A stretch of DNA of 64,000 nucleotides. It comes from Methanobacteriota archaeon (GTDB lineage: Archaea; Thermoplasmatota; Poseidoniia; Poseidoniales; Thalassarchaeaceae). The notes under the pieces are model-generated. The model was given only the letters and a program-made list of their open reading frames with translations. It had not been told where the DNA came from and searched no databases. The position numbers were made by a program, and so were the translations under genes. Each line of letters begins with the position of its first letter. Within the stretch, counting starts at the first letter, position 1. The DNA lies in contig JABIKU010000011.1 in assembly GCA_018654845.1 (NCBI GenBank), forward strand, positions 29,596 through 93,595, given 5' to 3'. Positions 1 to 64,000 of this stretch are shown in pieces.

Positions 1-2
1 GA

Positions 3-1385
3 ATTCGCAATGGTCTTGAACGTCGGGCGACTATGAGTATTTTTCGAGATTCGAAAATTGAGTTAGAAGAATTTCTCGGTGAAAAAGAAAAAGAAGCTAA
101 ACAATTGGATTTAGACACGGATCAAGGTTCTTTGAATATTGAGGGAATACGCATCGCTAAACGACAAATGGACCGATTAATGCGAGAAATGCGGAAATGG
201 TATGCTGCCAAACAACGCGAATTAGAATTATCCAAAAAAGACGATTTGCGAATTTCAACTAGAGAATTTATCGATGAAATCAATCATATATTGATGGAAT
301 CGATAGAAGCCGACCGCTCAAATAACTTCAAGATGCTGAAATCATTAATTCAACAATTATTCAGAGTTCGTGTCGAACAGGATGATTCGATTGCTGATAA
401 TGAAAAGGAAATTGCTTCAAATCGCTTGGCTTCAATGCTAAACATTTGCCTTCAATTTATCGACAATCCAGCTCTAGTTTTAGTCTTCGATATACTAGGG
501 GAAGATGGGCGTGTTCGCAGTTTCTTACTCGACCCGGGCGTGGTAAGCTCAGAAATTTTCGAAGAGACAAAAGGTTCTATTCTGATGTCTGGAACTCTCT
601 TTCCTCCTGCAATGTACGCTGATCTTTTGCAAATTCCAAACGACCGGCCTAGCATTACAAAAGAGTATAGTTCTCCATTTCTTGGAGACCGCCGTCCGGT
701 CTTAGTTGCAAAAGACGTTACGACAAAATATACTGACCGAGGATTAGTAAATACAAATCGAATCAGAGATCATATAGAAGCCGTGGTAACCGAAACCCCA
801 GGTCACGTGGCTCTATTCGCTCCAAGTTATGCTATGCTTCGTGAAATAGCTGGTGAAGATTGGAGTTGGTTACCCGGCTTCGGCATTCAGGTCATTGAAG
901 AAACTCAACGAATGTCGAAACGACGAGTGAATGGTGTTGTCGATAAATTGGAAATTCGACGACGAGCAGGATCTAGGGTTCTCCTCGCCGGTGTACTCAG
1001 TGGAAAACTCGCTGAAGGAGTTGATTATCCGAACAATATTCTCGACGCAGTCATCTGCGTTGGTTTACCACTTCCACCACCAAGCGCTCGACAAGACGCG
1101 CTGAAGAATTACTACACTCAGCGCTACGATAGTAATCGCGCTTGGCGTTACACAAGTTTCCAACCTGCAGTGAATAGCTTGATGCAGGCATTGGGTCGAC
1201 CAATACGCAAAGCCGAAGATAGAGCCATTGTTGTTTTACTTGAGAAAAGGTTGTTTCAACGTCAATATCGAAATTGCCTACCTAATGATATGGCTTTGAT
1301 GGAATCACCAGATAATAATCGGACAAAACGTCATACTCGCAGCTTCTTCAAGCGTTTACCTAAACCCGCCATCGAGAAAGAATGA
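3..1385 (+). CDS. XPD/Rad3/DinG-family ATP-dependent DNA helicase, C-terminal part (5'-truncated by window edge)
   Basis: Frame is open from base 3 (IRNGLERRATM...). SF2 helicase C-terminal motifs: ILMSGTL, GHVALFAPSY, GKLAEGVDY, VICVGLPLP, QALGRPIR. Confidence 0.85.
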   Translation: MRNGLERRATMSIFRDSKIELEEFLGEKEKEAKQLDLDTDQGSLNIEGIRIAKRQMDRLMREMRKWYAAKQRELELSKKDDLRISTREFIDEINHILMESIEADRSNNFKMLKSLIQQLFRVRVEQDDSIADNEKEIASNRLASMLNICLQFIDNPALVLVFDILGEDGRVRSFLLDPGVVSSEIFEETKGSILMSGTLFPPAMYADLLQIPNDRPSITKEYSSPFLGDRRPVLVAKDVTTKYTDRGLVNTNRIRDHIEAVVTETPGHVALFAPSYAMLREIAGEDWSWLPGFGIQVIEETQRMSKRRVNGVVDKLEIRRRAGSRVLLAGVLSGKLAEGVDYPNNILDAVICVGLPLPPPSARQDALKNYYTQRYDSNRAWRYTSFQPAVNSLMQALGRPIRKAEDRAIVVLLEKRLFQRQYRNCLPNDMALMESPDNNRTKRHTRSFFKRLPKPAIEKE

Positions 1386-1427
1386 ACGACGGGTTCATGC
1401 GGGTCAGATATTTCGAAGGGTTGTAAG

Positions 1428-1892
1428 ATGGATTGGGTCACACAAGATATCGCGCTTCCTTCGCAGGAATTGAGCATTCCTTCTCTGGTAAAGTCAAGTC
1501 TTGGTTTCGATGTAACCGCAGCCGAAATGCACGACCAATTTCTTACAGACCTACCACATTCGGAAATAATTGTAAATCATCAAAATGTAATTTCAGATGT
1601 GTTGACGCCTATCGAATCAGCAAAAATGAACATTCGTGAAATTATGCCATTGGATGAAATGCTTCGTGAGTTCAATGGCGACAAAGACGAAGTTGGAATT
1701 AGGTTGGAATTACCATCGGCTAGCCCAACCGAAATCATCATCAAAACCATGATCGATGAAAATCAACAAATCGTGCGGGTATTGGTTCCAGAACGATTTG
1801 GTGGATTATTGCGGACATTTAGAATGCCAATTGACAAAGAAATTTCGACAATTTCGTGGGAAGATGGAATCCTCTCACTCATGATGGATTGA
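1428..1892 (+). CDS. Hsp20/alpha-crystallin-like domain protein
   Basis: C-terminal half resembles alpha-crystallin: IRLELP..., ERFGGLLRTFRMP, WEDGILSL. N-terminal half not recognised. Confidence 0.5.
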   Translation: MDWVTQDIALPSQELSIPSLVKSSLGFDVTAAEMHDQFLTDLPHSEIIVNHQNVISDVLTPIESAKMNIREIMPLDEMLREFNGDKDEVGIRLELPSASPTEIIIKTMIDENQQIVRVLVPERFGGLLRTFRMPIDKEISTISWEDGILSLMMD

Positions 1893-1937
1893 GCAGAAAA
1901 ATTGTGAGTGCGCTGTGTCATCTACCGATTCTGAACT

Positions 1938-4900
1938 TCACTGTTCAGGGTCGATTTGAATGAAATCGTCTCGAACTGGAACTTCTTGTAATTGATCAAT
2001 TTCTTGCAGAACCGCATTGAGAGAAATTTGGGCATTCTGTCGGTGACCTTCACCGAGGATATGACTTGAATATCGCGCTTCTTCGAAGATTCGGTCTAGT
2101 GCGATTAGGGATTGTTCGCTAATCGGTAATGCAGCGCGAATCGCCATCTCAAATTCTCGAACTGTCTCAAAGTCGCGACGAAGGAATCCACGACGCATCA
2201 AAATCTGGCAGAGACTTTCATAACAATTGAATATCGCTTCACGGAAAGCATCGCCAGCGGCGAGTAACTCTGCAGTATAGCTGAATACCCCGGCCAAATC
2301 ATCGAGGGTCGCTTGTTGACGACGACGATACATCATTCCACCACCAATTAATCCAACGAGTATGAATACAATTAGTAGCCCGAATAATATTGGCGTCATC
2401 AAAGATGCTTTCTCCGCAGGCTCATATTCGATTTCTAATCCACCGTGTTGGGTAGCGAGCCATGTTCGATTCGATGGATCGACAAATGTCGAATCGGTGC
2501 TAAACATAATCTTCAATGGGCCCCAGAATGATTGATCCCATAGAGGTGGTAATGGTTCGACCGCCTTGAATTCATAGGCAAATATACCGTTCTCGTCTGT
2601 CATCATTGTAATTTTTGGCAATAGGCTCAATCCCGATGTTGAATTGATTAATAATGCCGAAATTGAGATGTTTGCAACAGGCATCAATGTGTCTGTAGCA
2701 GTTACGTTTATCGTTCCACGAATGATTCTAGTATCCTTACCTACATATTGTGAATCCGGATTGAATCGGAAATTCACAGGCACCATCATTCCTACTGAGA
2801 AATCAACTTGACCAAAGTTCAGATATCTAGCAGAATCTGCTTCAACCTCAACCCACATATCAATATCGCCTGGAGGCATTGGATAATGTGCTGGTGAAAT
2901 GATTCGGAAATGGCCAGTTGCTTCATCCCAAGTTATCGTTGCAGGTTCAGCACTAGTCGAGGACCAGTGGAGAGTGACAACCAAGTCCTCGAGAATATTA
3001 CCCTCACCACCAACTTCGAGAATTCTTCCTTCGATCTTAATTGGGTGCTCGACATCACTGCGAATTATCGTATCTGCAACCCATAAAATCTCCAATGTAA
3101 TATCGGCTTTGACAAATACGGTCATATTGTAAGCAATAGGGAGATAAAAGGTCTCACCGTCGAAAACAACTGAAATTTCGTGTCCTCCTCGTGCAATCGT
3201 ATATCCTAATTCATGATTGAATGAGAACGTTCCATCGATGCTAGTCGTAATAGTTTCGATTATTTCTCCATCCAAAAGAACAGAAAACTCACGATCTTCA
3301 AGACCGGGGTGGCCGGATGAATCATCATCGAAGAGTCGCCCCGAAAAATTCCAAACACCGCCACGCGTAACGACCGATGAGTCGACTTGTAGAGTAATTC
3401 CAGAATGATAAGCAATCGTTAGATTGGTTTCTATTTGCCCTTCACGATAGTAACCTTGTTGTGGGGCTTTTACTGTAACCGTGTGAACACCGACATCGAT
3501 AAACTCTGAAACAACCCAATTTAGAACCCAATAGCCATTCTCATCGCTAGTGGTAATTCCGATCAAAGTTCCATCGATGAAAATCTCTAGTGAATGATTG
3601 ACAATCATACCATTCGGCATATTATCGCGGACGGTACCGCTCAATCTTAGAGTATCACCGACAGCCGATGGTTCTGGAGAGAATACAGAGACTACAGTAG
3701 GGGCGAAGACGATGAAAATCGTCGATGAGTTCGAAGCGAGAATAAATTCCTCGCCTTCGTACTCGATTTTGACAATCCTTGGACCTAATTCCATATCTGG
3801 TGGAACTGGAATGTATAGACTGAATGAGCCATTTTCATCAATATTCAGGCCGGTCAGTAATTGATCGTTCATGTAGACATTGACGTATCGGTTTGGCAAG
3901 ACTCGACCTGAACCATCCGTTAACAATCCCTCGATGAGCAATAATTGGTTTCGGTCAACTTCACCCGGTGGTGTCGTCAGAACGACTTGTGAGGTTTGTG
4001 TTACGTTGAATTCCATATTAAACGTAGAAGAAAGATAGAATTCTGGATTTAATGAATCTCCTTGACCCATAGGGTCAACCCAAGTGAAACCACCTAGGAA
4101 GTCAACCCTGACCTGGTGAGCTCCATAATCCGAATCTAGTGGCAAACTGTAAGTAATCGACCATTCTCCAGTTGTAGAGTTGCTCTGAGTCGAATAAATC
4201 GGTCCAACATCCACTCCGTCAATAGAAAGGTGAATGATTCCGCCATGTACTTGACCATTTTCCAACAAAGCATTTCCATGTTCGTCGAGTAATGTTCCAT
4301 GGAAAGTGATGGATTCTCCAGCGATTGCAGAACCACTAAATGCTGTTAGTTCTAGAACCGAAGGTGCCAGAATAACAACTCTTGTAATAGCTTCATCACC
4401 GACCAATCCGGTCGTGCCATTGAAACCAGCGAAAACAGCACGAATTTCCATTGAGCCAGCCTCACGATTTTCATCGATGAGAATAGTTGTATTGGCTAGT
4501 CCGAGTGAATCAGAGAATACACTCGTCGTGAATAATTCATCAACATAAATATCGATTTGTGCGGCGGGTACAACACCGCCTGCATTGTCTATCAGTGAGA
4601 AGTTCATGCTGAGATTATCACCGCGGACAGTACGCTCATCAGGATCTAAATCAAGTGGATTGATGATAGTAATGAGTGAATAACCGCGGCTATCGAATGT
4701 TCCATTTTCGACGCTCAAACCATAGTAATTGACAGTAGGGGTGAAGGTCGCTTCGATATTGTGAGAACCACGAGGGAAGGTGAGATCTAGGCGAATATTC
4801 GCTAACCAAGAACCATTCAAATCAACTGAACTTGAAATAATTTGGAATGTGTTGCTTTCCCCGTTAATCATAAATGTCAAACTTGGGGCAAGAGTATTTC

Positions 4901-7900
4901 CGGCTCTGTCGATAATAGCGCTGCCATTACTAGAGGTCAGAGTACCACTTACATTGAACGAGTCGCCTGCTGCCGGATTATCTAAAATCGGGTCAACGGT
5001 AATGAATGTTTGAGATCTAATTGTAATCGTTGAAATCAGAGTCAGTGTATTATGAAGTGTATTCGAACCATTATAGTAAAGAATTACACTTACTAATCCC
5101 AATGGATGATCGTGAGGTATATTGAATGAGAAATTGACATCTCCTACACCGTTCGTAACCGATTCACTCATCCATGTATCGTGGAAAATTGCCGAGATAT
5201 TCATGCCCGCTAAGTTTCGATCGCTATCACTCGATTCAACCAATTTAGCACTGAAAACAATTGTATCGCCTCTATCTACAACCATGTTGAGGAATGGTGT
5301 TTTGTCGCGGAATGCAGTAACACCTCGGACAAGAATTGTATCGTTACCCGTACCGGTTAGGTAAAATGGTGTACTGCCGTTGAGGACACTCACAACCACG
5401 GTTTTGATACCACTCGTAACCCCATCACCAAATGGGTCGGTGGGGACAGTAATATTGAACGTACCATTATTCGAAGTTGTATGAGTAGAAATTAATGTCT
5501 CACTGGGGTCGTCTAAGAAGAATACTTCGACGGCCATCGGGCCGTCGACGGTTCGATTTGCATCAATTGCATCCATCACTTGACCACTAACGATGAATGT
5601 TGAACCGGCGGTCACCTCAGGTGCGAGTGGATCGAGATCGATATAGCTCGCAACTTGAACGGTCAAATTTGATGAACTCTCGTTCCCTAACCATCTACCA
5701 GCATTTGGAACAGTTAGATTGTCAGTAATATCGTCTGGTGCGTGAACGCGAACCGTGTAGTATCCTGGAGGAGTATCAGCAGGGATTGTTGGACTAAATC
5801 GAACGACACCATCAGCACCAGAAAGATCTGATTCTAACAATTGTTGTAATGGACCGCCAAAGTCAAAGTATAGATTTGCAGATGCATCTGGTATAGGAGA
5901 TTCATCTTCGACATCAGTAATTGTTGCATTTATTATCATTACTTGACCAGCTACTACAATCAATGAAGTCGGTGCAGATTCGACGATATATTCTGTTTGT
6001 ATTCCAGCATCGACTTTATCTGCATCGGAAACTGAGTAATAATGACCACCAGCAGGTGCATTTACAGTAAAATCGAGGAAAACTCGTAGTACGTAAACAC
6101 TTGAGCCAACGCCTATAGGCATCGAGAATGTCAGATTGTATTCACCTGTGGCATTGTTAATCCAAGTTGAGCCAAGCCTATGAATTACGGGTGGAGCAGG
6201 ACTACCATCAGGCAATGGAGGTAAATCTGAAGGGACTTCTAATTGAACTGTAACTGAGGAGTTATTACCAGTAATTACCGTATTCAAAGCTTTATCATTA
6301 GCATGCCCAGACACCCAATTTGTAGTGCCACGGGGAGTCCAATCCGAACCAAGATTTACAGTTGCATTGGCTCTGCCTTGAATTCTTACAAGATCAACAA
6401 CACTTGCTGGGTTGAACCAAGTCGAACCCGAATAATTCAGAATCCAAGAATAATCGCCAGCTTCAATATCGGTTGGAATCATCCATTCCGTAGCTATTCG
6501 GGGAACGGAGGGGTCAGTTTCATTCCAAACATTCTCACCATCGAAATCCAAGAGATATGTCCCAAGGAAATTAGCCACAGAGGTATCCGTGTGATCGGTT
6601 AGAATTACTTCCACTTCGGCCATATTGCCACGAGATTGTAAACCGAGAGTATAATTGAAATTCACATTACTACGAATACCATGTTCAGTAAGGTATGTCA
6701 CCTCATCATTAGCGAACAATCCCTCTGCATCGAATTGGAATTTTACTTCTACAAACCCAGCAGGAATTGGCACATCACTACCCAAGAAAGCCCATGACAA
6801 TTCAAAATCACCAGGGGTTGTTGTCCAGTTAGAATCGTTCAGATACCATGTCGCAAGTGTCACATATGGACCATTAGTATTCGCGCGACGCATTTGGAAA
6901 TATAGAGTTCCATTAAGTGATTCAGGAGAGAGGCCCCGACTCATAGCTGAACCGTTGATGTAGACTGGCGAGTCGATGTCGAGAAATGTATTGTTTATCC
7001 CTTGAGCTTCGAGAACAACCGATAGATTCGGCGAGGGAGTAATATTGAACATGAAGGAGAAAGTAGATGGTCGAACATGGTATTCAGGTGTTGAAGCATT
7101 GTTCAAATCATCTTCATGCCAGCCAAGGAAAGCCAATGATGCGTTGATCAAACCAAGAGGTTCAGCATCATCGATAGGAACTGAAAATTCATAATAACCA
7201 GAAGGTCCTATATCAGCAATCAAATTTTGTGGACCATCTACAGAGGTTGTATAATTCAAGAGAACCTGCATATTATCAACGACAGAAGGGTCTGAAAATG
7301 GTGAATTTTCCCAATTCATCTCTCCTGTAAAGGTGGTATTGACACCAACACCCAACATCGGTTCTGTAATAGGTGGTGGTGAACTAATTGACATAACTGA
7401 ATCATCGGTGATATTCATTCGCCAAACGAATGAAATTCCTTGTACGCCAACGTATGCTTTCTGATAAACATGTAAAACGAGTGCCCCATATCCAGGATTT
7501 ACAGGCTCGAGTGGAGTGCCATTAAGATTGAATGAACCATTCAGGTCGGTCATGCCGCTAGCAATTAAGTGATTTTCAGTTGCAGCAGGACCAGGTACAA
7601 GAGCGGTTTCATTACCCTTGACAAGGTAAAGATCGATTGTAACATTCTCAGCAAAAGTGCCATTCTCCGCAAATTGAAGAGTACCATTCAACCAAATTTC
7701 GCTACCATTCAAATCGCGATCGAAAATTGTAGGGCCCCATTCTTCATTTACGACTTCAACGAGTGCTTGTGGAGGACAGGCCTCAAATGGAACCCATCCT
7801 ATCGTCTCATTCCCTTGATTGGCATTAGTCTGCAAGTGAACTTCAACCCAAGTTGTGAAATCACTACCATAGACTTCGAAAGCTTTGCCATTCCACGTCC

Positions 7901-10850
7901 CTCCCGAAAAACCAGTTACTTTTCTTGAAGATAAGCCAGCGTGCCTTAGCATTACTGCGAATACAGTTGCAAATTGGTCACATGATCCTTCTTGTGTATT
8001 ATTAAGAATATAAAAAGTTAGGTCACTCTCATAATCATGAGATAGATTTGGTTGAACACCATCGTAATTTCTAGTGAACGTAGTAGTAGTATTCCCATTA
8101 ATCAGGAAGTTTTGAATCGCAACCACCTTTTCCCACGCCGAAAATGCACCCGAATCATTCAGCACAGTCTGAGTTATCGAAGCTGGCACTTCGCTCTGTC
8201 GATCTAAATAAGGAGCCGGTAAATCCATTGCATAATTACTGCCTAAAAATCCCGTAGTGTTTTCTTGAATTTCAGCCATAAAGGAAACCTGAGGCGCGGT
8301 GATGAAGATTGTGTCAATAGAGGATTGGTCTACGATTACATCACGAGTGTAATTAGAAAAATTTAGTCCTGCATTTTGATCAATCCAACTAGTCCAATTT
8401 ACAGCATTATATGGTAGAATTAATTCATCACCGGGTTGGATTTCAGCACCGATTTGATACTCTATTGTCCAAGCCTTGAGTTCAGAATCATCCCAATAAG
8501 TGGCAGCAGCCACCCCCTGTGTTGAAGAGAAAGATGGAACAATAATCGTATTGCCTACTAGGCTTGAATTGACTCCAAAGGAGACTCCAGTATAGGAATC
8601 ATATGTGTGCCACCTCCAATATTGCTTGATATTTGTATCGATGCCGGAGGTTGTATTCGTTGCGAGGAAATAGAGCATGTTGTCATCAAAGTCATCAACC
8701 GCATCCCAGGGATTGGTTGGCGAATTCAAGCAATTTACATCCCAAAATTCTTCTGGGCATTCAATTCCATCTGGAACTCCGCCGCCGTCAGTATCTGGAT
8801 TCAACCAATCAGTACCGATTGCTTGCTCAATTGTATCAGGTATTCCATCTCCATCAGTATCTAGAGGATTCAAGTCATCCTCTGGATTATTTTGAGGATT
8901 TGTGCCATCAATATATTCTTGACCATCGGCAATACCACCATTGTCGGTATCGGTTTCATTCCAGAGAGTGAAATATGTGTCAATCGTCCCATTTTCGCCA
9001 CCGGCACCAAATACTAAGTCACATCCAGTCGTGTTCTCAAAGTAATTATTCAAGCCATCACCATCGCTATCGAGCAGATTATGACAAGGTTCCATCGGAT
9101 CAGTTTGATTTTGAAGTTCAGTTAAATCATCAACTCCATCACCATCGGAATCGGATAGATTAGCCATGGAGAAAGAACCCCATGTGCCGAGCCATTCTTC
9201 CCAATCAGCTAATCCATCACCATCTGTATCAAGATAATCGTCATCACAATGTGGTGAGTTAATCGCACCAGCAGTAGCGTTCCAGCACCAAGAATTATTC
9301 GTAAAGACCACAGATACCGCACTACTTGGCATATCTGTATCGACATTTCTCAAAAATTGATTAGAAATAAATTCATACCTAAATCCTACCCTCGATGCAT
9401 TCGCCAAGACATAATATGCCATCATCGACCCTTGTTGCCGCCAATCCATTGGAGTAGGATCGAGGTCAGAGGTATCATTCAACTCAAGCATTTGCTGAGC
9501 TGAATCCCAAGAAACTATTGTTTTGAGTATCTCAATTTCGGATAAGCACGGATCCGTGTGATGAGAAAGGGAATGTTCGTCACCATCACTGACTCCACCA
9601 CCATCGGTATCGGTAACGTTCCACTTGGTACAAGTCATGTTTTCTTCCCAATTTTCTATCCCATCACCATCAACGTCACCGATATCTTCAATTCTCGTAG
9701 GGTCGGTTTCATTTCCATCGACCACCCCATTTCCATTAACGTCCTCTTCTCCGTCATCGAATTGATCACCATCGGTATTGTTGTTTCTTGGGTCAGTAGC
9801 TTGAGGAGGATCGCCGTATAAACCATTTACTTCGACACCGTCGTGAATTCCATCACCATCTGTATCGACAGCAGTAGGGTCGGTGAGAAGTATAAGAGCT
9901 TCATATGAATCGTTCAAACCGTCTCCATCAGTATCGTTGTTATTTGGATCGGTTTGGGTAATTCCATCGACTTCAGCAGTGAAAATCAAACATCCACCAG
10001 GACCTAACAATAGAACTGGGTTACAAGGAGATTCTGTGGCAGTCATTGCATATGGACCAGGACGGAAATATTGAGTAGGTGGAGTAGTTGTTCCATTTCT
10101 TGTCCCCCAAGCAGGATTTACATATTCTTTCAAATTAACTAATCCGTCGCCATCAGGATCTCCGTTGCCGCCGTCTAAATTTGAAGCAGAGGTTGGGTCG
10201 AGATTGTTTGCAACCTCCCAACCATCCGGCATTCCGTCGCCATCGGTATCCCAGCCATCAGGATCCTCATCTATGAGGCCATCACCATCATCATCATCAC
10301 TGGAACAATCAGCGTCTCCATCACCATCATCATCGAAATTATCGACGAGCCCATCTTTATCATCATCAAATCCGTTAAAACAAATATTCCCAACTGGATC
10401 TTCATCATAACCATCAGTTCCTGAACCTTGCAATAATTGCATAGCGCTCTCTTCATCCCATTCTCGGACAGGAACCGTACCATTCCACCAAACTCCATTA
10501 TCAAGTACGTTCAGTGTTAGAGGATTATCCCAACCCGCCGGTATCGAATACAGATACTCATTCAGATTTGTGAAGGCATCCCCATCAGGGTCACCAACAG
10601 ATCCGTTGTCTCCACTCGTCGAGAGTGGATTTAATCCATATTGCCATTCCCAACCATCAGGAAGTCCGTCATTATCACTATCCCAATCTTGAGGTTGTGT
10701 GTTGATATAGAATTCCAGACCATATGTCAATCCGTCACCATCATCATCAGTTGAAGCCAATGCTTCCCAGCTCCCAAATTCGATTGCAGAGTAGGATGAA
10801 ATCAGCATTAACATCGTAAAGACGACTGCTGAACGACGCTTTCGCATCAT
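1938..10850 (-). CDS. Giant membrane-anchored surface protein: Ca-binding DxDxDG repeats, transglutaminase-like domain, long Ig-like beta-rich stalk, TM helix, DUF4129-like cytoplasmic tail
   Basis: ORF 1938-10958 (TTG). ATG at 10850 gives a signal-like N-terminus MMRKRRSAVVFTMLMLISS. TG-like core GSCDQFATVFAVMLRHAGLSSRKVTGF...WVEV...GWVPFE. TM ILFGLLIVFILVGLIGGGMMY. Tail ETVREFE...IFEEARYSSH. Many N-x-S/T sequons. Confidence 0.8.
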   Translation of the reverse strand: MMRKRRSAVVFTMLMLISSYSAIEFGSWEALASTDDDGDGLTYGLEFYINTQPQDWDSDNDGLPDGWEWQYGLNPLSTSGDNGSVGDPDGDAFTNLNEYLYSIPAGWDNPLTLNVLDNGVWWNGTVPVREWDEESAMQLLQGSGTDGYDEDPVGNICFNGFDDDKDGLVDNFDDDGDGDADCSSDDDDGDGLIDEDPDGWDTDGDGMPDGWEVANNLDPTSASNLDGGNGDPDGDGLVNLKEYVNPAWGTRNGTTTPPTQYFRPGPYAMTATESPCNPVLLLGPGGCLIFTAEVDGITQTDPNNNDTDGDGLNDSYEALILLTDPTAVDTDGDGIHDGVEVNGLYGDPPQATDPRNNNTDGDQFDDGEEDVNGNGVVDGNETDPTRIEDIGDVDGDGIENWEENMTCTKWNVTDTDGGGVSDGDEHSLSHHTDPCLSEIEILKTIVSWDSAQQMLELNDTSDLDPTPMDWRQQGSMMAYYVLANASRVGFRYEFISNQFLRNVDTDMPSSAVSVVFTNNSWCWNATAGAINSPHCDDDYLDTDGDGLADWEEWLGTWGSFSMANLSDSDGDGVDDLTELQNQTDPMEPCHNLLDSDGDGLNNYFENTTGCDLVFGAGGENGTIDTYFTLWNETDTDNGGIADGQEYIDGTNPQNNPEDDLNPLDTDGDGIPDTIEQAIGTDWLNPDTDGGGVPDGIECPEEFWDVNCLNSPTNPWDAVDDFDDNMLYFLATNTTSGIDTNIKQYWRWHTYDSYTGVSFGVNSSLVGNTIIVPSFSSTQGVAAATYWDDSELKAWTIEYQIGAEIQPGDELILPYNAVNWTSWIDQNAGLNFSNYTRDVIVDQSSIDTIFITAPQVSFMAEIQENTTGFLGSNYAMDLPAPYLDRQSEVPASITQTVLNDSGAFSAWEKVVAIQNFLINGNTTTTFTRNYDGVQPNLSHDYESDLTFYILNNTQEGSCDQFATVFAVMLRHAGLSSRKVTGFSGGTWNGKAFEVYGSDFTTWVEVHLQTNANQGNETIGWVPFEACPPQALVEVVNEEWGPTIFDRDLNGSEIWLNGTLQFAENGTFAENVTIDLYLVKGNETALVPGPAATENHLIASGMTDLNGSFNLNGTPLEPVNPGYGALVLHVYQKAYVGVQGISFVWRMNITDDSVMSISSPPPITEPMLGVGVNTTFTGEMNWENSPFSDPSVVDNMQVLLNYTTSVDGPQNLIADIGPSGYYEFSVPIDDAEPLGLINASLAFLGWHEDDLNNASTPEYHVRPSTFSFMFNITPSPNLSVVLEAQGINNTFLDIDSPVYINGSAMSRGLSPESLNGTLYFQMRRANTNGPYVTLATWYLNDSNWTTTPGDFELSWAFLGSDVPIPAGFVEVKFQFDAEGLFANDEVTYLTEHGIRSNVNFNYTLGLQSRGNMAEVEVILTDHTDTSVANFLGTYLLDFDGENVWNETDPSVPRIATEWMIPTDIEAGDYSWILNYSGSTWFNPASVVDLVRIQGRANATVNLGSDWTPRGTTNWVSGHANDKALNTVITGNNSSVTVQLEVPSDLPPLPDGSPAPPVIHRLGSTWINNATGEYNLTFSMPIGVGSSVYVLRVFLDFTVNAPAGGHYYSVSDADKVDAGIQTEYIVESAPTSLIVVAGQVMIINATITDVEDESPIPDASANLYFDFGGPLQQLLESDLSGADGVVRFSPTIPADTPPGYYTVRVHAPDDITDNLTVPNAGRWLGNESSSNLTVQVASYIDLDPLAPEVTAGSTFIVSGQVMDAIDANRTVDGPMAVEVFFLDDPSETLISTHTTSNNGTFNITVPTDPFGDGVTSGIKTVVVSVLNGSTPFYLTGTGNDTILVRGVTAFRDKTPFLNMVVDRGDTIVFSAKLVESSDSDRNLAGMNISAIFHDTWMSESVTNGVGDVNFSFNIPHDHPLGLVSVILYYNGSNTLHNTLTLISTITIRSQTFITVDPILDNPAAGDSFNVSGTLTSSNGSAIIDRAGNTLAPSLTFMINGESNTFQIISSSVDLNGSWLANIRLDLTFPRGSHNIEATFTPTVNYYGLSVENGTFDSRGYSLITIINPLDLDPDERTVRGDNLSMNFSLIDNAGGVVPAAQIDIYVDELFTTSVFSDSLGLANTTILIDENREAGSMEIRAVFAGFNGTTGLVGDEAITRVVILAPSVLELTAFSGSAIAGESITFHGTLLDEHGNALLENGQVHGGIIHLSIDGVDVGPIYSTQSNSTTGEWSITYSLPLDSDYGAHQVRVDFLGGFTWVDPMGQGDSLNPEFYLSSTFNMEFNVTQTSQVVLTTPPGEVDRNQLLLIEGLLTDGSGRVLPNRYVNVYMNDQLLTGLNIDENGSFSLYIPVPPDMELGPRIVKIEYEGEEFILASNSSTIFIVFAPTVVSVFSPEPSAVGDTLRLSGTVRDNMPNGMIVNHSLEIFIDGTLIGITTSDENGYWVLNWVVSEFIDVGVHTVTVKAPQQGYYREGQIETNLTIAYHSGITLQVDSSVVTRGGVWNFSGRLFDDDSSGHPGLEDREFSVLLDGEIIETITTSIDGTFSFNHELGYTIARGGHEISVVFDGETFYLPIAYNMTVFVKADITLEILWVADTIIRSDVEHPIKIEGRILEVGGEGNILEDLVVTLHWSSTSAEPATITWDEATGHFRIISPAHYPMPPGDIDMWVEVEADSARYLNFGQVDFSVGMMVPVNFRFNPDSQYVGKDTRIIRGTINVTATDTLMPVANISISALLINSTSGLSLLPKITMMTDENGIFAYEFKAVEPLPPLWDQSFWGPLKIMFSTDSTFVDPSNRTWLATQHGGLEIEYEPAEKASLMTPILFGLLIVFILVGLIGGGMMYRRRQQATLDDLAGVFSYTAELLAAGDAFREAIFNCYESLCQILMRRGFLRRDFETVREFEMAIRAALPISEQSLIALDRIFEEARYSSHILGEGHRQNAQISLNAVLQEIDQLQEVPVRDDFIQIDPEQ
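8755..10750 (-). repeat. Protein-level TSP3-like/DxDxDG calcium-binding repeats (about 20 copies) in the N-terminal quarter of the giant protein
   Basis: Recurring DTDGDG/DSDGDG/DPDGDG/DTDGGG followed by (L/I/M)xDxxE and T(D/N)P, e.g. DSDNDGLPDGWE, DTDGDGMPDGWE, DTDGDGIPDTIE. Degenerate at DNA level. Confidence 0.8.
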
Positions 10851-10969
10851 CGAATTATCGATAATGCTGATGGTATTGAACTGCAAAGCACTCACCCTAT
10901 GTTGCCTATGGCGATTCATTAGGGTCTTAAGAGGAATGGAGCGTCGTTCGGACAGCAATTCTTCTGAAA

Positions 10970-13909
10970 TTAAACGAGTTCGATTTCATCATCCTCGTAA
11001 CGCTCGACACCGTCATCGATTTCCGAAGTTACTGGAGCAGGTATATCGTCCTCTTCAACAGCATCTTCATCCTCTTCTTCATCATTATTCAAAGCCTCGA
11101 TGAGAGCCATGTGAGATGCCCATCTTCGTCGGTTTAATCCACTCTGGATTCCAGCGAAAATTAGCAAAATACCTACGATAGAACTGACTAGAGTCAATGG
11201 CCTTGGATGAGTCACTTCATTGATAATTATCGAAATAATTGAACTTAGTCCAACCGTCATGTCAACTGTTTTTTTTGCGGTATAATCATCGGACCAACTC
11301 TGGGTAGTATCAAGTGGAGTTGCAGTAACAAAAACCTGAACTACGTCGCCATTATTTGCACCTGTTGGCACCCTTACTTTGAGATTGAACGTCAATTCAT
11401 CAAAAGCGTCGAGGACAATTAAATTAGAACCGGATGGGCCGTCGACTTCGACCTCCCAGCCACTAGCTTCAACATCTGCATCGAGAAGTAATGTCATCTG
11501 TGAATTACCGAGATTTTTAACCTTCATTTGAATTGAATAATCTTCACCAGGTTTTAATTTTCTATCAGGTGAAACCTGAACGATTTGGATGTTAGGTTCA
11601 TCGGCATCGATTTCAAATTCCATTGGAAGATCGAAGTATCGCGCATCTTCATCCTCTGTATCTTCAATTATTCGAAGATAAACTGTATGATTCCCTTGCT
11701 CGACTTGACTAGTTAGAGTGACAGTGACAAAAACTTCAATGAAATCCCCTGGACCTAGAGACACCCTTGGCACACTTTCACCATTTTCATCTGCAATGTT
11801 AAACTGCCATTGCCCATATGCTGAATCACGATCAACGTTCTCATCGAGAGTAGCCGGATTTGGAATTCGCCAGTATGTTGAGGAATCTCCAGTAGTCATG
11901 CTGTTGATGATCCTCACCCTCATACTAACCTCTGCATTGCCAGGGCCTGGCGAACAAAGAGACACTAAAATATGTCCGAGTGGAGAACCATCACAATCAT
12001 GTGCTACCTCCGCTCGAATACCAAAAGTACGCTGAATTGTAAACATTACAGTTGTCCGTAGAGATGCATTACCAGTAGATACTATCTCAATTTCAATCAA
12101 TCCAGTATCGGGATCTTCTCTGTCAGAAGATGGTTTAATGTTCAACATCAAAATTTGAGTAGAGTGACGGTCTAGCATAGCAGAGTGGAATGTTCCGTCA
12201 CCCTCATTTTCGAGAATTCGCTCACCTGTATCATTATCATAAACTTGAATAATTGACTTTGAGCGCTGTAAAATATCTATTCTGAATGTATCTGAATCAA
12301 AACCAGTGTTGAATATTTCAAGTAAAAATGGGTTAAATTGATTGTACTCAACATATCGAGGGATTGTGTAATCAACTGAATCGGGATGACTGGAGTTAGA
12401 AATTGGAATGTCGTGATCCTCCGACCAAACAGAAACATCAGGAGGTTGAAATACATCAATTTTCTCAATATCTATTAGCAAAGTATCCTGATGAACGACA
12501 GTGAGGATACCGTCAACTTCGGCCTCAGCTACGGCTCTGATTTCGATACTCTCTGGAGTCCCTGTGAGGTCATCTGGTGCTTGAAGGGTAAGAATTGGAT
12601 TGAGAATATCTCCACCAGCATCGAGTTGGTAATTATTTGAATCAGAATCGAATTCGACTAACCACGAGCCACCTAAATTTGTCATCACTTCTAATTCGAC
12701 CGTCATTGATTTTGTAGAATCACCACGGTGAACTAATTGGAGTGGAATTGGAGTGATTTCGTTTGGTGCGATATATTCGGTTTGGCGATTTAATCGGTGG
12801 TTAATAGATACGCCAAACTGATGCATTTCGACCGGATCATGGTCGATAAGTACGTGGTTACCTTGAATATCAGTAATCTCCAACTCAACTGTATATTCTC
12901 CAGCTGGTAGACCGCTTGGGTATGTCCAAAGATAATCCCCAAAAATACCTTCATTGGTATCTTCGATTTCTTGATCATCAGTAGTAATTATGTGATCGAT
13001 TCGATAAACACCTTGTGGGTCTCTCAAAATTAATCGGATAGTATCGATATCATATCGGCCGAAAGAACTCTTCACATCGAAGGTGAATTGCATTGAGCGC
13101 TGTTCTAGTATATCATTAGGGAACCATTCCAATTCACTACCCTCTGCTAATTCAGCTCCTTCCCGTTGCAATAATACCAAGCTATTTGAGAGAGCATTTG
13201 CCTCTACTTCAATCTGTGAATAACGACTGGTTTCATCATCGATTTCATTCCATGCAACTTCAGCTGAGCAACTCGAACCGAAAGGTCCGCCACCACCATC
13301 ACAGCCAGACATTTCAGCAGAAACCGAAATTTCTAATACCGCATCTTCAGGAATTGTGAAAAATTCTGTGGCGCCCAAATCGACATCAAATGATTCGTGG
13401 TCAAAATTGCAGGAATTTCCGATACCGGTATTACAAGCTGCTGTACTCCAAGCTGTCGAACCGATTTGGCTTCCAGCTGCTTCAATGTTTATCGTCCACT
13501 CGACATTTGAATTGCTGGGTCCTACAGCCTTCAAAAATAGATTGATCGGGAGAAAGTATTTTCCAGAACTCGAACCGTGCTGGGGACGACCGTAAATATC
13601 CAAAGTGGAAAGAAGATCTTCCGTACTGAATTCGACTTTTTCATCCAATGCACTTGCGGTCTCTTGCCCGCCCGATTCAGGAACCTTCGTCGTAAGAATA
13701 CCTTCACCATCAGATGTTGATTCACCCGCAGCGAAATAAAGTGTGTAGAGTTTCAAATCTGGGCTTTCACCAGCATGGTAAGAAATCTCATCATTCAACT
13801 CCGATGTTTCCACTGTACTCAGAAAAATTGGCAATAGCATCAAGAAAGCCAAAAGCACGGCAATTTGAGCAGAATTACCACTCGAATCTTCTATGCTGCG
13901 CACTTTCAT
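10970..13909 (-). CDS. Secreted/membrane-anchored surface protein with NEW3/CARDB-like Ig domains
   Basis: N-terminal hydrophobic stretch IAVLLAFLMLLPIFL; beta-rich body with Cys pairs; NEW3-like unit PGEDYSIQMKVKNLGN...GWEV...LKVRVPTGANNGD; C-terminal TM and acidic tail. ATG at 13909 (track start 13915 is TTG). Confidence 0.6.
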   Translation of the reverse strand: MKVRSIEDSSGNSAQIAVLLAFLMLLPIFLSTVETSELNDEISYHAGESPDLKLYTLYFAAGESTSDGEGILTTKVPESGGQETASALDEKVEFSTEDLLSTLDIYGRPQHGSSSGKYFLPINLFLKAVGPSNSNVEWTINIEAAGSQIGSTAWSTAACNTGIGNSCNFDHESFDVDLGATEFFTIPEDAVLEISVSAEMSGCDGGGGPFGSSCSAEVAWNEIDDETSRYSQIEVEANALSNSLVLLQREGAELAEGSELEWFPNDILEQRSMQFTFDVKSSFGRYDIDTIRLILRDPQGVYRIDHIITTDDQEIEDTNEGIFGDYLWTYPSGLPAGEYTVELEITDIQGNHVLIDHDPVEMHQFGVSINHRLNRQTEYIAPNEITPIPLQLVHRGDSTKSMTVELEVMTNLGGSWLVEFDSDSNNYQLDAGGDILNPILTLQAPDDLTGTPESIEIRAVAEAEVDGILTVVHQDTLLIDIEKIDVFQPPDVSVWSEDHDIPISNSSHPDSVDYTIPRYVEYNQFNPFLLEIFNTGFDSDTFRIDILQRSKSIIQVYDNDTGERILENEGDGTFHSAMLDRHSTQILMLNIKPSSDREDPDTGLIEIEIVSTGNASLRTTVMFTIQRTFGIRAEVAHDCDGSPLGHILVSLCSPGPGNAEVSMRVRIINSMTTGDSSTYWRIPNPATLDENVDRDSAYGQWQFNIADENGESVPRVSLGPGDFIEVFVTVTLTSQVEQGNHTVYLRIIEDTEDEDARYFDLPMEFEIDADEPNIQIVQVSPDRKLKPGEDYSIQMKVKNLGNSQMTLLLDADVEASGWEVEVDGPSGSNLIVLDAFDELTFNLKVRVPTGANNGDVVQVFVTATPLDTTQSWSDDYTAKKTVDMTVGLSSIISIIINEVTHPRPLTLVSSIVGILLIFAGIQSGLNRRRWASHMALIEALNNDEEEDEDAVEEDDIPAPVTSEIDDGVERYEDDEIELV

Positions 13910-14027
13910 GCTCAATCCGCCGTTCTCGGGGTGTTAAAGCGTTCGCGTAAAAAGTCCATGCCTTGCATCGGTTATCCTACTCATTCGAGCCGCGCGATTC
14001 AAGAATACGAGCCGACGGCGAGAACAT

Positions 14028-14112
14028 GCAGGGGTACCCGAGTGGTCAAAGGGGCCGGACTTAAGCTCCGGTGGCAAGGCCTTCGTGGGTTCGAATCCCA
14101 CCCCCTGCACCA
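14028..14112 (+). tRNA. tRNA-Leu (anticodon TAA), CCA encoded, no intron
   Basis: GCAGGGG/CCCCTGC acceptor stem + A-CCA; D-loop AGTGG; anticodon stem CCGGA-CTTAAGC-TCCGG; long variable arm; T-loop GGTTCGAATCC. Confidence 0.97.
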
Positions 14113-14149
14113 AAGACAAAATTTATCGTGAAGAATTCGGATTCTGCCC

Positions 14150-14157
14150 AAAAAAAA
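14150..14157 (-). terminator. Possible oligo-T terminator for the SDR-folB unit
   Basis: T8 on the minus strand directly after the folB stop, facing the tRNA. Archaeal terminators are often T-runs. Confidence 0.3.
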
Positions 14158-14559
14158 TTACTTCATCCGAGTCATAGAACAACCCAATCGACCATCACCA
14201 TCGAGCACATCCAATTTGGTGATCACAATGCTCGCTGCATCGACTGCTGCTGGCTCCATTATTAAATCCAAAATTCTATCTGCCAAAGTCTCCAAAAGTG
14301 CTACTCGATTTGCTGCTAAAACCCGATCTAAAACATCGATTAAATACTCATAATTGAGTACGTCGTCAATCTCATCTGATTTAGACGGTTCCGCACCACC
14401 AATCATCACATAAATATCGAAGCGAACACGCTGCAGTGCCCCGATTTCATAATCGTGAATACCTATATCAATTTCACGAATAATATCTTCTAAAAATAAA
14501 GAGGTTGCACCTTGGTTTGCAAGCAATAATTGCATGATCGCTTCGTTATGGTTAGTCAT
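14158..14559 (-). CDS. folB: Dihydroneopterin aldolase (bacterial FolB type)
   Basis: IDIGIHDYE...QRVRFDI, NYEYL, LLETLADRI, ITKLDV; ATG at 14559. Confidence 0.85.
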   Translation of the reverse strand: MTNHNEAIMQLLLANQGATSLFLEDIIREIDIGIHDYEIGALQRVRFDIYVMIGGAEPSKSDEIDDVLNYEYLIDVLDRVLAANRVALLETLADRILDLIMEPAAVDAASIVITKLDVLDGDGRLGCSMTRMK

Positions 14560-14563
14560 GGTA

Positions 14564-15322
14564 TCACTCGGTCTCAAAAAGAACATCTCGGGCTCTTGCT
14601 AAGAACCTCTCTCCAGAATCAACAAAAAGAACTTGCCCAGTAACTGCACGAGCACTCAAAAGATAGTTTACAGCATCTGCAATATCATCTGGAGAAGGGC
14701 CGAAACCTAGTGGGGTTTCGGCACTTGCTCGGGCAAAGCCCGCTTCACTTTGTTCAGAACTCGCCAGCGTGTGGCCGGGAGCCACAGCATTGACACGGAT
14801 TTGCGGGGCTAAACCACGTGCGAGAGCATCGGTAAGTCCGAGGAGTGCATAGCGCGAGGCAGTATAGGACAGATAGTCTGGATTCGGTTCGAAAATTTTC
14901 TGATCTAGCACGTTGACAACGCTTGCATTTCCTCTCTCAGATAGGCTCAATTTTAATGCTCGAATAAGCAACATGGGAGCCTTCGCATTCACATCCATAT
15001 GAGAATCCCATTTGTCGGTATCGATTGAATCAATATCGTCGTGAACAAACATCGAAGCATTGTTTACAATGCCTTGCAGTGATCCGTATTTTTTGATTGA
15101 TGCAGTGATTAGGGTTTGAGCTGAAGATGAATTAGAAAGATCTGCTTGAATGCATATTGCTGACGAACCAATTGCATGAATTTCTGCTACGGTTTTCTCA
15201 GCCTCGTCGGGAGAGTTACGATGATGGATAATTACATCATATCCCGACCGAGCCAGCGAGAGGGAAATCCTCCGACCGATACGCTTCGCCCCACCGGTGA
15301 CCAAAACTGCACCTCGCGACAT
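14564..15322 (-). CDS. SDR oxidoreductase, pteridine reductase/FolM-like
   Basis: VLVTGGAKRIG, IIHHRNS, VNNASMF, VNAVAPG; adjacent to folB; YTASR at the YxxxK position. ATG at 15322. Confidence 0.75.
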   Translation of the reverse strand: MSRGAVLVTGGAKRIGRRISLSLARSGYDVIIHHRNSPDEAEKTVAEIHAIGSSAICIQADLSNSSSAQTLITASIKKYGSLQGIVNNASMFVHDDIDSIDTDKWDSHMDVNAKAPMLLIRALKLSLSERGNASVVNVLDQKIFEPNPDYLSYTASRYALLGLTDALARGLAPQIRVNAVAPGHTLASSEQSEAGFARASAETPLGFGPSPDDIADAVNYLLSARAVTGQVLFVDSGERFLARARDVLFETE

Positions 15323-15424
15323 AACTCGCCGAGATATCCTTGTGCTTTCACCTCTTGGATTCAAATCCTACCATATATTCTCTAAGGAGAATAGTTTTCA
15401 TCCAATGGCTGTCCCTTTGAATCA

Positions 15425-16474
15425 ATGACGGGTCACCTCCCGCTAACAAGCGACCAAAATTCAGTCTCCAATCATTCTGATAAGTCACCTAAACCAAGTG
15501 CTTCTGAACGTCGAAAAACATTGAGAAAACGCCTTCCGCCTTGGTTCAAAACCGCTCTACCTACCGGAATTGCCCAGGTGAATTTTAACGAAATCAAATC
15601 AAATGTTCACGAGCACGGATTAGCAACGGTTTGCGAAGAAGCGAGATGCCCGAACATTCACGATTGCTGGGGTCGAGGTACTGCTACGTTCATGATCGCT
15701 GGCGAAGATTGTACAAGAGGATGTAGATTCTGTGCAGTCAATACAGTAAAATCGCCAGCGCCACTAAATCAAAATGAGCCACGGGAGTTGGCAGAAGCAA
15801 TCGAATTGATGGGGATTTCTCACGCGGTAATCACCGTCGTCAACCGTGATGATTTACAAGATGGTGGAGCCAGTCATTACCGAGAATGTTTACTCAAAGT
15901 CAACTCGCGAACACCTAATGTCGGCCTCGAACTTCTTTGCTCCGACCTCGATGGCAACCTAGGTGCCCTAGCCAATCTGCTCAATGATTTACCAATCCGA
16001 GTTTTTGCTCACAATGTTGAATGTGTTCCACGTTTAGATAGCGTTGTTCGTGATAAACGGGCATCTTTTTCTCAATCTCTGAAAATTCTCGCCGAGGCAC
16101 ATCGTCTTCGCCCGGATTTACACATCAAATCAAGTCTGATGGTCGGTCTCGGAGAAAACGACGAAGAAATTATCGACACCTTGCAACTTCTACGCGATGC
16201 TGGCGTCGATATGATTACCCTCGGACAATATTTACAACCAAGCCATAGACATCTGCCAATCGATAGATTTCCCGAGCCAGTACAATTCGCAAAATGGGAT
16301 GCTGCGGCTCGGAAAATGGGATTCAAAGCTGTTGCAAGTGGACCATTAGTCCGCTCGTCATACAGGGCAGGATTACTATGGGAAGAAGCGGAAGGAGGCG
16401 AGCCTGTGGTAACAATAGATTCGACAGGTTCCGCTGTCAGCAACTTGAGAAATCAGATTGGAAGTGTGGTCTAA
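15425..16474 (+). CDS. lipA: Lipoyl synthase
   Basis: CEEARCPNIHDC (auxiliary cluster), CTRGCRFC (radical SAM), HNVE, C-terminal RSSY. Confidence 0.95.
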   Translation: MTGHLPLTSDQNSVSNHSDKSPKPSASERRKTLRKRLPPWFKTALPTGIAQVNFNEIKSNVHEHGLATVCEEARCPNIHDCWGRGTATFMIAGEDCTRGCRFCAVNTVKSPAPLNQNEPRELAEAIELMGISHAVITVVNRDDLQDGGASHYRECLLKVNSRTPNVGLELLCSDLDGNLGALANLLNDLPIRVFAHNVECVPRLDSVVRDKRASFSQSLKILAEAHRLRPDLHIKSSLMVGLGENDEEIIDTLQLLRDAGVDMITLGQYLQPSHRHLPIDRFPEPVQFAKWDAAARKMGFKAVASGPLVRSSYRAGLLWEEAEGGEPVVTIDSTGSAVSNLRNQIGSVV

Positions 16475-16508
16475 ACAGGCCAAACAATATGAGTGAGAAG
16501 CAGGTGTT

Positions 16509-17759
16509 ATGAATATGGCGGGAAAGGATGCGACGAATTCACCAATTCACATTCCATCCGCACCATTTCGACCAGGCGACACCTCGACATTTGAGCAATG
16601 GACGGCAAAGCCGACAGACCATTCAATGCCAGCAATAAATTGTTCTGCCGAAGAAACGGCGGAACACGCAGCTGGGCTAATACGAGTTTTATCCGACGAT
16701 AATATCGCCAGCGGTGATTGGAATCGAGATATTTCTGCTGAAGATTTACGCCTTGGTCTAGAACATATGGTCAGATTACGAATTTTTGATGACCGTATGA
16801 TGAAAATGCAACGAACTGGAAAACTATCCTTCTACATGCGTTCCCTTGGTGAAGAGGCAGTTGCCATCGCTCAAACGATGGCGCTCGAAAACCAAGATTG
16901 GATTTTTCCATCTTACCGACAACCTGGTGCACAATTCGTCCGCGGAAGAGATATGGTGAGTATGATATGTCACTGTATTGGCAATGAAGAAGATAACGTC
17001 AAGGGTAGACAAATGCCTGTACATTATACCTGGAAAGAGGGCAGATTCATATCAATCTCAAGCCCAGTTGGAACACAATTTAGCCAAGCTGTTGGTGTAG
17101 GATTAGCCTCGCAGTACAAAGGATTAGATGAAGTAACAATTTCATGGATAGGTGATGGCTCAAGTTCTCAAGGAGACTACCATTATGCTTTGAATTTTGC
17201 AGGAGTTTTCAAAGCCCCTGTAATATTAAACACCGTAAATAATCAATGGGCAATTTCTTCACACGTTAACATAGCTACCGCTGGCAAAAACTTCGCAATT
17301 CGTGGAATCCCCTACGACCTCCCAAGTTTACGAGTTGATGGCAATGATTTCCTTGCTCTCTATTCGGTTACAAAATGGGCTAGAGATAGAGCAGCAGCCG
17401 GATTTGGTGCAACCCACATCGAGGTGTTGACATATCGCGCTGGAGCACATAGCTCCAGCGATGATCCAACAAGATATCGGCCACAGGATGAAGCGCAATG
17501 TTGGCCTGGCGGCGACCCGATAGAGAGATTGAAATCACACCTTATCGAGATCGGCGAGTGGAGCGACGAACAGCATGATTCACTGGAAGAAAAAATTGAT
17601 TCAGAAGTCATGAACGCCTACAAGGAGGCAGTCAAGTTCGGGGATTTGGCTAATGGGCCATATCCATCTTCAGACCACATTTTCACTGAAGTTTACGAAA
17701 CCGTACCTTGGCATCTTGAGGAACAGCGTAAGGAAATGAAACGTTGGAGGGATGCTTAA
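16509..17759 (+). CDS. bkdA1: Branched-chain 2-oxoacid dehydrogenase E1 alpha
   Basis: TPP motif GDGSSSQGD...VNN; KLSFYM, GRQMPVHY, SISSPVGTQF, YRAGAHSSSDDPTRYR. Confidence 0.88.
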   Translation: MNMAGKDATNSPIHIPSAPFRPGDTSTFEQWTAKPTDHSMPAINCSAEETAEHAAGLIRVLSDDNIASGDWNRDISAEDLRLGLEHMVRLRIFDDRMMKMQRTGKLSFYMRSLGEEAVAIAQTMALENQDWIFPSYRQPGAQFVRGRDMVSMICHCIGNEEDNVKGRQMPVHYTWKEGRFISISSPVGTQFSQAVGVGLASQYKGLDEVTISWIGDGSSSQGDYHYALNFAGVFKAPVILNTVNNQWAISSHVNIATAGKNFAIRGIPYDLPSLRVDGNDFLALYSVTKWARDRAAAGFGATHIEVLTYRAGAHSSSDDPTRYRPQDEAQCWPGGDPIERLKSHLIEIGEWSDEQHDSLEEKIDSEVMNAYKEAVKFGDLANGPYPSSDHIFTEVYETVPWHLEEQRKEMKRWRDA

Positions 17760-18769
17760 TGGTTAACATGAACATGGTTCAGTCCGTCAATTCTGCTCTA
17801 GACACCATGCTCGAGCGAGATAATGACATGGTTGTTTTCGGCGAAGACATCGGTTATTTCGGCGGTGTTTTCCGTACTTGCGATGGCTTACAAGAAAAAC
17901 ACGGTAAACATCGAGTCTTCGATGCGCCACTCGCTGAAGGCGGCATCGCAGCGATGGCTTTCGGTATGGGCATCAATGGGCTTCGCCCAGTTTTTGAAAT
18001 TCAATTTGCTGACTATATCTTCCCAGCATATGATCAAATCGTCAATGAAATAGCGAAAATTCGCCACCGATCAGGTGGTGAATTTACCTGTCCAGTCACC
18101 ATTCGTACACCTGCCGGAGGAGGAATCAAAGGAGGTCACCACCATTCCCAATCTCCGGAGGCTCAATTTACTCATACTCCTGGATTAAAAGTAGTTTATT
18201 GCTCAACTCCATACAATGCAAAAGGATTGTTAATTAGCGCGATCGAATCAAACGATCCTATCGTATTCTTCGAACCAAAACGCTGCTACAGAGGTCCCTT
18301 CTACGGTGATCCGCACAATGTCCCTACATGGAAAGATCACCCGGAAGCAGAAGTCCCAGAATCATATTACAAAATTCCATTGGAGCAGGCGAGAATAGCA
18401 ATGAGAGGCGATGCTTGTACCGTTATTGCGTGGGGAGCGATGGTTCACGTTGCAGAACAAGCGATTCGAAATTCAGGTGTAAATTGTGAATTATTAGACT
18501 TGCAAACCCTTGTTCCATGGGATCGAGAAACAGTAACTGAATCAATAAAGAAAACCGGCCGCTGTGTAATCGTTCACGAAGCCCCAAAAACCAGCGGATT
18601 TGGAGCAGAAATGGTCGCTTCAATTCAAGAAAGATGCTTTTATCACCTAGAGTGTCCAATAGAGCGCGTGGCCGGTTGGGATACACCCTTCCCTCATACA
18701 ATGGAATGGGATTACATGCCGAGTCCTGCTCGGATAGCCGAGGCAATACACAAAACTCAGGAGGCTTAA
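17759..18769 (+). CDS. bkdA2: Branched-chain 2-oxoacid dehydrogenase E1 beta
   Basis: FGEDIGYFGGVFR, EIQFADY, GGHHHSQSPE, FFEPKR; TAATG stop/start overlap at 17757-17761. Confidence 0.9.
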   Translation: MVNMNMVQSVNSALDTMLERDNDMVVFGEDIGYFGGVFRTCDGLQEKHGKHRVFDAPLAEGGIAAMAFGMGINGLRPVFEIQFADYIFPAYDQIVNEIAKIRHRSGGEFTCPVTIRTPAGGGIKGGHHHSQSPEAQFTHTPGLKVVYCSTPYNAKGLLISAIESNDPIVFFEPKRCYRGPFYGDPHNVPTWKDHPEAEVPESYYKIPLEQARIAMRGDACTVIAWGAMVHVAEQAIRNSGVNCELLDLQTLVPWDRETVTESIKKTGRCVIVHEAPKTSGFGAEMVASIQERCFYHLECPIERVAGWDTPFPHTMEWDYMPSPARIAEAIHKTQEA

Positions 18770-18771
18770 GA

Positions 18772-20076
18772 ATGTCAAATTACGTTTTTAAATTACCAGA
18801 TATAGGAGAAGGAGTAGTCGAAGGTGAAGTTGTTTCATGGCATGTTTCGGTTGGAGATTCTGTAAAAGAAGACGCTGCAATCGTCGATATCATGACAGAT
18901 AAAGCGACGGTGACAATTCCATCTCCAACCGATGGTGTAGTAGCTATACTCAATGGTGAAATTGGTGATATGATTGCGGTAGGCGCTACTCTAATTGAAT
19001 TCTCTACAGATGGTACGGATGTTATCGTGCCCGCTCCATCAGCAGCCGAGGCAACACCTGATCCAGATTCTAGTCCGGCCCCACAAGCATCGACTGTGAC
19101 TTCGGCGCCAACGGCACCAGTCCCTACGCCTAAACTAACTCCGATTGCAAAACCGGCATCCGCACCGAGCCAATCAACGGCGACTGTAAGCAGAAATACG
19201 CCTAGTCGAGTACTTACCAGTCCAGCGATTCGTCGACGTGCTCAAGAATCCAATGTCGACCTTTCATTAGTCACGGGAAGTGGTCCCGCTGGCAGAATCC
19301 GCCATGCTGATCTAGATGCTTACCTTGCTACCGGAGGATCGGTTTCTGGAGCCGCGCCTACAAATTACTCATCCAGAAGAACTGGAACCTCCGAAATCAA
19401 AGTTGTCGGCTTACGCCGAAAAATTGCTGAACAAATGGTTGTCTCAAAATTCTCTATCCCTCATTATTCCTACTTTGAAGAAATAGATATTACAGAATTG
19501 GAAGCATTACGCCAGTTCCTTAATTCAACTCGTTCAGAAGGTCAACCAAAATTGACATATTTGCCATTCATGATGTTGACATTAGCCAAAATAATGCCAA
19601 ATCATCAGGAATGTAATGCAACTTATGATGAAGCCGCAAATACTGTCACTCAATTCGAAGCGGTTCACTTGGGCATTGCTACACAAACCAATAGAGGCTT
19701 ATTTGTTCCAGTCGTAAAACACGTTGAAGCAATGGATGTCTGGAGTGCTGCAACTGAGATGCAGCGGGTATCTAGTGCTGCAAGAAATGGAACCGCTAAT
19801 CTCGATGATCTCAGTGGTTCAACCTTTACTATTACGAGCCTCGGCAGAGATGGCGGACTAGGCGCGACACCAATCATCAATCACCCCGAAGTTTCAATAC
19901 TCGGCGTCCATAAAGCTCGTGAAATGCCAGTTGTTCGAAATGGCAAAATTGAAATTCGCCTAATCATGAATATTTCTAGCTCTTTTGATCATCGAATTGT
20001 CGATGGTGCGAATGGTGCTGCATTAATCCAATCGATGAAAAAATTACTCGAGCACCCCGCTCTAATTTTCATGTGA
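18772..20076 (+). CDS. bkdB: Dihydrolipoamide acyltransferase E2
   Basis: FKLPDIGEG; one lipoyl domain (MTDKAT); Pro/Ala linker; E3-binding SPAIRRRA...GSGPAGRI; catalytic SFDHRIVDG. ATG at 18772. Confidence 0.92.
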   Translation: MSNYVFKLPDIGEGVVEGEVVSWHVSVGDSVKEDAAIVDIMTDKATVTIPSPTDGVVAILNGEIGDMIAVGATLIEFSTDGTDVIVPAPSAAEATPDPDSSPAPQASTVTSAPTAPVPTPKLTPIAKPASAPSQSTATVSRNTPSRVLTSPAIRRRAQESNVDLSLVTGSGPAGRIRHADLDAYLATGGSVSGAAPTNYSSRRTGTSEIKVVGLRRKIAEQMVVSKFSIPHYSYFEEIDITELEALRQFLNSTRSEGQPKLTYLPFMMLTLAKIMPNHQECNATYDEAANTVTQFEAVHLGIATQTNRGLFVPVVKHVEAMDVWSAATEMQRVSSAARNGTANLDDLSGSTFTITSLGRDGGLGATPIINHPEVSILGVHKAREMPVVRNGKIEIRLIMNISSSFDHRIVDGANGAALIQSMKKLLEHPALIFM

Positions 20077-20085
20077 GGAGATAAA

Positions 20086-21522
20086 ATGTCAGCAAATAAA
20101 AAATGTCGAGTATTGGTTGTGGGGGCAGGCCCAGGTGGCTATGTCGCTGCAATTAGGGCAGCACAATTAGGCATGGATACAATAATTGTTGAAGCGGATA
20201 AAACCGGCGGAACTTGCCTAATTCGAGGATGTATACCGAGTAAAGCTATCATCCATGCAGCAGAGCGTTTTGAGAATCTACGAAAGCATTCAGCAGAAGA
20301 TGGTCACATGGGAATTTCAATCACAGGAGATACAAATATCGACATGGCGGCAATAGTCGATTGGAAAGATTCTATTGTCAACCGTTTGAACAAAGGTGTC
20401 GAATCACTTCTGAAAGCAGCTGGAGCTGAATTAATCAAGGGCTGGGCGACTTTTACCAGTTCAAAACAATGCATTGTCGAAACCGAAGAAGGCTCTGTCA
20501 CAATCGATGCAGATAACATCATTATCGCAACTGGTTCGAGTCATATAGACTTACCATTCATGCCTTGCGATGAAGAATTTATCATTTCATCAACCGGGGC
20601 TCTCGACCTACAAAAATTACCGAAGAAAGTTGCCGTAATTGGTGGCGGATATATAGGATTAGAATTAGGTTGTGCCCTCTCAAGATTAGGGGCTGAAGTC
20701 ACAATAATCGAAGGTATGGATTCAGTTCTAGCAATAATGGACAAAGAAATTCGTCGACCTGTGGAAATTTGGCTAAAGAAGCACAAGGTTGTTGTTCACA
20801 CGCAAGCGATGGCAAAAGGAGCTGTTGTGAAAGGTAAAGGTAAATCTCGAAAAGTACACATGACTTTTGAGAAAAACGATGAGGAACAGACGATAGTTGT
20901 CGACAAGGTACTCGTTACCGTGGGTCGTCGCCCTAATACCAAAGGTTGGGGTTTGGAAAATATGGGAGTCAGAATGGATTCATCTGGCCGTTTCATAAGA
21001 ATCGATGATAAATGTCAAACCTCAGTTCCAGGAATCTATGCAATTGGCGATGTAGCCGGCGACCCAATGCTCGCTCACAAGGCGAGCGCTCAGGGTGAGA
21101 TGGTCGCCGAAGTTATTTCTGGTGAGAAACGTATCTTCGATAAAGTAGCGATTCCAGCAATTGTTTTCACAGAGCCAGAAATCGTATCGGTTGGTCTTTC
21201 TCCAAATGAAGCCAAAGAGGCGGGTGAAGAAATAATTACTGGGAAATTCCCACTCGCTGCAAACGGCCGAGCTTTAACGCTTGAAGCCGAGAAAACTATG
21301 GGATTCATTCGTGTAACAGCGAGAAAGTCCGATCACGTTATTCTCGGCATTCAAGCTGTTGGTAGCCACATTGCAGAGCTCCATGGAGAATTCATTCTCG
21401 CTCTTGAAATGGGTGCACTGCTCGAAGATATTGCAGACACAGTTCATGCTCATCCAACAATGACTGAATCCTTCCACGAAGGGGTTCTGAAAACGCTCGG
21501 ACATGCGATTCACATATCTTGA
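20086..21522 (+). CDS. lpdA: Dihydrolipoamide dehydrogenase E3
   Basis: GAGPGGY, GGTCLIRGCIPSK redox disulfide, GGGYIGLE, HAHPTMTE. Confidence 0.95.
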   Translation: MSANKKCRVLVVGAGPGGYVAAIRAAQLGMDTIIVEADKTGGTCLIRGCIPSKAIIHAAERFENLRKHSAEDGHMGISITGDTNIDMAAIVDWKDSIVNRLNKGVESLLKAAGAELIKGWATFTSSKQCIVETEEGSVTIDADNIIIATGSSHIDLPFMPCDEEFIISSTGALDLQKLPKKVAVIGGGYIGLELGCALSRLGAEVTIIEGMDSVLAIMDKEIRRPVEIWLKKHKVVVHTQAMAKGAVVKGKGKSRKVHMTFEKNDEEQTIVVDKVLVTVGRRPNTKGWGLENMGVRMDSSGRFIRIDDKCQTSVPGIYAIGDVAGDPMLAHKASAQGEMVAEVISGEKRIFDKVAIPAIVFTEPEIVSVGLSPNEAKEAGEEIITGKFPLAANGRALTLEAEKTMGFIRVTARKSDHVILGIQAVGSHIAELHGEFILALEMGALLEDIADTVHAHPTMTESFHEGVLKTLGHAIHIS

Positions 21523-21533
21523 GGCAGAATATT

Positions 21534-22217
21534 ATGCGACCACTCAGAATACTCAGAGCGGGGGTTGAGGAACATGAAATCATTTCTGAAACAATGCGCA
21601 GAATGCAACAGCAACGCATCGACGACGAGATTCCAGATACACTAATTCTCGTCGAACATCCTGAGATAGTTACTATCGGTCCAAAAGCGATTCGAGATGG
21701 TGTAAATGTAGATGGATACCCCACTTCAGTTGTCGACCGGGGAGGGGGAATCACATACCATGGCAAAGGACAATTGGTTGGTTACCCGATTATCAAATGG
21801 CAAAATGATGAGCAATCAGTTCGAGGTATTATCAATAAAATCGAAGATTGGATGATGGCCGCATTCGAAGATTGTGGGATAGACGGTTATCGTGATGAGA
21901 GAATGATGGGGGTTTGGCTTGGTGGATACAAAGTAGCCTCGATTGGACTCGCGTTCAAACACTGGGTTAGCAGACACGGCTTTGCCATCAATTACGACAT
22001 CCCAGAAAATCGAATCGAATCATTACCATGTTGCGGACTAAATACTGGGATGACAACATCTCTTTCTCGTCTCGGTCACCCACATGACCTTGAAGGTCGA
22101 ATTATTGACCGAACTCGACTCGAAGAGGCCTTACTAGTTACCTGTGAGCAGTACATTAGTCGTACCCCAATGATCCCTATAGATTGGAATGCAGAGTTGA
22201 ATGTTCAAGGGATGTGA
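21534..22217 (+). CDS. lipB: Octanoyltransferase (LipB type)
   Basis: LVEHPEIVTIG, DRGGGITYHG.GQLVGYP, KVASIG, HGFAIN, LPCCGL; ATG at 21534. Confidence 0.88.
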   Translation: MRPLRILRAGVEEHEIISETMRRMQQQRIDDEIPDTLILVEHPEIVTIGPKAIRDGVNVDGYPTSVVDRGGGITYHGKGQLVGYPIIKWQNDEQSVRGIINKIEDWMMAAFEDCGIDGYRDERMMGVWLGGYKVASIGLAFKHWVSRHGFAINYDIPENRIESLPCCGLNTGMTTSLSRLGHPHDLEGRIIDRTRLEEALLVTCEQYISRTPMIPIDWNAELNVQGM

Positions 22218-23415
22218 CTGGTTGAACAACCGGCCACAAAGAAGTGAATTTGCGAAATATTGGGGACTTGACCCCGAAATTACATTTTTGAACCATGGTT
22301 CATTTGGTGCTTGCCCAACTGAAATTTTAGATTATCAATCAAAAATGCGATTGCAATTAGAAACTGATCCGGTTCGGTTTTTTGAGTATGAATGTCTGCC
22401 ATTATGGCACAATGCCATCGAATCTCTATCGAGATTCATAAACGCAAATCCAGAGGGTATGACATTTCAAAACAATGCAACTGCGGGTGTAAATTCAGTT
22501 CTTCGAAGTTTGAAATTCGAACAAGGAGACGAAATAATCGTTCCAAATCACTCCTACCAAGCCTGTTGGAATGCTATAGAATTCGTCGCGAAACGCTGGG
22601 GTGCAAAAGTTATCGTTGTCGATATTCCATTCATCATCGAAGAAGAGGACCAAATTATCGAATTGATTTTGACAGCGATTACCGAACGAACAAAATTAGC
22701 ATTGATCGATACTGTCACCAGCCCGACAGGGATGAGAATGCCATTTGAGCGACTGATTACTGAAATTCAAAGTCGTGGTATCGATGTGCTCCTCGATGCA
22801 GCCCACGGCCCAGGAATAGTCCCCTTAAATCTCAAAAAACTCGATGTAGCATATATGACAGGAAATTGCCACAAATGGCTCTGTACACCGAAAGGTTCAG
22901 CATTCTTACACATCAGAGAAGACCGAAAATCACTGATAAAACCACTAAACATTAGTCACGGTTATTCGGCTGACCTAAATACTCAAGAAAAATTCAGGTT
23001 CGAATTTGATTGGACTGGAACCCAAGACCCCACGCCTTGGTTGTGCATTCCAAAAGCAATCGATTTCCTTGAATCAAAAGTCGCTGGAGGATGGCCAGGG
23101 ATTCTTGATAGAAACCGAAAACTCGCAATCTATGGTAGAAAATTAATGTGTGAGGCACTTGGAAGCGAGCCATCAATCCCTGAATCAATGGTGACTTCTT
23201 TGGCGGCAGCTGAAATTAGTTCAAAGATAAAAACTAAAGATGAAAATCTCCAATTCGACCCTCTGCATACATCATTGTTTGAAGATTATGGAATACAAAT
23301 TCCAGTTTGGCATTGGCCTCATCATAACACACGTTACATTCGATTATCCGCCGCATTATATAACGGAGAAGAGGAATATCAGTATCTTGCTAAGGCACTC
23401 GAAGAGAGCCTTTGA
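22201..23415 (+). CDS. PLP-dependent class V aminotransferase-fold enzyme (isopenicillin N epimerase / Egt2 / L-cysteine desulfhydrase-like)
   Basis: FLNHGSFGACP, NATAG, DAAHGPG, GNCHKWL (PLP Lys), DWTGTQDP. No NifS/SufS catalytic Cys loop near the C-terminus. Confidence 0.75.
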   Translation: MFKGCDWLNNRPQRSEFAKYWGLDPEITFLNHGSFGACPTEILDYQSKMRLQLETDPVRFFEYECLPLWHNAIESLSRFINANPEGMTFQNNATAGVNSVLRSLKFEQGDEIIVPNHSYQACWNAIEFVAKRWGAKVIVVDIPFIIEEEDQIIELILTAITERTKLALIDTVTSPTGMRMPFERLITEIQSRGIDVLLDAAHGPGIVPLNLKKLDVAYMTGNCHKWLCTPKGSAFLHIREDRKSLIKPLNISHGYSADLNTQEKFRFEFDWTGTQDPTPWLCIPKAIDFLESKVAGGWPGILDRNRKLAIYGRKLMCEALGSEPSIPESMVTSLAAAEISSKIKTKDENLQFDPLHTSLFEDYGIQIPVWHWPHHNTRYIRLSAALYNGEEEYQYLAKALEESL

Positions 23416-23456
23416 ACAATAACACTCATTGAAGTCCACCTGTTAGAGGAACCATC

Positions 23457-24026
23457 ATGCCAGAAGTTGTCGTTGCGATTACCGGCGCATCCGGAGCCAG
23501 ATATGGCGTCCGCCTAGTCGAGGCATTGATTGATGCAGGTTGGCAAATACGACTCATTATCACTGGAGCCGGTGCAATAAATTTAGACTTAGAATGCCAA
23601 TTAACACCCGAAGATTTAGGTAAATTAGACGGGGTTACACTCGAAGAAAATGACAATCTAGCGGCACGCTCCGCCTCAGGTTCAGCAAAAATTGATGCTT
23701 ATGTCGTCTGCCCCGCATCCGGTACTACAATAGGGAAAATTGCAGCTGGAATTTCGGACAACCTCGCCACCCGAAGTGCATTAGTAGCAATGAAAGAAAG
23801 AAGAAAACTAATTCTAGTTCCACGCGAAGCACCCTATGCAACTCCACATCTTGAAGCGATGGCAAAAATGTCTGCATGGGGAGTTGTGATTTTGCCAGCA
23901 AGTCCAGGATTTTATCATAATCCAACTACTATTGAAGAGATTATCGATTTCGTAGTCGCGAGAATTCTTGATCAAATGGGTGTTGAACACACAGTTGGAA
24001 AAAGATGGTCAGGGGATGAGGTCTAA
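23457..24026 (+). CDS. ubiX: Flavin prenyltransferase
   Basis: AITGASGA, ASGS, PASGTTIGKIAAGISDNL, LVPREAP, PASPGFY, VARILDQ. Confidence 0.92.
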   Translation: MPEVVVAITGASGARYGVRLVEALIDAGWQIRLIITGAGAINLDLECQLTPEDLGKLDGVTLEENDNLAARSASGSAKIDAYVVCPASGTTIGKIAAGISDNLATRSALVAMKERRKLILVPREAPYATPHLEAMAKMSAWGVVILPASPGFYHNPTTIEEIIDFVVARILDQMGVEHTVGKRWSGDEV

Positions 24027-25654
24027 TGACCGAAAATGAAGAAATAGTCAATACGGAACCTATTGATGGAATTAATACAGAGGAAACCATTGAAAAATCA
24101 AAATTTCAAACGATTATTTCTCAGATTATTTCATTGCCTATTCCCGTACTCGCAGTATCCGCATTATTACTCCTCGCGAGTACGGCAGGAACCGTACTAT
24201 ACGCGGATGAAATCACTGGATGGATTAAAGGAGAGCCAGATTACAAATTAATCGAGTTTGATTCAGGAGAAGCGAGAGGGTTTGCCCAATCTTTAGTCGA
24301 TCTCGGACACCCTGAGTGGACAGGTCGAATGTCAGGAACATCTCAAGAAGTTGCAACTGCAGAATTCATTCGAGAAAATTTTTCAAAAATGGGATTAGAT
24401 ACAACCTTAGAAGAATTTGATGTACCGATGTTTGTTATCGGTGATACGCCAAGATTATCGATCTGCACACCTGGTACAATTGGCTTCATTCCAGGTGGGG
24501 CACCTTGCTCTAGCGCAGATTTCAACCGTGATGAAACCGAATTTACACACCGTGAAGATTTTGTTCTGCAAGGTTATTCCGGCTCATCAAATATCCAATA
24601 CCAAGAAGATAAGGACGTGATTGATCTGGGTAATGGTAGTGAAGATGCTGATTGGGAATCTGCTAACGGCGCTGTTGCCCTAGTTCATATGGTACAGGAG
24701 ACTGAATCAAATACGGTGCTATTTGAACGAGCAGGTATGGCTGGACTCGATGGATTGATACTCATCAATGAACGTCAAAACTGTGATGAACTTGTATCTG
24801 ATGATTGTGTACCATATTTCAAATCCGTTTCGATTTCATCTCTCTCTCAAATTCCAGAAAATCTCGGATTTATCATGGTTTCAAAATCAGTTGGTCAAAC
24901 TCTTATCGATGAATTGGTTAATGGTGATGCGAGAATATCATTTTTCACTGATGTTGTCAATACAGGTGAAGCGACAATAAATGTTCCATGTGGGATTATC
25001 GAAGGAAAGTCAGAATCACTGATAATTATCGGTGCACATCATGATACCGTATACAATGGACCTGGGGCAGTTGATGATACATCAGGAACATCTACCGTAA
25101 TGGAAATTGCAAGACAATTCGGGCTAATGGAAAGAGAACTGGGTAAGCCCGCTCATACAATTTACTTATGCACCTGGGGTGGAGAAGAAGAAGGGCTATT
25201 CGGCTCGTCTGAGTGGGTTTCAAAACATCAGAGCAGGTTACAGGAAAATTTACGATTATATGTTAATTTAGATATGAATCATGTCGATTCAGAAAGGAAT
25301 GGTGGGGTCACTTTATTTGGAAATTCAAAAGCAGATGTTGAGTTAATATCAGGGATAACTAAAGTTTTCAAACGAGAAAATCAAGAACTGGCGAATTCTT
25401 ATGAAATTAGAATTAATAAATTGGCCAGTGATGATATGCCATACAATTCTGATCATGCACCTTTCGTATATGAAATCGATCCGCAGGAAGCCGATGGCAA
25501 GGACTACGGTAGAGCTATTGTGTGCTATGGATCTGGTTCTTCAGAGTACCACACTTATCTCGATGGTATGGATCGATTCAATGAAGAAAGCTTAGCTGTT
25601 TCCGGAATTATTTATGGTAGTCTTGTAAGATATCTCGCTTGGGGCGAGAAATAA
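24026..25654 (+). CDS. Membrane-anchored M28 family zinc aminopeptidase with PA-like insert
   Basis: N-terminal TM; GAHHD, GAVDDTSG, GGEEEGLFGS, NLDM, SDHAPF, YHT. Confidence 0.85.
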   Translation: MTENEEIVNTEPIDGINTEETIEKSKFQTIISQIISLPIPVLAVSALLLLASTAGTVLYADEITGWIKGEPDYKLIEFDSGEARGFAQSLVDLGHPEWTGRMSGTSQEVATAEFIRENFSKMGLDTTLEEFDVPMFVIGDTPRLSICTPGTIGFIPGGAPCSSADFNRDETEFTHREDFVLQGYSGSSNIQYQEDKDVIDLGNGSEDADWESANGAVALVHMVQETESNTVLFERAGMAGLDGLILINERQNCDELVSDDCVPYFKSVSISSLSQIPENLGFIMVSKSVGQTLIDELVNGDARISFFTDVVNTGEATINVPCGIIEGKSESLIIIGAHHDTVYNGPGAVDDTSGTSTVMEIARQFGLMERELGKPAHTIYLCTWGGEEEGLFGSSEWVSKHQSRLQENLRLYVNLDMNHVDSERNGGVTLFGNSKADVELISGITKVFKRENQELANSYEIRINKLASDDMPYNSDHAPFVYEIDPQEADGKDYGRAIVCYGSGSSEYHTYLDGMDRFNEESLAVSGIIYGSLVRYLAWGEK

Positions 25655-25665
25655 ATCGATTAGAT

Positions 25666-27393
25666 TTACATTCGTTCGGGCGATTCTATTCCCAATAGGT
25701 CAAGGCCCGTATTGAGAATTCTAGCTGTCAAATCGCAAAGGGCCAATCGACTGAGTTTTACAGATTCTTCTTCAGCGATTAACACAGGGCAATTCTCGTA
25801 AAATGCTGCGAATGATTGAGCAAGTGAATGAAGGTATGTCGCCAATCGATGTGGAAGGTATTTCTCACATGAATCATCAAGCGCTTCTGCAAATCCAATG
25901 ATGCTTCGAGCGAGTGCTAGTTCACTGGGTTCAACTAAACTGATTACAGATTCTCGAGCTGATTCTCTTTTTATTCCAGATTTATTGAAGATTGAACAAA
26001 TTCTTGCGTGAGCATATTGCAAATATGGTGAAGTATTCCCTTCAAAAGATAGCATTTTTTCCCAATCAAAGGTGTAATCTTTGGTTCTATCTGAAGATAA
26101 ATCTGAATACTTGACCGCGCCAATTCCAATTATTCTAGCAATTTCTGCACGCTCCGATTCAGATAATTCTTGATTTTTCTCAGCAATTGCAGCATCAGCT
26201 CGCAAAACAGCCTCATCTAGTAAATCTTTCAAACTGATTGCAAGACCGCCTCGGCTAGCTAATTTTTTCCCATCGGTGCCAAGTACCATACCAAATGGAA
26301 TGTGTACTGCCCGAATCGATTCGTCCATGAATCCAGCATTTCTAGCCACTTCAAAAACCATAGCAAAATGCTGTGTTTGCTCCTGGCCAACAACATATAG
26401 GAACTCTGTGCTGCCAATATTTTCTACACGGTCGATGATACAAGCCAAATCTGTTGTTGCATAATTGAAGCCACCATCTCCTTTACGAATTATCAGAGGT
26501 AAAGGCTCACCTTCACGATTCACCCAACCCTCAAGGAAAACAACTTCTGCACCTTGACTGAACGATAGTAAATTGGCTTGCTCGAGACGAGTGACAACTT
26601 CAGGAAGAAGTACTTCATACTTCGATTCTCCAGCCAAATCCTCATTGGTCAGCAATACGCCTAATTTTTGATAAACATCATTGAAATGAACAAGCGAAAT
26701 ATCTACAAGTTGTTGCCATAATTCTAGGGTAGATTCATCGCCAGATTGTAATTTTACAACACGATTTCTAGATTTATTGGCAAATTCTTCATTTTCGTCA
26801 AATTTTGAACGTGCCTTCTTGTAAAATGACTCGAAATCAATATCTACGACAGCAACCGATTCCAATTCGAGATAATGCTCGATTAGCATTCCGAACGGTG
26901 TGCCCCAATCTCCGATATGGTTTTCGGGGACTACATGATGGCCTTTGTAAGTCAACATTCGATTAAGAGCATCACCGATGACAGTTGATCGGAGGTGGCC
27001 AACATGCATTGTTTTAGCAACGTTAGGTGAAGAATAATCTATGACGATGATTCGTTGTTTTTCGATATTGACTCCGAATCTATCATCAGATGCAACATCG
27101 GCTACAGCATTTTCTAGCCAATTTGGAGTGGCGGTAAAATTGAGGAATCCGTTTATTGAGTCAACTTCAGCAATTGATGACATCTTGTCTTGACAGGCAA
27201 CTGAAATTTCTTTGGCAATGACGACTGGGGATTTTCTCATAACTCTTGCGAGTGCATGACAAGGCATGGCTACATCTCCGTGAGCGGTGTCCGTAGCTTG
27301 GGTAAGAAGAGGAGTCCAATCTGACTTGTCGATGCCCAAATCATCCATAACTTCGGCTAAATTATTACTAATTAAGGTGACAATATCCCTCAT
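25666..27393 (-). CDS. argS: Arginyl-tRNA synthetase
   Basis: DYSSPNVAKTMHVGHLRS, NHIGDWGTPFGML, GIGAVKYSDLS, GNTSPYLQYAHARI, PERM end. Confidence 0.97.
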   Translation of the reverse strand: MRDIVTLISNNLAEVMDDLGIDKSDWTPLLTQATDTAHGDVAMPCHALARVMRKSPVVIAKEISVACQDKMSSIAEVDSINGFLNFTATPNWLENAVADVASDDRFGVNIEKQRIIVIDYSSPNVAKTMHVGHLRSTVIGDALNRMLTYKGHHVVPENHIGDWGTPFGMLIEHYLELESVAVVDIDFESFYKKARSKFDENEEFANKSRNRVVKLQSGDESTLELWQQLVDISLVHFNDVYQKLGVLLTNEDLAGESKYEVLLPEVVTRLEQANLLSFSQGAEVVFLEGWVNREGEPLPLIIRKGDGGFNYATTDLACIIDRVENIGSTEFLYVVGQEQTQHFAMVFEVARNAGFMDESIRAVHIPFGMVLGTDGKKLASRGGLAISLKDLLDEAVLRADAAIAEKNQELSESERAEIARIIGIGAVKYSDLSSDRTKDYTFDWEKMLSFEGNTSPYLQYAHARICSIFNKSGIKRESARESVISLVEPSELALARSIIGFAEALDDSCEKYLPHRLATYLHSLAQSFAAFYENCPVLIAEEESVKLSRLALCDLTARILNTGLDLLGIESPERM

Positions 27394-27402
27394 TTCACCA
27401 CC

Positions 27403-28650
27403 TCAGGTCCATGCATATCTCAACATAGCAGCGATTCCGCCGAAGGAGCCATAAAGTGTATCTCCTTCTTCAGTATCGAGAGAAATAAGTGTTACTTTCG
27501 CAGAGGTATGACCAGCTAAAATACTCAATTCATCAATTAAATCTAGAGTTTTATCGGGAACCTCTCGGATATCATCTGTTTCACATTCAGGACAATTCGG
27601 AATATCTGTACGCTTGTTTTGTGTGGTTTCCCATTCATGGGAACAGCGTCGACAAAACCACGTCACACGCCGCTTATTGAGTCCTTCAGAAAGAAGTAGC
27701 ATTGCAACCGCACCTTGGTCGAGCGCGGCTCGTACCATCATCTCACCATAGGTTGCTTTAGGATGCGCTTGCATTACTTCTTTGAGGAAACTATCGACCA
27801 AGTTGCGCTCGGCATCAAGCTCTATCTGATCCATTAATCCACCCGCGCGTTGAACTAATTCTCGCAACCCAGAATCATTTGAATAACCGACATCGAAATG
27901 GGGTTCACGAATTAGTTTGCGAATTTCGTGGTGGAAATAATCATTTTTTACAACGAAATCCTTTGTCGCGCCTGGACCGCCAATGATGATTCCTTTCAGA
28001 TCCTCAATCATAGGCAACCAATATGCACAGGCACGCTCTGCAGATTTTTTGAAGAAATTATGAGCGGCTTCTTCAATTAGCCGCTCAAATCTTTGAGCTG
28101 ATTGACCACCTCTGCCGTGCTTTGAAGGGACCTGGGAGGTAATGTGTTCTTGGCAATGCATACGTTTGCCAGAAGCCAGCCCATATGCAGACTCGGAACG
28201 GTCGATTACGAATAGACCATATGCTGTTCTATCGATTAGCATATCTTCAAGCTGGCTGGCTTCAAAGGTAGAATCACATCGGTATCGGAATGATGTGAAC
28301 GGCTCAGGTGGATCATCGACAACGATACTAACCAAGCGGGTTTTGTTATTTCCAACAATCACATGACCTACGAAAAGTGCAATGCCTCGATCACCTGGAG
28401 TTTTGTATCTATTTAGTGTTGAAATTGCAGATTCAATTGCATCAGTCACATGTTTTTTAGTTGATTTTGATTTGATATTAGCGGCCTGACCAGCCTCTTG
28501 AGATAATTGCTGGCGCACATCATGTATCATTCTCTCAGGAGGAATAATTACAGATACTAATTCGGTACCCATTCCACGCATATTCCGAACCTCTTCGAGT
28601 ATCTTCCGCATACGTAATTTACGCTGCTGAACCTCCAAGTCATCAGACAT
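27403..28650 (-). CDS. prf1: Peptide chain release factor aRF1
   Basis: NIKS, YRCD, KHGRGGQSAQRF; GGAGG RBS before ATG at 28650; CxxC..CxxC insertion in C domain. Confidence 0.95.
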   Translation of the reverse strand: MSDDLEVQQRKLRMRKILEEVRNMRGMGTELVSVIIPPERMIHDVRQQLSQEAGQAANIKSKSTKKHVTDAIESAISTLNRYKTPGDRGIALFVGHVIVGNNKTRLVSIVVDDPPEPFTSFRYRCDSTFEASQLEDMLIDRTAYGLFVIDRSESAYGLASGKRMHCQEHITSQVPSKHGRGGQSAQRFERLIEEAAHNFFKKSAERACAYWLPMIEDLKGIIIGGPGATKDFVVKNDYFHHEIRKLIREPHFDVGYSNDSGLRELVQRAGGLMDQIELDAERNLVDSFLKEVMQAHPKATYGEMMVRAALDQGAVAMLLLSEGLNKRRVTWFCRRCSHEWETTQNKRTDIPNCPECETDDIREVPDKTLDLIDELSILAGHTSAKVTLISLDTEEGDTLYGSFGGIAAMLRYAWT

Positions 28651-28749
28651 ACTGTACCCTCCTGCTAATTGCCATTGAATATGGCATTTCAACCCTTCAT
28701 CCCAGACACAGCGTAGGCATTGATAGGTAGTAGGCACGCCCATTGTTCG

Positions 28750-29460
28750 ATGGTCTGCATAGTCATCGCCCTTGGTGGCAGTTTACTTCGTCCAGAAGTC
28801 GATGACCGACACGCTTGGTTAGAGGAATTAATCATCATTGTTCGCGATAGGGTTTCTGCTGGCGATAGAATTGGTTTAGTGATTGGTGGCGGTGCTCCCG
28901 CTAGAGAAGGAATCGGCCTAGCCCAACCATTGATTGATGATGTACATCACCTCGACAAAATTGGTATTGCAGCAACACGATTGAATGCAACAATTGTCCG
29001 TGAAGCACTCTCTGATGCCGGAATTTCCGTATCAGGTACAATCCCCCACAGAGTCGATGAAGCTGTTCAACTTCTTGAATCCCGTCCAGTTGTCGTGATG
29101 GGGGGAACTACTCCGGGTCATACTACCGATACAGTAGCGATTAGATTCGCAATCGCTACTAGTGCGAATCGATGCATTATCGCGACAAATGTCGGAAAGG
29201 TTTACTCAGCCGATCCAAGAAACAACTCAAATGCAGATGCTTTTGATAAATTAACTCATGATGAATTGCAAGAAATCGTCGGCCCGGACAAACATACCAG
29301 AGCAGGGGGGTCTTCAGTAGTAGATCCAGTAGGCGTTGGAGAGGCTAATCGAGCAAATATGACCCTGAATATTCTCGATGGCCGAGAAACAAATTTAATC
29401 AAAGCAGCACTCGAAGGAAATGATTTCAAAGGCACGACAATTATTACGGAGGAAAATTGA
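28750..29460 (+). CDS. pyrH: UMP kinase (archaeal type)
   Basis: IALGGS, GGGAPAR, MGGTTPGHTTD, VYSADP, AGGSSVVDP; ATG at 28750. Confidence 0.92.
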   Translation: MVCIVIALGGSLLRPEVDDRHAWLEELIIIVRDRVSAGDRIGLVIGGGAPAREGIGLAQPLIDDVHHLDKIGIAATRLNATIVREALSDAGISVSGTIPHRVDEAVQLLESRPVVVMGGTTPGHTTDTVAIRFAIATSANRCIIATNVGKVYSADPRNNSNADAFDKLTHDELQEIVGPDKHTRAGGSSVVDPVGVGEANRANMTLNILDGRETNLIKAALEGNDFKGTTIITEEN

Positions 29461-29777
29461 TGAGTAAGGCTGACAGATACTCAAAGATGGCAACCAGAAC
29501 TGCCAATCAAGCGAGAGAAGCTGCTGCGAGTGCTAAAGACCGTCAGAAATATCAACGAACAATTCAAGGCATGAATATAGAATCTCACAGACATTGTGTA
29601 ATCTGTTGGGCACCTATTCCAATCAAGAGTGAGCCCGCAGTTTGTGCAAATAACGATTGTGTTGAGAGCCAAACGAAAAAAGAATCGTCAAGAAAACGTC
29701 TGACAATAATGATGTATTTATTCCCTGGAATCGCTATTCTTCTGTTGATGATTCAACTCGCAGGAGCGTCAGGTTGA
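29460..29777 (+). CDS. DUF2116-like Zn-ribbon membrane protein
   Basis: HRHCVICWAPIP...C...C followed by a C-terminal TM helix; ATG overlaps pyrH TGA. Confidence 0.7.
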   Translation: MSKADRYSKMATRTANQAREAAASAKDRQKYQRTIQGMNIESHRHCVICWAPIPIKSEPAVCANNDCVESQTKKESSRKRLTIMMYLFPGIAILLLMIQLAGASG

Positions 29778-29805
29778 ACCGTATCAGCCTCAGGATGTGA
29801 ATTGG

Positions 29806-30387
29806 ATGATGGTCAGACTACTATCGGTTCTGCCAGGAATTGTTGGAGTTATTTGCGCTCTTCTCCTACTCGGTAGTTTGTTTGGGGTAGGATTGGGTGA
29901 GGAGCGCTCAACCGTCCCGATGGTACCTTGCCTAGATGATGACCTAGACGGTTGCTTAGTAGGTATGACTCCTGAAATTTCACCGCCAATGATTTTCATA
30001 TTATTAGATATACAGTTAACGTTTGAATGGGAGAAATTCGAGGAATCTTGGATTGGAGTCGTCCCGTCATCCTCTGCAGAAAATTGTCCACCTCATGATA
30101 ATGGATTGACCGATTGTACCGCAGAGGATTTCACTTTCGTCGCCGGCGGAGATAGCATAACGAATGGAAAATTCACCTGGGATATGGGCAACGAAGATTA
30201 CAGATTTGTTAGTGGGGGGCGAGAAGGAACTGATCTTGACGACCAACTGACCTATATCTCAACCGAAGTGAGTTTCAATCCTATCATCGAAATTATGCTC
30301 TTCGTTGTTTCATTATTGCTCTTAGCTGGAGCCGGAGAAATGGCATTTCCTTTGAAGAAACTCTGGAAGAAGTTTAGAGACGCTTGA
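29806..30387 (+). CDS. Hypothetical membrane protein (TM at each end, Cys-containing extracellular domain)
   Basis: Two hydrophobic termini; RBS-like GGATGTGA upstream of ATG 29806; in the pyrH unit. Confidence 0.6.
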   Translation: MMVRLLSVLPGIVGVICALLLLGSLFGVGLGEERSTVPMVPCLDDDLDGCLVGMTPEISPPMIFILLDIQLTFEWEKFEESWIGVVPSSSAENCPPHDNGLTDCTAEDFTFVAGGDSITNGKFTWDMGNEDYRFVSGGREGTDLDDQLTYISTEVSFNPIIEIMLFVVSLLLLAGAGEMAFPLKKLWKKFRDA

Positions 30388-30436
30388 GTGAAGTTTCTAT
30401 CGCTTGATTGAAAAACACTAGAGCACTCGCCAATTC

Positions 30437-30553
30437 ATGAGTAGTGCCTGTACGAATTGTGGTTCACCTGTCGATATTGGTGGATTGACAAAATCATATG
30501 GTGGATACGATGTTTACTGTACAAAATGTGGCCACACATTCCACGTCGATTAA
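30437..30553 (+). CDS. 38-aa zinc-finger microprotein (CxxC-x19-CxxC); absent from the ORF track
   Basis: Hand translation MSSACTNCGSPVDIGGLTKSYGGYDVYCTKCGHTFHVD*; fills the gap before the convergent NOG1 stop. Confidence 0.7.
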   Translation: MSSACTNCGSPVDIGGLTKSYGGYDVYCTKCGHTFHVD

Positions 30554-30554
30554 T

Positions 30555-31640
30555 TCAATCGAATTCGCTACGTTTGCGAATTTCACCAGGAGTTCCTAAT
30601 GGCTCTAGTTCGGGTTCTTGAACATGCCAATTCGCAGGTAATTTCAGTGGGTCTTCGATTTTATCGGCTCCAATAATTTCGATTAATTCAGCGCGGAGTT
30701 CTTCGATACCCTGGCCGTTGATGATGCTTACCAACCTCTCTGCATCATCTGGTGTTTCCTCTAAAAGATCCGACTTCGAATGTACAATAATAATTGGCCG
30801 TTCTGTGACTAAATCTCTAACTTCGACAAGTAGAGATGATTGTTCTTTGATTGATGTCCCTCCGGATTCAGATGCATCGATAAGGAATATTAGCACATCT
30901 CCGATGTGTTCCAAAGCTGCAATCGCTTGCATTTCGATAGCATTACGCTCACCCATCGGTCGGTCGAGCAGCCCGGGAGTATCGACAATTTGGTAAGCTC
31001 GTCGACGGTGTTCAAAATGACCTAGATGCAATTGTTTGGTTGTGAAGGGATACGATGCAATTTCAGGTTCACCTGTCGATAATGCTGAAATCAATGCGGA
31101 CTTTCCAACATTTGGCGAACCTGCAACGACAATAATTGGTTCTGCGGAATCGACTGCAGGTAATTTACGAAGAATATCTCTCGCTTCGCCTAACCAAATG
31201 ATTTGGTTAGAAACCTGATCTAAAATCGACACCATTCTTCCATAGGCATGCCTGCGAGCCTGATGAAATCCATCTATATCACGCAGACGGAGAATATTCT
31301 GCTGTGCTTCTCCAGATATTTTCCGAACCCGCTCAGCAGCCCAATGTATAGTCCCGAGGCTTTGACGATATTCATCGTTGCCAACCGCTGCATCAATCAA
31401 CGCTTGATCAAATTTAGAAAGAGAATTGAGGCTTGGCCACTTATCCACCCAATTCAATAGAGTAGTGTCAATTACATCAGCAGCGGCTTGAACCATACGA
31501 GTCATCTGCTTTCTAACCCGATGATATTTGTCAGGATCATCTACGAGGTCGGCTTGTTTTGAAGCCTTACGAAAGGCTTTGTCAATAATTTCTTGAGGGT
31601 AAAGAACTGTTGGAATCCGCCTCCACTCAACAACTCCCAT
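30555..31640 (-). CDS. NOG1-family GTP-binding protein
   Basis: IPTV....IIDKAF, GSPNVGKS, YPFTTK, DTPGLLDRP..ERNAIE, HSKSD. Confidence 0.92.
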   Translation of the reverse strand: MGVVEWRRIPTVLYPQEIIDKAFRKASKQADLVDDPDKYHRVRKQMTRMVQAAADVIDTTLLNWVDKWPSLNSLSKFDQALIDAAVGNDEYRQSLGTIHWAAERVRKISGEAQQNILRLRDIDGFHQARRHAYGRMVSILDQVSNQIIWLGEARDILRKLPAVDSAEPIIVVAGSPNVGKSALISALSTGEPEIASYPFTTKQLHLGHFEHRRRAYQIVDTPGLLDRPMGERNAIEMQAIAALEHIGDVLIFLIDASESGGTSIKEQSSLLVEVRDLVTERPIIIVHSKSDLLEETPDDAERLVSIINGQGIEELRAELIEIIGADKIEDPLKLPANWHVQEPELEPLGTPGEIRKRSEFD

Positions 31641-31759
31641 CGTTTCCCCTCACCCTGTCGCCACGACCATCCCACTTCAAATCAACAGTATGAGGGAATA
31701 TTATGAAACGATACACTTCGACCCGTTTCCTTTTCTATGACTTCGTTAACCGACCCCCT

Positions 31760-32212
31760 ATGGTTGGCGAGCGTCGAGGCAGGAGAGTTGGGGACTTGCC
31801 CGATTGGGCGAGGGATATTCACGAAATTTATGGATCTCCGGAATTATCAAAACTAGAAGATATTTACCTCGGTCCTCTCATCGGTCGAAAATCCGGATTA
31901 AGGAAGGATGATTTGATTGAAATTTTACTGGATGTGCGAGCCCTTCCAGAAGATAGTGACCCTTGGGCTCGGGGAATGTTAATCGGAACTTCTCGAAATG
32001 TTGTCGAAATTCTAGACCAAAACGGCCAATTTCGCTCTATCGCTCGTGATGTCATAGTAGAATTACGATTGGTCACTCATCTGAGAGCACCTTATATCGA
32101 AGACCGTGAATTACTTACTTTTGAAAAAGAAGATATGCGCCGCCGCTCAAACCTACACGAAGAAGCAGAGCGGCAAGCTGATGGACATGACGATAGCCAC
32201 CTCTGGGATTGA
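31760..32212 (+). CDS. Hypothetical protein (possible Sm/SH3-like beta core)
   Basis: ORF 31703-32212; probable ATG 31760; tightly coupled to the downstream ferredoxin. Confidence 0.55.
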   Translation: MVGERRGRRVGDLPDWARDIHEIYGSPELSKLEDIYLGPLIGRKSGLRKDDLIEILLDVRALPEDSDPWARGMLIGTSRNVVEILDQNGQFRSIARDVIVELRLVTHLRAPYIEDRELLTFEKEDMRRRSNLHEEAERQADGHDDSHLWD

Positions 32213-32213
32213 C

Positions 32214-32528
32214 ATGTCAGAAAATTTACGACTTCACGTATTCGTTTGCACAAATCAGCGAGATCCGTCGAAAACAAAGGAATGCTGTGCAGATAAAAAT
32301 TCACTTGAAATCATGACTCAAATCAAAAGAGCCGCTCGTTCATCTGGAATAAAAGATGTGAGAGTAAACAAATCTGGATGTTTGAATCAGTGTGAAAAGG
32401 GAGTGGCTTGTGTAGTTTATCCGCAAGGGGTTTGGTACACCATCCCCAAGGATGAAAGAGCAGTTTCTGAAATTGTAGAACACTTAGCAGGTGGTATAAT
32501 TGCTGAAAAATATTTGATGGGTGAATAA
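32214..32528 (+). CDS. Thioredoxin-like [2Fe-2S] ferredoxin
   Basis: HVFVCTNQR...CC...KSGCLNQC..G...VVYPQGVWY; ATG at 32214. Confidence 0.88.
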   Translation: MSENLRLHVFVCTNQRDPSKTKECCADKNSLEIMTQIKRAARSSGIKDVRVNKSGCLNQCEKGVACVVYPQGVWYTIPKDERAVSEIVEHLAGGIIAEKYLMGE

Positions 32529-33545
32529 ATGAAAAAAGTTGTATACACAAAAATCGGTGGTCCCAATTCTATTGAAATTCATGATTTTGAACCTGTTGAA
32601 TTAAAACACGATGAAGTAAGAGTCAGAATTTTTCGGGCTGGAATAAATTTTGCTGATTTGATGATGCGTCAAGGACTCTACGGTTCCAATCCTGATTTTC
32701 CATTTACCCCAGGATATGAGGTTAGTGGTGAAATCATAGAACTCGGAGAAGGAGTAGAAAGATTAGAAGTAGGACAGAGAGTCATAGTAATGACAGGTTT
32801 TGGTGGATATTCAGAACAAGTGGTGGCATCTACAAATCGAGTGATACCAATTCCTGATTCAATAAGTTACGATGCTGCGGCCACTCTTGGTGTCACTTAC
32901 GGAACAGCGTATCACATGCTCGTCCACCTTGGTAACATGAGGAAGGGGGAATCTGTCCTCATCCATCATGCCGCAGGAGGCGTGGGGACAGCAGCGGTCC
33001 AAATTTGTCAAGCACTCGGAGTAACGAATATCATCGGAACCGCTAGTTCATCTAAGAGAGAATTTGTAGAAAGTCTTGGAATGCGTTTCGTAGATAGAGA
33101 TGCTGAAGACTTCGTTATGGTATGCAAAGATATGACAAATGGCAAAGGGGTTCACCATGCTATAGATCCTGTTGGAGGTAAACATCTGATGAGGTCATAT
33201 AAGGCTCTGAGAAACGGAGGGAAACTCTACTGTTTTGGCGCTTCAGCAGCAGTTACGGGTCCGAAAAGGAATTACTTTTCTGCATTCAAAATGTGGCGTA
33301 GTACGCCGAAATTCAATCCATTAATTATGATGAATTCAAACAAAGCTATTTTTGGAGTACATATGGGTAGAATGGATGAATCAACTGTCTTTGAATCCCA
33401 TATGATGGATTTAGCGAAGATGCTCCAACAGGGGAAAATAGATCCTATCATTGATAGTGTCTGGAGATTCGAGAAGGTTGCAGATGCTCAACAGCACATG
33501 CATGACCGCAAGAATCGAGGAAAGGTGCTCTTAGACTTCTCGTGA
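32529..33545 (+). CDS. Zn-independent MDR quinone oxidoreductase (VAT-1-like)
   Basis: AGINFADLMMRQGLY, PFTPGYE, HHAAGGVGTAA, NRGKVLL. Confidence 0.85.
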   Translation: MKKVVYTKIGGPNSIEIHDFEPVELKHDEVRVRIFRAGINFADLMMRQGLYGSNPDFPFTPGYEVSGEIIELGEGVERLEVGQRVIVMTGFGGYSEQVVASTNRVIPIPDSISYDAAATLGVTYGTAYHMLVHLGNMRKGESVLIHHAAGGVGTAAVQICQALGVTNIIGTASSSKREFVESLGMRFVDRDAEDFVMVCKDMTNGKGVHHAIDPVGGKHLMRSYKALRNGGKLYCFGASAAVTGPKRNYFSAFKMWRSTPKFNPLIMMNSNKAIFGVHMGRMDESTVFESHMMDLAKMLQQGKIDPIIDSVWRFEKVADAQQHMHDRKNRGKVLLDFS

Positions 33546-33875
33546 TTAAAGCCCCTCAGGAACTAACATCGCTAGGATTTCAGCATTGCAGGCAAATTCG
33601 ATATCATCTGGAAGGTAGATTCCACCAGCGCCCCATGAAGCGCTAACCGCCTCTCCGATCACCTGGTAATGGTCACTTTCAATCACTGAATTCATCGTCT
33701 CTATATTCGGCCATACACTGACTGCGATAACCCTTTCACCATCTGCGGCTAATGCCCCTCTCAAACATCCATTCTCTAACGCAAATCCAAGGAAGTTTTC
33801 CTTCCAAACATTCGCCATTTCTTCTGTTACTTCATTTCCGTTGGTCTTAACAACCCAATACCTAGCTATTGGCAT
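33546..33875 (-). CDS. Small hypothetical protein, possible ABM/dimeric alpha-beta barrel
   Basis: VIAVSVWPNIETMNSVIESDHY resembles ABM-type segments; weak. Confidence 0.45.
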   Translation of the reverse strand: MPIARYWVVKTNGNEVTEEMANVWKENFLGFALENGCLRGALAADGERVIAVSVWPNIETMNSVIESDHYQVIGEAVSASWGAGGIYLPDDIEFACNAEILAMLVPEGL

Positions 33876-33973
33876 ATTTGTTCTGTGACATTAATGAGTA
33901 TAACAATTTCGCAGAATAATACTAATGATAATTGTGATTCACTTGATAAATTTATTACTTCTGTTGATTTCAA

Positions 33974-34387
33974 TCACAATCGAACGGGACGTGTTGCACC
34001 ACAAGCTTGGCACTTCAGTAAAGTAGTTCTATCCTCTTTGATAAATCTTGTATCAGGAGCTCTACATTGATTACAAAGAATGTAAGTTTTCACGTATAAT
34101 ACAATCTTTTCTTTGATTCTCTTAGGTGGCACACGCCCTTTGAATAATACACGAACTTGCTCTCGATTACCCGATGTTCCCAGTTCGTTTATCAAAAATT
34201 GGTAAACATGATTTGCATCACGATCCATCGCATCAACGATGGCTGAAAAATTCCTTAAAATCGTCTGATTTCCTTCAATCAAAATCTCTGGTTCAGGCAT
34301 AGTCCAGCGTGAACGCTCACTAATATTTTTTGGGATTCGCTCGCGAGCGCGCTCCAATAACGACTCGTATTCGAAGTCAACCATCAT
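33974..34387 (-). CDS. eif2b: Translation initiation factor aIF2 beta
   Basis: YESLLERA, GNQTILRNF, ELGTSG, CNQCRAPDT...CQACGA zinc ribbon. Confidence 0.93.
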   Translation of the reverse strand: MMVDFEYESLLERARERIPKNISERSRWTMPEPEILIEGNQTILRNFSAIVDAMDRDANHVYQFLINELGTSGNREQVRVLFKGRVPPKRIKEKIVLYVKTYILCNQCRAPDTRFIKEDRTTLLKCQACGATRPVRL

Positions 34388-34475
34388 CCCGCCGAGCCGA
34401 GTTCCCTTTTTCACCTCACCGGAACTAAAGTGCTCAATACCAATCGTCAAATGCTGATTTCGACCAGCACTCGAT

Positions 34476-34925
34476 ATGGATGAAGCAGTGGAGGTGAAAA
34501 TTGCCCGAACTCATGAAGATGCACGGCTTCCAACAAAAGGTAGTGAATTCGCAGCCGGTTGGGATATTTACGCATTGGAAGACACCGAAGTGCTCTATCG
34601 TACAGCCACATTGGTTCGTACTGGCTTACATGTCGCAATTCCAATCGGTTTCGAAGGCCAGGTACGAGCACGTTCCTCACTCGGCAAAAAAGGACTGATT
34701 CCACCACATGGAATAGGCACTATTGATGCCGATTACAGAGGAGAATTATTTGTTATGATGACATGGATTGGAAAGGGCGATTCATATGTTATTACAGCAG
34801 GCGAAAGAATCGCACAAATATTGATTACACCAATTCCTCGCTCGGAATTTATTGAAGTTAATTTTGATGATTTAGGGGAAACTGAGCGAGGTGAAGGTGG
34901 TTTTGGCTCAACTGGCCGATTTTGA
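34476..34925 (+). CDS. dut: dUTP diphosphatase
   Basis: AAGWDI, RSSLG, GTIDADYRGE, RIAQ, RGEGGFGSTG. Confidence 0.93.
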   Translation: MDEAVEVKIARTHEDARLPTKGSEFAAGWDIYALEDTEVLYRTATLVRTGLHVAIPIGFEGQVRARSSLGKKGLIPPHGIGTIDADYRGELFVMMTWIGKGDSYVITAGERIAQILITPIPRSEFIEVNFDDLGETERGEGGFGSTGRF

Positions 34926-35014
34926 ACTGCCTCTATAAAATCATTCAAAGAATGGCTCTCTGTGATAATTGATTCCCGATGGCTTGATAGATGTTGAATA
35001 ATGGGGATTAAATA

Positions 35015-35596
35015 ATGCCACTGAGCGTTGATGAACTACGGGCCAAAGTTGAGGCTTACAGAAGTAATGGCTTGAACACTCAACAAATCGCCGATGAACT
35101 CTCTCTTTCCCAAACTACGATTCAATGGTTGTCCTCTAGCAGCATCACTACTGATGACCATCCAACCGATGTTCAAGTAGGATGGAGATCGATTGCAGTT
35201 CGCGCCAGCCGAATCGAAGCAATTTCATATATTTTCGTTGACATTATCTATGAAGAACTCGACGCTGAAATCGATGCTATTGTCGGCATTAGCATCAATG
35301 GAATTCCATTCGCCCAAGCTATTGCGGGTCAAATGGATCTAGATTTGTCGATAAGCCGAAGTATCAATGAGGAGGAGGGTGCACATGTTTCCGAAATTTT
35401 TGCAAATGTTTCAGGAAAACGCGTGGTTGTCGTCGATGACGTCGTCTCATCCGGAACTACTCTGAAAAAAACCATTCAAAACCTTAGAAAAGCTGGCGCC
35501 GATGTTAAGCTCTGCCTGGTTTTAGCAAATAAATCTGAGGCAAATGCACTCGAAGGTGTGCCACTACGTGGCCTGGTTCGAGTAGTGACTGTTTGA
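35015..35596 (+). CDS. HTH + phosphoribosyltransferase-fold protein (OPRT-like / GfcR-family regulator)
   Basis: N-terminal HTH (GLNTQQIADELSLSQTTIQW) plus PRPP loop VVVVDDVVSSGTT. Confidence 0.75.
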   Translation: MPLSVDELRAKVEAYRSNGLNTQQIADELSLSQTTIQWLSSSSITTDDHPTDVQVGWRSIAVRASRIEAISYIFVDIIYEELDAEIDAIVGISINGIPFAQAIAGQMDLDLSISRSINEEEGAHVSEIFANVSGKRVVVVDDVVSSGTTLKKTIQNLRKAGADVKLCLVLANKSEANALEGVPLRGLVRVVTV

Positions 35597-35605
35597 GGGA
35601 AACAT

Positions 35606-37183
35606 ATGCATTGGGCGGATTTTACCGCACAGCGCCTACATAAAGAACGTGGAAACAATCAAATTTTATGCTCAGGCATCACTCCATCAGGCGAGATACA
35701 TCTCGGTAATTTACGTGAAATTCTTACAGCAGAAATGATTCATAGAGCTTGTCTTGACCTCGAACTAAATTCCCGATATATTTTCATCGTCGATTCAATG
35801 GACCCACTCCGTCGAATCTATCCATTTCTCTCTGATGAATATCAAAAATATATCGGCTGCCCTCTCGCCTATATTCCTGCTCCTGATAAAAATGGACAGC
35901 CAGATTCATCATTAGGTAGTTATTCAGAACATTTCCTTTCACCATTCCTCGATGCTCTTCAACAAATTGGTGTTGAACCTGAAATAATCATGAATCATCA
36001 ATCCTATGAAAACGGTGAATTTGCTGAAAAAATCGATGGGGCAATCAAACATATGGAAGAAATTCGTGAAATTATTGAAACAATTTCAGGTCGTGAATTA
36101 TCAGACAATTGGTTTCCATACAATCCTATTGGATCTGACGGCAGCATGGATGGCGTCATAGTTACAGGCTATGAGTATCCTTACGTTTCATGGACTGACC
36201 GACACGGAATTTCTGGCCGTTCAGATATTCGCAAAGGTGAAGGGAAATTACCTTGGAGAATTGATTGGGCGGCTCGTTGGGGCTTTCACGGTATTACCTG
36301 TGAGCCTGCTGGGAAAGATCACGGCTCTGCAGGTGGTTCTTTTGATACAGGCATCCCAATATGTCGATTGCTCGGATCCGAACCGCCAGGAAAAATGGTT
36401 TACGAATGGATTCAACTGAAGGGTATGGGACCGATGTCTTCCTCATCAGGAAATACCATCGGTCCAATCGAGGCTTTAGGCCTCGTCCCACCAGAAATTA
36501 TTCGATACCTAATCGCCGGTTCGAAAGTTAACAAGCATATCGATTTTGATACTGGTGGAGCCCTATTTACGATGGCGGATGAATATGAACGCCTTGTCGC
36601 TAATCCTCCATCAGGAGATGATGAAAAATTATCGAAACGCCAATCGATTGCTCGTGATACCAAACTTGGCGCTTTGAGGATGAGTCAAATCTTACATGGT
36701 GCTGACCCAGCAGATTCAGTTGCTGGCGTTTCGTTTCGACATCTTTCAATGTTAGCTCAAATAAAATCTAATGATGAAGCAATTTGGGATTCCCTCAGGC
36801 AAAGTTCGCACATAGATGGTAAGCCGAATCAAACTCTCATTAGCCGGCTCATCCGTATGAGAAATTGGATTGAAGGACCACACTTCCCTTTAGATGCACG
36901 AATAGTTATTCAATCTACAATAACTGAAGAAGCTCAAAATAATCTCAGTAATGAACAAAATTCTTTCTTGAGTGAATTTCAGAAACGAATTAACGATTAC
37001 GAATGGAATGAAGATTCGATAAATGAGTGCATTAGAGAATCATCGGCATCGATTGAAATTGGTATGCGCCAAGCATATATGGCACTCTATTGGGTTATTT
37101 TAGGAAAGAATTTTGGCCCCAGAATTGCAGCATTAATGGCAGAAATTGACAAAGATGAAGCGATTGCAATATTCTCAAATTGA
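35606..37183 (+). CDS. lysS: Class I lysyl-tRNA synthetase
   Basis: HWAD, SGITPSGEIHLGN, KLPWRIDWAARW, GKDH, MSSSSGN. Confidence 0.95.
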   Translation: MHWADFTAQRLHKERGNNQILCSGITPSGEIHLGNLREILTAEMIHRACLDLELNSRYIFIVDSMDPLRRIYPFLSDEYQKYIGCPLAYIPAPDKNGQPDSSLGSYSEHFLSPFLDALQQIGVEPEIIMNHQSYENGEFAEKIDGAIKHMEEIREIIETISGRELSDNWFPYNPIGSDGSMDGVIVTGYEYPYVSWTDRHGISGRSDIRKGEGKLPWRIDWAARWGFHGITCEPAGKDHGSAGGSFDTGIPICRLLGSEPPGKMVYEWIQLKGMGPMSSSSGNTIGPIEALGLVPPEIIRYLIAGSKVNKHIDFDTGGALFTMADEYERLVANPPSGDDEKLSKRQSIARDTKLGALRMSQILHGADPADSVAGVSFRHLSMLAQIKSNDEAIWDSLRQSSHIDGKPNQTLISRLIRMRNWIEGPHFPLDARIVIQSTITEEAQNNLSNEQNSFLSEFQKRINDYEWNEDSINECIRESSASIEIGMRQAYMALYWVILGKNFGPRIAALMAEIDKDEAIAIFSN

Positions 37184-40100
37184 ACCGATTGTTAACAATC
37201 TCGGCTCAGGCATTCCAAGCCTCATTTCACCTATTGCAAGAACTTCCATACGAGCTCCTGCCATCGTAGTTACGAATGGGATATTCAATTCCACTGCAAG
37301 TCGACGCATCATATTGCCATCAAGAACAGCACCACCAGTATTCCTTGGCGTATTAATAATCAAATGGATCTTGCCTTGCCTCATTAGATCTAGTGCATCA
37401 GGTGTTTTTCTTTCAGTAATTCGATAACAGGTCTGTACATCTAACCCCCCTTCATCGCGCAATACATGAGCGGTTCCCCGTGTTGCATAGAGTTGAAATC
37501 CTAATTCAACTAAATCACGTGCTTGCTCGATAATTGCATGCTTATCTGCATCTTTTACAGTAATGTAAACTCCACCTTCAGTTGGAACTGGAGATTCGGT
37601 CGCGAGCCTCGCCTTCAGATAAGCAGCCGAGGCTCGCTCATGACTTCCCATGACTTCTCCAGTAGATTTCATTTCAGGCCCAGGAGCTGGGTCAAGTCCC
37701 CTCAATTTGATGAAAGGGAATACCGGAGCTTTGACACAAACGGCTTCGGTTTGCGGTTCTGGCACCGATAAATCAACCAATTTTTCGCCTAATGCGAGCC
37801 GGGCTGCAATTCTTGCCAGAGGAATTCCTGTGGATTTAGCAACGAATGGAAAGGTGCGTGACCCTCTAGGATTAACCTCAAGGACATATACAGTCTCATC
37901 TCTGATTGCGAATTGAATGTTATAACAACCGACTATACCCAATTCAAGTCCAATTATTCTCGTCCATTCTTCAACTTCAGATATTATTTTTTGAGAAATT
38001 GTCTGGGGTGGAATAAAGCAGGTAGAATCCCCAGAATGAATGCCGGCTTCCTCAAGGTGTTCCATAATAGCACCGATCAAAACCTCATTACCATCACAAA
38101 CTGCATCGACATCTAATTCAATAGCATTTCCGAGATATTCATCGACGAGCAGTGGCCTTTCTGGAGATAAAAACGCTTCTTGCATATATGCATCTAATTG
38201 ACGATTCGAAGAGAGGATTTCCATCCCTCTACCACCTAATACATATGATGGACGAATCAAGACTGGATAACCGATTTCACGTACTGCATCCCTTACTCCT
38301 TCGGGTGTAGTCGCTGTGGTTCCATTTGGCATGCGCAATCCGTTTCGTTTTGCGAATGCCTCAAATCTTTCTCTATCACTAGCTTCATCAACAGCCTCTG
38401 GCGTCGTTCCTTCCATAACTAAATCGAGACCCAAAGTTGAGAGATGAGGCAGGTTTGCCGATAATGGTAATGCCAAATTTATTGCAGTTTGACCGCCGAA
38501 TTGAAGCAGTATTCCATGTGCATCTTCTCTCAATAAAATTTCACTGACCGACTCTAATGTGAGTGGATCGAAATAGAGTCGGTCACTGGTATCGAAATCG
38601 GTTGATACCGTTTCAGGATTATTATTGATGATAATTGCTTCTTGGCCAAGATCTTGGATTGCACCTACTGCATGAACACAGCCATAATCAAATTCAATTC
38701 CTTGGCCGATACGAATTGGCCCACTTCCGATTACGACGATTCGTTGCTTGGATTTTGTTGCTAACTCAGGAACATAATCAATTCCTACCGAAATAGAACC
38801 CCCTTCGTAAGTCGCATAATAATATGGAGTAATCGCAGCGAATTCTGCAGCGCATGAATCTACCATTCGGAATCGTGGATGAATGCTTAATTCGTGACGC
38901 CGTTGAGTGACTGCGAATTGATCAGCCCCCTCTTGTAATGTGCTATAACCACTCGAAGGGAATCCTGAAAGTGCATCAGCGATATGTAGGTCATTAAATC
39001 CGAACCCTTTCCACTTTCGCATTTCTCCCTCGGGAATTTTCGAAGCGACTAGACCAATTTCACCAGCTGCGCGTATTTCTGTTTCAATTGCAGCCATTTT
39101 CTCAAATCGGTGAAGGAACCATCGCGTCACTCCACCGGTTAAATCTCGAACATCGTCGATTGAATAACCGCGGCGGAAGGCTTCGAAGAGCGCGCCCATT
39201 CTTCGATCGGTTGGAATCCTCAACCAATCTTCAAGCAGAGCTTCAGGTAATGCTTCAGATGCTCGAGCATCCATTGTTTCGCCACCAGAGGCATCCGCCA
39301 TAGTTAGCGGACGAGGATGTGGAGCTCCATATTCGAGAGAAGCCCATGCTTTCAGGAATGCTTCCTCGAAGCATCGACCAATTGCCATCACTTCACCTGT
39401 TGATTTCATCGAAGTTCCGATTGTGCGATCAGCAGTGCGGAACTTATCGAATGGCCAACGCGGAATTTTAACGACACAATAATCGAGTGTTGGTTCAAAA
39501 GCGGCAGTAGTTCCTTCACCAGTAATTGGATTCGGCAATTCATCGAGAGTGTATCCAACCGCAATGAGGGCTGCCATTCTCGCGATAGGATATCCAGTCG
39601 CTTTACTCGCCAATGCAGAAGAGCGAGAAACGCGAGGATTAACTTCGATAACTCGGAAATCACCGGAATTTTGGTCTACAGCAAATTGTACATTACATCC
39701 TCCTTTGATATTCAGTCGTCGAATTAACTTCAACGCTGCATTTCGCAAACCCTGATGGTCACGGTCGGAGAGTGTTTGTTGTGGAGCCACAACGACCGAC
39801 TCACCCGTGTGAACGCCCATTGGATCTAAATTTTCCATTGTACAAACGATTATCGCATTGTCCGCATTATCGCGCATTACTTCGTATTCATGCTCCTGCC
39901 AGCCCAATATACTCTCTTCAATCAAAACTTGCCCTATAGCAGAATGTAGAATTCCTTGACTTGCAATCTCGACCAATTCACCCATATTGAACGCGGTTCC
40001 TCCCCCCAAACCACCCAAAGTAAAGGCTGGTCGGATCAACAAAGGGAAGCCGCCCAAAATTTCTGCAGAGGTGATAACCTCCTCTATCGAATCACAGGCG

Positions 40101-40540
40101 ATTGCTTGGCAAACGGGTAGATCGATTTCTTCACAAACTCGTTTGAACAAATCGCGGTCTTCAGCCTCATCTATGGCTGCTAGATCACAACCAATGAGTT
40201 CGACACCGAGCTCATCGAGTGAGCCATCATGTGCCAGTGCCATAGCGATATTGAGGGCGGTTTGACCGCCCATTCCAGCAAGTATCGCATCAGGTTTCTC
40301 GATTTCTAAGATGCGTTTAACAACCTCTGGCAATAATGGTTCGATGTAAATTCGATCAGCCATTTCAGGATCATTTTGAATCGTAGCAGGATTAGAATTG
40401 ATTAGGATTATTTCGTAACCATCGGCTCTGAGAGCTCGGCAAGCTTGGCTTCCTGAGAAATCGAATTCAGCAGCTTGGCCGATTCTAATCGGTCCACTAC
40501 CAAGGATGACTATTCGTTCTAAATCATCTCTGCGTGGCAT
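37175..40540 (-). CDS. carB: Carbamoyl-phosphate synthase large subunit
   Basis: GSGPIRIGQAAEFDFSG, duplicated ATP-grasp halves, NPETVSTDFD, MKSTGEVM, MGS domain. Confidence 0.97.
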   Translation of the reverse strand: MPRRDDLERIVILGSGPIRIGQAAEFDFSGSQACRALRADGYEIILINSNPATIQNDPEMADRIYIEPLLPEVVKRILEIEKPDAILAGMGGQTALNIAMALAHDGSLDELGVELIGCDLAAIDEAEDRDLFKRVCEEIDLPVCQAIACDSIEEVITSAEILGGFPLLIRPAFTLGGLGGGTAFNMGELVEIASQGILHSAIGQVLIEESILGWQEHEYEVMRDNADNAIIVCTMENLDPMGVHTGESVVVAPQQTLSDRDHQGLRNAALKLIRRLNIKGGCNVQFAVDQNSGDFRVIEVNPRVSRSSALASKATGYPIARMAALIAVGYTLDELPNPITGEGTTAAFEPTLDYCVVKIPRWPFDKFRTADRTIGTSMKSTGEVMAIGRCFEEAFLKAWASLEYGAPHPRPLTMADASGGETMDARASEALPEALLEDWLRIPTDRRMGALFEAFRRGYSIDDVRDLTGGVTRWFLHRFEKMAAIETEIRAAGEIGLVASKIPEGEMRKWKGFGFNDLHIADALSGFPSSGYSTLQEGADQFAVTQRRHELSIHPRFRMVDSCAAEFAAITPYYYATYEGGSISVGIDYVPELATKSKQRIVVIGSGPIRIGQGIEFDYGCVHAVGAIQDLGQEAIIINNNPETVSTDFDTSDRLYFDPLTLESVSEILLREDAHGILLQFGGQTAINLALPLSANLPHLSTLGLDLVMEGTTPEAVDEASDRERFEAFAKRNGLRMPNGTTATTPEGVRDAVREIGYPVLIRPSYVLGGRGMEILSSNRQLDAYMQEAFLSPERPLLVDEYLGNAIELDVDAVCDGNEVLIGAIMEHLEEAGIHSGDSTCFIPPQTISQKIISEVEEWTRIIGLELGIVGCYNIQFAIRDETVYVLEVNPRGSRTFPFVAKSTGIPLARIAARLALGEKLVDLSVPEPQTEAVCVKAPVFPFIKLRGLDPAPGPEMKSTGEVMGSHERASAAYLKARLATESPVPTEGGVYITVKDADKHAIIEQARDLVELGFQLYATRGTAHVLRDEGGLDVQTCYRITERKTPDALDLMRQGKIHLIINTPRNTGGAVLDGNMMRRLAVELNIPFVTTMAGARMEVLAIGEMRLGMPEPRLLTIGSI

Positions 40541-41868
40541 TAATTCTCACCTCGTAAATAAGCCTCAAGGCTCAGACCTGAAAGATGTGCACCAACCATT
40601 GTAGAAAACCTATCAAAGAGAGGGGCTGCATCATGTGGACCAGGGCAAGCCTCTGGATGAAATTGGACGGTAAAGGCTGGTTTTCCGATTAAATCCAACC
40701 CTTCTACCGTTTTGTCGTTTGCATTGACATAGCGGACGGTGAAATCTGATCCTAGAACATTTTCAACTTGTTCTGAACAAGCCCCGGATGGGTGAGGGGC
40801 GAGCATTCCTTGATTTGGGTCTTCAACTGCAAAACCATGATTTTGACTAGTGATGTGGACTCTGCCATCCACTAAATCAACAACTGGTTGGTTCGCTCCA
40901 CGATGACCATAGCGCAATTTGTAGGTTCTCAAACCAGCTGCTAGCCCCATCAATTGATGGCCAAGACAAATCCCCATCACAGGTAAATCAGCTCGAACAG
41001 CAGCAGCGAGATTATTTCTCGCATTTGTCGCTGCGCCACCATGAGCTGGATCACCTGGTCCATTCGAAGCGAAAAATGCATCTGGATTCCATTCGAGTAT
41101 CTCATCGAAAGTAATGGTTGCCGGGCACCAAACAACCTCAAATCGGCGGCATAATTCTCGCAAAATATTGTATTTGATGCCGCAATCAATAGTGGCTAGA
41201 CGAGGCAGAGGCTTACCATCCTCATCCTTCGCTCCCTCATTGATTAGAACCGCTTCTTCACAAGTCACTTCTGCAACTAAATCTTCTGCATCGGGTGGAG
41301 CCATTTTCGATAAGATTTCTAACATCTCCGATTCTTTTTCTGCCGGTCCAAATACCGAAAGAACCGTGCCGTGTTCACGAACTCGTCGAGTTAAGGCGCG
41401 GGTATCGACGCCTTCGATTCCAGGGACTCCATGGGCTGCTAGAAGATCATGAACGCTTCCAATTGAATCGCGATGGTCAGGAATACGCATTAGTTGTCGA
41501 CAGACTACACCACGTGGCCAAACACCAGCTGATTCAGAAATCCCCGCGTGAACGCCGTAGTTACCAATAAGAGGCCAAGTGAAGGTTAGAATTTGACCTG
41601 CGAAGGAAGGATCGGTCAAACTTTCTTGATATCCACACATTCCTGTAGTGAAGACTAACTCGCCTTGTGCAATCGTCTCAGCGCCGAATAATTTACCCGA
41701 AAATCTAGTCCCATCGGCTAAAAGAAGCAATCCAGGAGCAAAACTAGCAGGTTGATTTGCATTTGAATCAAGTAGAATATCTGCCGCATCGGCGAATGAG
41801 GGTGGGTTTTCAACACCCGAAACGACAGCCCCCGGAATAAATCCCCGAGCCGGTGCCGTATCCGACAT
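40540..41868 (-). CDS. carA: Carbamoyl-phosphate synthase small subunit
   Basis: GELVFTTGMCGYQE, SNGPGDP, GICLGHQ, GHRGANQPV, SQNHGF, QFHPEACPGPHD; start uncertain (41868-41916). Confidence 0.95.
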   Translation of the reverse strand: MSDTAPARGFIPGAVVSGVENPPSFADAADILLDSNANQPASFAPGLLLLADGTRFSGKLFGAETIAQGELVFTTGMCGYQESLTDPSFAGQILTFTWPLIGNYGVHAGISESAGVWPRGVVCRQLMRIPDHRDSIGSVHDLLAAHGVPGIEGVDTRALTRRVREHGTVLSVFGPAEKESEMLEILSKMAPPDAEDLVAEVTCEEAVLINEGAKDEDGKPLPRLATIDCGIKYNILRELCRRFEVVWCPATITFDEILEWNPDAFFASNGPGDPAHGGAATNARNNLAAAVRADLPVMGICLGHQLMGLAAGLRTYKLRYGHRGANQPVVDLVDGRVHITSQNHGFAVEDPNQGMLAPHPSGACSEQVENVLGSDFTVRYVNANDKTVEGLDLIGKPAFTVQFHPEACPGPHDAAPLFDRFSTMVGAHLSGLSLEAYLRGEN

Positions 41869-41912
41869 CAGCAATCCTGCCTGAGAACGCCTCTTAATCA
41901 TTGAGAAAGAAA

Positions 41913-42488
41913 TCATTCCTCTTCGAGGTTGATAACACGTTTCCCCTCTGCATTCGGAATGACTTTTATCTCTCCACCCGAAAATCTATTTTCGTCATCA
42001 ATTGGTCCAACCCAAGATTCGAGAAAAATTGCTAAGGCTGCAACTTCTGAATGTGGTTGATTACCGACGGAAATATTGTGATTTGCCAATCTATATACCT
42101 CTCCGGGCACTTTTGTTCCACCGACAATAACAACAGTTGGCCTATCGGTAGAAATTTTCGGTATCGCCTCTCTCCAAGGCTCACCATACATAGTTAGATG
42201 AACAATAACTCCTGGTTCACCATCACCTGCATCTTTAGCAAACTGACGTAGCCAAGATAGGGGCTTGTCTTCATGACGAGAAGTGAATTTTCCTCCAAAC
42301 CTTGCTGACACGGAATTCCAAGTTTCAAGGGCAGATGAATCAACTTCACCTGCTAATAGAACCTCATCCGCGCCAAAAGCTCGAGCAGTTAGACCAAGAT
42401 GGCTCGTAATTCGCTTATCCCGCTCGCGTCGATGACCAAGACGAAGAACGCTCAAATGAGGTAGTTGGATAGGACCCACGAGGCTCAT
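41913..42488 (-). CDS. trm56: tRNA (cytidine56-2'-O)-methyltransferase aTrm56
   Basis: LRLGHRRERDKRITSH, HLTMYG, VGGTKVP, VGNQPHSEVAALAIFL. Confidence 0.93.
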   Translation of the reverse strand: MSLVGPIQLPHLSVLRLGHRRERDKRITSHLGLTARAFGADEVLLAGEVDSSALETWNSVSARFGGKFTSRHEDKPLSWLRQFAKDAGDGEPGVIVHLTMYGEPWREAIPKISTDRPTVVIVGGTKVPGEVYRLANHNISVGNQPHSEVAALAIFLESWVGPIDDENRFSGGEIKVIPNAEGKRVINLEEE

Positions 42489-43153
42489 GCGAGAGGCGGC
42501 TGTTCATCAGCCTGACCCTCGTAATCGATATCGGTTTGAACTGGAAAAAGGTCGATATTATTTGACAAAATCAATTCCCTAACCCATTGTAGAAGCATTG
42601 CGTCGAAGAAGAAACGAGAAGCGAGATGAAGTAATGCGGCTAAAATGATAAGTCGCCCACTAGCAAATAATGCAGTTTGAATATCGACATTACCAGTCAA
42701 AATAAGGTGGCCAAATGGCTCTATGATGAAAAATACACCTAATATTACCAAAATTCCCGCGACGTTTGAGAGAATACCATGGCCACGTTCGCGGCCAATC
42801 GACATAATCAAAGTAGAAAGTAGAGCGATACCTGGAACGATTAAGCTCAATTCATTAAATCCAAAATTACCAATCATCGATCCTGGCAAGCCATTATCTC
42901 CCAAAGCATCACCACCCTTCTGAACAGCAACTAACCAAAATAATACGGCACAAGAAATCATTCCACCTGAAATAACTCCGCGTTGGGTTATCATTTCTCT
43001 TAATTCATGACGATCTTTTGGTTGTAATCTTTGTATTACAGATTCCATCATTTCCAAAGAAACTTGGTTAGTAGTATCATCCATTGGAGCGGCAACTGAG
43101 GCCGAAGATAAACTAGAATGACCCTCGTTTCGGATATCCTCTCCCAAAACCAT
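42485..43153 (-). CDS. Hypothetical membrane protein (about 4 TM)
   Basis: Several hydrophobic segments; overlaps the trm56 start. Confidence 0.6.
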   Translation of the reverse strand: MVLGEDIRNEGHSSLSSASVAAPMDDTTNQVSLEMMESVIQRLQPKDRHELREMITQRGVISGGMISCAVLFWLVAVQKGGDALGDNGLPGSMIGNFGFNELSLIVPGIALLSTLIMSIGRERGHGILSNVAGILVILGVFFIIEPFGHLILTGNVDIQTALFASGRLIILAALLHLASRFFFDAMLLQWVRELILSNNIDLFPVQTDIDYEGQADEQPPLA

Positions 43154-43208
43154 TGTCGGATTGCCGCTCCATCACATCATAAAGCATTGGTTGAATCGGT
43201 GGGCCAAT

Positions 43209-44042
43209 ATGGCGGACAGGAGACCTCTTCTCATTCGCCGAGTTGATGGTTTTCCCCGAATCATGGGTGTTCTGAACATAACTCCAGACTCATTTCACCC
43301 AGATTCCAGAGTAAATGGACTGGACGATGCGCTCAATCTTGCGGGCTTGATGATTGAAGACGGAGCAGATTGGTTAGATATCGGCGGAGAATCGACGCGT
43401 CCAGGTGCGACTGCTGTTGATGAAGTCGAGGAAATGGCTCGCGTTGTACCAATTATTTCCGCAATTCGGGAACGATTTCCCGAGGTAGGGATATCTGTGG
43501 ATACACGTCGAGCGAATGTTGCTCGACAAGCCTTGTTATCAGGCGCGGATATGATCAACGACGTTTCATCCTTAGCAGATCCACGAATGTTAGAGGTTGT
43601 CGTTGAATTCGGTTGCCCTATTTGCATTATGCATATGCAAGGATTACCCGATAGTATGCAAATTGAACCAACGTATTGTGATGTTGTGGACGAGGTAAGG
43701 ACTAGCTTAGCTGCGGTGGCAAGGAAGTTGTCTGAGGAAGGGGTTTCGCCAAATTTGATTATTGTTGACCCCGGAATCGGATTTGGTAAATTACTCGAGC
43801 ATAACCTATCACTATTATCAGCTGGAAGAAACATTGTACCAAATCAAGAAATGTTGCTTCTTTGGGGAGTTAGTCGAAAACGAATGTTTGAAGACTTACT
43901 AGGAAGAAATGACAGTGAAAATAGGTTGGCAGGTACATTAGGTGTCGCAGCTATGGCGAAATCTCTGGGCGTAGATATCATCAGAGTCCATGATGTGCGA
44001 GAACATGCTGACCTTTTCGCAACCATGGCGGCTATGGAGTGA
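43209..44042 (+). CDS. folP: Dihydropteroate synthase (bacterial type)
   Basis: MGVLNITPDSF, DIGGESTRPGA, INDVS, DPGIGFGK, GVSRK, IRVHDV; ATG at 43209. Confidence 0.93.
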   Translation: MADRRPLLIRRVDGFPRIMGVLNITPDSFHPDSRVNGLDDALNLAGLMIEDGADWLDIGGESTRPGATAVDEVEEMARVVPIISAIRERFPEVGISVDTRRANVARQALLSGADMINDVSSLADPRMLEVVVEFGCPICIMHMQGLPDSMQIEPTYCDVVDEVRTSLAAVARKLSEEGVSPNLIIVDPGIGFGKLLEHNLSLLSAGRNIVPNQEMLLLWGVSRKRMFEDLLGRNDSENRLAGTLGVAAMAKSLGVDIIRVHDVREHADLFATMAAME

Positions 44043-44046
44043 TTTG

Positions 44047-45219
44047 ATGAAGAATGATGATAATAACCGAAATATCATCGACATCGATGAGAACCTTCGA
44101 TTGATTGGGACTGCTCACGTAAGCAGCTCCTCTGTTGCCCTTGTCCGTGAGCAAATATCGAATTACAAACCCGACCTCGTCGCTGTTGAATTATGCGAGT
44201 CTAGATTAAAATCTTTGAAACAACCCGATGATTTGGATAACGAAGACTTACTCAATATCATCAATGAAGGACGCTCATCGATGATTCTTCTCCAATCTGC
44301 ACTAGCAGCTCAGCAACGCAGGATGGGGATGAACACTGGAGAAAAACCAGGAGCGGAATTACTCGCAGCGATAGAGGCTGCGGATGAATCAGATATTGCC
44401 TACGAATTAATCGATCGCGACGTAATTATCACTTTGAGACGCGCATGGAGAAAAATGGGATTACGCGAGAAATGGCGAGTTCTGAATGCATTGCTCTGGG
44501 ATGAAGAGGATGAAGAGGTAGTCGACATCGATGAACTAGTCGAAGATTCAGACCTACTCAGTGAATTGATGCTAGAAGCGAAACAAGTTGCACCTCGTGC
44601 AGGTGAGGTTCTAATCGATGAACGCGACACTTACCTATCTGGGCGCATTCAACAAATTCGAGGTCGTGGCAAGGTTCTCGCTGTCGTTGGAGCAGGCCAT
44701 ATCAACGGAATCATCGAACAACTTGAACTGCCAGTGATAGATACTACTTCACGCTTAGTAGAACTAAGAACAGAACCACCCAAACCCATTTGGCCAAAAC
44801 TCATCATGTGGGCAATTCCACTTTTTTTGGGTTCAGTGATTGGATGGTTGATTTACAATGGTGAAATTGACGCTTTGAAAGAGACTCTTTGGTATTGGCT
44901 CGCAGCTAATGCTGTGCTCGCTGGGCTAGGTGTAGCTCTCGCCCGTGGACATCCGCTTTCGATAATCATTGGAGCAGCGGCCTCGCCAATTACTAGTCTC
45001 AATCCGACTCTCGCAGCAGGTTGGTTCGCAGGTTATACTCAACTCAAGGTCGCTGCACCAACTGGTGGTGACGCTGCAGAATTTCTCGCCTTGCGTGATT
45101 ACGGAGTTTTCTGGAACAATCGAGTCGGACGTGTACTCCTCGTAACCGCATTAGGAAATCTCGGATCAGCCCTCGGAGCGTGGTTAGCGGGCGGAGCAAT
45201 CATTTCGATTCTTCTCTAA
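44047..45219 (+). CDS. TraB/GumN (PrgY-like) family protein with C-terminal TM region
   Basis: LIGTAHVS, AVELCESR, PGAEL, LIDERD, AVVGAGH, NPTLAAGWFAG. Confidence 0.88.
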   Translation: MKNDDNNRNIIDIDENLRLIGTAHVSSSSVALVREQISNYKPDLVAVELCESRLKSLKQPDDLDNEDLLNIINEGRSSMILLQSALAAQQRRMGMNTGEKPGAELLAAIEAADESDIAYELIDRDVIITLRRAWRKMGLREKWRVLNALLWDEEDEEVVDIDELVEDSDLLSELMLEAKQVAPRAGEVLIDERDTYLSGRIQQIRGRGKVLAVVGAGHINGIIEQLELPVIDTTSRLVELRTEPPKPIWPKLIMWAIPLFLGSVIGWLIYNGEIDALKETLWYWLAANAVLAGLGVALARGHPLSIIIGAAASPITSLNPTLAAGWFAGYTQLKVAAPTGGDAAEFLALRDYGVFWNNRVGRVLLVTALGNLGSALGAWLAGGAIISILL

Positions 45220-45254
45220 ATTTCGAAATAGGCTGCTCATCTGAAAATATTATT

Positions 45255-45602
45255 TCAGTACTTTTCAAGGCGGCCGCTATTACGAGTCCAAGCAGCAATC
45301 CCACCCTTTAGATTGTACAAGCGAGCAGCGTTGATTCCCGACGCAGTGAGTGTACGATAAGCAATTCTCGAGCGTTTTCCGCTCCTACAAAGCAAAAGCA
45401 CATCACCCTTCTTTGGGATACTCTTCAAAGCCGAACGAATTTTATCGTGGGATTTGACTAAATTAGTGCCTGGAATGGCTCCGGTCTTCTGAACTTCACC
45501 AAGGCTCCGTACATCAATAATGAACGGACTCCAACCTTCTGTAATCTTTTTCATCACTACATTCGATTTGATATCGCCGGCGCGTTTGAAGATGCTCCAC
45601 AT
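45255..45602 (-). CDS. Single-domain rhodanese (sulfurtransferase)
   Basis: IIDVRS..E, GAIPG, active loop LCRSGKRS, NLKGGIAAW; ATG at 45602 (TTG at 45629 alternative). Confidence 0.88.
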   Translation of the reverse strand: MWSIFKRAGDIKSNVVMKKITEGWSPFIIDVRSLGEVQKTGAIPGTNLVKSHDKIRSALKSIPKKGDVLLLCRSGKRSRIAYRTLTASGINAARLYNLKGGIAAWTRNSGRLEKY

Positions 45603-45649
45603 AAGGCGCCGGAAACGCGCATCATACAAAAAACAAATAGGCGTCCTTC

Positions 45650-45671
45650 AATATCACAATATTCAGATATT
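45650..45671. promoter_or_regulatory. Candidate ArsR-family operator in the divergent rhodanese / arsR-tusA promoter
   Basis: AATATC-AC-AATATT-CA-GATATT, a dyad with 9 of 11 base pairs symmetric about 45660/45661; immediately upstream of TAAAGATTATAG (BRE/TATA-like) and the arsR ATG at 45705. Confidence 0.6.
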
Positions 45672-45704
45672 AAAGATTATAGTCTGACACATGCCCCGGG
45701 GCCT

Positions 45705-46049
45705 ATGGCATTGAAGCAATCAGACTCAAGTAATCATATTCTTGATTCCGATTTTTTACATAATGTATCTAGCGTTATCAAAACTCTCGGACACCCAGAT
45801 CGAATCAGAATTGTAGAGAAGTTAAATGGCGAAGAATGTACTGTGTCCGAAATTCAAGAATCACTTGAAATTGGCCAATCAACCACCTCTCAACATCTTC
45901 GAAGAATGTACCGTGAAGGAATAGTAACGTCTCGTCGTGATGGAAATCGAGTGTTCTACTCTATCGCCAGTCCATTGATTGGAAAGATGCTAGCTTGCCT
46001 CGAAGAGGTCCAAGAAGAATTAATGAAAACTAAGGAGATGAAGATATGA
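45705..46049 (+). CDS. ArsR/SmtB-family transcriptional regulator
   Basis: KTLGHPDRIRI, TVSEI, QSTTSQHLRRM, GIVTSRRDGNRVFYSI; two Cys. Confidence 0.9.
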   Translation: MALKQSDSSNHILDSDFLHNVSSVIKTLGHPDRIRIVEKLNGEECTVSEIQESLEIGQSTTSQHLRRMYREGIVTSRRDGNRVFYSIASPLIGKMLACLEEVQEELMKTKEMKI

Positions 46050-46276
46050 CCGATTATAACGAAGAATTGGATTGCAGTGGACTGAATTGCCCACTACCTA
46101 TCCTCAAAACAAAAAAAGCGGTTGACAAATTAGAAAGTGGACAGATTCTCAAAATGGTATCCACAGATCCTGGATCATGTAATGATGTAGAAGCTTGGTC
46201 AAACCGAACAAAAAACCAATTATTAGAATCAGGAAAAGAAGGAGACAAGTATGTCTTCTATATTGAAAAGAAATGA
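46046..46276 (+). CDS. tusA: Sulfur carrier TusA
   Basis: LDCSGLNCPLPILKTKKA, STDPGS..DV. Confidence 0.93.
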   Translation: MTDYNEELDCSGLNCPLPILKTKKAVDKLESGQILKMVSTDPGSCNDVEAWSNRTKNQLLESGKEGDKYVFYIEKK

Positions 46277-46285
46277 GTTGAGAAA

Positions 46286-46801
46286 ATGAGTGAAAATGTA
46301 CCAAAGAAAATGGCGTTAATCGCCTCAAAAGGAACGCTAGATTGGGCCTACCCACCCTTTATCTTAGCATCGACCGCAGCCGCAATGGATATGGAAGTGA
46401 AAATTTTCTTCACTTTTTTTGGACTACCTCTGCTGAAGAAGAATCTGAAGACCGCTGTGTCTCCTCTTGGCAATCCCGCAATGCCGATGAAAATGCCATT
46501 TGGACCTAAGTTCTTCCAAAACATCAGTTGGCCTATACCTAATCTTGTAACAAGTAACGTTCCAGGCTTTGAATCAGTTGCTACTGGATTAATGAAGCAG
46601 ACCTTCAAGAAGAAGGGTGTTGCAACTATTGAAGAATTACGAGACATGTGCGTTGAGTTTGATGTCGAACTCATCGGCTGTCAGATGACCATGGATGTCT
46701 TCGGATTTGAAAAAGAAGATTTTATCGATGGAGTGAATATCGGTGGTGCGGCAACTTTCCTAGAATTTGCAGCTGATGCTGACATTACACTCTTTGTTTG
46801 A
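46286..46801 (+). CDS. dsrE2: DsrE2-type sulfurtransferase
   Basis: IASKGTLDWAYPPFILASTAAAM, FFTFFGL, IGCQMTMDVFG. Confidence 0.88.
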   Translation: MSENVPKKMALIASKGTLDWAYPPFILASTAAAMDMEVKIFFTFFGLPLLKKNLKTAVSPLGNPAMPMKMPFGPKFFQNISWPIPNLVTSNVPGFESVATGLMKQTFKKKGVATIEELRDMCVEFDVELIGCQMTMDVFGFEKEDFIDGVNIGGAATFLEFAADADITLFV

Positions 46802-46847
46802 ATTGTGATAATAATGGAACAAATATCAACTAAAGGAGAGAAGAAAA

Positions 46848-47231
46848 ATGAATGATGATGATGATGATGGAAGTGTTGCAATTTATATGACGTCAGGACC
46901 CGCTACACCTCAGCGATGTGCTACACCATTCTATATGGCAAGCATTGCTGCAGCAATGGATAATGAAGTAAGTATCGTTTTCCAAATCGATGGAGTTATG
47001 CTGATGAAAAAAGGGGTAGCAGACGAATTATACGCCACAGAAGGTGGCAAACTTGTTATCGATTTCATTCGAGATGCAAAAGAGGCTGATGTAGAGATGT
47101 ATGTCTGTTCGGCAGCATTACAACTCCACAATTTAACTGAAGACGATTTAATCGAAGAATGTGATGGAGTTGTAGGAGCAGCTTGGATGACTGATGTAGG
47201 CTTAGATGCTAATATGGTCCTAATGTATTGA
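46848..47231 (+). CDS. DsrE3-type sulfurtransferase
   Basis: TSGPATPQRCATPFYMASIAAAMD, FQIDG, VCSAAL, GVVGAA. Confidence 0.78.
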   Translation: MNDDDDDGSVAIYMTSGPATPQRCATPFYMASIAAAMDNEVSIVFQIDGVMLMKKGVADELYATEGGKLVIDFIRDAKEADVEMYVCSAALQLHNLTEDDLIEECDGVVGAAWMTDVGLDANMVLMY

Positions 47232-47241
47232 GGTGGAAAAA

Positions 47242-47700
47242 ATGGAAGTTAATAATTGTAGTTTACCAGATGATTTACTCTACCATGTAGATTACAATGT
47301 TTGGTTAAGACTCAAGGAAGATGGAATTGTAGAGATGGGTATGACAGATATCGCTCAAACAATGGCTGGTTCAATTATTCATTGTAGACCAAAGAAAGCG
47401 GGGAAGAAAATTAAGGCAGGAAAAAGTGTCGCTACCGTCGAATCAGGTAAATGGGTTGGCCCAGTAAAATCACCATTAACAGGAATCATCCTCGAAAGAA
47501 ATGATGTGGCTGAAGGAGATGCTACAATAATTAATCGCTCACCTTACAATGAGGGTTGGATTGTTAGAATACAACCGAATAATTTCGAGGGCGAATGTGG
47601 TTCACTCGTTGAAGGTGATGCTGCCACAGCAGGTTATGCTGAATACATGTCGGAGAAAGATTTGGCTGAATGTATTCATTGTGAAGGGTTTGAAGCTTGA
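47242..47700 (+). CDS. lbpA: Lipoate-binding protein LbpA (GcvH-like)
   Basis: CSLPDDLLY, GMTDIAQ, lipoyl site TVESGKWVGP (Lys at 47449-47451), PYNEGWI; extra Cys; sits in the sHdr cluster with no gcvP/T nearby. Confidence 0.82.
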   Translation: MEVNNCSLPDDLLYHVDYNVWLRLKEDGIVEMGMTDIAQTMAGSIIHCRPKKAGKKIKAGKSVATVESGKWVGPVKSPLTGIILERNDVAEGDATIINRSPYNEGWIVRIQPNNFEGECGSLVEGDAATAGYAEYMSEKDLAECIHCEGFEA

Positions 47701-47715
47701 GACCACAAAGGGCGA

Positions 47716-48003
47716 ATGATGAGGATGATGATTTTGCAAGTATTCACACATCCTGCTTGCTCGAGTTGCGGACCGGTCGTCGAATCAGCATGGGAAATAA
47801 CTGAAAATAATGAACATATAAAAATTCAAACTGTGAGACTAGAGGATAAACAAGGCCTCGCCACAGCACAGTCATTAGGAATAAGGACAATTCCGTCGAT
47901 TATTGTCAAGATTGATGATGATGAAGTACATCGACTTGTTGGTACACCTAAACCAGGTGAATTAGAAAGCGTTGTAATGACTGTTACAGAAAATATGAGG
48001 TGA
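47716..48003 (+). CDS. Thioredoxin-fold protein (CSSC)
   Basis: FTHPACSSCGP, GIRTIPSIIV, LVG.P. Confidence 0.8.
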   Translation: MMRMMILQVFTHPACSSCGPVVESAWEITENNEHIKIQTVRLEDKQGLATAQSLGIRTIPSIIVKIDDDEVHRLVGTPKPGELESVVMTVTENMR

Positions 48004-48008
48004 AATAA

Positions 48009-48731
48009 TTGCAGTCAATTTACAAGGATGCAAAATATACTGAAGTCCCATATGAAGAAAAATTAAGCTTATTTAATGAAGTAAAGGGCGACATGAGATA
48101 CTCGACTGAATTGTATGGATGCTATGAATGTGGGATCTGCGTTGCCGCTTGTCCATCTGCACGATTCTATGATTTCAGTCCGAGAGTTTTTGCCCAAACA
48201 ATGGCTAGAGAAGATGTTAATTCATTTTATGAATTACTGAATGATAATGTCTGGGATTGTTCACAATGTTTCTCCTGTACTTGTTGCCCAAGACAGAATA
48301 ACCCTGGTGGAATCATTACGATAATGAGGGAAGTCGCTGTAAACAATGGTTTGCAATCTGCAAAAGATGCTCTACGGGCGTACTCGAGAATAATCTACAA
48401 AGTTATGACTACGGGGACACAAGTCTCCCCTGATATGCTTCAACCAGATTTCTTTCCCGATTGGGGACCAGATGTTCGTGATGTTTCGCTCAACCTTGAT
48501 GTTTGGCGACGTGCAATTCCACCCGAAACATTACACACGGTAGAATTAGCTTGGGATGTTAGTGAAAAAACTCAGCTTGAACTTTACATGATTTGGAAAT
48601 TGACTGGCAATCTTGAAATGATTGAAAATGTTGATGAAGGCCTGTACATGATTCTTGAAGAAGTCATGGAAGAATTACTAGACGAACATGGCTATGATAT
48701 TGATGACTTTGAAAATATATTAGAAGATTAA
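48009..48731 (+). CDS. shdrC1: sHdrC1, 2x[4Fe-4S] subunit of the sulfur-oxidizing Hdr-like complex
   Basis: CYECGICVAACP and CSQCFSCTCCP; PDWGP; TTG start. Confidence 0.82.
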   Translation: MQSIYKDAKYTEVPYEEKLSLFNEVKGDMRYSTELYGCYECGICVAACPSARFYDFSPRVFAQTMAREDVNSFYELLNDNVWDCSQCFSCTCCPRQNNPGGIITIMREVAVNNGLQSAKDALRAYSRIIYKVMTTGTQVSPDMLQPDFFPDWGPDVRDVSLNLDVWRRAIPPETLHTVELAWDVSEKTQLELYMIWKLTGNLEMIENVDEGLYMILEEVMEELLDEHGYDIDDFENILED

Positions 48732-48747
48732 TTATGGAGATAAAAAT

Positions 48748-49962
48748 ATGCAGAGCAAAAATCCAATTCAACTAAATGTTGTCAATCAAAATTTGAAAGT
48801 CAAGAAGGCAGTAGATAGAGAATTTCAGTTACCAAAAAATCCTCCTACCAAAGATTACCGGAAAGAATTATTCGCGCTAGAAGCTGCGGGTGAAATCGAA
48901 ATCATCAGGGTTCCCGAGCCATTTGTTGAAGTCGATACAAAATATGGTAGAAAAAAGAAAATTCCAATTGAACACACTTGGCATCACAAATCATGTGGTC
49001 AATGTGGCCATATCCCAGGATACTCTACATCGATATATTGGCTCAATCGAGAATTTGGATTAGATTATTACGACCCACGAGATCAAACATCATGCACAGC
49101 ATGGAATTATTATGCATCTGCTGCATCAAATCCAGCAGCTCAGGCTGCAATTGCGTGTAGAAATTTCGCACAAGCTAAAATTGATGGCTATTTTCCTCTC
49201 ATCCATTGTGGGACAAGTTATGGGCACTACAAAGAGGTCAGGGCTCAATTATTACACTTCCCAGAATTACGCGAACAGGTTCGAAAAATTCTCGATAGGC
49301 TAGGGCTTCCGTTTGTTTTTCCTGAGGAAATAGTCCATTACTCTGAATGGGTACACGTAATGCGTCATCGAATTGCAGAAAAACAAACCCGAGACTTCTC
49401 CAAAGTTACCGCTACCGTTCACCCCGCTTGCCATTACCATAAATTAATTTCAGAAGATGCAATTTATGACCGAGACCTATACGATGGTCAACGAACAGCG
49501 ATAGTTACAGGAGTAGTCGAAGCATTGGGAGCGAAGGTCGCAGATTATTCAACATTCCACGATTGTTGTGGATTCGGATTTAGGCACATCCTTGTCAGTC
49601 GTGATTTCTCACGATCATTCGCAACAATTCGTAAAATTGAAAGAATGAAAATAGAAGCTGATCCAGATGTGACGATAACGCATGACACTGGTTGTGTCAC
49701 CACGCTCGACAAAAGTCAATTTTCAACTCAAGCCCATAATCGAAAGGTAGGCATTCCTGTAATTTCGGATGCTCAGTTCGCAGCTCTTGCGATGGGTGCT
49801 CATCCATACCTAGTTTGCCAATTACATTGGCATGGAGTGGACAATGTACCATTGCTCGAACTAATGGGCATTGACCATGAAAAAGCATGGAAAGAATTTG
49901 AAGAGGTCGCAGATAAATTACAACAAGACCCGGAAGCATTCCTTACTTGGGAGGATGTTTGA
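48748..49962 (+). CDS. shdrB1: sHdrB1, CCG-domain subunit
   Basis: WHHKSCGQCGHIPGY, QTSCTAWNYY, HCGTSYG, HPACHYHK, DCCGFGFRHI, HDTGCVTTLD. Confidence 0.88.
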   Translation: MQSKNPIQLNVVNQNLKVKKAVDREFQLPKNPPTKDYRKELFALEAAGEIEIIRVPEPFVEVDTKYGRKKKIPIEHTWHHKSCGQCGHIPGYSTSIYWLNREFGLDYYDPRDQTSCTAWNYYASAASNPAAQAAIACRNFAQAKIDGYFPLIHCGTSYGHYKEVRAQLLHFPELREQVRKILDRLGLPFVFPEEIVHYSEWVHVMRHRIAEKQTRDFSKVTATVHPACHYHKLISEDAIYDRDLYDGQRTAIVTGVVEALGAKVADYSTFHDCCGFGFRHILVSRDFSRSFATIRKIERMKIEADPDVTITHDTGCVTTLDKSQFSTQAHNRKVGIPVISDAQFAALAMGAHPYLVCQLHWHGVDNVPLLELMGIDHEKAWKEFEEVADKLQQDPEAFLTWEDV

Positions 49963-51024
49963 ATGAATGGAAAAAATATAATGGTAATTGGCGGAGGTCC
50001 CGCAGGTTTAGAATCAGCAGCAGGTATTTTGGATTTAGGTTATAACCTAATTTTAGTCGAAAAACGTGAATCACTAGGAGGAACTCCAATTTCAGCATCA
50101 TATGCTGCATTGACTCCAGATATGGAAGACACCGAAGTAGCAATGGCTAGAATGGTTAATTCAGTCGTTGGTAAAGAAAATGCCGACATCAGGCTTGGAA
50201 CATCGGTAGTAAGCGTTGAAGGCTCTGCCCCAGACTTCTTGGTAACTCTAGAATCGCCATCTGGTGTCGAAATCGTTAATGTAGGCTCAGTAATTGTAGC
50301 AACCGGATTCAAACACTTTGACCCTGGTCGAGAAACACAAAAATATGGATATTATGAATATGATGATGTCATAACTTTGGTTGATGCTGAAAAAATGCTG
50401 AAATCTGGAGAATTTGTTCGACCATCAACTGGAGAAAAACCAAAGAGAATTTGTTTCATCCAATGTGTTGGTAGTCGAGATAGGCAAATCGGCAATCAAT
50501 GGTGCTCAAAGGTTTGTTGCGGAATTGCAACAAAAGAAGCGATTGAAATCAAACATTTGGTTCCAGATTGCACTGTGATTGTTTTCTATATCGATATGCG
50601 TATGTATGGATTTTGGGAAGACGAATTATACTGGAAAGCCCAAGAAGAATACAAAGTTAATTACATCCGAGGAATTGTTAGTGAAGTTACAAAAAGAGGC
50701 GACACAGTCGTTGTCAAAGGTGAAGATACTACGATGGGAAGACCAATGGAAGTAGAAATGGACATGGTTATCCTATCGGTTGGAATGGAGCCATCCGATG
50801 GAACAATAGCTATGGCAGAGGCTTTCAATTTACCATTAGAATGTCATGGTTGGATTGAGACTATTGGAGGTGCATTGAATACTGTTCAAACTCCTGTTAA
50901 CGGTGTTTTCGTAGCGGGTGCTGCTGCCGGTCCTGCGGATCTTGAAGATTCAATCTCAATGGGCGGAGCTGCTGCGATGAAAGCCTGTGCATTCGTAAGA
51001 CGAATATCATTACCAACCGTTTGA
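49963..51024 (+). CDS. shdrA: sHdrA, short flavoprotein subunit
   Basis: IGGGPAG, IQCVGSRDRQIG..WCSKVCC, FYIDMR; 353 aa, lacking the ferredoxin and MvhD-binding regions of methanogen HdrA. Confidence 0.9.
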   Translation: MNGKNIMVIGGGPAGLESAAGILDLGYNLILVEKRESLGGTPISASYAALTPDMEDTEVAMARMVNSVVGKENADIRLGTSVVSVEGSAPDFLVTLESPSGVEIVNVGSVIVATGFKHFDPGRETQKYGYYEYDDVITLVDAEKMLKSGEFVRPSTGEKPKRICFIQCVGSRDRQIGNQWCSKVCCGIATKEAIEIKHLVPDCTVIVFYIDMRMYGFWEDELYWKAQEEYKVNYIRGIVSEVTKRGDTVVVKGEDTTMGRPMEVEMDMVILSVGMEPSDGTIAMAEAFNLPLECHGWIETIGGALNTVQTPVNGVFVAGAAAGPADLEDSISMGGAAAMKACAFVRRISLPTV

Positions 51025-51037
51025 AGGAGTGATACCA

Positions 51038-51814
51038 ATGTTGTACGATTCATTAACGATTCAAGAAGTGGTTGATTCTGAATCTGCAGCTGAGTTTTTG
51101 AAAGAAGCTACTAAATTAGCAAGCTCAAAAGAATTGGAAGATATTGCTAAAAAATTGTCAACAAAACAACAGTATTTCAAAAAAACTCTTGGGCAAAATA
51201 ATCTAAACACAATCGATGAAAGAGAACTAGAACACCTACTTAGACGTGTGTTTTCTATCAGTCGAAAATCTCCAAAAATTATCCGCATGATCGGTTTTGA
51301 GAATCTGTGTAATTCGATTAATGAATTGTTGTACGGAGAGTATGGAGAATTAGAATCGGGAAAAAGAATTACTATCTTTACAAAATCAGTTTCAAATGTA
51401 TTAGATGAGCGTCGTGCTATTAATCTAGCGAGTGAATTGCTACATTATTCTGATCCAGAGAAGTATGCACTTTGGACGAATTGGATTTGGGATCCAATAA
51501 CCGGCTCCGGGGCTCTTCAAATGGTTCTCCAAGAAGAAATGTGGATTCAAGGAGATACGATATCAGATAGATATGATAGCATTTCTTCTGCATTAAAAAT
51601 AATTGAACACGCGGGTTATTCAAAATCAATTTCAGGAAACGCATCAGGAATGTTGGGGTGTAGCCTATACCTAGCTTGCGTACATGCGGTTTACATGTAC
51701 ACGGTTTTCCGTATGAAAATGTCAAATGAATTCAATCGGATTCTACCCGAACTTCCAGAAATGGTAGAACGTTTACTGGGAGTTCGAAAAATGGAGGTTG
51801 ACCAATATGTCTGA
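51038..51814 (+). CDS. shdrH: sHdrH-like conserved protein
   Basis: Position after shdrA; ASELLHY..PEKYALWTNWIWDP; YMYTVFRMKMSNEFNRILP; GGAGTGA RBS before ATG 51038. Confidence 0.7.
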   Translation: MLYDSLTIQEVVDSESAAEFLKEATKLASSKELEDIAKKLSTKQQYFKKTLGQNNLNTIDERELEHLLRRVFSISRKSPKIIRMIGFENLCNSINELLYGEYGELESGKRITIFTKSVSNVLDERRAINLASELLHYSDPEKYALWTNWIWDPITGSGALQMVLQEEMWIQGDTISDRYDSISSALKIIEHAGYSKSISGNASGMLGCSLYLACVHAVYMYTVFRMKMSNEFNRILPELPEMVERLLGVRKMEVDQYV

Positions 51815-53081
51815 GCACAAGTACCAGAATTACGTAGAAAAAGAAGTGGCAATTATCGATGGAATCGATGTATCTGGAGCTTGGAACAGGATGTGGGAGC
51901 CTCGAGAAACAACAAATTTTGATTTTCAATTTTTAGACAAGGTTGTCGAGTTACCTGGCGGTGTGTCCATGGGGGCATGCTATCAATGCGCACAATGCAT
52001 TGGTGTTTGTCCAGTAGATAATGTGGGCTCATACGGACCACGAAAACTATACCAAAAACTCCAAAATGGTCACGATTTATTTAATTCTCCTGATTTATGG
52101 CTCTGCACAACTTGTAGCAATTGTTTGAGAGTATGTCCAAAAGAAGTTGACATGATGCAAATTATGCCAGCGATTCGAGAGGTAGCAATCCTAGATGGTA
52201 ATGTCCCGGCTGAACTTCAAGAAATGCTGCAAAATGTAGCTGAATATGGAAACCCAATGGGTGAATCGGCTCGAAAGCGAACAAAATGGGCTAAGAAATT
52301 TGAAGAGCCTCTTCGCGATTTATCAAAAGAACCCGGAGAAGTGGATGTACTTTGGTATGTAAGCGATTATTTCAGTTATCATCCACGTGGGAATGATGCT
52401 GCAAAAGCGATGACGAGAGTATTCAACCAACTTGGTATGGATTTCGGGATACTTGGTCGAAAAGAGAGAAGTGATGGGGATTCACAACGACTTTGTGGAG
52501 AAGTTGGTCTGTTTGAAGAATTAGCAGAATATAACCACGCATTATTCGAATCTAACCCACATAACAAACTCGTTGTCAGCGATCCACACGCTTACAATGC
52601 TTTCAAAAATGAATATCCAAAATTGACAGGAGTCGAATACCCAGTCGAACATTATACTCAATATCTGGCTGGAAGAATTGATGAACTCAAATCCATGTTT
52701 ACAAATGAATTTACCAAAAAAGTCACTTTTCATGATCCTTGTTATCTCGGCCGTCATAATAACGAATACGAGGCACCGAGAACTCTTATCGAGGCAATTC
52801 CGGGGATCGATTTCGTCGAAATGTACCGCTGTAAGCAGCAGGGCTACTGTTGTGGAGGCGGTGGCGGTGGCATGTGGTTAGATGGTTTGATGGCCGACCA
52901 TACCTCTGAACGCCTATCTGAGAATAGAGTGAAAGAAGCAGTAGAAGTTGGAGCAGAAGTTCTGGTAGTTTGCTGTCCTTACGAAGTTTCACGGTTTGAA
53001 GATGCTGTGAAATCTACCGGTAATGAAGGAGTGTTAGAAGTTCTCGATATTATCGAAATTATCGACAAATGTATCGCATAA
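51807..53081 (+). CDS. HdrC/HdrB-like fusion (sHdrB3-like): 2x[4Fe-4S] + CCG domains
   Basis: CYQCAQCIGVCP, CTTCSNCLRVCP, HDPCYLGR, CCGGGGG, CCPYE; GGAGG RBS, ATG 51807. Confidence 0.8.
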   Translation: MSEHKYQNYVEKEVAIIDGIDVSGAWNRMWEPRETTNFDFQFLDKVVELPGGVSMGACYQCAQCIGVCPVDNVGSYGPRKLYQKLQNGHDLFNSPDLWLCTTCSNCLRVCPKEVDMMQIMPAIREVAILDGNVPAELQEMLQNVAEYGNPMGESARKRTKWAKKFEEPLRDLSKEPGEVDVLWYVSDYFSYHPRGNDAAKAMTRVFNQLGMDFGILGRKERSDGDSQRLCGEVGLFEELAEYNHALFESNPHNKLVVSDPHAYNAFKNEYPKLTGVEYPVEHYTQYLAGRIDELKSMFTNEFTKKVTFHDPCYLGRHNNEYEAPRTLIEAIPGIDFVEMYRCKQQGYCCGGGGGGMWLDGLMADHTSERLSENRVKEAVEVGAEVLVVCCPYEVSRFEDAVKSTGNEGVLEVLDIIEIIDKCIA

Positions 53082-53097
53082 AGGAGAAGGGAATAAC

Positions 53098-53835
53098 ATG
53101 AAAATAGCAGTATTACTCAAATGGGTACCAGATTTAGTAGAAGAACTTGAAGTCGATGATGATGGTATCGGAATAGACACCGATGACCTGAAATTCAAAC
53201 TGAATGAATTCGATGACCACGCTCTCGAAGAAGCCTTACAAATCGCAAATGATGGAGATGAAGTCGTCGCTATTGCAATTGATGGAGATGGAACGGAGAA
53301 GATGCTTTACACCGCGATTGCAAAAGGAGCGAGTTCAGGAATTCGACTTACAGGTGGCTCGAACTCAAACACTGCAAACTTAGCTGCTGGTTTCGCTACA
53401 GCATTAGATGGTGGAAATTACGACTTGATTCTTACAGGGGTCCAATCAGTCGATGATTTAGATGGGCAATTAGGCCCAATTCTTGCAGCAAATATGGGAC
53501 TTCCTTGTGTATCTGTAGTTAGTTCGTTGAATGTTTCCGGCGGTGTAGCTACAGTCACTAAAGAATATTCAGGTGGAATCGTCGCTGAATTTGAAGTAGA
53601 TCTCCCCGCTGTTCTCGGGATTCAGGCTGCTCGTGAAACTCCACGTTATGCTCCGGTCAGTAAAATACGTCAGGTGCAACAATCAACTGATTTGGCTGAG
53701 AAATCAGTCTCAGGATCATCAACCTCTGGAACAATTATCACAGCAATGTCAGAACCAGAGACTGGCGGTGGGGCGAAAATGCTGGATGATGTTGAAGATT
53801 TAATTGAAATTCTCAAAGGACTGGGGGTTTCTTGA
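53098..53835 (+). CDS. etfB: Electron transfer flavoprotein beta subunit
   Basis: KWVPD, NEFDDHALEEAL, GVQSVD, NETPRY-like RETPRY. Confidence 0.9.
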   Translation: MKIAVLLKWVPDLVEELEVDDDGIGIDTDDLKFKLNEFDDHALEEALQIANDGDEVVAIAIDGDGTEKMLYTAIAKGASSGIRLTGGSNSNTANLAAGFATALDGGNYDLILTGVQSVDDLDGQLGPILAANMGLPCVSVVSSLNVSGGVATVTKEYSGGIVAEFEVDLPAVLGIQAARETPRYAPVSKIRQVQQSTDLAEKSVSGSSTSGTIITAMSEPETGGGAKMLDDVEDLIEILKGLGVS

Positions 53836-54765
53836 ATGGCTGGAATTATGGTTATTTGTGAGCATCTCGCAGGAGAATTTAGCGATATCACATTCGAAAT
53901 GCTCGATGTTGCAAACAAAATTGGAGGCGACATTACTGCTGTTACTTTTGGGTCGATGAAGGAGAAATCCGGAGAATTAGGTATTGCTAACAACGTAATT
54001 GATGCCGGAGGAGATACTGAGTATAACCCGGAATCGTATGCATCTGGAGCGAAAGCGGCTGTTGAATCAAATTCACCTAGCATTATTCTTGTCGCTTCAA
54101 CATCGATGGGATATGACATAGGTAACCCTCTCGCTGTAAATTTAGGAATTCCATTGGCATCATATTGCACAGGAGTTTCTTCTGACGGCACGAATCATGA
54201 GTTTACTAGTTCACTATACGGCGGCAAAATGAGTGTTACTTCAACCGCCGCCGGACCAGCGATTGCTCTCATGCTCGCCGGAGCAGGTGATGCTGATGCT
54301 GGTAGAGTGAGTGGTTCTCCTTCTTTGAGTCAGGTAAGTGGAGAAAGTTTAGACAGAGTTCGATTTAAGCAACTAATAGAGCCTGATGCTGGGGATGTTG
54401 ATATTACTCAATCAGAGATAATTATTGCGATAGGACGAGGAATTGGTGGAAAAGATGACATCGAAATCGCCGAAGAACTCGCCGAAGTGATAGATGCAGA
54501 CATTGCATGCTCACGACCTTTAGTTGATGCTGGCTGGTTACCTAAATCTCGACAAGTTGGGAAATCTGGAATGAAAGTTAAACCGAAATTATACATTGCT
54601 CTAGGAATTTCTGGCGCTCCGGAACATATCGAAGGCATGAAAGATTCAACGACGATTATCGCAATCAATAGCGATGAAAATGCTCCAATTTTCGATGTGG
54701 CTCATTACGGAATGGCAGAAGATCTTTTCGACGTTGTTGAAGAATTAATTGATGAATTAGAGTGA
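53836..54765 (+). CDS. etfA: Electron transfer flavoprotein alpha subunit
   Basis: GRGIG, SRPLVDAGW, QVGKSG, YIALGISGAPEH, AINSDENAPIF. Confidence 0.93.
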   Translation: MAGIMVICEHLAGEFSDITFEMLDVANKIGGDITAVTFGSMKEKSGELGIANNVIDAGGDTEYNPESYASGAKAAVESNSPSIILVASTSMGYDIGNPLAVNLGIPLASYCTGVSSDGTNHEFTSSLYGGKMSVTSTAAGPAIALMLAGAGDADAGRVSGSPSLSQVSGESLDRVRFKQLIEPDAGDVDITQSEIIIAIGRGIGGKDDIEIAEELAEVIDADIACSRPLVDAGWLPKSRQVGKSGMKVKPKLYIALGISGAPEHIEGMKDSTTIIAINSDENAPIFDVAHYGMAEDLFDVVEELIDELE

Positions 54766-54784
54766 TGATTTTTTATCGTATCTA

Positions 54785-56842
54785 GTGGTGAGAATAATGT
54801 TTAGCGAACAAGAAAGAATGGTATTTATTGGATTGGTTGTGATTTGTGGAGCACTAGCTTGGCCTGGATTTTACAATATGTTCAAAATCATTCGAAAGGG
54901 AGGGGAAGTCAATCGTTTTGATAATATTATCAAACGCTTCCTCACTGCTACTATCGATGTACTATTACAAAAACCGATTTTCAAAACTAGACCTTTTGTA
55001 AGTATTTTGCACGCATTCATTTTCTTTGGGTTTTCATTTTATTTACTTGTAAATGTTAGTGATTTACTCGAGGCATTTGTCGAAGGATGGACAACTATCG
55101 ACCGTGGTCCAATATTTGGAACTTTCAATTTACTTGCTGACCTATTCAGTGTATTAGTTTTGGTCGGTATGATTTCGATGCTCTATAGAAGATTTGTAGT
55201 GAAGCCAAAAGCATTCGAGTTCAATGACAATGTATTACTCCATCCGAAAGTTGCGAAAGGTTCAATCAAAAAAGATTCTCTTTTCGTTGGAATATTCATA
55301 CTCTTGCACGTCGGCTCAAGATGGGTTGGAACTGCAATTAGAATGGCAGAGGAGGGGCATACGAATGCTTGGCTACCAACCGCTAGCCTACTCGTCCCAT
55401 TATTCTCAGATATGAGCCCTGAATCGCTTGAACAGGCTTTCCACATTACTTGGTGGATAGCGATGGGTTTGATTGTGATGTTCATCCCATATTTCCCGCG
55501 CTCAAAACACATTCACTTGATGATCGCTCCCATAAATCTAGCACTCGGCAGAAATACGCCAGTAGGTGCTCTAGACCCTGTCATAGACTATTCATCTCCC
55601 GGAGCGAGTGGAATCCTCGAACTCCCCTGGCCTCAATTGCTCGATCCTTACGCTTGCATAATGTGCACTCGCTGTCATGAAGTGTGTCCCGCACATGAGA
55701 GTGGAACCTCACTGAGTCCATCCGCGCTCGAAATCAATAAACGATATTTGATGAATGAAAGTGGAAGTTCACTCGCTGCAGGCGAAGATATTCAATTACT
55801 AGATTCAGCGATTAGTAGCGATGCGGTCTGGTCTTGTACAACCTGCAATGCCTGTGTTTCAATTTGCCCGGTAGGCAATGAGCCGATGCAAGATATCATT
55901 CAGATGCGACGGAGCATGGTGTTCGACTCAAATATGCCCGACGAACTAGCTGATACTCTTCGTTCCCTTGATGAACAAGGAAACTCATTTGGTGAATCAA
56001 ACCGAAAACGTAGTCGTTGGACAAAACCACTTAATATCGATATCAAAGATGCGAGTAAAGAAGCAGTAGACATCCTTTGGTTTGTTGGTGATTTCGCATC
56101 ATTCAATCAATCTTGTACCGATACCACCCGCAAGGTTGCAGAAGTATTAACTGCGGCTGGTGTTGATTTTGGTATCATTAAGAAAGGTGAGAAAAGTGCT
56201 GGAAATGATGTCCGTAGAGTCGGTGAAGAAGGGTTATTTGAATCGTTGGCAGAACAAAATATCGAGAAATTAGCTGGCTGTGAATTCAACAGAATTATGA
56301 CTACAGATCCGCATACATTCAATGCATTGAAGAATGAATATCCAGCATTGGGTGGAGAATATGAAGTAGTTCATTACTCTACTCTTTTACTCGAAATGAT
56401 GGAGTCAGGAATTATTAATCTCGATGAAACACTTTCTGGTAATGCAACATATCACGATCCGTGTTATCTCGGCCGTTATAATGGAATTTATGAGGCTCCT
56501 CGAGGAGTAATAGAGAGATGTGGATTATCGATTGTGGAAATGCCCCGTAATCGAGATAATTCATTATGTTGTGGCGCAGGTGGCGGACAAATTTGGATGA
56601 ATGATCACGATGATATGACCCAGCGCCCTTCTGAAATGCGTATCGAAGAGGCACTATCCGTTGGTGTTTCTCGTTTCCTAGTCGCTTGTCCTAAAGATAT
56701 GACTATGTATTCTGATGCAGTCAAGACAAGCGGCCACGAAGGCGAAATAATCGTCGAGGACATTATTGACCTAGTTTACTCGGCTATGAATATGCAAGTT
56801 GAGAAAATGCTGCCATCCAACGTGGATGGGGTTCTAACTTGA
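54785..56842 (+). CDS. Membrane-bound Fe-S oxidoreductase (FadF/Emo-like; TM + 2x[4Fe-4S] + 2 CCG), probable ETF:quinone link
   Basis: N-terminal TMs with His (LHAFIFFGF, FHIT, KHIH); CIMCTRCHEVCP, CTTCNACVSICP; HDPCYLGRYN, CCGAGGG, ACPKD. Start GTG 54785 or ATG 54797. Confidence 0.8.
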   Translation: MVRIMFSEQERMVFIGLVVICGALAWPGFYNMFKIIRKGGEVNRFDNIIKRFLTATIDVLLQKPIFKTRPFVSILHAFIFFGFSFYLLVNVSDLLEAFVEGWTTIDRGPIFGTFNLLADLFSVLVLVGMISMLYRRFVVKPKAFEFNDNVLLHPKVAKGSIKKDSLFVGIFILLHVGSRWVGTAIRMAEEGHTNAWLPTASLLVPLFSDMSPESLEQAFHITWWIAMGLIVMFIPYFPRSKHIHLMIAPINLALGRNTPVGALDPVIDYSSPGASGILELPWPQLLDPYACIMCTRCHEVCPAHESGTSLSPSALEINKRYLMNESGSSLAAGEDIQLLDSAISSDAVWSCTTCNACVSICPVGNEPMQDIIQMRRSMVFDSNMPDELADTLRSLDEQGNSFGESNRKRSRWTKPLNIDIKDASKEAVDILWFVGDFASFNQSCTDTTRKVAEVLTAAGVDFGIIKKGEKSAGNDVRRVGEEGLFESLAEQNIEKLAGCEFNRIMTTDPHTFNALKNEYPALGGEYEVVHYSTLLLEMMESGIINLDETLSGNATYHDPCYLGRYNGIYEAPRGVIERCGLSIVEMPRNRDNSLCCGAGGGQIWMNDHDDMTQRPSEMRIEEALSVGVSRFLVACPKDMTMYSDAVKTSGHEGEIIVEDIIDLVYSAMNMQVEKMLPSNVDGVLT

Positions 56843-56864
56843 ATGAGTTGAGGATGCCGATATA

Positions 56865-58292
56865 ATGGTCAATTACGGTTTCGTCATCGACAATCGCAAG
56901 TGTATTGGATGCCATGCATGTACTGTCGCATGTAAGTCTGAACACGATGTCCCTATCGGAGTAAACCGCACTCACGTAAAGTACATCGAAACTGGAACTT
57001 ATCCAGATGTCACTCGTGAATTTAGTGTCCATCGCTGTAATCATTGCGAAGATTCACCATGTACTACAATTTGTCCAACTAGTGCACTATTCACAAGAGA
57101 TGATGGCATCGTTGACTTCGATGATGACCGTTGTATCGGATGCAAATCTTGTATGCAAGCCTGTCCTTACGATGCTCTCTATATCGACCCTAACAAAGGC
57201 ACGGCGGCTAAGTGCAATTATTGTGCTCATCGCATCGAACATTCATACGAGCCAGCTTGTGTCATTGTCTGTCCGACCGAAGCGATTGTTTCTGGAGATC
57301 TTGATGATGAAAATTCTTCAATCTCAGGATATCTGCGTGATCATGTAACAACGGTTCGTAAACCTGAATCGGGTGCAAATCCCAATGTATACTATGTTGA
57401 GACAAGTGAAGAAATGTTAGACCCTAAAGCAACTGAACGCTCCGGCGAATACCTGTGGACCGACCAGGCAGCAGGAGTTGGCCATTATGCAAAATATGCA
57501 GATCAACGTCTCGGTGCAGCAGATACAAATTCAATGATTGTACAATTAGCTCTCGAGAAAAAGGCACGAGCTGCGGCTGGAAGAGACCGAGCAATCATTC
57601 GAGATGTCATGGAGCGCTTGGACGAGCAAGCAGGGAAGCCGAAACGCTCCTATGACCAACCAGCGAAAGGCATCCTTTGGGACTGGGACGTTGCAGGATA
57701 TCTCGTCACCAAATCTACAGCTGCTGGTTTGTACATTCTGATGATGCTCGCGATGATTACTGGGAAAATCAATTTCGGCAGCGAAATCCTCATCGCGTTG
57801 GTAGCTAGCATAGGATTACTAGGATTAACCGGATTACTCCTCATTAATGATTTAGACAAACCAATGCGGTTCGTCTATGTTCTCTTGCGACCTAATTTTT
57901 CTTCCTGGCTCGTAAAGGGAGGATACACACTCGGTGCATTCGCCAACATCATGGTCGTGCATTTAGGGATATTTTTCCTCGATATGCCTGAAATTTGGCA
58001 TATGTGGTTAGCAATTCTTGGAATCCCTCTAGCTTGGTTGACTGGAAATTACACTGGTTGGTTATTCAAGCAAGCAAAGGGACGTGAAAAATGGGCGAAC
58101 CGTACCAATCAAGAAATCATTATCACAGGTTCAATCGAAATGTTGGTTTTCGGTGGAGCTGCCGCGCTTCTATTGCTCTTCTCAGGAATTCTGCAATATC
58201 TTGCTCTATCCGGAGCCGTACTAATTTTCACCTTCGGATACAAGCACGTGCTACACGATTTGCGTAGTGCTCAAGTGGAGACACTACATTGA
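56865..58292 (+). CDS. Fusion of DmsB/PsrB-type 4x[4Fe-4S] subunit and NrfD/PsrC-type membrane anchor
   Basis: CIGCHACTVAC, CNHCEDSPCTTICP, CIGCKSCMQACP, KCNYC...PACVIVCP; then WDWDVAGYL, DLDKPMRF, SSWLVKG. Confidence 0.87.
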   Translation: MVNYGFVIDNRKCIGCHACTVACKSEHDVPIGVNRTHVKYIETGTYPDVTREFSVHRCNHCEDSPCTTICPTSALFTRDDGIVDFDDDRCIGCKSCMQACPYDALYIDPNKGTAAKCNYCAHRIEHSYEPACVIVCPTEAIVSGDLDDENSSISGYLRDHVTTVRKPESGANPNVYYVETSEEMLDPKATERSGEYLWTDQAAGVGHYAKYADQRLGAADTNSMIVQLALEKKARAAAGRDRAIIRDVMERLDEQAGKPKRSYDQPAKGILWDWDVAGYLVTKSTAAGLYILMMLAMITGKINFGSEILIALVASIGLLGLTGLLLINDLDKPMRFVYVLLRPNFSSWLVKGGYTLGAFANIMVVHLGIFFLDMPEIWHMWLAILGIPLAWLTGNYTGWLFKQAKGREKWANRTNQEIIITGSIEMLVFGGAAALLLLFSGILQYLALSGAVLIFTFGYKHVLHDLRSAQVETLH

Positions 58293-58302
58293 GGTGAATG
58301 AT

Positions 58303-61032
58303 ATGGCAAAAACAATTATCGAAGGTATCGCACAAAAATTGCGAATCATACCAAACCTCGACCGAAATGTCACTGAAGGAAATTTAGAACCTCTCCGAAA
58401 ATTCCCCTCATCTAATGAATGGCACAATCATATCGAATTAGATGCAAATTCTTGGCCGGTACGAATTGAGAGGAAATATTCCTTAGTGCCAACAACTTGT
58501 TTCAATTGCGAATCCGCATGTGGCCTGCTCGCATATGTAGACAAAGGAACCAGGCAAGTATCCAAATTCGAAGGAAACCCACACCACCCTGGTAGTCGCG
58601 GGAGAAATTGCGCTAAAGGACCGGCTACAATTAATCAAATTCAGGATACTGAGCGTATTTTGTACCCAATGCGAAGAGTCGGAGGGCGTGGTGAAGGTGG
58701 TTGGGAGAGAATATCTTGGGATGAGGCGTTGGATGAAATTTCAACAAAAATCCGCGCATCACTAAAGACTGGCGCAGTCGACAAAGTCGTTTATCACGTA
58801 GGTAGACCAGGGCATGAAGGATACATGAATCGCGTCCTCAAAGCCTGGGGTGTAGATGGCCATAATTCACACACAAATATCTGTTCAGCTGGGGCGCGAA
58901 CTGGATATGCGCTTTGGCATAAACACGATAGACCAAGTCCCGATCATACAAATGCAAAGGTCATACTTCTAACATCTTCTCACCTTGAAACCGGCCATTA
59001 TTTCAATCCTCATGCTCAACGAATTCTAGAAGGAATGATGGATGGAGCAAAACTCATCGTCATCGACCCTAGACTCTCGAATACGGCGGCGATGGCAGAT
59101 TATTGGCTACCAACCTGGCCGGGAAGTGAGCCAGCATTATTCCTCGCGTGGGCAAAAATGATTATTGAGCGCGGCCTATTTGACCGCGAATTCATGGAAA
59201 CTCAGGTTAATTGGGATGCTTGGATGAAAGCTGTCCACCCCGATGAGCCTTGCAATTTCGATCGATATATCGAATTACTAACTGAAGAATACGCTGAATA
59301 TACACCGGAATTTGCTGCAGAAGAATGCAAGATCCCGGTCGAACAAGTTATCGAAGCTGGAGAGGTGGTTGCAAGTGCAGGAACACAATTGTGTACCCAC
59401 GTTTGGCGCAGTGCTTCTATCGGAAACTTAGGGGGATGGCAAGTAAGCCGTACACTTCATTTCCTCAATGTCCTGACAGGATCGGTAGGAACAGAAGGGG
59501 GAACCTCACCTAATTCATGGTCTAAATTCAAACCAGATCTCTTCGATAATCCACCTGACCCAGATGGCTGGAACGAACTCCATTTCCCACCTGAATACAC
59601 TATGTCTCACTTCGAAATGAGTCACATTCTACCTCATCTAATCAAGGATGGAAGAGGCTCAATGGATGTTTACTTCACACGTGTATTCAATCCGGTTTGG
59701 ACATTTCCTGATGGATTTTCATGGATGGAAATGTTGCAGAATAAGGAATCGGTTGGCTGCCATGTCGCAATGACTCCAACCTGGAATGAAACTGCATTCT
59801 TTGCTGATTATGTTCTACCTATGGGGCATTCAGCCGAGCGACATGACGTCAATTCTTACGCGACGTCCTCGGGTAAGTGGGTAGCATTCCGCCAACCTGT
59901 TCTGCGTGAATATGCACGCAGAGAGGGACGGGAAGTCGAATTTACTCACGAAGTAAATCCAGGGGAAGTTTGGGAAGAAGATGAATTCTGGAACGAGTTA
60001 TCGTGGCGAATCGATGATGGCACGATGGGGATACGTGAGCACTTCATGAGCCCATACCGTGAAGGAGAAAAAATCACTATCGATGAATATTATCAGTATC
60101 TTTTCGAGCGTGTCCCGGGTCTTCCTGAAGCCGCAGAAAAAGAAGGTACTGACGCCCTAGGATACATGAGGAAACATGGAGCATTCCTCATTGAAGAATC
60201 GACATACAAAAAGTATGAGGAAGAAGGATGGCCTACCCCTTCAGGTAAGCAAGAATTCTATTCAGAAACAATGATTGAATTCGGCTATCCTGAACACTCA
60301 ATACCTCATTACCGACAAAAATCTCATGTTCACCCAGAAAATCTTGTAGGCGAAAACGAATATTGTCTACTGCCTAACTTCCGACTTCCACAACATATCC
60401 ACTCCCGCTCAGCCAATGCAAAATGGTTAGTCGAAATCGCTCATAGAAATCCAATTTGGATTCATCCGAAAGATGCAAGAAAACTGGGCGTTGCCGAAGG
60501 GGATTTACTAAAAATCGAAACTGAAATCGGTTGGTTCGTCGACAAGGTATGGGTCACTGAAGGTATCAAACCTGGCGTAGTTGGTTGCAGCCACCACATA
60601 GGCCGGTGGCGGCGAAATCAAGATGCTGGTAATCGCTTCCTAACAAATACTGTCAACATCGAAGATAACGGTGACGGCAAGATGCGAATGAGGACTGTCA
60701 GCGGCATCGAACCGTGGAAGTCGGATGACCCCGATACCAACAGAATTTGGTGGAGGGACGGCGGGGTTCACCAGAACATAACTCACGCCGTACAACCAGA
60801 TCCAATCTCTGGAGCCCATTGCTGGCTCCAGAAGGTCAAATTATCCCTCCCGGGAGAAGGCGAAGAATACGGAGACATCGAGGTAGATCAACAAAAGTCG
60901 TTTGATTATTATAAACGGTGGAATAACTGGGCAAAGGATAGAGAAACTCATCCGAGAGGTGAGCGACGTCCACTATGGATGAAAAGACCATTACCGCCAA
61001 AGAAAGAACACTGGTATATCAAAGAGGAATAA
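58303..61032 (+). CDS. DMSO-reductase-family molybdopterin oxidoreductase catalytic subunit, no Tat signal (Soe/Sre/Psr-like)
   Basis: TCFNCESACG...GRNCAKG (FS0), ISWDEAL, HTNICSA, IDPRLS, C-terminal HSRSANAKWL..IWIHPKDA; GAGGTGA RBS, ATG 58303. Confidence 0.88.
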   Translation: MAKTIIEGIAQKLRIIPNLDRNVTEGNLEPLRKFPSSNEWHNHIELDANSWPVRIERKYSLVPTTCFNCESACGLLAYVDKGTRQVSKFEGNPHHPGSRGRNCAKGPATINQIQDTERILYPMRRVGGRGEGGWERISWDEALDEISTKIRASLKTGAVDKVVYHVGRPGHEGYMNRVLKAWGVDGHNSHTNICSAGARTGYALWHKHDRPSPDHTNAKVILLTSSHLETGHYFNPHAQRILEGMMDGAKLIVIDPRLSNTAAMADYWLPTWPGSEPALFLAWAKMIIERGLFDREFMETQVNWDAWMKAVHPDEPCNFDRYIELLTEEYAEYTPEFAAEECKIPVEQVIEAGEVVASAGTQLCTHVWRSASIGNLGGWQVSRTLHFLNVLTGSVGTEGGTSPNSWSKFKPDLFDNPPDPDGWNELHFPPEYTMSHFEMSHILPHLIKDGRGSMDVYFTRVFNPVWTFPDGFSWMEMLQNKESVGCHVAMTPTWNETAFFADYVLPMGHSAERHDVNSYATSSGKWVAFRQPVLREYARREGREVEFTHEVNPGEVWEEDEFWNELSWRIDDGTMGIREHFMSPYREGEKITIDEYYQYLFERVPGLPEAAEKEGTDALGYMRKHGAFLIEESTYKKYEEEGWPTPSGKQEFYSETMIEFGYPEHSIPHYRQKSHVHPENLVGENEYCLLPNFRLPQHIHSRSANAKWLVEIAHRNPIWIHPKDARKLGVAEGDLLKIETEIGWFVDKVWVTEGIKPGVVGCSHHIGRWRRNQDAGNRFLTNTVNIEDNGDGKMRMRTVSGIEPWKSDDPDTNRIWWRDGGVHQNITHAVQPDPISGAHCWLQKVKLSLPGEGEEYGDIEVDQQKSFDYYKRWNNWAKDRETHPRGERRPLWMKRPLPPKKEHWYIKEE

Positions 61033-61035
61033 ATT

Positions 61036-61863
61036 ATGGAATTTGAATTGATAATCGCGATCGTTTTGATCTTGATGACTGCATTTATGTTTGCACCGCT
61101 CGGACTAGGTGGTGGAGTTCTCTATGTGCCAATATTCCTATTCTTACTCGATTGGGAAATCCACCTTGCACTCGTCTCGTCCCTCCTACTCGTTTGGATG
61201 GTTTCACTGGGAAGTAAAGCAGCCCATAGCAAAGGAGGTTATGCAGTAAAGGAAGTGGGTGACAAAGGAACCGTCGCAGCACTGATTGGAGTGGTTGTTG
61301 GGACGATATTAGCTGCTTTCATTATCGGTGAATTGGGCGATGTTCCAATTAAAATTCTCGCATCGATTCTTCTAGTATGGGTATTATACTCAACAATTAA
61401 AAAATTGACTAAAGAATTGAACGGCAACGGCAATGGTGATACAGAAACTCCAGTCGTTGAAGGAGAAATTTTGAACGCCTATCGGGCGGGTTGCTTTGGA
61501 GGAGGCGCAGCTTCAGGATTTTTAGGAATCGGTGGTGGTGCAATTTTCGTTACAATTCACAGCTCAATTCTTGGATTAAAGCAACACCAAGCAGCTGGAA
61601 CTTCATTCCTCATCGAGAGTTGGATAGTACCTACAGGAATCATAACTCACCTCATAATCGATGGTACAGGACCGGAAATTTTGCAGATATTTGGGATCTA
61701 CATCTTACCTATTTGCGGAATAGTTGCAGCAACATCTTGGCTCGGTGCTCAAGTTGCAATCAAAATGCTTCCACAAAGAGTGTTGACCTATCCATTCATC
61801 ATAGCAGTAGCTGCGAGTTTGATTAATTATCTGATGAATATCAAAGAGATGCTAGGTTACTAA
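61036..61863 (+). CDS. TauE/SafE-family sulfite/sulfur-compound exporter
   Basis: Two repeated halves: GLGGGVLYVP and GFLGIGGGAIFV...AAGTS; about 8 TM. Confidence 0.8.
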   Translation: MEFELIIAIVLILMTAFMFAPLGLGGGVLYVPIFLFLLDWEIHLALVSSLLLVWMVSLGSKAAHSKGGYAVKEVGDKGTVAALIGVVVGTILAAFIIGELGDVPIKILASILLVWVLYSTIKKLTKELNGNGNGDTETPVVEGEILNAYRAGCFGGGAASGFLGIGGGAIFVTIHSSILGLKQHQAAGTSFLIESWIVPTGIITHLIIDGTGPEILQIFGIYILPICGIVAATSWLGAQVAIKMLPQRVLTYPFIIAVAASLINYLMNIKEMLGY

Positions 61864-62091
61864 TTATTTAGAATAATACTCAGGGATATTTGTCCCCCAA
61901 GACACCTCATCCCAAACGATTTCGTGTATATAGTAAAATAACATCTTCAAAGGAAATTCAATAAGAATGAATTTTCCAGCTGTTTCGACTTCGCCAGTAA
62001 GAATCCAAGTTACTCCAGCTCCGGTAAGTGTTGCAATTATTCGCCAAACCAAAGTTTTTGCAAAAACTCTACTTCTAGTGTATATGCTCAT
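61864..62091 (-). CDS. DUF2061-family small membrane protein
   Basis: RS..FAKTLVWRIIAT, TG....AG, KMLFYYIHEIVW. Confidence 0.8.
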   Translation of the reverse strand: MSIYTRSRVFAKTLVWRIIATLTGAGVTWILTGEVETAGKFILIEFPLKMLFYYIHEIVWDEVSWGTNIPEYYSK

Positions 62092-62148
62092 GAATAAGAC
62101 GAACAGGGCATTACATATCCTCTTTTCGTCGATTATTGCTTATACTAG

Positions 62149-63384
62149 TTAAAATGCTTCAATAATCATAGCAATTCCCTGCCCGCCACCAATGCAGGCA
62201 GTTGCGATACCATAGCGTCCTCCGCTGCGTTTTAGCTCGAGAGCAAGGGTAAGAACAAGGCGGCTACCGGTAGCAGCTAATGGGTGTCCAAGACCTACCG
62301 CTCCGCCGTTAACATTGACAATCCCTGAAGAAATTCCTAATTCTTTCATACACGCGACCGCTTGTCCGGCGAATGCCTCATTGATTTCCCAACGATCGAT
62401 TTCTTCAACAGACATTCCTGCATTTTCAAGAGCCTTTAGGCTGCTTGGAACAGGTCCATATGCCATAATAGAGGGGTCGAGGCCAACTATACCCCAGGAA
62501 ATGATGCGAGCTAATGGCTCATCTCCATCCGCTTCTGCTCTGCTAGCTGATTTGATGACAACCGCAGCTGCCCCATCCACAACCCCAGATGCGTTTCCGG
62601 CTGTAACAAGCGAATCAGGGCCGAAATGAGTTCTTAATCCACCCAATGATTCTTCTGTTGTTCCGCGAACAAAGTGATCTTCTTCAGTTGCAGTAACAAG
62701 TCCATCTGCTGTTTCGACATTGACAATTTCTTCTGCCCATACGCCATTATCAACGCTCTTCTCTGTTCGAGAGTGGGACAAGACTGCGAAAGCGTCGGTC
62801 TCTTCTCTAGAAACTCCCACCTGAGCACAAAGTTTGTCACTGGTTTGAGCCATAAAGGAGTTACAGGTTTCATCTAGAAGATTTGTGAATAGGTAATCTT
62901 CCATATTTTTTGATAATACATCCCCTTCCCGTGGAGGGCGACCAAGTTTGTATGTATCTCGCATTCCACGTAATACATGAGGTGCTTGACTGAGATTTTC
63001 CATGCCTCCCGAAACGACGACTTCGGCTTCACCGAGCATAATCATTTGAGCACCAGATATGATTGACTGAACGCCACTTCCACATAGCCGATTAAGCGTC
63101 AACATCGGAACTTTTTGTGGAATTCCTGCATTCAAACCCGCATGACGAGCACCAAAAATCGCTTGATTGCTCGTCTGTAGTGCATGACCCATTACGACAT
63201 GATCGACAGATTCGGGAGAGGTTCCCGTTTTTTCTAATGCGCCCTTTATTGCAATAGTACCTAGTTGTTCAGCACTGACAGAAGCTAATCTACCACCGAC
63301 TTCGCCATCTCCGCGTTTGCCTCCAAGCCACTCACAAAATGGAGTTCTTGCACCACCGATTATGACTACGTCTTCGTTGCTCAT
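62149..63384 (-). CDS. Thiolase (acetyl-CoA C-acyltransferase)
   Basis: TLNRLCGSG, GGMENLS, VTAGNASGVVDGAA, NEAFA, GHPLAATG, ACIGGGQG. Confidence 0.95.
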   Translation of the reverse strand: MSNEDVVIIGGARTPFCEWLGGKRGDGEVGGRLASVSAEQLGTIAIKGALEKTGTSPESVDHVVMGHALQTSNQAIFGARHAGLNAGIPQKVPMLTLNRLCGSGVQSIISGAQMIMLGEAEVVVSGGMENLSQAPHVLRGMRDTYKLGRPPREGDVLSKNMEDYLFTNLLDETCNSFMAQTSDKLCAQVGVSREETDAFAVLSHSRTEKSVDNGVWAEEIVNVETADGLVTATEEDHFVRGTTEESLGGLRTHFGPDSLVTAGNASGVVDGAAAVVIKSASRAEADGDEPLARIISWGIVGLDPSIMAYGPVPSSLKALENAGMSVEEIDRWEINEAFAGQAVACMKELGISSGIVNVNGGAVGLGHPLAATGSRLVLTLALELKRSGGRYGIATACIGGGQGIAMIIEAF

Positions 63385-63440
63385 GAGCGGCCGATTAGAC
63401 TGACGTTCATGAGGCTAACGATTGGTTTTGTAAATCTGAT

Positions 63441-63998
63441 TCATTCGCCGTCTTCATCATTCATAGTGCCAAGATAATCAGGAAGTTCAACCCCAGCCAT
63501 CTTTGCCACGTCATGAATTGGTGGTAAACTCTGAACTAGTGAACTGACAAAATTACTAGTTGCAGAAGAACCATCGGCATTATTGCCACCATCCCATACA
63601 GTGACCTTATCGATCTTCATGTTGCGAATTGCTTCGACTTGAGCTGCGACCATACTCTCAATCTTCTCAACCATTAGCAATGTTGCTGCTGCTTTCGGAT
63701 CTCCACCAGAACTTGCAACTAGACCAGCATAACCTGCTGCCTTCGCCTCGAGAACCTTCTGAACACCAGCGGCCTCGGCTTCGTAAATTGACAGAATTGC
63801 GTCTGCTTCTCCACGAGCAATTCGGCGTTGACGTTCAGCCTCTGCCTCTGCAGCAATTTCAATTTGCTGTTTCTGAATATTTTCACGAACAATGTCACTA
63901 GCACGCAACTTTTCTTCTTCTTCAATGTATTTTGCACGTTGAATTGCTGCTTCAGAAGTAGCTGTTGCAACATCTGCTCGCTGTTTTGCAGTTGCTTC
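63441..63998 (-). CDS. Flotillin/SPFH-family protein, C-terminal part (5'-truncated by window edge)
   Basis: Frame open to the window end; AEAEAE/EAEA coiled-coil repeats, IDKVTVWDGG. Confidence 0.85.
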   Translation of the reverse strand, partial: EATAKQRADVATATSEAAIQRAKYIEEEEKLRASDIVRENIQKQQIEIAAEAEAERQRRIARGEADAILSIYEAEAAGVQKVLEAKAAGYAGLVASSGGDPKAAATLLMVEKIESMVAAQVEAIRNMKIDKVTVWDGGNNADGSSATSNFVSSLVQSLPPIHDVAKMAGVELPDYLGTMNDEDGE

Positions 63999-64000
63999 GG

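Follow-up and report, generated by a model that had tools for sequence, protein, structure and literature searches.

A type II sHdr-LbpA cassette set in a native molybdoenzyme operon of a Poseidoniales archaeon, with a putative role in sulfane-sulfur oxidation

Described sHdr systems and NrfD-type molybdoenzymes

The sHdr-LbpA pathway converts sulfane sulfur to sulfite. Its type II version is defined by shdrC1B1AHB3 plus etfAB in a single syntenic cluster, with EtfAB and the membrane protein EMO proposed as electron carriers to menaquinone, and direct biochemistry on this type is scant (PMC11094781). The literature reports no SoxT-type importer for type II genomes, so none would be expected at the locus described here. 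Type II sHdr has previously been recorded in Thermoplasmatota (Tanabe 2024), and a Tat-less Psr-like enzyme is known from MGII, the homologues of MGII and Marine Group A having been interpreted as polysulfide reductases or as possibly acting in sulfide oxidation (Wright 2014). Among the complexes treated in a review of NrfD proteins, SoeABC is the single NrfD-type complex described with catalytic subunits on the N-side (PMC8076601). With both components on record, the locus is less novel than a sequence-only reading of the present DNA had rated it; it is the placement and rarity of sHdr in the lineage that are informative, though the enzyme system is known.

Gene content and arrangement of the locus

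The window, that is, the whole stretch of 64,000 nucleotides analysed, contains 17 co-oriented ORFs (45705-61863, + strand) and one divergent rhodanese gene (Table 1), with no gap among the 17 exceeding 46 nt and overlaps in several cases. The sequence-only reading had counted sixteen co-oriented genes, a miscount since it listed 17 gene names itself. Its gene assignments were reproduced with Pfam or NCBIfam, and only the sHdrH position gave no family match in these collections; an orthologue of sHdrH with 41-58% identity is nevertheless found at the corresponding position in bacterial and archaeal loci. The order arsR-tusA-dsrE2-dsrE3-lbpA-trx-shdrC1B1AH-B3-etfBA-emo is seen identically in dozens of bacterial loci, a recurrence that is therefore far beyond chance. 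Domain content, motifs and synteny match the published type II sHdr-LbpA layout, and the type II assignment made earlier stands, shdrC1B1AHB3 and etfAB forming one syntenic cluster (PMC11094781).

Table 1. Features of the locus (window coordinates)
Feature	Position	Strand	Evidence
Single-domain rhodanese, 124 aa, active-site loop CRSGKR	45255..45629	-	Pfam Rhodanese, E 1.5e-10; Cys81 loop
Imperfect palindrome between rhd and arsR, candidate ArsR-type operator	45646..45675	.	15-nt arms, 80% complementary
ArsR/SmtB-type regulator, two Cys (C45, C98)	45705..46049	+	HTH_5, E 3e-14
TusA sulfur carrier, CPLP motif (Cys15)	46046..46276	+	Pfam TusA, 86 bits
DsrE2 sulfur carrier	46286..46801	+	NCBIfam NF047629 equivalog, 224 bits vs 210 cut-off
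sHdr cassette, dsrE3 to emo, 10,057 bp	46802..56858	+	blastn vs G149 ends at 46801, restarts at 56859
DsrE3-type sulfur transferase, 127 aa	46848..47231	+	Pfam DsrE, 65 bits
LbpA, lipoate-binding GcvH paralogue, lipoyl lysine in VESGKW	47233..47700	+	GCV_H, 116 bits
Small thioredoxin-like protein, CSSC motif	47716..48003	+	weak thioredoxin matches
sHdrC1, two [4Fe-4S] motifs	48009..48731	+	Fer4_8; HdrC models 72-76 bits; Cys pattern
sHdrB1, proposed catalytic CCG-domain subunit	48748..49962	+	CCG domain; HdrB model 116 bits
sHdrA, short Fe/S flavoprotein	49963..51024	+	full-length match to 6TJR
sHdrH, conserved 261-aa protein	51029..51814	+	position in cluster
sHdrB3, HdrC2/HdrB2-like fusion	51798..53081	+	Fer4_9 + CCG; two [4Fe-4S] motifs, one CCG domain
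EtfB	53098-53835	+	Pfam ETF / ETF_alpha
EtfA	53836-54765	+	Pfam ETF / ETF_alpha
EMO-like membrane oxidoreductase, 685 aa	54785..56842	+	Pfam Fer4 + CCG
Four-cluster FeS protein fused to short NrfD-like membrane anchor	56865..58292	+	Fer4_11 + NrfD
Mo-bisPGD catalytic subunit, Psr/Phs/SoeA-like, 909 aa from ATG at 58303	58303..61032	+	Pfam domains
TauE/SafE-family anion exporter (predicted)	61036..61863	+	Pfam TauE, 80 bits; ~7 TM segments

The sHdrA protein aligns over its full length with that of the sulfur oxidiser Hyphomicrobium denitrificans (6TJR, E 3.6e-85), whereas methanogen HdrA aligns with residues 98-342 only; the kinship with methanogen Hdr that had been named as grounds for rejecting the assignment was thus not borne out. 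LbpA scores 71 against the GcvH equivalog (cut-off 115.85), which the true GcvH of the genome, on contig C20, passes with 146, and the lysine of its VESGKW motif is aligned with the lipoyl lysine of GcvH. The locus had been called apparently complete, which is correct for the genome as a whole and not for the locus alone, since the LbpA-specific lipoylation genes sLpl(AB)-LipS1-LipS2-LipT sit on a separate contig (C15). DsrE3 is 70-89% identical to its positional counterpart in Marinisomatota and archaeal loci, and the thioredoxin-like gene is kept at the equivalent position in Marinisomatota. The sHdrB3 fusion has 424 aa in public gene calls, and EMO has about four TM helices near its N-terminus in addition to a CCG domain and two [4Fe-4S] motifs (hydropathy, Cys pattern). 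A second, housekeeping etfBA pair is located on contig C26 of the host genome.

At the upstream end, the ArsR protein reaches about 54 bits with the BigR and TsoR models, under their cut-offs, and is a candidate for a sulfane-sulfur-responsive repressor of the sHdrR/SoxR/BigR kind. It is 87% identical to its copy in a same-genus relative (G149), upstream of which the rhd/arsR palindrome recurs nearly unchanged; other loci of the same persulfide dioxygenase (PDO) type carry AT-rich repeats resembling it. The rhodanese is missing from G149, no blastn alignment being obtained over 45309-45531.

At the downstream end, the FeS-NrfD fusion contains 16 Cys along with some 4-5 TM segments, is 97% identical to the G149 copy and matches positions 7-172 of the 313 of the NrfD profile, the anchor being of about half length. 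The Mo subunit has PsrA (2VPW) as its closest solved structure and is DmsA/PhsA/PsrA-like in its top family and structure matches, those to curated models (DmsA/PhsA) lying under the cut-offs. A twin-arginine (Tat) motif was looked for in this subunit and none is present, and the FeS domain of the anchor fusion begins at residue 3; on these features the active site is predicted to face the cytoplasm.

A composite locus on an archaeal chromosome

The host, confirmed as an MGII (Poseidoniales) archaeon, has a genome that is 86% complete and carries two COX1 genes. Given the 72-85% identity between the sHdr proteins and those of Marinisomatota and the slightly lower GC at 46-52 kb (0.40 vs 0.42-0.46), the 45-62 kb block might be taken for a mis-assembly or binning chimera in which Marinisomatota DNA was joined to an archaeal contig, an objection already raised with the sequence-only reading. 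However, three independent assemblies (ENA ERZ4231634, JGI 3300005431 and JGI 3300037808) are colinear and 99.9% identical along a stretch that leads from the archaeal CPSase/Trm56/TraB genes across the cassette and reaches into the Mo operon, covering the upstream and the emo/Mo junctions, and the downstream end is backed by relatives. Moreover, many Poseidoniales genomes show synteny with the contig on both flanks, four further archaeal genomes share an equivalent arrangement, and the archaeal copies branch as a clade of their own. The chimera is refuted by this evidence.

The block, treated earlier as one unit, is nonetheless composite: a native frame, consisting of a FeS-NrfD and Mo core that is often followed by TauE and, in some relatives, preceded by arsR-tusA-dsrE2, has received a 10-kb cassette. 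In G149 a 1.2-kb rhodanese-persulfide-dioxygenase (Rhd-PDO) gene stands in place of the 10,057 bp, and the breakpoints in the blastn comparison are exact. The FeS-NrfD and Mo genes are native to the order, the Mo enzyme gene being present in 136 of 401 sampled genomes, whereas sHdrB1 was found in only three. Rhd-PDO occurs in 28 of the 401, never together with sHdr, and lies directly upstream of the FeS-NrfD/Mo genes where coordinates or fetched loci permit checking; no such gene was found in the host genome. Its best solved matches are the CstB-like 3TP9 and 3R2U, ETHE1 (4CHL) and BpPRF (5VE3). In relatives devoid of sHdr, the FeS-NrfD/Mo pair is often accompanied by TauE, which follows the Mo gene in many of them, and partly by arsR-tusA-dsrE2. 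The Mo enzyme is unaccompanied by either PDO or sHdr in about 100 genomes of the order, and its substrate therefore need not derive from these modules.

A search of genome contigs retrieved 585 sHdrB1 relatives, the exact protein being present in 322 index blocks. The archaeal sHdr sequences form one clade (100/100) within a bacterial clade containing Marinisomatota (100/99), and the cassette gene order is common to Marinisomatota and many other bacteria, with subunits 60-85% identical. Judged from its sequence, the cassette (dsrE3-lbpA-trx-shdrC1B1AH-B3-etfBA-emo) is bacterial in origin, with its nearest relatives in Marinisomatota. The sHdr-bearing Marinisomatota also encode the Mo enzyme (67-72% identity), which adjoins sHdr in one Chlorobiales MAG and one Acidobacteriota MAG. 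The names of several sHdr-bearing relatives (ETNP, Arabian Sea, Saanich Inlet) point to an origin in oxygen-deficient waters.

Proposed function and comparison with known systems

It is rather probable that this composite locus of a Poseidoniales chromosome encodes a true type II sHdr-LbpA system acting in sulfane-sulfur oxidation. In the proposed pathway, the rhodanese, TusA, DsrE2 and DsrE3 would relay sulfur from persulfide to LbpA, in its lipoylated form, and to the sHdr complex, where it would be converted to sulfite independently of O2. Electrons would leave by way of sHdrB3, EtfAB and EMO, reach quinone in the membrane and end at the haem-copper oxidases of the cell. The cytoplasm-facing Mo enzyme would then oxidise sulfite to sulfate, probably in the manner of SoeABC, TauE would export anions, and the two-Cys ArsR repressor would allow sulfane sulfur to turn the operon on.

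The same machinery could instead detoxify or balance reactive sulfane sulfur, arising for example from cysteine or peptide catabolism, with delivery of electrons to quinone being incidental. This is conceivable, if doubtful: elsewhere the slot holds a rhodanese-PDO fusion, the classic persulfide detoxification enzyme, the regulator appears to be of the persulfide-sensing ArsR kind, a search that was not Sox-specific found no SQR or Sox-type entry route in the genome, and MGII are described as heterotrophs degrading peptides and lipids (PMC6336850). Yet 17 genes, including a dedicated Etf/EMO quinone route, and a dedicated lipoylation pathway are costly for detoxification, a task that a 1.2-kb PDO gene performs in relatives, and the sHdr pathway of H. 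denitrificans is reported to provide supplementary electrons (PMC12423496). Also unlikely is that the Mo enzyme acts upstream, as a cytoplasmic Psr/Phs-like enzyme making or consuming polysulfide or thiosulfate to feed PDO or sHdr (such as a quinone-linked conversion of sulfide into polysulfide) instead of oxidising the sulfite they release. Its top named matches (PhsA, DmsA, PsrA), the interpretation of the MGII homologues by Wright et al. 2014 and the lack of an SQR candidate in the 86% complete genome, which calls for another entry enzyme, point that way. Against it stand the cytoplasmic active site, an orientation that only SoeABC shares in the NrfD review (PMC8076601), and the position of the gene between a sulfite producer (PDO or sHdr) and a gene of the TauE/SafE sulfite-exporter family; in the many Mo-only genomes, moreover, a sulfite dehydrogenase for organosulfur catabolism fits better than a dead-end maker of polysulfide.

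EtfAB/EMO-type modules are also active in beta-oxidation, and EMO occurs in syntrophs. The complex could accordingly run reductively, taking electrons by Etf from fatty-acid or amino-acid oxidation to a disulfide or polysulfide as a low-oxygen electron sink, and the oxygen-deficient origin suggested by the names of several relatives would suit such a role. It is highly improbable, however, as the cassette is orthologous (60-85%, identical order) to gene clusters that are assigned to type II sHdr of sulfur oxidation, contains LbpA plus the set of sulfur transferases specific to the oxidative route, and resides in a genome with a separate housekeeping etfBA pair and haem-copper oxidases. Should sulfane-sulfur oxidation by a type II sHdr system be the true role, a heterotroph would draw additional respiratory electrons from reduced sulfur, an O2-independent first step replacing the dioxygenase of its relatives.

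Among described systems, the bacterial type II sHdr-LbpA clusters of Sulfobacillus, Chloroflexota, Actinomycetota and Marinisomatota (Cao 2018, Justice 2014, Tanabe 2024) are identical in genes and order, sharing lbpA, tusA, dsrE-type transferases, the fused B3, etfBA and the membrane EMO at 60-85% identity. The present cassette differs in belonging to a planktonic MGII archaeon, in lying inside a native archaeal Mo-enzyme operon in replacement of a persulfide dioxygenase gene, and in the unlinked lipoylation genes of its genome. Type I systems (shdrC1B1AHC2B2; H. denitrificans, Aquifex aeolicus) are alike in the C1-B1-A-H core, LbpA, TusA/DsrE, an ArsR-type repressor, TauE in the model and an sHdrA matched over its full length (6TJR), whereas here C2 and B2 are fused as B3 and electrons would exit through EtfAB/EMO. 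Methanogen HdrABC and the Flx-Hdr of sulfate reducers have homologous HdrA, HdrB and HdrC folds with CCG clusters; in contrast, the HdrA of the window, of 353 aa, has neither the N-terminal nor the ferredoxin domain, every NCBIfam model of methanogen Hdr scores far under its cut-off (HdrA2, 256 bits vs 1100), and an Mvh or Flx partner is lacking. The Rhd-PDO fusions of the CstB, BpPRF and ETHE1 family occupy the same operon slot and would have sulfite from persulfide as a common product, but the sHdr step would be O2-independent and hand its electrons to the respiratory chain. Finally, the sulfite:quinone oxidoreductase SoeABC of A. vinosum and A. aeolicus and the Psr-like complexes without Tat signal known from green sulfur bacteria, Marine Group A and fosmids of MGII (Wright 2014) resemble the Mo module in a Mo-bisPGD subunit with an N-terminal [4Fe-4S] and no Tat motif, a four-cluster FeS protein, an NrfD-type anchor, the psrBC-A order and a BC fusion; from these, the window enzyme differs in an anchor of about half an NrfD and in having DmsA/PhsA as its best curated models, below their cut-offs.

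Gene content and type II identity of the locus

The (+) strand carries, at 45705-61863, 17 co-oriented open reading frames, several of them overlapping and none separated from the next by more than 46 nt (see the table). The sequence-only reading had announced sixteen genes, evidently a miscount since its own list names 17, and each of its gene assignments was reproduced by Pfam and NCBIfam. The small divergent rhodanese has no counterpart in G149, a relative of the same genus.

Features of the sulfur locus in the window, and the rhodanese-persulfide dioxygenase fusions (Rhd-PDO) of G149 and G133, two genomes of the same genus (L087 and L089, their loci)
Feature	Position	Strand and length	Evidence and remarks
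Rhodanese	45255-45629	(-), divergent, 124 aa	Pfam; active loop CRSGKR
Palindrome	45646-45675		Upstream of arsR; conserved upstream of arsR in PDO-type relative
ArsR	First of the 17 co-oriented ORFs	(+)	Pfam/NCBIfam; two Cys
TusA		(+)	Pfam/NCBIfam; CPLP motif
DsrE2		(+)	NCBIfam equivalog NF047629, 224 bits vs cut-off 210
DsrE3-type protein		(+)	Pfam/NCBIfam
LbpA, GcvH-like		(+)	Pfam/NCBIfam; lipoyl lysine in VESGKW
Thioredoxin-like protein		(+)	Pfam/NCBIfam; CSSC motif
HdrC-like (C1)		(+)	Pfam/NCBIfam; di-cluster motif
HdrB-like (B1)		(+)	CCG domain; CC(G) motif
Short HdrA-like protein		(+), 353 aa	Pfam/NCBIfam
261-aa protein		(+)	No family assigned
B3, Fer4+CCG fusion		(+), 427 aa	Di-cluster and CC(G) motifs
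EtfB and EtfA		(+)	Pfam/NCBIfam
EMO-like Fer4+CCG protein		(+), 685 aa	About four N-terminal TM segments predicted; CC(G) motif
Fer4_11+NrfD fusion	56865-58292	(+)	Pfam
Mo-bisPGD enzyme	Likely ATG 58303	(+), 909 aa	Pfam/NCBIfam; same start as public gene calls
TauE	61036-61863	(+)	Pfam
Rhd-PDO, G149	L087:16590-17741		Slot equivalent to window 46802-56858
Rhd-PDO, G133	L089:4847-5998		Slot equivalent to window 46802-56858

Type II sHdr loci are defined by shdrC1, B1, A, H and B3 together with etfAB in one syntenic cluster, with emo usually next (PMC11094781). All seven genes lie contiguously at 48009-54765 with the expected domains, which places the type II sHdr/LbpA assignment, first made from the sequence, within the published definition. 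The sHdrB3 protein has a Fer4_9 domain at residues 60-116 and a CCG domain at 309-394, with two CxxCxxCxxxC motifs plus CC pairs, as for a C2-like/B2-like fusion with a single CCG site. The 685-aa product encoded after etfBA, a candidate EMO-like membrane oxidoreductase, has two [4Fe-4S] motifs besides its CCG domain, and the type II loci of bacteria encode it as well. Two further HdrD/EMO-like paralogues with Fer4 and CCG domains, which share 24-29% identity with EMO and B3, are encoded on other contigs of the genome (C2:52889-54727 and C16:27813-28871). LbpA fails the GcvH equivalog (71 against a cut-off of 115.85), which a GcvH-like paralogue on contig C20 passes (146); the VESGKW lysine of LbpA aligns with the lipoyl lysine of GcvH. 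The sulfur transferases that accompany sHdr, namely TusA, the DsrE2 equivalog, DsrE3 and a rhodanese, are all present.

Two other explanations of the block had been envisaged, a kinship of its proteins with the Hdr of methanogens or sulfate reducers and a chimeric join with a bacterial genome. Methanogen HdrA does match sHdrA in the PDB comparison, partially and over the core only; the top match is the sHdrA of H. denitrificans (6TJR, E 3.6e-85), which covers residues 4-348. The HdrA of methanogen-type HdrABC is long, at about 650 aa, and includes ferredoxin domains, whereas the window's protein has only 353 residues, and the HdrA models of NCBIfam score 223-256 bits on it against cut-offs of 1100-1400, all methanogen Hdr models remaining well under cut-off on the locus proteins. 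The short sHdrA and these curated scores rule out a methanogen-type HdrABC. Because sHdrA aligns end to end with 6TJR, the Hdr models fail and LbpA is not GcvH, the proteins are placed apart from the Hdr of methanogens and sulfate reducers.

Regarding the chimera, the window corresponds to C9:29596-93595 of a 1.55-Mb genome assembled into 37 contigs, with a completeness of 86% and a contamination of 0.15%. Its flanks carry archaeal genes, such as Trm56, and are syntenic on both sides with many Poseidoniales genomes, in agreement with the MGII-like host proposed earlier; the host family might be MGIIb (Thalassarchaeaceae). When the junctions were checked against independent public assemblies, three of them (ENA ERZ4231634, JGI 3300005431 and JGI 3300037808) were colinear with window positions 38751-58000 at 99.9% identity, a stretch that spans CPSase, Trm56, TraB, the entire cassette and the start of the Mo operon. 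These assemblies, together with the syntenic flanks, exclude a chimeric join. The public assembly index lists the exact sHdrB1 protein in 322 of its blocks.

Slot exchange and origin of the cassette

The block at 45-62 kb, read earlier as one sHdr locus, has the gene content of such a locus but is composite, with the cassette lying inside a native Mo operon frame. At the DNA level, the window is 89% identical to G149 up to position 45308 and 74% over arsR-tusA-dsrE2 (45532-46801); nothing aligns at 46802-56858, and identity is again 86-89% from 56859 on. Since the alignment stops at 46801 and resumes at 56859, the 10,057-bp dsrE3-to-emo module sits exactly in the slot of the 1.2-kb Rhd-PDO gene of G149. 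The FeS-NrfD fusion and the Mo subunit that follow are 97% and 95% identical to those of G149, against 59-68% and 82% for other sHdr-bearing archaea, which argues that the frame is native. At the 3' end of the operon, TauE is 72% identical to the G149 copy, its neighbours scoring higher (Mo subunit 95%, thiolase 97%), and the sequence divergence suggests a local recombination or replacement boundary there.

The Poseidoniales synteny survey that had been proposed, here of 401 sampled species genomes of the order, found the Mo enzyme frame to be widespread but sHdr to be rare as a lineage trait. The Mo subunit is encoded in 136 genomes, distributed over 19 of 26 genera, and sHdrB1 in three: the window's own genome, G217 (same family, another genus) and G356, recorded as 'Candidatus Poseidoniaceae archaeon ETNP7_MAG_77' and belonging to another family (Poseidoniaceae, of Poseidoniales, Thermoplasmatota, in the NCBI taxonomy). 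None of the 16 other genomes of the same genus had sHdrB1.

Between traB and a thiolase gene, the chromosome has a conserved site whose cargo varies, found in four versions: FeS-NrfD and Mo alone; the same with tauE; arsR-tusA-dsrE2 followed by a 383-aa gene, FeS-NrfD, Mo and tauE; and the sHdr version. The 383-aa gene encodes a rhodanese fused to a metallo-beta-lactamase domain, whose best solved relatives are the CstB-like 3TP9 and 3R2U, human ETHE1 (4CHL) and BpPRF (5VE3); on account of these domains and structures it is a candidate persulfide dioxygenase (PDO). Such Rhd-PDO genes are present in 28 of the 401 genomes, directly upstream of FeS-NrfD/Mo wherever coordinates or fetched loci permit checking. 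Rhd-PDO and sHdr were never found together among the 401 genomes, and the window's own genome (86% complete) has no Rhd-PDO copy. The same-genus fusions of G149 and G133 have Gln in place of the second His of the HxHxDH motif (THLQADY), the first His and the HTPGH and GD motifs being retained; in G133, a dodecin gene (L089:4486-4818) replaces arsR-tusA-dsrE2 upstream of Rhd-PDO. The exchange of PDO and sHdr in one slot supports the idea that both enzymes would feed a single downstream Mo enzyme without a Tat signal.

The gene order arsR-tusA-dsrE2-dsrE3-lbpA-trx-C1B1AH-B3-etfBA-emo is also found in Marinisomatota, whose core sHdr subunits are 72-85% identical to the window's, and in many other bacterial phyla. 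In a tree of concatenated C1, B1, A and B3, the five archaeal sequences (three Poseidoniales genomes plus G437 and NP112, from another order of the same class) form one clade (100/100), nested in a 14-member bacterial clade (100/99) that contains all six Marinisomatota; the inner archaeal node is weak (82/44). Archaeal identity between families (85%) is no lower than within them (83-84%). Of the phyla with reported type II sHdr, 12 are bacterial and one is archaeal (PMC11094781). The parsimonious reading would be a single bacterium-to-archaeon transfer into Poseidoniia. A sister order of Poseidoniales, to which G437 and NP112 belong and which might be MGIII, has the full island (L114/L115 of G437; L002/L003 of NP112 and ARS43), arranged tusA-dsrE2-arsR-dsrE3-lbpA-sHdr-etf-emo-FeS-NrfD-Mo-LipS2-LipS1-sLplAB-LipT. 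The TusA gene of NP112 (L002) encodes a protein of 150 aa whose TusA domain spans residues 79-146.

In the phylum-wide genome sample, at least two lineages have sHdrB1-like genes, the class Poseidoniia and the family f22. The f22 cluster (L116 of G716, L118 of G708, L119 of G672) encodes B1 and A proteins 53-56% and 41% identical to the window's and also holds two lbpA-like genes, dsrE3, an sLplAB-like gene, tusA and dsrE2; near it, in these three loci, no B3, etf or emo matches were found. By its gene content it looks like a separate acquisition, and it may be the Thermoplasmatota set meant in the literature. Its difference from the Poseidoniia cassette points to at least two gains of Hdr-like sulfur systems in Thermoplasmatota.

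The Mo enzyme and the proposed pathway

No twin-arginine motif or hydrophobic signal was found at the N-terminus of the Mo subunit. In the membrane-anchor fusion, the four-cluster FeS domain begins as early as residue 3, ahead of the anchor, so that the catalytic dimer has to lie on the cytoplasmic side. Among solved structures PsrA of T. thermophilus comes nearest, and the best curated models, DmsA/PhsA, score under cut-off, NCBIfam and Pfam containing no SoeA model. The missing Tat signal of the Mo subunit speaks against a periplasmic PsrABC/PhsABC complex. Many archaeal genomes have the Mo enzyme directly after PDO or sHdr, both sulfite-forming, and then TauE; two bacterial MAGs, one of Chlorobiales and one of Acidobacteriota, have it beside type II sHdr, and a homologue of the Mo subunit (67-72% identity) is present in all five sHdr-bearing Marinisomatota checked (L004, L006, L007, L008 and L011). 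The neighbouring genes, the bacterial adjacency and this co-presence link the enzyme to sulfite. We infer about an even chance that it is a SoeABC-like sulfite:quinone oxidoreductase; against this stand an anchor of only about half an NrfD and about 100 genomes that have the Mo enzyme and neither PDO nor sHdr. In every bacterial match, the alignment to the window's Mo protein is interrupted near window residue 641, inside a single open frame. Since Marinisomatota carry both sHdr and the Mo homologue, two separate sulfur modules are common to these bacteria and the co-occurring planktonic MGII, documenting gene sharing between Marinisomatota and Poseidoniia.

In the proposed pathway, rhodanese, TusA, DsrE2 and DsrE3 would relay sulfane sulfur to LbpA and sHdr, with sulfite as product. 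From B3, electrons would travel by way of EtfAB and EMO to quinone and finally to the two haem-copper oxidases. The Mo enzyme would then oxidise sulfite and TauE would export the anion, the operon being probably repressed by the two-Cys ArsR at the candidate palindrome. None of the nine Pyr_redox_2 matches of the genome (86% complete) is SQR-like; by position or sequence they resemble LpdA, TrxR, sHdrA, SdhA, geranylgeranyl-reductase-like or phytoene-desaturase-like proteins, or are sub-cut-off. Candidate sulfur sources are thiosulfate, via rhodanese, and cysteine or organosulfur catabolism.

The locus had been described as apparently complete, which holds for the genome but not for the locus itself, since the four lipoylation genes sLpl(AB), LipS1, LipS2 and LipT are on another contig (C15:91-4935). 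Their best NCBIfam models are LipS1, LipS2 and LplAB, slightly under cut-offs, and they are 71-82% identical to the cassette-linked set of G217; in G217 and G437 all four are physically linked to the sHdr island. The cluster, in the order LipT-sLpl(AB)-LipS1-LipS2, lies at the very start of C15 and adjoins an rpl15e-like gene.

Significance and comparison with known systems

MGII rank with the most abundant archaea of the plankton, and models treat them as (photo)heterotrophs; neither sulfur oxidation nor the Mo enzyme is mentioned in the two principal comparative studies. The names of several sHdr-bearing relatives (ETNP, Arabian Sea, Saanich Inlet) point to regions deficient in oxygen. The encompassing interpretation, tentative and on balance doubtful, is that a widespread MGII population would be a sulfur lithoheterotroph and not a plain heterotroph. 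In its cytoplasm, sulfane sulfur from thiosulfate or organosulfur compounds would be oxidised all the way to sulfate, through a cassette captured from bacteria near Marinisomatota and a native SoeABC-like enzyme, the alternation of no module, PDO and sHdr in the slot acting as an oxygen-niche switch in Poseidoniia. If true, respiratory sulfur oxidation would give some MGII populations a part in the cryptic sulfur cycling of low-oxygen waters. The swap at a fixed slot also constitutes a natural experiment, and it yields a testable assignment, sulfite:quinone oxidoreductase, for an enzyme of about one third of Poseidoniales species.

Whether the system had been reported before was raised at the outset. 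A phylum-level survey entry exists, but sHdr in Poseidoniales was not found in the searchable literature; on Hdr, sulfur oxidation, SoeA or PDO in MGII it yielded nothing specific apart from Wright et al. 2014, on Psr-like genes, and no paper joining PSRLC3 with SoeABC was found. As far as this literature shows, sHdr in Poseidoniales and its rarity there (3/401), its probable single origin near Marinisomatota and the PDO/sHdr alternation ahead of the native Mo enzyme are new. Already known are the type II architecture, the presence in Thermoplasmatota as a survey entry (PMC11094781) and the Tat-less Psr-like enzyme of MGII (Wright et al. 2014).

In that last study, MGII fosmids were found to carry Tat-less PsrA and PsrBC fusions, closest to the genes of Marine Group A (Marinisomatota), and these were compared with green-sulfur-bacterial complexes; the window's Mo subunit shares with these homologues the lack of a Tat motif. 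In a review of NrfD proteins, SoeABC is the sole NrfD-type complex described with catalytic subunits on the N-side (PMC8076601), and the Mo enzyme of the window resembles it in its cytoplasmic Mo-bisPGD and FeS subunits. The SoeC anchor, however, has 8 helices (PMC8076601), whereas the NrfD-like anchor of the window is shorter, matching profile positions 7-172 of 313, and is predicted to have about 4-5 TM segments. Possibly it represents one four-helix bundle in place of the usual anchor of 8 helices. As for the cassette, DsrE3B was described as the sole transferase in type II Thermoplasmatota (Tanabe et al. 2024, PMC11094781), whereas the present locus encodes TusA and DsrE2 as well.

Follow-up and report, generated by a model that had tools for sequence, protein, structure and literature searches.

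Which subunit passes electrons to ETF is an open mechanistic question for type II sHdr systems, and it is raised by four adjacent genes in a 64,000-nucleotide stretch of a marine group II (Poseidoniales) archaeal genome, referred to here as the window. The four are intact ORFs on the plus strand, as the original prediction had placed them (51807-56842). The first, shdrB3 (51807..53081), encodes a soluble Fe-S protein of 424 aa with Fer4 and CCG parts. It is followed by etfB (53098..53835), whose motifs indicate the canonical, non-bifurcating type; by etfA (53836..54765), with an intact FAD-binding domain; and by emo (54785..56842), which encodes a putative ETF:menaquinone oxidoreductase of the EtfD/FadF/EMO family with a membrane part, two cubane motifs, and a CCG region. 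The emo product has 685 aa, or 681 aa if translation begins at ATG 54797, the start that gene callers choose. The genes are tightly packed, with gaps of -8 bp between shdrH and shdrB3, 16 bp between shdrB3 and etfB, 0 bp between etfB and etfA, and 19 bp between etfA and emo. Proteins identical to B3 and EMO are present on 135 and 116 contigs, respectively, from independent assemblies, and misassembly is thus ruled out. The GC content of the cluster (37 to 44%) matches the genome mean (43.6%) or falls a little short of it and gives no sign of recent transfer. Scans for promoters and terminators with a bacterial sigma-70 model, which is unfit for an archaeon, returned chance-level counts (42 vs. 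41.8 and 12 vs. 12.2, respectively).

All four genes belong to a type II sHdr cluster, shdrC1B1AH-B3-etfBA-emo, of which they form the distal half. The proximal half, also on the plus strand, consists of shdrC1 (48009..48731; 43 to 49% identity to type I sHdrC1), shdrB1 (48748..49962; 47 to 52% identity to type I sHdrB1), shdrA, encoding a short flavoprotein (49963..51024; 42% identity to type I sHdrA), and shdrH, a conserved hypothetical gene (51029..51814) that overlaps the start of shdrB3 by 8 bp. Loci L107-L109 served as type I references; sHdrB1 matches on an Acidithiobacillus plasmid and in Thermithiobacillus were rejected as such, being orphan genes without sHdrC2/B2. Sulfur relay genes stand upstream of the sHdr core: a plus-strand stretch (45705..48003) carries an arsR-type regulator, tusA, dsrE2, dsrE, a GcvH-like lbpA, and a thioredoxin-like gene, and a rhodanese gene (PF00581; 45255..45629, minus strand) is divergent from it. 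Genes resembling lipS and lpl(AB), for lipoate assembly, are found on contig C15 of the same genome.

The assignment to type II is based on several features. The genes shdrC1, B1, A, H, B3, and etfAB lie in one syntenic cluster, which is the criterion of PMC11094781; emo is located 3' of etfAB, as in other type II systems; and the motifs of B3 permit only one noncubane cluster, matching the type II definition at the level of motifs. In all 23 fetched loci with shdrB1/H, B3 is followed by etfB; emo comes next in 19, and the other 4 stop at a contig edge. The type II gene order and an ETF-to-menaquinone route, Thermoplasmatota included, have been published (Tanabe et al. 2024, PMC11094781), the route being itself a proposal there, and the "hdr cluster II" of Sulfobacillus has the type II arrangement (Justice et al. 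2014, PMC4378227). The window has the same gene set, order, and tusA/dsrE/lbpA companions as published type II clusters, and the type II copies of Chloroherpeton thalassium are 61 to 68% identical to its proteins. It differs in its sulfur transferases: DsrE3B is the sole one in published Thermoplasmatota clusters (PMC11094781), whereas the window cluster has tusA, dsrE2, and a second dsrE. The main idea of the original prediction, that sulfur-derived electrons reach quinone via ETF and a FadF-like membrane protein, fits all of the evidence; since the module has already been published, it adds little to the existing model (PMC11094781).

The origin of sHdrB3 departs from the published description, in which sHdrC2 is fused to sHdrB2 and a single noncubane cluster is bound (PMC11094781). 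The original prediction also took it for an HdrC/B fusion, which holds for its position and, at least in the arm, for the HdrC half; our trees do not support either account for the B half. An N-terminal arm (residues 5 to 48; 51819..51950, plus strand) matches three type I sHdrC2 sequences in profile searches (E values of 1e-8 to 1e-13) and nothing beyond sHdr loci, and it is absent from the B3-like proteins of non-sHdr cassettes. This arm is a candidate dock onto the sHdr core. The ferredoxin domain, with cubane [4Fe-4S] motifs C58/61/64/68 and C100/103/106/110, may group with sHdrC2 (p-AU of 0.31, from only three type I sequences). The CCG half shows hardly any similarity to sHdrB2 (E values of 0.007 to 0.07) but is 54% identical to proteins of Mvh-associated cassettes and 41% identical to EMO; it is sister to the EMO of its own cassette (support of 100/99), and the AU test rejected its placement with sHdrB2 (delta lnL of 166). 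None of the four Cys residues is left in its first CCG domain, while the second retains C312/348/349/390 and His261 and has Glu393 in place of the last Cys. Judged by its sequence, sHdrB3 joins an sHdrC2-type N-terminal arm to an EMO-sister CCG body and so falls short of a true C2+B2 fusion.

The cluster ETF appears to be canonical and non-bifurcating. EtfB reads DDLDGQLGP where bifurcating ETFs have DGDTAQVGP, and it lacks the NADH motif RxFxG. In Methylophilus, the partner of ETF is trimethylamine dehydrogenase. This canonical ETF (PDB 1o94) is the best solved match for both subunits, at low identity, and likewise lacks DGDTAQVGP. In the RPxxGG segment, EtfA has Ser where the other aligned ETFs carry Arg, a site that we take to be equivalent to the bifurcating-flavin Arg205 (PMC9232219). 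In the ETF tree, the window copy falls among sHdr-linked copies, remote from the housekeeping ETF of the host; this tree and that of EMO are quick searches with SH-aLRT support only.

For the membrane subunit, sequence and structural model both give five long N-terminal helices, and the model superimposes on mycobacterial EtfD (PDB 9ojn, PMC13083937) with a TM score of 0.86 and an E value of 8e-35. The two proteins have in common the fold, the heme His pair, the heme Arg, the quinone Phe, two cubanes, and a D2 site with His. His residues had been predicted in the membrane region; the pair His76 and His244, found without exception in 59 of 59 homologues, corresponds to the EtfD heme ligands His78 and His241 in the alignment, and Arg136, Arg296, Phe83, and Phe233, corresponding to heme and quinone residues of EtfD, are retained. 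All eight cubane Cys residues are kept, along with one noncubane site (C560/595/596/635, His510, and Asp638). The prediction of two CCG domains was right for the fold but not for the motifs: the first domain has no Cys, and in the second the final Cys gives way to Asp638, as it does in every cassette EMO examined. EtfD retains the D1 Cys residues of its linear [3Fe-4S] motif, whereas the window EMO lacks all four, as do FadF and DgcB. The Syntrophus EMO is di-heme; the window protein lacks a TM5 His found in 44 of 48 other homologues, and at the sequence level, His175 is present in 11/11 and His220 in 10/11 members of its subclade. In the EMO and ETF trees alike, the window proteins lie nearest to copies from Marinisomatota and two further archaeal MAGs (SH-aLRT of 98 to 100), and the window EMO is far from Bacillus FadF and the housekeeping copy of the host. 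On the phylogenetic side, the grouping with lactate or fatty-acid loci that would have refuted the original prediction was not seen. EtfD is linked to beta-oxidation and the window EMO to Hdr. At the level of model and motifs, the protein is predicted to be an ETF:menaquinone oxidoreductase of the EtfD/EMO/FadF type, with a heme b His pair in its five-helix domain.

A related cassette, consisting of an HdrD-like gene, etfBA, and emo, adjoins hdrA-mvhDGA or hdrCBA in MAGs of Anaerolineae, Aminicenantia, and Methanomassiliicoccales (L040-L058 and L070). It has the four-gene order and the degenerate CCG motifs in common with the window, but it lacks an sHdr core and an sHdrC2-type arm, and its partner is a canonical HdrA with [NiFe]-hydrogenase. 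Its ETFs join the sHdr ETFs in one branch (SH-aLRT of 100), as do its EMOs (99). A similar arrangement in Desulfobacterium autotrophicum has been mentioned (Justice et al. 2014, PMC4378227); we found no paper devoted to the Hdr/Mvh type in the literature searched. Given that the CCG body of B3 is sister to EMO and that anaerobes use the four-gene cassette with HdrA-Mvh hydrogenases, the probable role of B3 is that of an HdrA-to-ETF adaptor without catalytic activity. We tentatively propose, at slightly less than even confidence, that sHdrB3 is a chimera of an sHdrC2-type dock and a soluble EMO-domain paralogue acting as ETF reductase, and that type II sHdr was wired to quinone by a portable Hdr-ETF-menaquinone cassette, also found in anaerobic HdrA-Mvh systems, and that a small number of marine group II archaea express it as a way of drawing energy from reduced sulfur. 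Such an origin offers a testable answer to the question of which subunit passes electrons to ETF and predicts that the second catalytic HdrB site that type I has is missing from type II complexes.

We have good confidence that the module serves a type II sHdr-LbpA system as its electron-exit half, running from sulfur oxidation through ETF and EMO to menaquinone. As established for type I and assumed here, TusA and DsrE proteins would carry sulfane sulfur, which the sHdr core and LbpA would oxidize to sulfite. B3 would then dock on the core, using the sHdrC2-type arm together with the ferredoxin domain, and act as a wire of two cubanes and one noncubane cluster, with no disulfide-reductase site. 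By its paralogy with EMO, the CCG face of B3 may reduce the non-bifurcating EtfAB, which, by structural homology with EtfD, would move to EMO and pass electrons from the noncubane cluster through two cubanes and heme b to menaquinone. The quinone could be supplied via the futalosine pathway; two genes of the MqnA/D family are present in the genome, in which menD was not found. Reoxidation of menaquinol by a respiratory chain with heme-copper oxidases, for which there are two subunit I genes, would yield extra energy for a heterotroph. In type I systems, some electrons have been proposed to pass via LbpA and dihydrolipoamide dehydrogenase to NAD+. By analogy, electrons could leak in the window via LbpA and the E3 (20086-21522) of a 2-oxoacid dehydrogenase operon (16509-21522).

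An alternative that we regard as unlikely, though the best of the three considered, is that B3 is a functional sHdrC2+sHdrB2 equivalent reacting at its one noncubane cluster with a disulfide, such as lipoylated LbpA, ETF being fed by another subunit, e.g., sHdrA. The published name, the same gene position, the shared C2 arm, and the possible grouping of the ferredoxin domain with sHdrC2 are consistent with this alternative, but the affinities of the CCG half lie with Mvh-cassette proteins and EMO, and B3 keeps the equivalent of EtfD His583, which in EtfD completes the noncubane cluster and renders it non-catalytic (PMC13083937). A complex prediction for B3 with EtfA and EtfB favors neither view: it scored 0.68, against 0.57 for a control in which another protein stood in for EtfA. 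This alternative alters only the docking and ETF reduction steps and otherwise overlaps the wire-like adaptor that we prefer.

Electrons could also flow in reverse at low oxygen, from menaquinol or acyl-CoA through ETF and B3 to sHdr, with sulfane sulfur or disulfides reduced as a sink. EMO runs in reverse in Syntrophus (PMC8805022), and the cassette adjoins HdrA-Mvh hydrogenase genes in anaerobes. The names of near relatives (ETNP, SI) hint at low-oxygen waters. However, electrons would have to climb roughly 0.2 to 0.3 V from ETF to a lipoyl disulfide or persulfide, the TM5 His common in other homologues is absent, and the genome has two terminal oxidases. The sulfur reduction that had been left open in the original prediction is disfavored by the non-bifurcating nature of the ETF and by a search for [NiFe]-hydrogenases in the 86% complete genome, which turned up only one weak partial match, probably NuoD. 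We therefore consider reverse flow improbable and oxidation the more likely direction.

Least probable of all is that ETF and EMO form a general link mainly for the acyl-CoA dehydrogenases of fatty and branched-chain acid breakdown and stand in a sulfur locus by chance: although the closest solved structure, EtfD, works in beta-oxidation, the genome has five acyl-CoA dehydrogenases, and a thiolase (62149-63384) does lie in the window, 5 kb downstream of the cluster, such service is disfavored because the ETF and EMO group with sHdr-linked and not fatty-acid or housekeeping copies, acyl-CoA dehydrogenase genes occur in none of the 23 sHdr loci (nor in Hdr/Mvh-cassette loci, but in 16 others), and the genome carries another etfBA on contig C26, at 3.5 kb from one of the acyl-CoA dehydrogenase genes, as well as a further EtfD-like gene on contig C2, with intact D1/D2 cysteines and matches in most relatives. 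The module would be dedicated to sHdr, and fatty-acid oxidation would rely on the other ETF and EtfD-like protein; because canonical ETFs can have several partners, acyl-CoA dehydrogenases may still exchange some electrons with the module.

Among 401 sampled Poseidoniales genomes, only 3 have sHdrB1. In two congeners, G009 and G017, sHdr, ETF, and EMO are jointly absent from the same site, and G009 keeps the thiolase there without ETF and EMO, which also counts against a service to acyl-CoA dehydrogenases. A downstream stretch (56865..61863, plus strand) with an FeS-NrfD fusion, a molybdopterin oxidoreductase, and a TauE-like gene, so labeled by resemblance, is retained in congeners without the sHdr-ETF-EMO block. 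A 44% match in a third congener, G001, turned out to be the housekeeping FadF. Marine group II archaea are regarded as plain heterotrophs, and the few lineages with intact type II sHdr could be sulfur-oxidizing lithoheterotrophs; in the literature searched, we found no paper on sulfur-oxidizing marine group II, although the type II survey (PMC11094781) does include Thermoplasmatota. Contigs from RNA libraries of four marine studies cover the cluster, although they establish neither strand nor a single transcript and may contain some DNA. RNA cover is thin over traB and the Mo enzyme, to which we attach no weight. In one RNA run, contigs join B1-A-H-B3 and B3-etfB-etfA-emo.

The four genes at 51807 to 56842 proved to be a real module: all are intact on the plus strand, and they recur in the same archaeal context on independent assemblies. 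They encode sHdrB3, a 424-aa soluble Fer4/CCG protein (51807 to 53081); the two ETF subunits, EtfB (53098 to 53835) and EtfA (53836 to 54765); and a 685-aa membrane Fe-S/CCG protein, the ETF:menaquinone oxidoreductase EMO (54785 to 56842). Upstream lie arsR, tusA, dsrE2, dsrE, lbpA, a thioredoxin-like gene, and then shdrC1-B1-A-H, the core of a sulfur-oxidation heterodisulfide reductase-like (sHdr) system, with intergenic gaps of -8 to 46 bp from arsR to emo. The sHdrC1, B1, and A proteins share 42 to 52% identity with their type I counterparts. Six RNA libraries contain the stretch, and contigs from four cover most of 45.7 to 56.9 kb; in one run (X16), a contig at 49434 to 52721 is followed by another at 52698 to 55206. 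This coverage fits a single transcription unit, short of proving it. Three of the four RNA runs, as well as other assemblies, carry an additional ATG (one more Asp) at 46851 in dsrE, where an Asp run is polymorphic in length. A 3006-aa ORF occupies 1938 to 10958 on the minus strand.

The sHdr core is present in 23 of the 80 loci retrieved with B3. etfB followed B3 in all 23, and emo came next in 19, the other four stopping at a contig edge. A second group (L040 to L058, L067, and L070) has the same B3-like/etfB/etfA/emo order with sHdr absent, and several of these loci continue into hdrA-mvhD-mvhG-mvhA or hdrC-hdrB-hdrA (Hdr/Mvh cassettes). Our overall conclusion is that the window's ETF-EMO module is dedicated to sHdr and belongs to a known type of system, type II (shdrC1B1AH-B3-etfBA-emo). 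Electron transfer from ETF to quinone, as put forward in the original prediction, is an already published model (PMC11094781), and the same ETF and membrane CCG genes have been described in Sulfobacillus (Justice et al. 2014; PMC4378227).

The description of B3 as a fused HdrC/B pair holds for its gene position and N-terminal arm but not for the B half. Residues 1 to 48 match both type I sHdrC2 (E values of 1e-8 to 1e-13) and every sHdr-linked B3 protein, with no match in any non-sHdr relative. The CCG half, however, barely matches sHdrB2, and grouping the two in the CCG tree was rejected (delta lnL 166). Its identity reaches 54% with an Mvh-cassette protein and 41% with the adjoining EMO; in the tree, B3 falls within the Mvh-cassette proteins (100/98), a group sister to the cassette EMOs (100/99). 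The ferredoxin-domain tree did not reject grouping with sHdrC2 (p 0.31) and weakly rejected grouping with the cassette proteins (p 0.034). The origin of sHdrB3 appears chimeric, a modest new element. B3 and EMO have both lost the CCG1 cysteines and use a carboxylate as the last CCG2 ligand, and the best structural match of the B3 model is the mycobacterial homologue EtfD (PDB 9ojn), whose D2 site has been argued to be noncatalytic and to be the ETF electron entry point in homologues lacking D1 (PMC13083937). From the tree, these shared changes, the EtfD match, and the D2 argument, we infer a role for B3 as a soluble adaptor resembling EMO, predicted to reduce ETF.

The EMO AlphaFold model (pLDDT 93) superimposes on EtfD with a TM score of 0.86. 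Compared with the EtfD residues of PMC13083937, heme ligands His78/241 correspond to His76/244, Arg137 and Arg306 to Arg136 and Arg296, and quinone-site Phe85/230 to Phe83/233. All eight cubane Cys are retained, the D1 cluster Cys are absent, and D2 keeps four Cys and a His, with Asp638 replacing the last Cys. The window protein lacks the TM5 His that 44 of 48 other homologues have; in the 11-member subclade lacking it, His175 (11/11), His220 (10/11), and Met129 (11/11) are conserved and could possibly form a remodelled second heme site. In the EMO tree, a check that upheld the original reading, the window protein is nested among sHdr-linked EMOs; all Hdr-cassette EMOs form a single branch (99), with Bacillus FadF and the host housekeeping copy apart. 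The host's second EMO-family gene, of EtfD type, lies on contig C2 and has matches in most relatives. On contig C16 (24390 to 28898), Rieske-like and cytochrome b-like genes precede one for a 922-aa protein whose C-terminal region is of the Fe-S/CCG kind and whose N terminus resembles cytochrome b subunit IV (family labels assigned by eye); homologues of 920 to 970 aa occur in most Poseidoniales sampled.

The ETF, whose type had been left undecided, is of the nonbifurcating kind. Its top solved-structure match is the canonical Methylophilus ETF, and EtfB carries DDLDGQLGP at the position of the bifurcating DGDTAQVGP, a motif stated to be absent from nonbifurcating ETFs; neither DGDTAQVGP nor RxFxG was found in any EtfB of the compared set. 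Judged by these motifs, the cluster ETF cannot bifurcate. One branch joins the sHdr and Hdr/Mvh-cassette ETFs (SH-aLRT 100), with the host housekeeping ETF outside it.

Gene linkage, motifs, fold, and phylogeny are shown; the electron order would be sHdr core to B3 to ETF to EMO to menaquinone. The host genome encodes futalosine-pathway enzymes together with two heme-copper oxidases. Reverse flow through EMO and ETF gains some plausibility from the reversible Syntrophus EMO (PMC8805022) but is less favoured than sulfur oxidation, since known sulfur oxidisers are among the organisms with type II systems (PMC11094781), the ETF cannot, by its motifs, bifurcate, oxidases are present, and a search of the host genome (86% complete) found no [NiFe]-hydrogenase.

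That the module also serves acyl-CoA dehydrogenases, suggested by BCKDH and thiolase genes in the window, was not borne out. Acyl-CoA dehydrogenase genes occur in none of the 23 sHdr loci nor in the Hdr/Mvh-cassette group (they are present in 16 other loci), and the host has a separate housekeeping ETF, only 30% identical to the cluster ETF, near acyl-CoA dehydrogenase genes on contig C26. Two congeners (G009 and G017) share the site after traB and have the Mo-enzyme genes but lack the sHdr-ETF-EMO block, and one retains the thiolase (97% identity); the presence of ETF and EMO therefore tracks that of sHdr rather than that of the thiolase. In the block's place, ahead of the Mo-enzyme genes, both carry a 383-aa rhodanese/metallo-beta-lactamase (persulfide dioxygenase-like) gene (G017, L102:4847-5998; G009, L103:8590-9741). 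Most flanking genes are 85 to 97% identical to those of the window, but G009 tusA and dsrE2 only 59% and 80%.

A search of 401 Poseidoniales genomes detected sHdrB1 in 3, the host's own included, and the cluster EtfB was detected in 1 of 201 genomes sampled; a marine group II host is rare for type II sHdr, a second modest new element. The closest bacterial copies of the ETF and EMO in the trees are from Marinisomatota and Acidobacteriota. The host's dedicated genes for lipoate assembly, coding for two radical SAM proteins, an Lpl(AB)-like ligase, and an FAD oxidoreductase, lie on the minus strand of a separate contig (C15:91-4935); in a relative, G223, they sit between traB and arsR, immediately ahead of the sHdr cluster (L105:1323-6231).

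MAGs of anaerobic Chloroflexota and Methanomassiliicoccales have the B3-like/etfBA/emo cassette ahead of hdrA-mvhD-mvhG-mvhA (L070:7104-17261, L057:9986-19881, L040, L043, and L044), an arrangement that may carry electrons from hydrogen to menaquinone by way of HdrA and ETF. An actinomycete locus (L036, 1-4400 and 9380-20400) combines a type II sHdr cluster with an upstream second, arm-less B3-like gene adjoining a canonical-size hdrA. Orphan shdrB1 genes, with the rest of the core absent, occur on an Acidithiobacillus plasmid (L101:7902-9242) and in Thermithiobacillus (L106:6001-7365), beside hemerythrin, globin, and DUF2249 genes.

What the first reader, a model, noticed from the sequence alone, without database searches (positions are those of the whole stretch)
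56865..61863. Tat-less molybdoenzyme with fused FeS-NrfD partner and TauE: candidate cytoplasmic sulfite/polysulfide module
Seen: the catalytic subunit N-terminus (MAKTIIEGIAQKLRII) has no twin-Arg motif; it has an FS0 motif CFNCESAC and a likely Mo ligand HTNICSA (Cys not followed by His, so unlike formate dehydrogenase). The B and C subunits are fused and precede A; tauE follows 3 bp after the stop. Established: sHdr releases sulfite in the cytoplasm, and SoeABC-type cytoplasm-facing Mo enzymes and TauE exporters dispose of it. Inference: this may be a distinct clade performing the SoeABC role, or a cytoplasmic polysulfide/tetrathionate reductase.
Basis: partly seen in the sequence, partly recalled or inferred. 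Interest (0 to 1): 0.66.

Follow-up and report, generated by a model that had tools for sequence, protein, structure and literature searches.

The report
Inward-facing molybdoenzyme behind swapped sulfur cassette
A Marine Group II archaeon carries a two-gene, inward-facing membrane molybdenum enzyme that most likely oxidises sulfite to sulfate; this enzyme type has been described but never tested, and here close relatives have swapped the gene module that makes the sulfite.

Summary
There is a fused 4x[4Fe-4S]/NrfD protein (56865-58292) and a Tat-less Mo-bisPGD catalytic subunit (ATG 58303-61032) with the FS0 motif CFNCESAC. Its Cys in HTNICSA aligns with the Mo ligand Cys173 of PsrA. TauE starts 3 bp after the stop, and Moco genes are present.

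The organism is a Poseidoniales (Marine Group II) archaeon. The enzyme is not a new architecture. The fused, Tat-less "psrBCA" layout was published for Marine Group A and MGII fosmids (PMC3906813). It matches the untested "PSRLC3" of green sulfur bacteria, which is inferred to be a sulfite oxidase.

The new evidence is comparative:
- The BC-A pair occurs in 108 of 301 Poseidoniales genomes.
- A rhodanese-MBL persulfide dioxygenase sits directly upstream in 24 genomes.
- The sHdr genes occur in only 2 genomes.
- In same-genus genomes (BC-A 95-97% identical), the 1.2-kb dioxygenase gene occupies exactly the site where this genome has a 10.06-kb dsrE-lbpA-shdr-etf-emo cassette.

Two alternative sulfite producers therefore feed one constant enzyme plus an anion exporter. 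The best reading is a cytoplasmic sulfite:quinone oxidoreductase (confidence about 0.65). Orthology to SoeA could not be tested. The MGII anchor has 6 helices, not 8.

The parts
56865..58292 (+). Fused electron-transfer and anchor subunit (475 aa). Residues 1-180 form a four-cluster PsrB/TtrB-like ferredoxin with no signal peptide. Residues 181-270 are a linker. Residues 271-475 are a six-helix NrfD/PsrC-type membrane domain.
   Evidence: Pfam and NCBIfam hits. PsrB 2vpw_B 7.8e-47. The AF2 model has a membrane part with pLDDT about 90 and six TM helices: 274-298, 306-329, 348-371, 377-402, 415-438 and 442-471. Foldseek matches PsrC 2vpw_C at E 5.7e-4, TMt 0.53. Alignment A2 shows that MGII proteins lack TM7-8 of the bacterial homologues.
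58303..61032 (+). Tat-less Mo/W-bisPGD catalytic subunit (909 aa). It has FS0 cysteines C66/C69/C73/C103 and a Mo-ligand Cys in HTNICSA.
   Evidence: Pfam domains. PsrA and ArrA alignments. Start codon and N-termini. Invariant columns.
61036..61863 (+). TauE/SafE-family anion exporter, 3 bp after the catalytic subunit.
   Evidence: PF01925 2.3e-22. The same position holds TauE in other MGII genomes. Bacterial loci carry SulP or a Na/sulfate-symporter-family gene next to the pair instead.
46802..56858 (+). 10.06-kb cassette absent from same-genus genomes: dsrE (46848-47231), lbpA (47233-47700), shdrC1 (48009-48731), shdrB1 (48748-49962), shdrA (49963-51024), shdrH (51029-51814), shdrB3 (51798-53081), etfB (53098-53835), etfA (53836-54765), emo (54785-56842).
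   Evidence: Pfam and NCBIfam hits. blastn breakpoints against G149 and G133. The same cassette precedes BC-A in G217.
45705..46801 (+). Shared leader genes of the operon: arsR-family regulator (45705-46049), tusA (46046-46276) and dsrE, DrsE_2 type (46286-46801).
   Evidence: The same three genes precede the dioxygenase-BC-A unit in MGII and Marinimicrobia.
45255..45629 (-). Divergent single-domain rhodanese.
   Evidence: PF00581 1.5e-10. It is also present in L104.
43161..45219 (+). Conserved left flank: pterin-binding enzyme and TraB/PrgY. These mark the syntenic site.
   Evidence: 88.9% DNA identity to G149 and 89.4% to G133.
62149..63384 (-). Conserved right flank: thiolase.
   Evidence: Synteny.

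Best explanation
**What it is.** The two genes encode a membrane-bound, cytoplasm-facing complex iron-sulfur molybdoenzyme of the fused psrBC-psrA (PSRLC3) type. It most likely works as a sulfite:quinone oxidoreductase.

**Proposed pathway.**
1. Sulfane sulfur is carried by rhodanese, TusA and DsrE to the type II sHdr-LbpA system, which oxidises it to sulfite in the cytoplasm. In sister genomes a rhodanese-MBL persulfide dioxygenase takes this role.
2. The Cys-ligated Mo-bisPGD site of the 909-aa subunit oxidises sulfite to sulfate.
3. Two electrons pass through FS0 and the four [4Fe-4S] clusters of the fused ferredoxin domain to a quinone site. That site lies on the cytoplasmic face of the six-helix NrfD domain.
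4. TauE exports the oxyanion.

**Shown here.** The domain make-up, the absence of export signals, the fusion, the six-helix anchor, the conserved gene neighbourhoods and the cassette swap.

**Inferred.** The substrate, the direction of electron flow, the position of the quinone site and what TauE carries.
For: 1. **Topology.** The A subunit and 32 relatives have no Tat motif. The ferredoxin domain begins at residue 1 without a signal and is fused to TM1, so both soluble parts are cytoplasmic.
2. **Same-genus swap.** G149 and G133 (A 95-96% and BC 95-97% protein identity; flanks 86-89% DNA identity) carry a 1.2-kb rhodanese-MBL gene exactly where this genome has window 46802-56858. That gene matches persulfide dioxygenases (ETHE1 4chl 3.5e-13, 4ysb 2.3e-15, BpPRF 5ve3). 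Persulfide dioxygenase and sHdr share one product, sulfite (PMC12345210, PMC11094781).
3. **Order-wide association.**
   - A occurs in 108 of 301 genomes.
   - The dioxygenase occurs in 25. Of these, 24 also have A, and the one exception lies at a contig end.
   - In 22 of 22 same-contig cases the dioxygenase lies 1.43-1.51 kb from A, which is the length of the BC gene.
   - sHdrB1 occurs in 2 genomes, both next to BC-A.
   - Fisher p is 6e-12, not corrected for phylogeny.
4. **Bacterial and haloarchaeal contexts**.
   - Saprospiraceae and other Bacteroidota: PDO-rhodanese, SulP, TauE, YeeE-type Sulf_transp, rhodaneses.
   - Marinimicrobia: arsR-tusA-dsrE-PDO-BC-A followed by a Na/sulfate-symporter-family gene.
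   - Rhodococcus jostii RHA1 pRHL3: dsrE-tusA-BC-A with MBL-fold genes nearby.
   - Natrinema: rhodanese-TauE-BC-A-Mrp-MobA.
   - Myxococcota: PDO-rhodanese and Sulf_transp genes followed by BC-A.
5. **No other sulfite oxidiser.** This genome (86% complete) has no SUOX/SorA-type domain and no AprA. In Proteobacteria shdr genes are always accompanied by soeABC (PMC6397845).
6. **Hosts.** To my knowledge the cultured hosts (R. jostii, Thermomicrobium roseum, Natrinema, Flavilitoribacter) are aerobic heterotrophs. A cytoplasmic respiratory reductase would make little sense in them.
Against: - No member of the fused family has been purified or knocked out, so the substrate rests on gene context alone.
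- About 82 of the 108 Poseidoniales genomes with BC-A have neither the dioxygenase nor sHdr next to it. There the pair sits between TraB and the thiolase, sometimes without TauE. The enzyme is therefore not strictly tied to these sulfite producers.
- The PDO-rhodanese fusions found beside the enzyme can also lead to thiosulfate, which forms from sulfite and zerovalent sulfur (PMC12345210). A thiosulfate-related substrate is therefore not excluded.
- Orthology to the characterised SoeA could not be checked.
- The AF2 model of the ferredoxin domain is poor (pLDDT below 50), so the docking geometry and quinone site are inferred from PsrBC.
- Published readings differ: polysulfide reductase (PMC3906813) and DMSO respiration (Martin-Cuadrado 2008, as cited in PMC6741140).
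Confidence: 0.65

Rival explanations
1. It is a cytoplasmic polysulfide or elemental-sulfur reductase, or a reversible sulfide:quinone enzyme, as proposed for the Marine Group A psrBCA operon. It would use quinol to reduce sulfane sulfur delivered by TusA, DsrE and rhodanese.
For: The best solved-structure matches are PsrA (3e-36), PsrB (7.8e-47) and PsrC (Foldseek E 5.7e-4). Sulfur-carrier genes lie next to the enzyme. This is the published reading in PMC3906813.
Against: - PsrA identity is low, and the PhsA model scores 189 bits against a cut-off of 694.
- To my knowledge the cultured hosts are aerobes.
- The product H2S needs no exporter, yet TauE, SulP or a Na/sulfate-family transporter is the usual neighbour.
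- The upstream partners, PDO and sHdr, oxidise sulfane sulfur. A reductase beside them would run a futile cycle.
Confidence: 0.1
2. It oxidises a sulfur species other than free sulfite. Candidates are thiosulfate, which forms from sulfite and zerovalent sulfur, or a carrier-bound sulfonate or thiosulfonate on TusA or DsrE. Electrons would still pass to quinone.
For: The enzyme is constantly associated with tusA-dsrE and with rhodanese-fused dioxygenases. Thiosulfate forms from sulfite and zerovalent sulfur (PMC12345210).
Against: - Many MGII loci have BC-A with no carrier genes at all.
- G133 has PDO-BC-A without tusA or dsrE.
- To my knowledge no DMSOR-family enzyme is known to act on protein-bound sulfur.
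Confidence: 0.12
3. It is a reductase for a non-sulfur oxyanion or oxide, such as DMSO, nitrate, arsenate or selenate, and lies near sulfur genes by chance.
For: An earlier reading of the MGII cluster (molybdopterin oxidoreductase, 4Fe-4S protein and TraB) was DMSO respiration (Martin-Cuadrado 2008, as cited in PMC6741140). General DMSOR-family hits.
Against: - All curated models score far below their cut-offs: DmsA 130 against 1600, ArrA 120 against 1600, NarG 27, NapA 48.
- The sulfur context recurs in at least 8 phyla and both domains.
- TraB is only a syntenic flank gene.
Confidence: 0.04

Closest known systems
PSRLC3 (polysulfide-reductase-like complex 3) of green sulfur bacteria; the fused 'psrBCA' of Marine Group A and MGII fosmids (Frigaard & Bryant 2008; Wright et al. 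2014, PMC3906813)
   Same: Gene order BC then A, fusion of the FeS and NrfD subunits, and a catalytic subunit without a Tat signal. The distribution is shared (Marinimicrobia, MGII, haloarchaea, Chloroflexota). PSRLC3 is inferred to be a sulfite oxidase but has never been tested (PMC9324843, PMC6338057).
   Different: - The MGII anchor has six helices instead of eight.
- Here the enzyme follows a type II sHdr cassette rather than Dsr genes.
- No green sulfur bacterial sequence was available, so the link rests on the published trees and on shared architecture.
SoeABC sulfite:quinone oxidoreductase (Allochromatium vinosum, Ruegeria pomeroyi, Aquifex aeolicus)
   Same: It is described as a cytoplasm-facing Mo enzyme with an FeS subunit and an NrfD-type anchor that passes electrons to quinone. 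It accompanies cytoplasmic sulfite producers (rDsr, sHdr) in every proteobacterial genome surveyed in PMC6397845. It works the way this enzyme is proposed to work.
   Different: - To my knowledge SoeABC has three separate genes in A-B-C order and an eight-helix SoeC.
- Here the order is BC-A, the two subunits are fused, and the anchor has six helices.
- Sequence orthology is untested. Earlier notes of this scan disagree on whether the family is related to SoeA.
PsrABC polysulfide reductase of Thermus thermophilus (PDB 2vpw)
   Same: It is the best solved-structure match for all three modules. The Mo ligand is Cys and the anchor is an NrfD fold.
   Different: To my knowledge PsrABC is Tat-exported and faces the periplasm, with separate subunits and an eight-helix PsrC. 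It works reductively.
Tat-exported B-C-A-TorD molybdoenzymes of unknown substrate (P0247, P0302, P0265)
   Same: They are the nearest sequence relatives outside the fused group. Together they form a clade with SH-aLRT 100, apart from Psr/Phs/Dms-like proteins. They share the B-C-A gene order and the motif before FS0.
   Different: They have a twin-arginine leader, separate B and C genes, a TorD-type chaperone and a polyferredoxin. They face outward.

Membership tests
Complex iron-sulfur molybdoenzyme (DMSO reductase / MopB superfamily) | Molybdopterin and Molydop_binding domains with an N-terminal FS0 Cys motif | tested here: met
   PF00384 3.3e-18, PF01568 7.9e-17, PF04879 3.6e-11. C66, C69, C73 and C103 are invariant or nearly so.
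Complex iron-sulfur molybdoenzyme (DMSO reductase / MopB superfamily) | Protein ligand to Mo at the conserved position | tested here: met
   The Cys of HTNICSA aligns with PsrA Cys173 and the ArrA Cys column.
PSRLC3-type / fused psrBCA | FeS and NrfD subunits fused in one polypeptide, encoded upstream of A | tested here: met
   One ORF, 56865-58292. The fusion is conserved in MGII and in at least 8 bacterial and archaeal phyla.
PSRLC3-type / fused psrBCA | Catalytic subunit without a Tat signal | tested here: met
   No RR motif in 32 family N-termini.
PSRLC3-type / fused psrBCA | Sequence clusters with the green sulfur bacterial PSRLC3 catalytic subunit | not testable with these tools
   No GSB sequence could be fetched. 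PMC3906813 reports that MGII fosmid proteins are closest to Marine Group A PsrA and similar to GSB homologues.
SoeABC | Cytoplasm-facing catalytic subunit with no signal peptide on any subunit | tested here: met
SoeABC | Three separate subunits encoded in soeA-soeB-soeC order | tested here: not met
   Here B and C are fused and the order is BC-A.
SoeABC | Orthology of the catalytic subunit to A. vinosum SoeA (D3RNN8) | not testable with these tools
   NCBIfam holds no Soe model. No named SoeA turned up in the plasmid, representative, cluster or genome searches.
SoeABC | Sulfite-dependent quinone reduction | not testable with these tools
   This needs biochemistry.
PsrABC / PhsABC | Tat-exported catalytic subunit that reaches the curated family score | tested here: not met
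   No Tat motif. PhsA NF012032 scores 189 bits against a cut-off of 694.
TtrABC | Reaches the TtrA equivalog score | tested here: not met
   NF011567 scores 105 bits against a cut-off of 1750. TtrB is the best hit for the ferredoxin domain, but at 175 against 416.
Formate dehydrogenase | Fdh-alpha model score | tested here: not met
   TIGR01591 scores 139 against 666. The genome's true Fdh-alpha is on contig C15 and scores 775 bits.
Type II sHdr system (upstream partner) | shdrC1B1AHB3-etfAB-emo in one syntenic cluster with lbpA and dsrE | tested here: met
   Domain content and order. This matches the definition in PMC11094781.

The most novel reading that the evidence does not exclude
The fused BC-A enzymes are an independent invention of cytoplasmic sulfite:quinone oxidation, not orthologues of SoeABC. 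On this reading they derive from a Tat-exported B-C-A-TorD enzyme that was turned inward. Marine plankton would treat the enzyme as a fixed back end, in front of which interchangeable sulfane-to-sulfite front ends are swapped as cassettes: an O2-dependent dioxygenase or the energy-conserving sHdr. The MGII form would then work with a minimal six-helix anchor.
Probability: 0.4. Interest if true: 0.65.

Novelty: new member of a known kind. Interest (0 to 1): 0.5.

Why it matters
Marine Group II archaea, SAR406/Marinimicrobia and Saprospiraceae are abundant in the ocean, and all three carry this enzyme. Surveys that look only for SoeABC, SorAB, SUOX or AprAB may therefore miss a major sulfite sink. 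One sediment study found abundant persulfide dioxygenase genes but "no SoeABC" (PMC12345210).

The same-genus swap of a dioxygenase for sHdr in front of an unchanged enzyme is a natural experiment. It narrows the likely substrate to the product the two share. It also shows that energy-conserving sulfur oxidation is a rare, cassette-borne trait in Poseidoniales (2 of 301 species genomes).

Cultured carriers make the long-standing PSRLC3 hypothesis directly testable: R. jostii RHA1, Thermomicrobium roseum, Natrinema and Flavilitoribacter nigricans.

Tried and rejected
**Attempts to obtain a bona fide SoeA for a direct phylogeny all failed.**
- NCBIfam has no Soe model.
- tblastn against plasmids found only family members and unrelated enzymes.
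- The representative search returned unnamed proteins, and cluster look-ups gave no names.
- The genome search cannot be centred on a named genome.
- The single genome-contig scan returned only the 80 closest relatives.
- Paper supplements held no sequences.
- Gregersen et al. 2011 is not in the library.

**Candidates checked and set aside.**
- The homologues in Azoarcus KH32C and Sulfurovum mangrovi were checked as possible SoeABC. They are B-C-A-TorD operons. The Azoarcus one lies next to arsenic-resistance and regulator genes, and the Sulfurovum A gene is frameshifted.
- The Tat-positive relatives were tested as TtrA. They do not reach the model score.

**Limits of other analyses.**
- The AF2 model of the ferredoxin domain came out at low confidence, so only the membrane domain was used.
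Full report
**Observation**

The window comes from a Poseidoniales (Marine Group II) archaeon, as shown by the names of its closest homologues.
- ORF 56865-58292 encodes a 475-aa protein. Its first 180 residues are a signal-less four-cluster ferredoxin of the PsrB/TtrB type, and its last 205 residues are an NrfD domain.
- Ten bases downstream, ATG 58303 follows a GAGGTGA motif and opens a 909-aa Mo-bisPGD subunit with Molybdop_Fe4S4, Molybdopterin and Molydop_binding domains.
- Neither this protein nor 32 relatives has a twin-arginine motif.
- The FS0 cysteines are conserved. The Cys in HTNICSA aligns with the Mo ligand Cys173 of Thermus PsrA and with the ArrA Cys column.
- TauE starts 3 bp after the stop codon.
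- The genome holds moaA, moaB, moaC, moaE, moeA and moeB, a weak moaD hit and a weak MobA-like gene. Its only other molybdopterin enzyme is an NAD-type formate dehydrogenase.

**Surroundings**

Upstream lies a complete type II sHdr locus:
- a divergent rhodanese;
- arsR, tusA and two dsrE genes;
- lbpA, shdrC1B1AHB3, etfBA and emo.

This matches the published definition (PMC11094781). That paper already reports type II sHdr in Thermoplasmatota. Intergenic gaps of 22, 10 and 3 bp link emo, BC, A and tauE.

**The family**

The catalytic subunit scores below every curated equivalog. Its relatives all share the fused BC gene upstream of a Tat-less A gene:

| Group | Identity to this A subunit |
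|---|---|
| Poseidoniales | 80-96% |
| Marinimicrobia | 67-70% |
| Saprospiraceae and other Bacteroidota | 59-62% |
| Planctomycetota | 58-61% |
| KSB1 | 59% |
| Natrinema, Halomarina | 52-54% |
| Thermomicrobium roseum | 53% |
| Rhodococcus jostii RHA1 (pRHL3) | 53% |
| Myxococcota | 41% |

A quick maximum-likelihood tree gave three results:
- The fused proteins, together with three Tat-positive B-C-A-TorD enzymes of unknown substrate, form a clade with SH-aLRT 100. This clade is separate from Psr/Phs/Dms-like proteins.
- The MGII sequences nest inside bacteria, next to Marinimicrobia.
- The Tat-positive sequences interleave with the deepest fused ones, so the direction of the topology change is unresolved.

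**Gene context in bacteria and haloarchaea**

The neighbours are repeatedly genes that make, carry or export oxidised sulfur:
- persulfide dioxygenase-rhodanese fusions;
- single rhodaneses, TusA and DsrE;
- YeeE-type Sulf_transp proteins;
- TauE, SulP or a Na/sulfate-symporter-family protein.

**The cassette swap**

In other MGII genomes the same site, between the pterin-binding/TraB genes and a thiolase, takes one of two forms:
- arsR-tusA-dsrE-(rhodanese-MBL)-BC-A-TauE;
- simply TraB-BC-A(-TauE).

The rhodanese-MBL protein matches solved persulfide dioxygenases: ETHE1, Myxococcus PDO and the BpPRF fusion.

Two genomes of the same genus have A 95-96% and BC 95-97% identical to this one. G149 carries pterin-TraB-arsR-tusA-dsrE-PDO-BC-A-TauE-thiolase. 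G133 carries pterin-TraB-PDO-BC-A-TauE.

blastn places the breakpoints at window 46801/46802 and 56858/56859. The 10.06 kb from the second dsrE to emo replaces the 1.2-kb dioxygenase gene, and the flanks are 86-89% identical.

Across 301 species genomes of the order:
- A is present in 108.
- The dioxygenase is present in 25. Of these, 24 also have A, and in 22 of 22 same-contig cases the dioxygenase lies exactly one BC gene-length from A.
- sHdrB1 is present in 2: this genome and G217, which belongs to another genus and has the same cassette in front of BC-A.

The closest bacterial sHdrB1 proteins are from Marinimicrobia (74-79%) and Chloroherpeton (74%). In those bacteria the cassette ends with a second lbpA and a lipoate ligase, not with BC-A. 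The junction of sHdr with BC-A is therefore an MGII arrangement created at the dioxygenase site.

**Mechanism**

Persulfide dioxygenase and sHdr both turn sulfane sulfur into cytoplasmic sulfite (PMC12345210, PMC11094781). The simplest reading of an unchanged downstream enzyme plus an anion exporter is that the enzyme removes sulfite.

This genome has no SUOX/SorA-type domain and no AprA. In Proteobacteria shdr genes are always accompanied by soeABC (PMC6397845).

I therefore propose a cytoplasmic sulfite:quinone oxidoreductase. Electrons would run from Mo through FS0 and four [4Fe-4S] clusters to a quinone site on the cytoplasmic face of the NrfD domain.

The conserved polar motifs DLDxPxRF..LLRPNxxSW and YTxWLxxQAKGR fall in the predicted cytoplasmic loops after TM2 and TM4. 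This fits a quinone site next to the ferredoxin domain, as in PsrC (inference). Such an enzyme would be electroneutral itself and would conserve energy through the quinone pool (inference). No TorD/NarJ chaperone gene is present.

**The anchor**

Bacterial fused subunits have eight predicted helices. All MGII proteins lack TM7-8 through an internal deletion of about 70 residues, but they keep the C-terminal PQxEPL tail. The AF2 model gives six confident helices (pLDDT about 90) and matches PsrC. With an even number of helices, both termini stay in the cytoplasm.

**What is already known**

- Wright et al. (PMC3906813) described Tat-less PsrA homologues with psrBC fusion and psrBCA order on Marine Group A fosmids. 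They found these closest to MGII fosmid proteins. They listed the same format in green sulfur bacteria, Haladaptatus and Caldilinea, and they read the enzyme as a polysulfide reductase.
- Martin-Cuadrado et al. 2008 read the MGII cluster as DMSO respiration (as cited in PMC6741140).
- The green sulfur bacterial version, PSRLC3, is "inferred to be sulfite oxidase" (PMC9324843; PMC6338057).
- The abstract of Dahl et al. 2013, as quoted in PMC8232776, calls SoeABC genes universally present in purple or green sulfur bacteria.
- Among the listed results of my literature searches, no paper connected soeA with MGII, Marinimicrobia or Saprospiraceae. A sediment survey rich in dioxygenase genes reported no SoeABC.

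The architecture and the sulfite hypothesis are therefore not new. The same-genus cassette swap, the order-wide association and the six-helix anchor are additional evidence.

**Limits**

- I could not obtain a SoeA or a green sulfur bacterial sequence, so orthology to SoeA and direct clustering with PSRLC3 remain untested.
- The Fisher test ignores phylogeny.
- About three quarters of MGII carriers have the enzyme without an adjacent sulfite producer. In those genomes sulfite may come from other sources such as organosulfonates (inference), or the substrate may be broader.
- Transcript data could not be consulted.

**Verdict**

This is a new member of a known but untested kind, with a useful natural experiment attached. 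Confidence in the sulfite:quinone reading is about 0.65.

Noticed in passing
window 45705-46049: The ArsR-family regulator at the head of the operon has two cysteines, C45 in EECTV and C98 in LACLEE. To my knowledge persulfide-sensing SqrR/BigR/sHdrR-type repressors carry a reactive Cys pair at similar positions. The same regulator precedes the dioxygenase version of the operon in G149 (87% identity).
   Followed up: partly
window 47233-47700; L114 12074-13644; L115 20086-21209: Bacterial type II sHdr cassettes (Marinimicrobia, Chloroherpeton) end with a second lbpA and a lipoate-protein ligase. The MGII cassette has one lbpA and no ligase, so lipoylation must rely on genes elsewhere.
   Followed up: partly
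genome contig C15:44794-49077 (L007): The only other molybdopterin enzyme in the genome is an NAD-type formate dehydrogenase alpha subunit (TIGR01591, 775 bits). It has a NuoG-like N-terminus and sits next to a NuoF-like gene.
   Followed up: partly
The genome search sample, genus g1: Only 3 of 14 genomes of the window's own genus carry the BC-A pair, so the whole module is accessory even within the genus. MAG incompleteness (72-92% complete) may account for part of this.
   Followed up: no
L003 10001-12856 (same contig as L045): A bacterial MAG has a 69%-identical catalytic subunit with no fused BC gene next to it. The upstream 350-aa ORF has no Pfam hit.
   Followed up: no
window 58303-58370 and family N-termini: The first 20 residues are conserved across the family: M-x-K/R-S/T-x-I-E-x-x-A-E-x-x-x-I-I-P. 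The positively charged K/R-S start recalls the n-region of the Tat leaders of the exported relatives. This could be a remnant leader used for cofactor insertion, although the genome has no TorD/NarJ gene.
   Followed up: partly
L019 7001-10169 (Sulfurovum mangrovi plasmid): The 36%-identical homologue in a B-C-A-TorD operon is split into two frames. This is either a pseudogene or a sequencing error.
   Followed up: no
L016 and L017 (R. jostii RHA1 pRHL3; Natrinema plasmid): In actinobacterial and haloarchaeal loci an Mrp/NBP35-family ATPase gene directly follows the catalytic subunit. In Natrinema a MobA gene comes next. These may be dedicated FeS and cofactor maturation factors, and they are absent from the MGII locus.
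   Followed up: no
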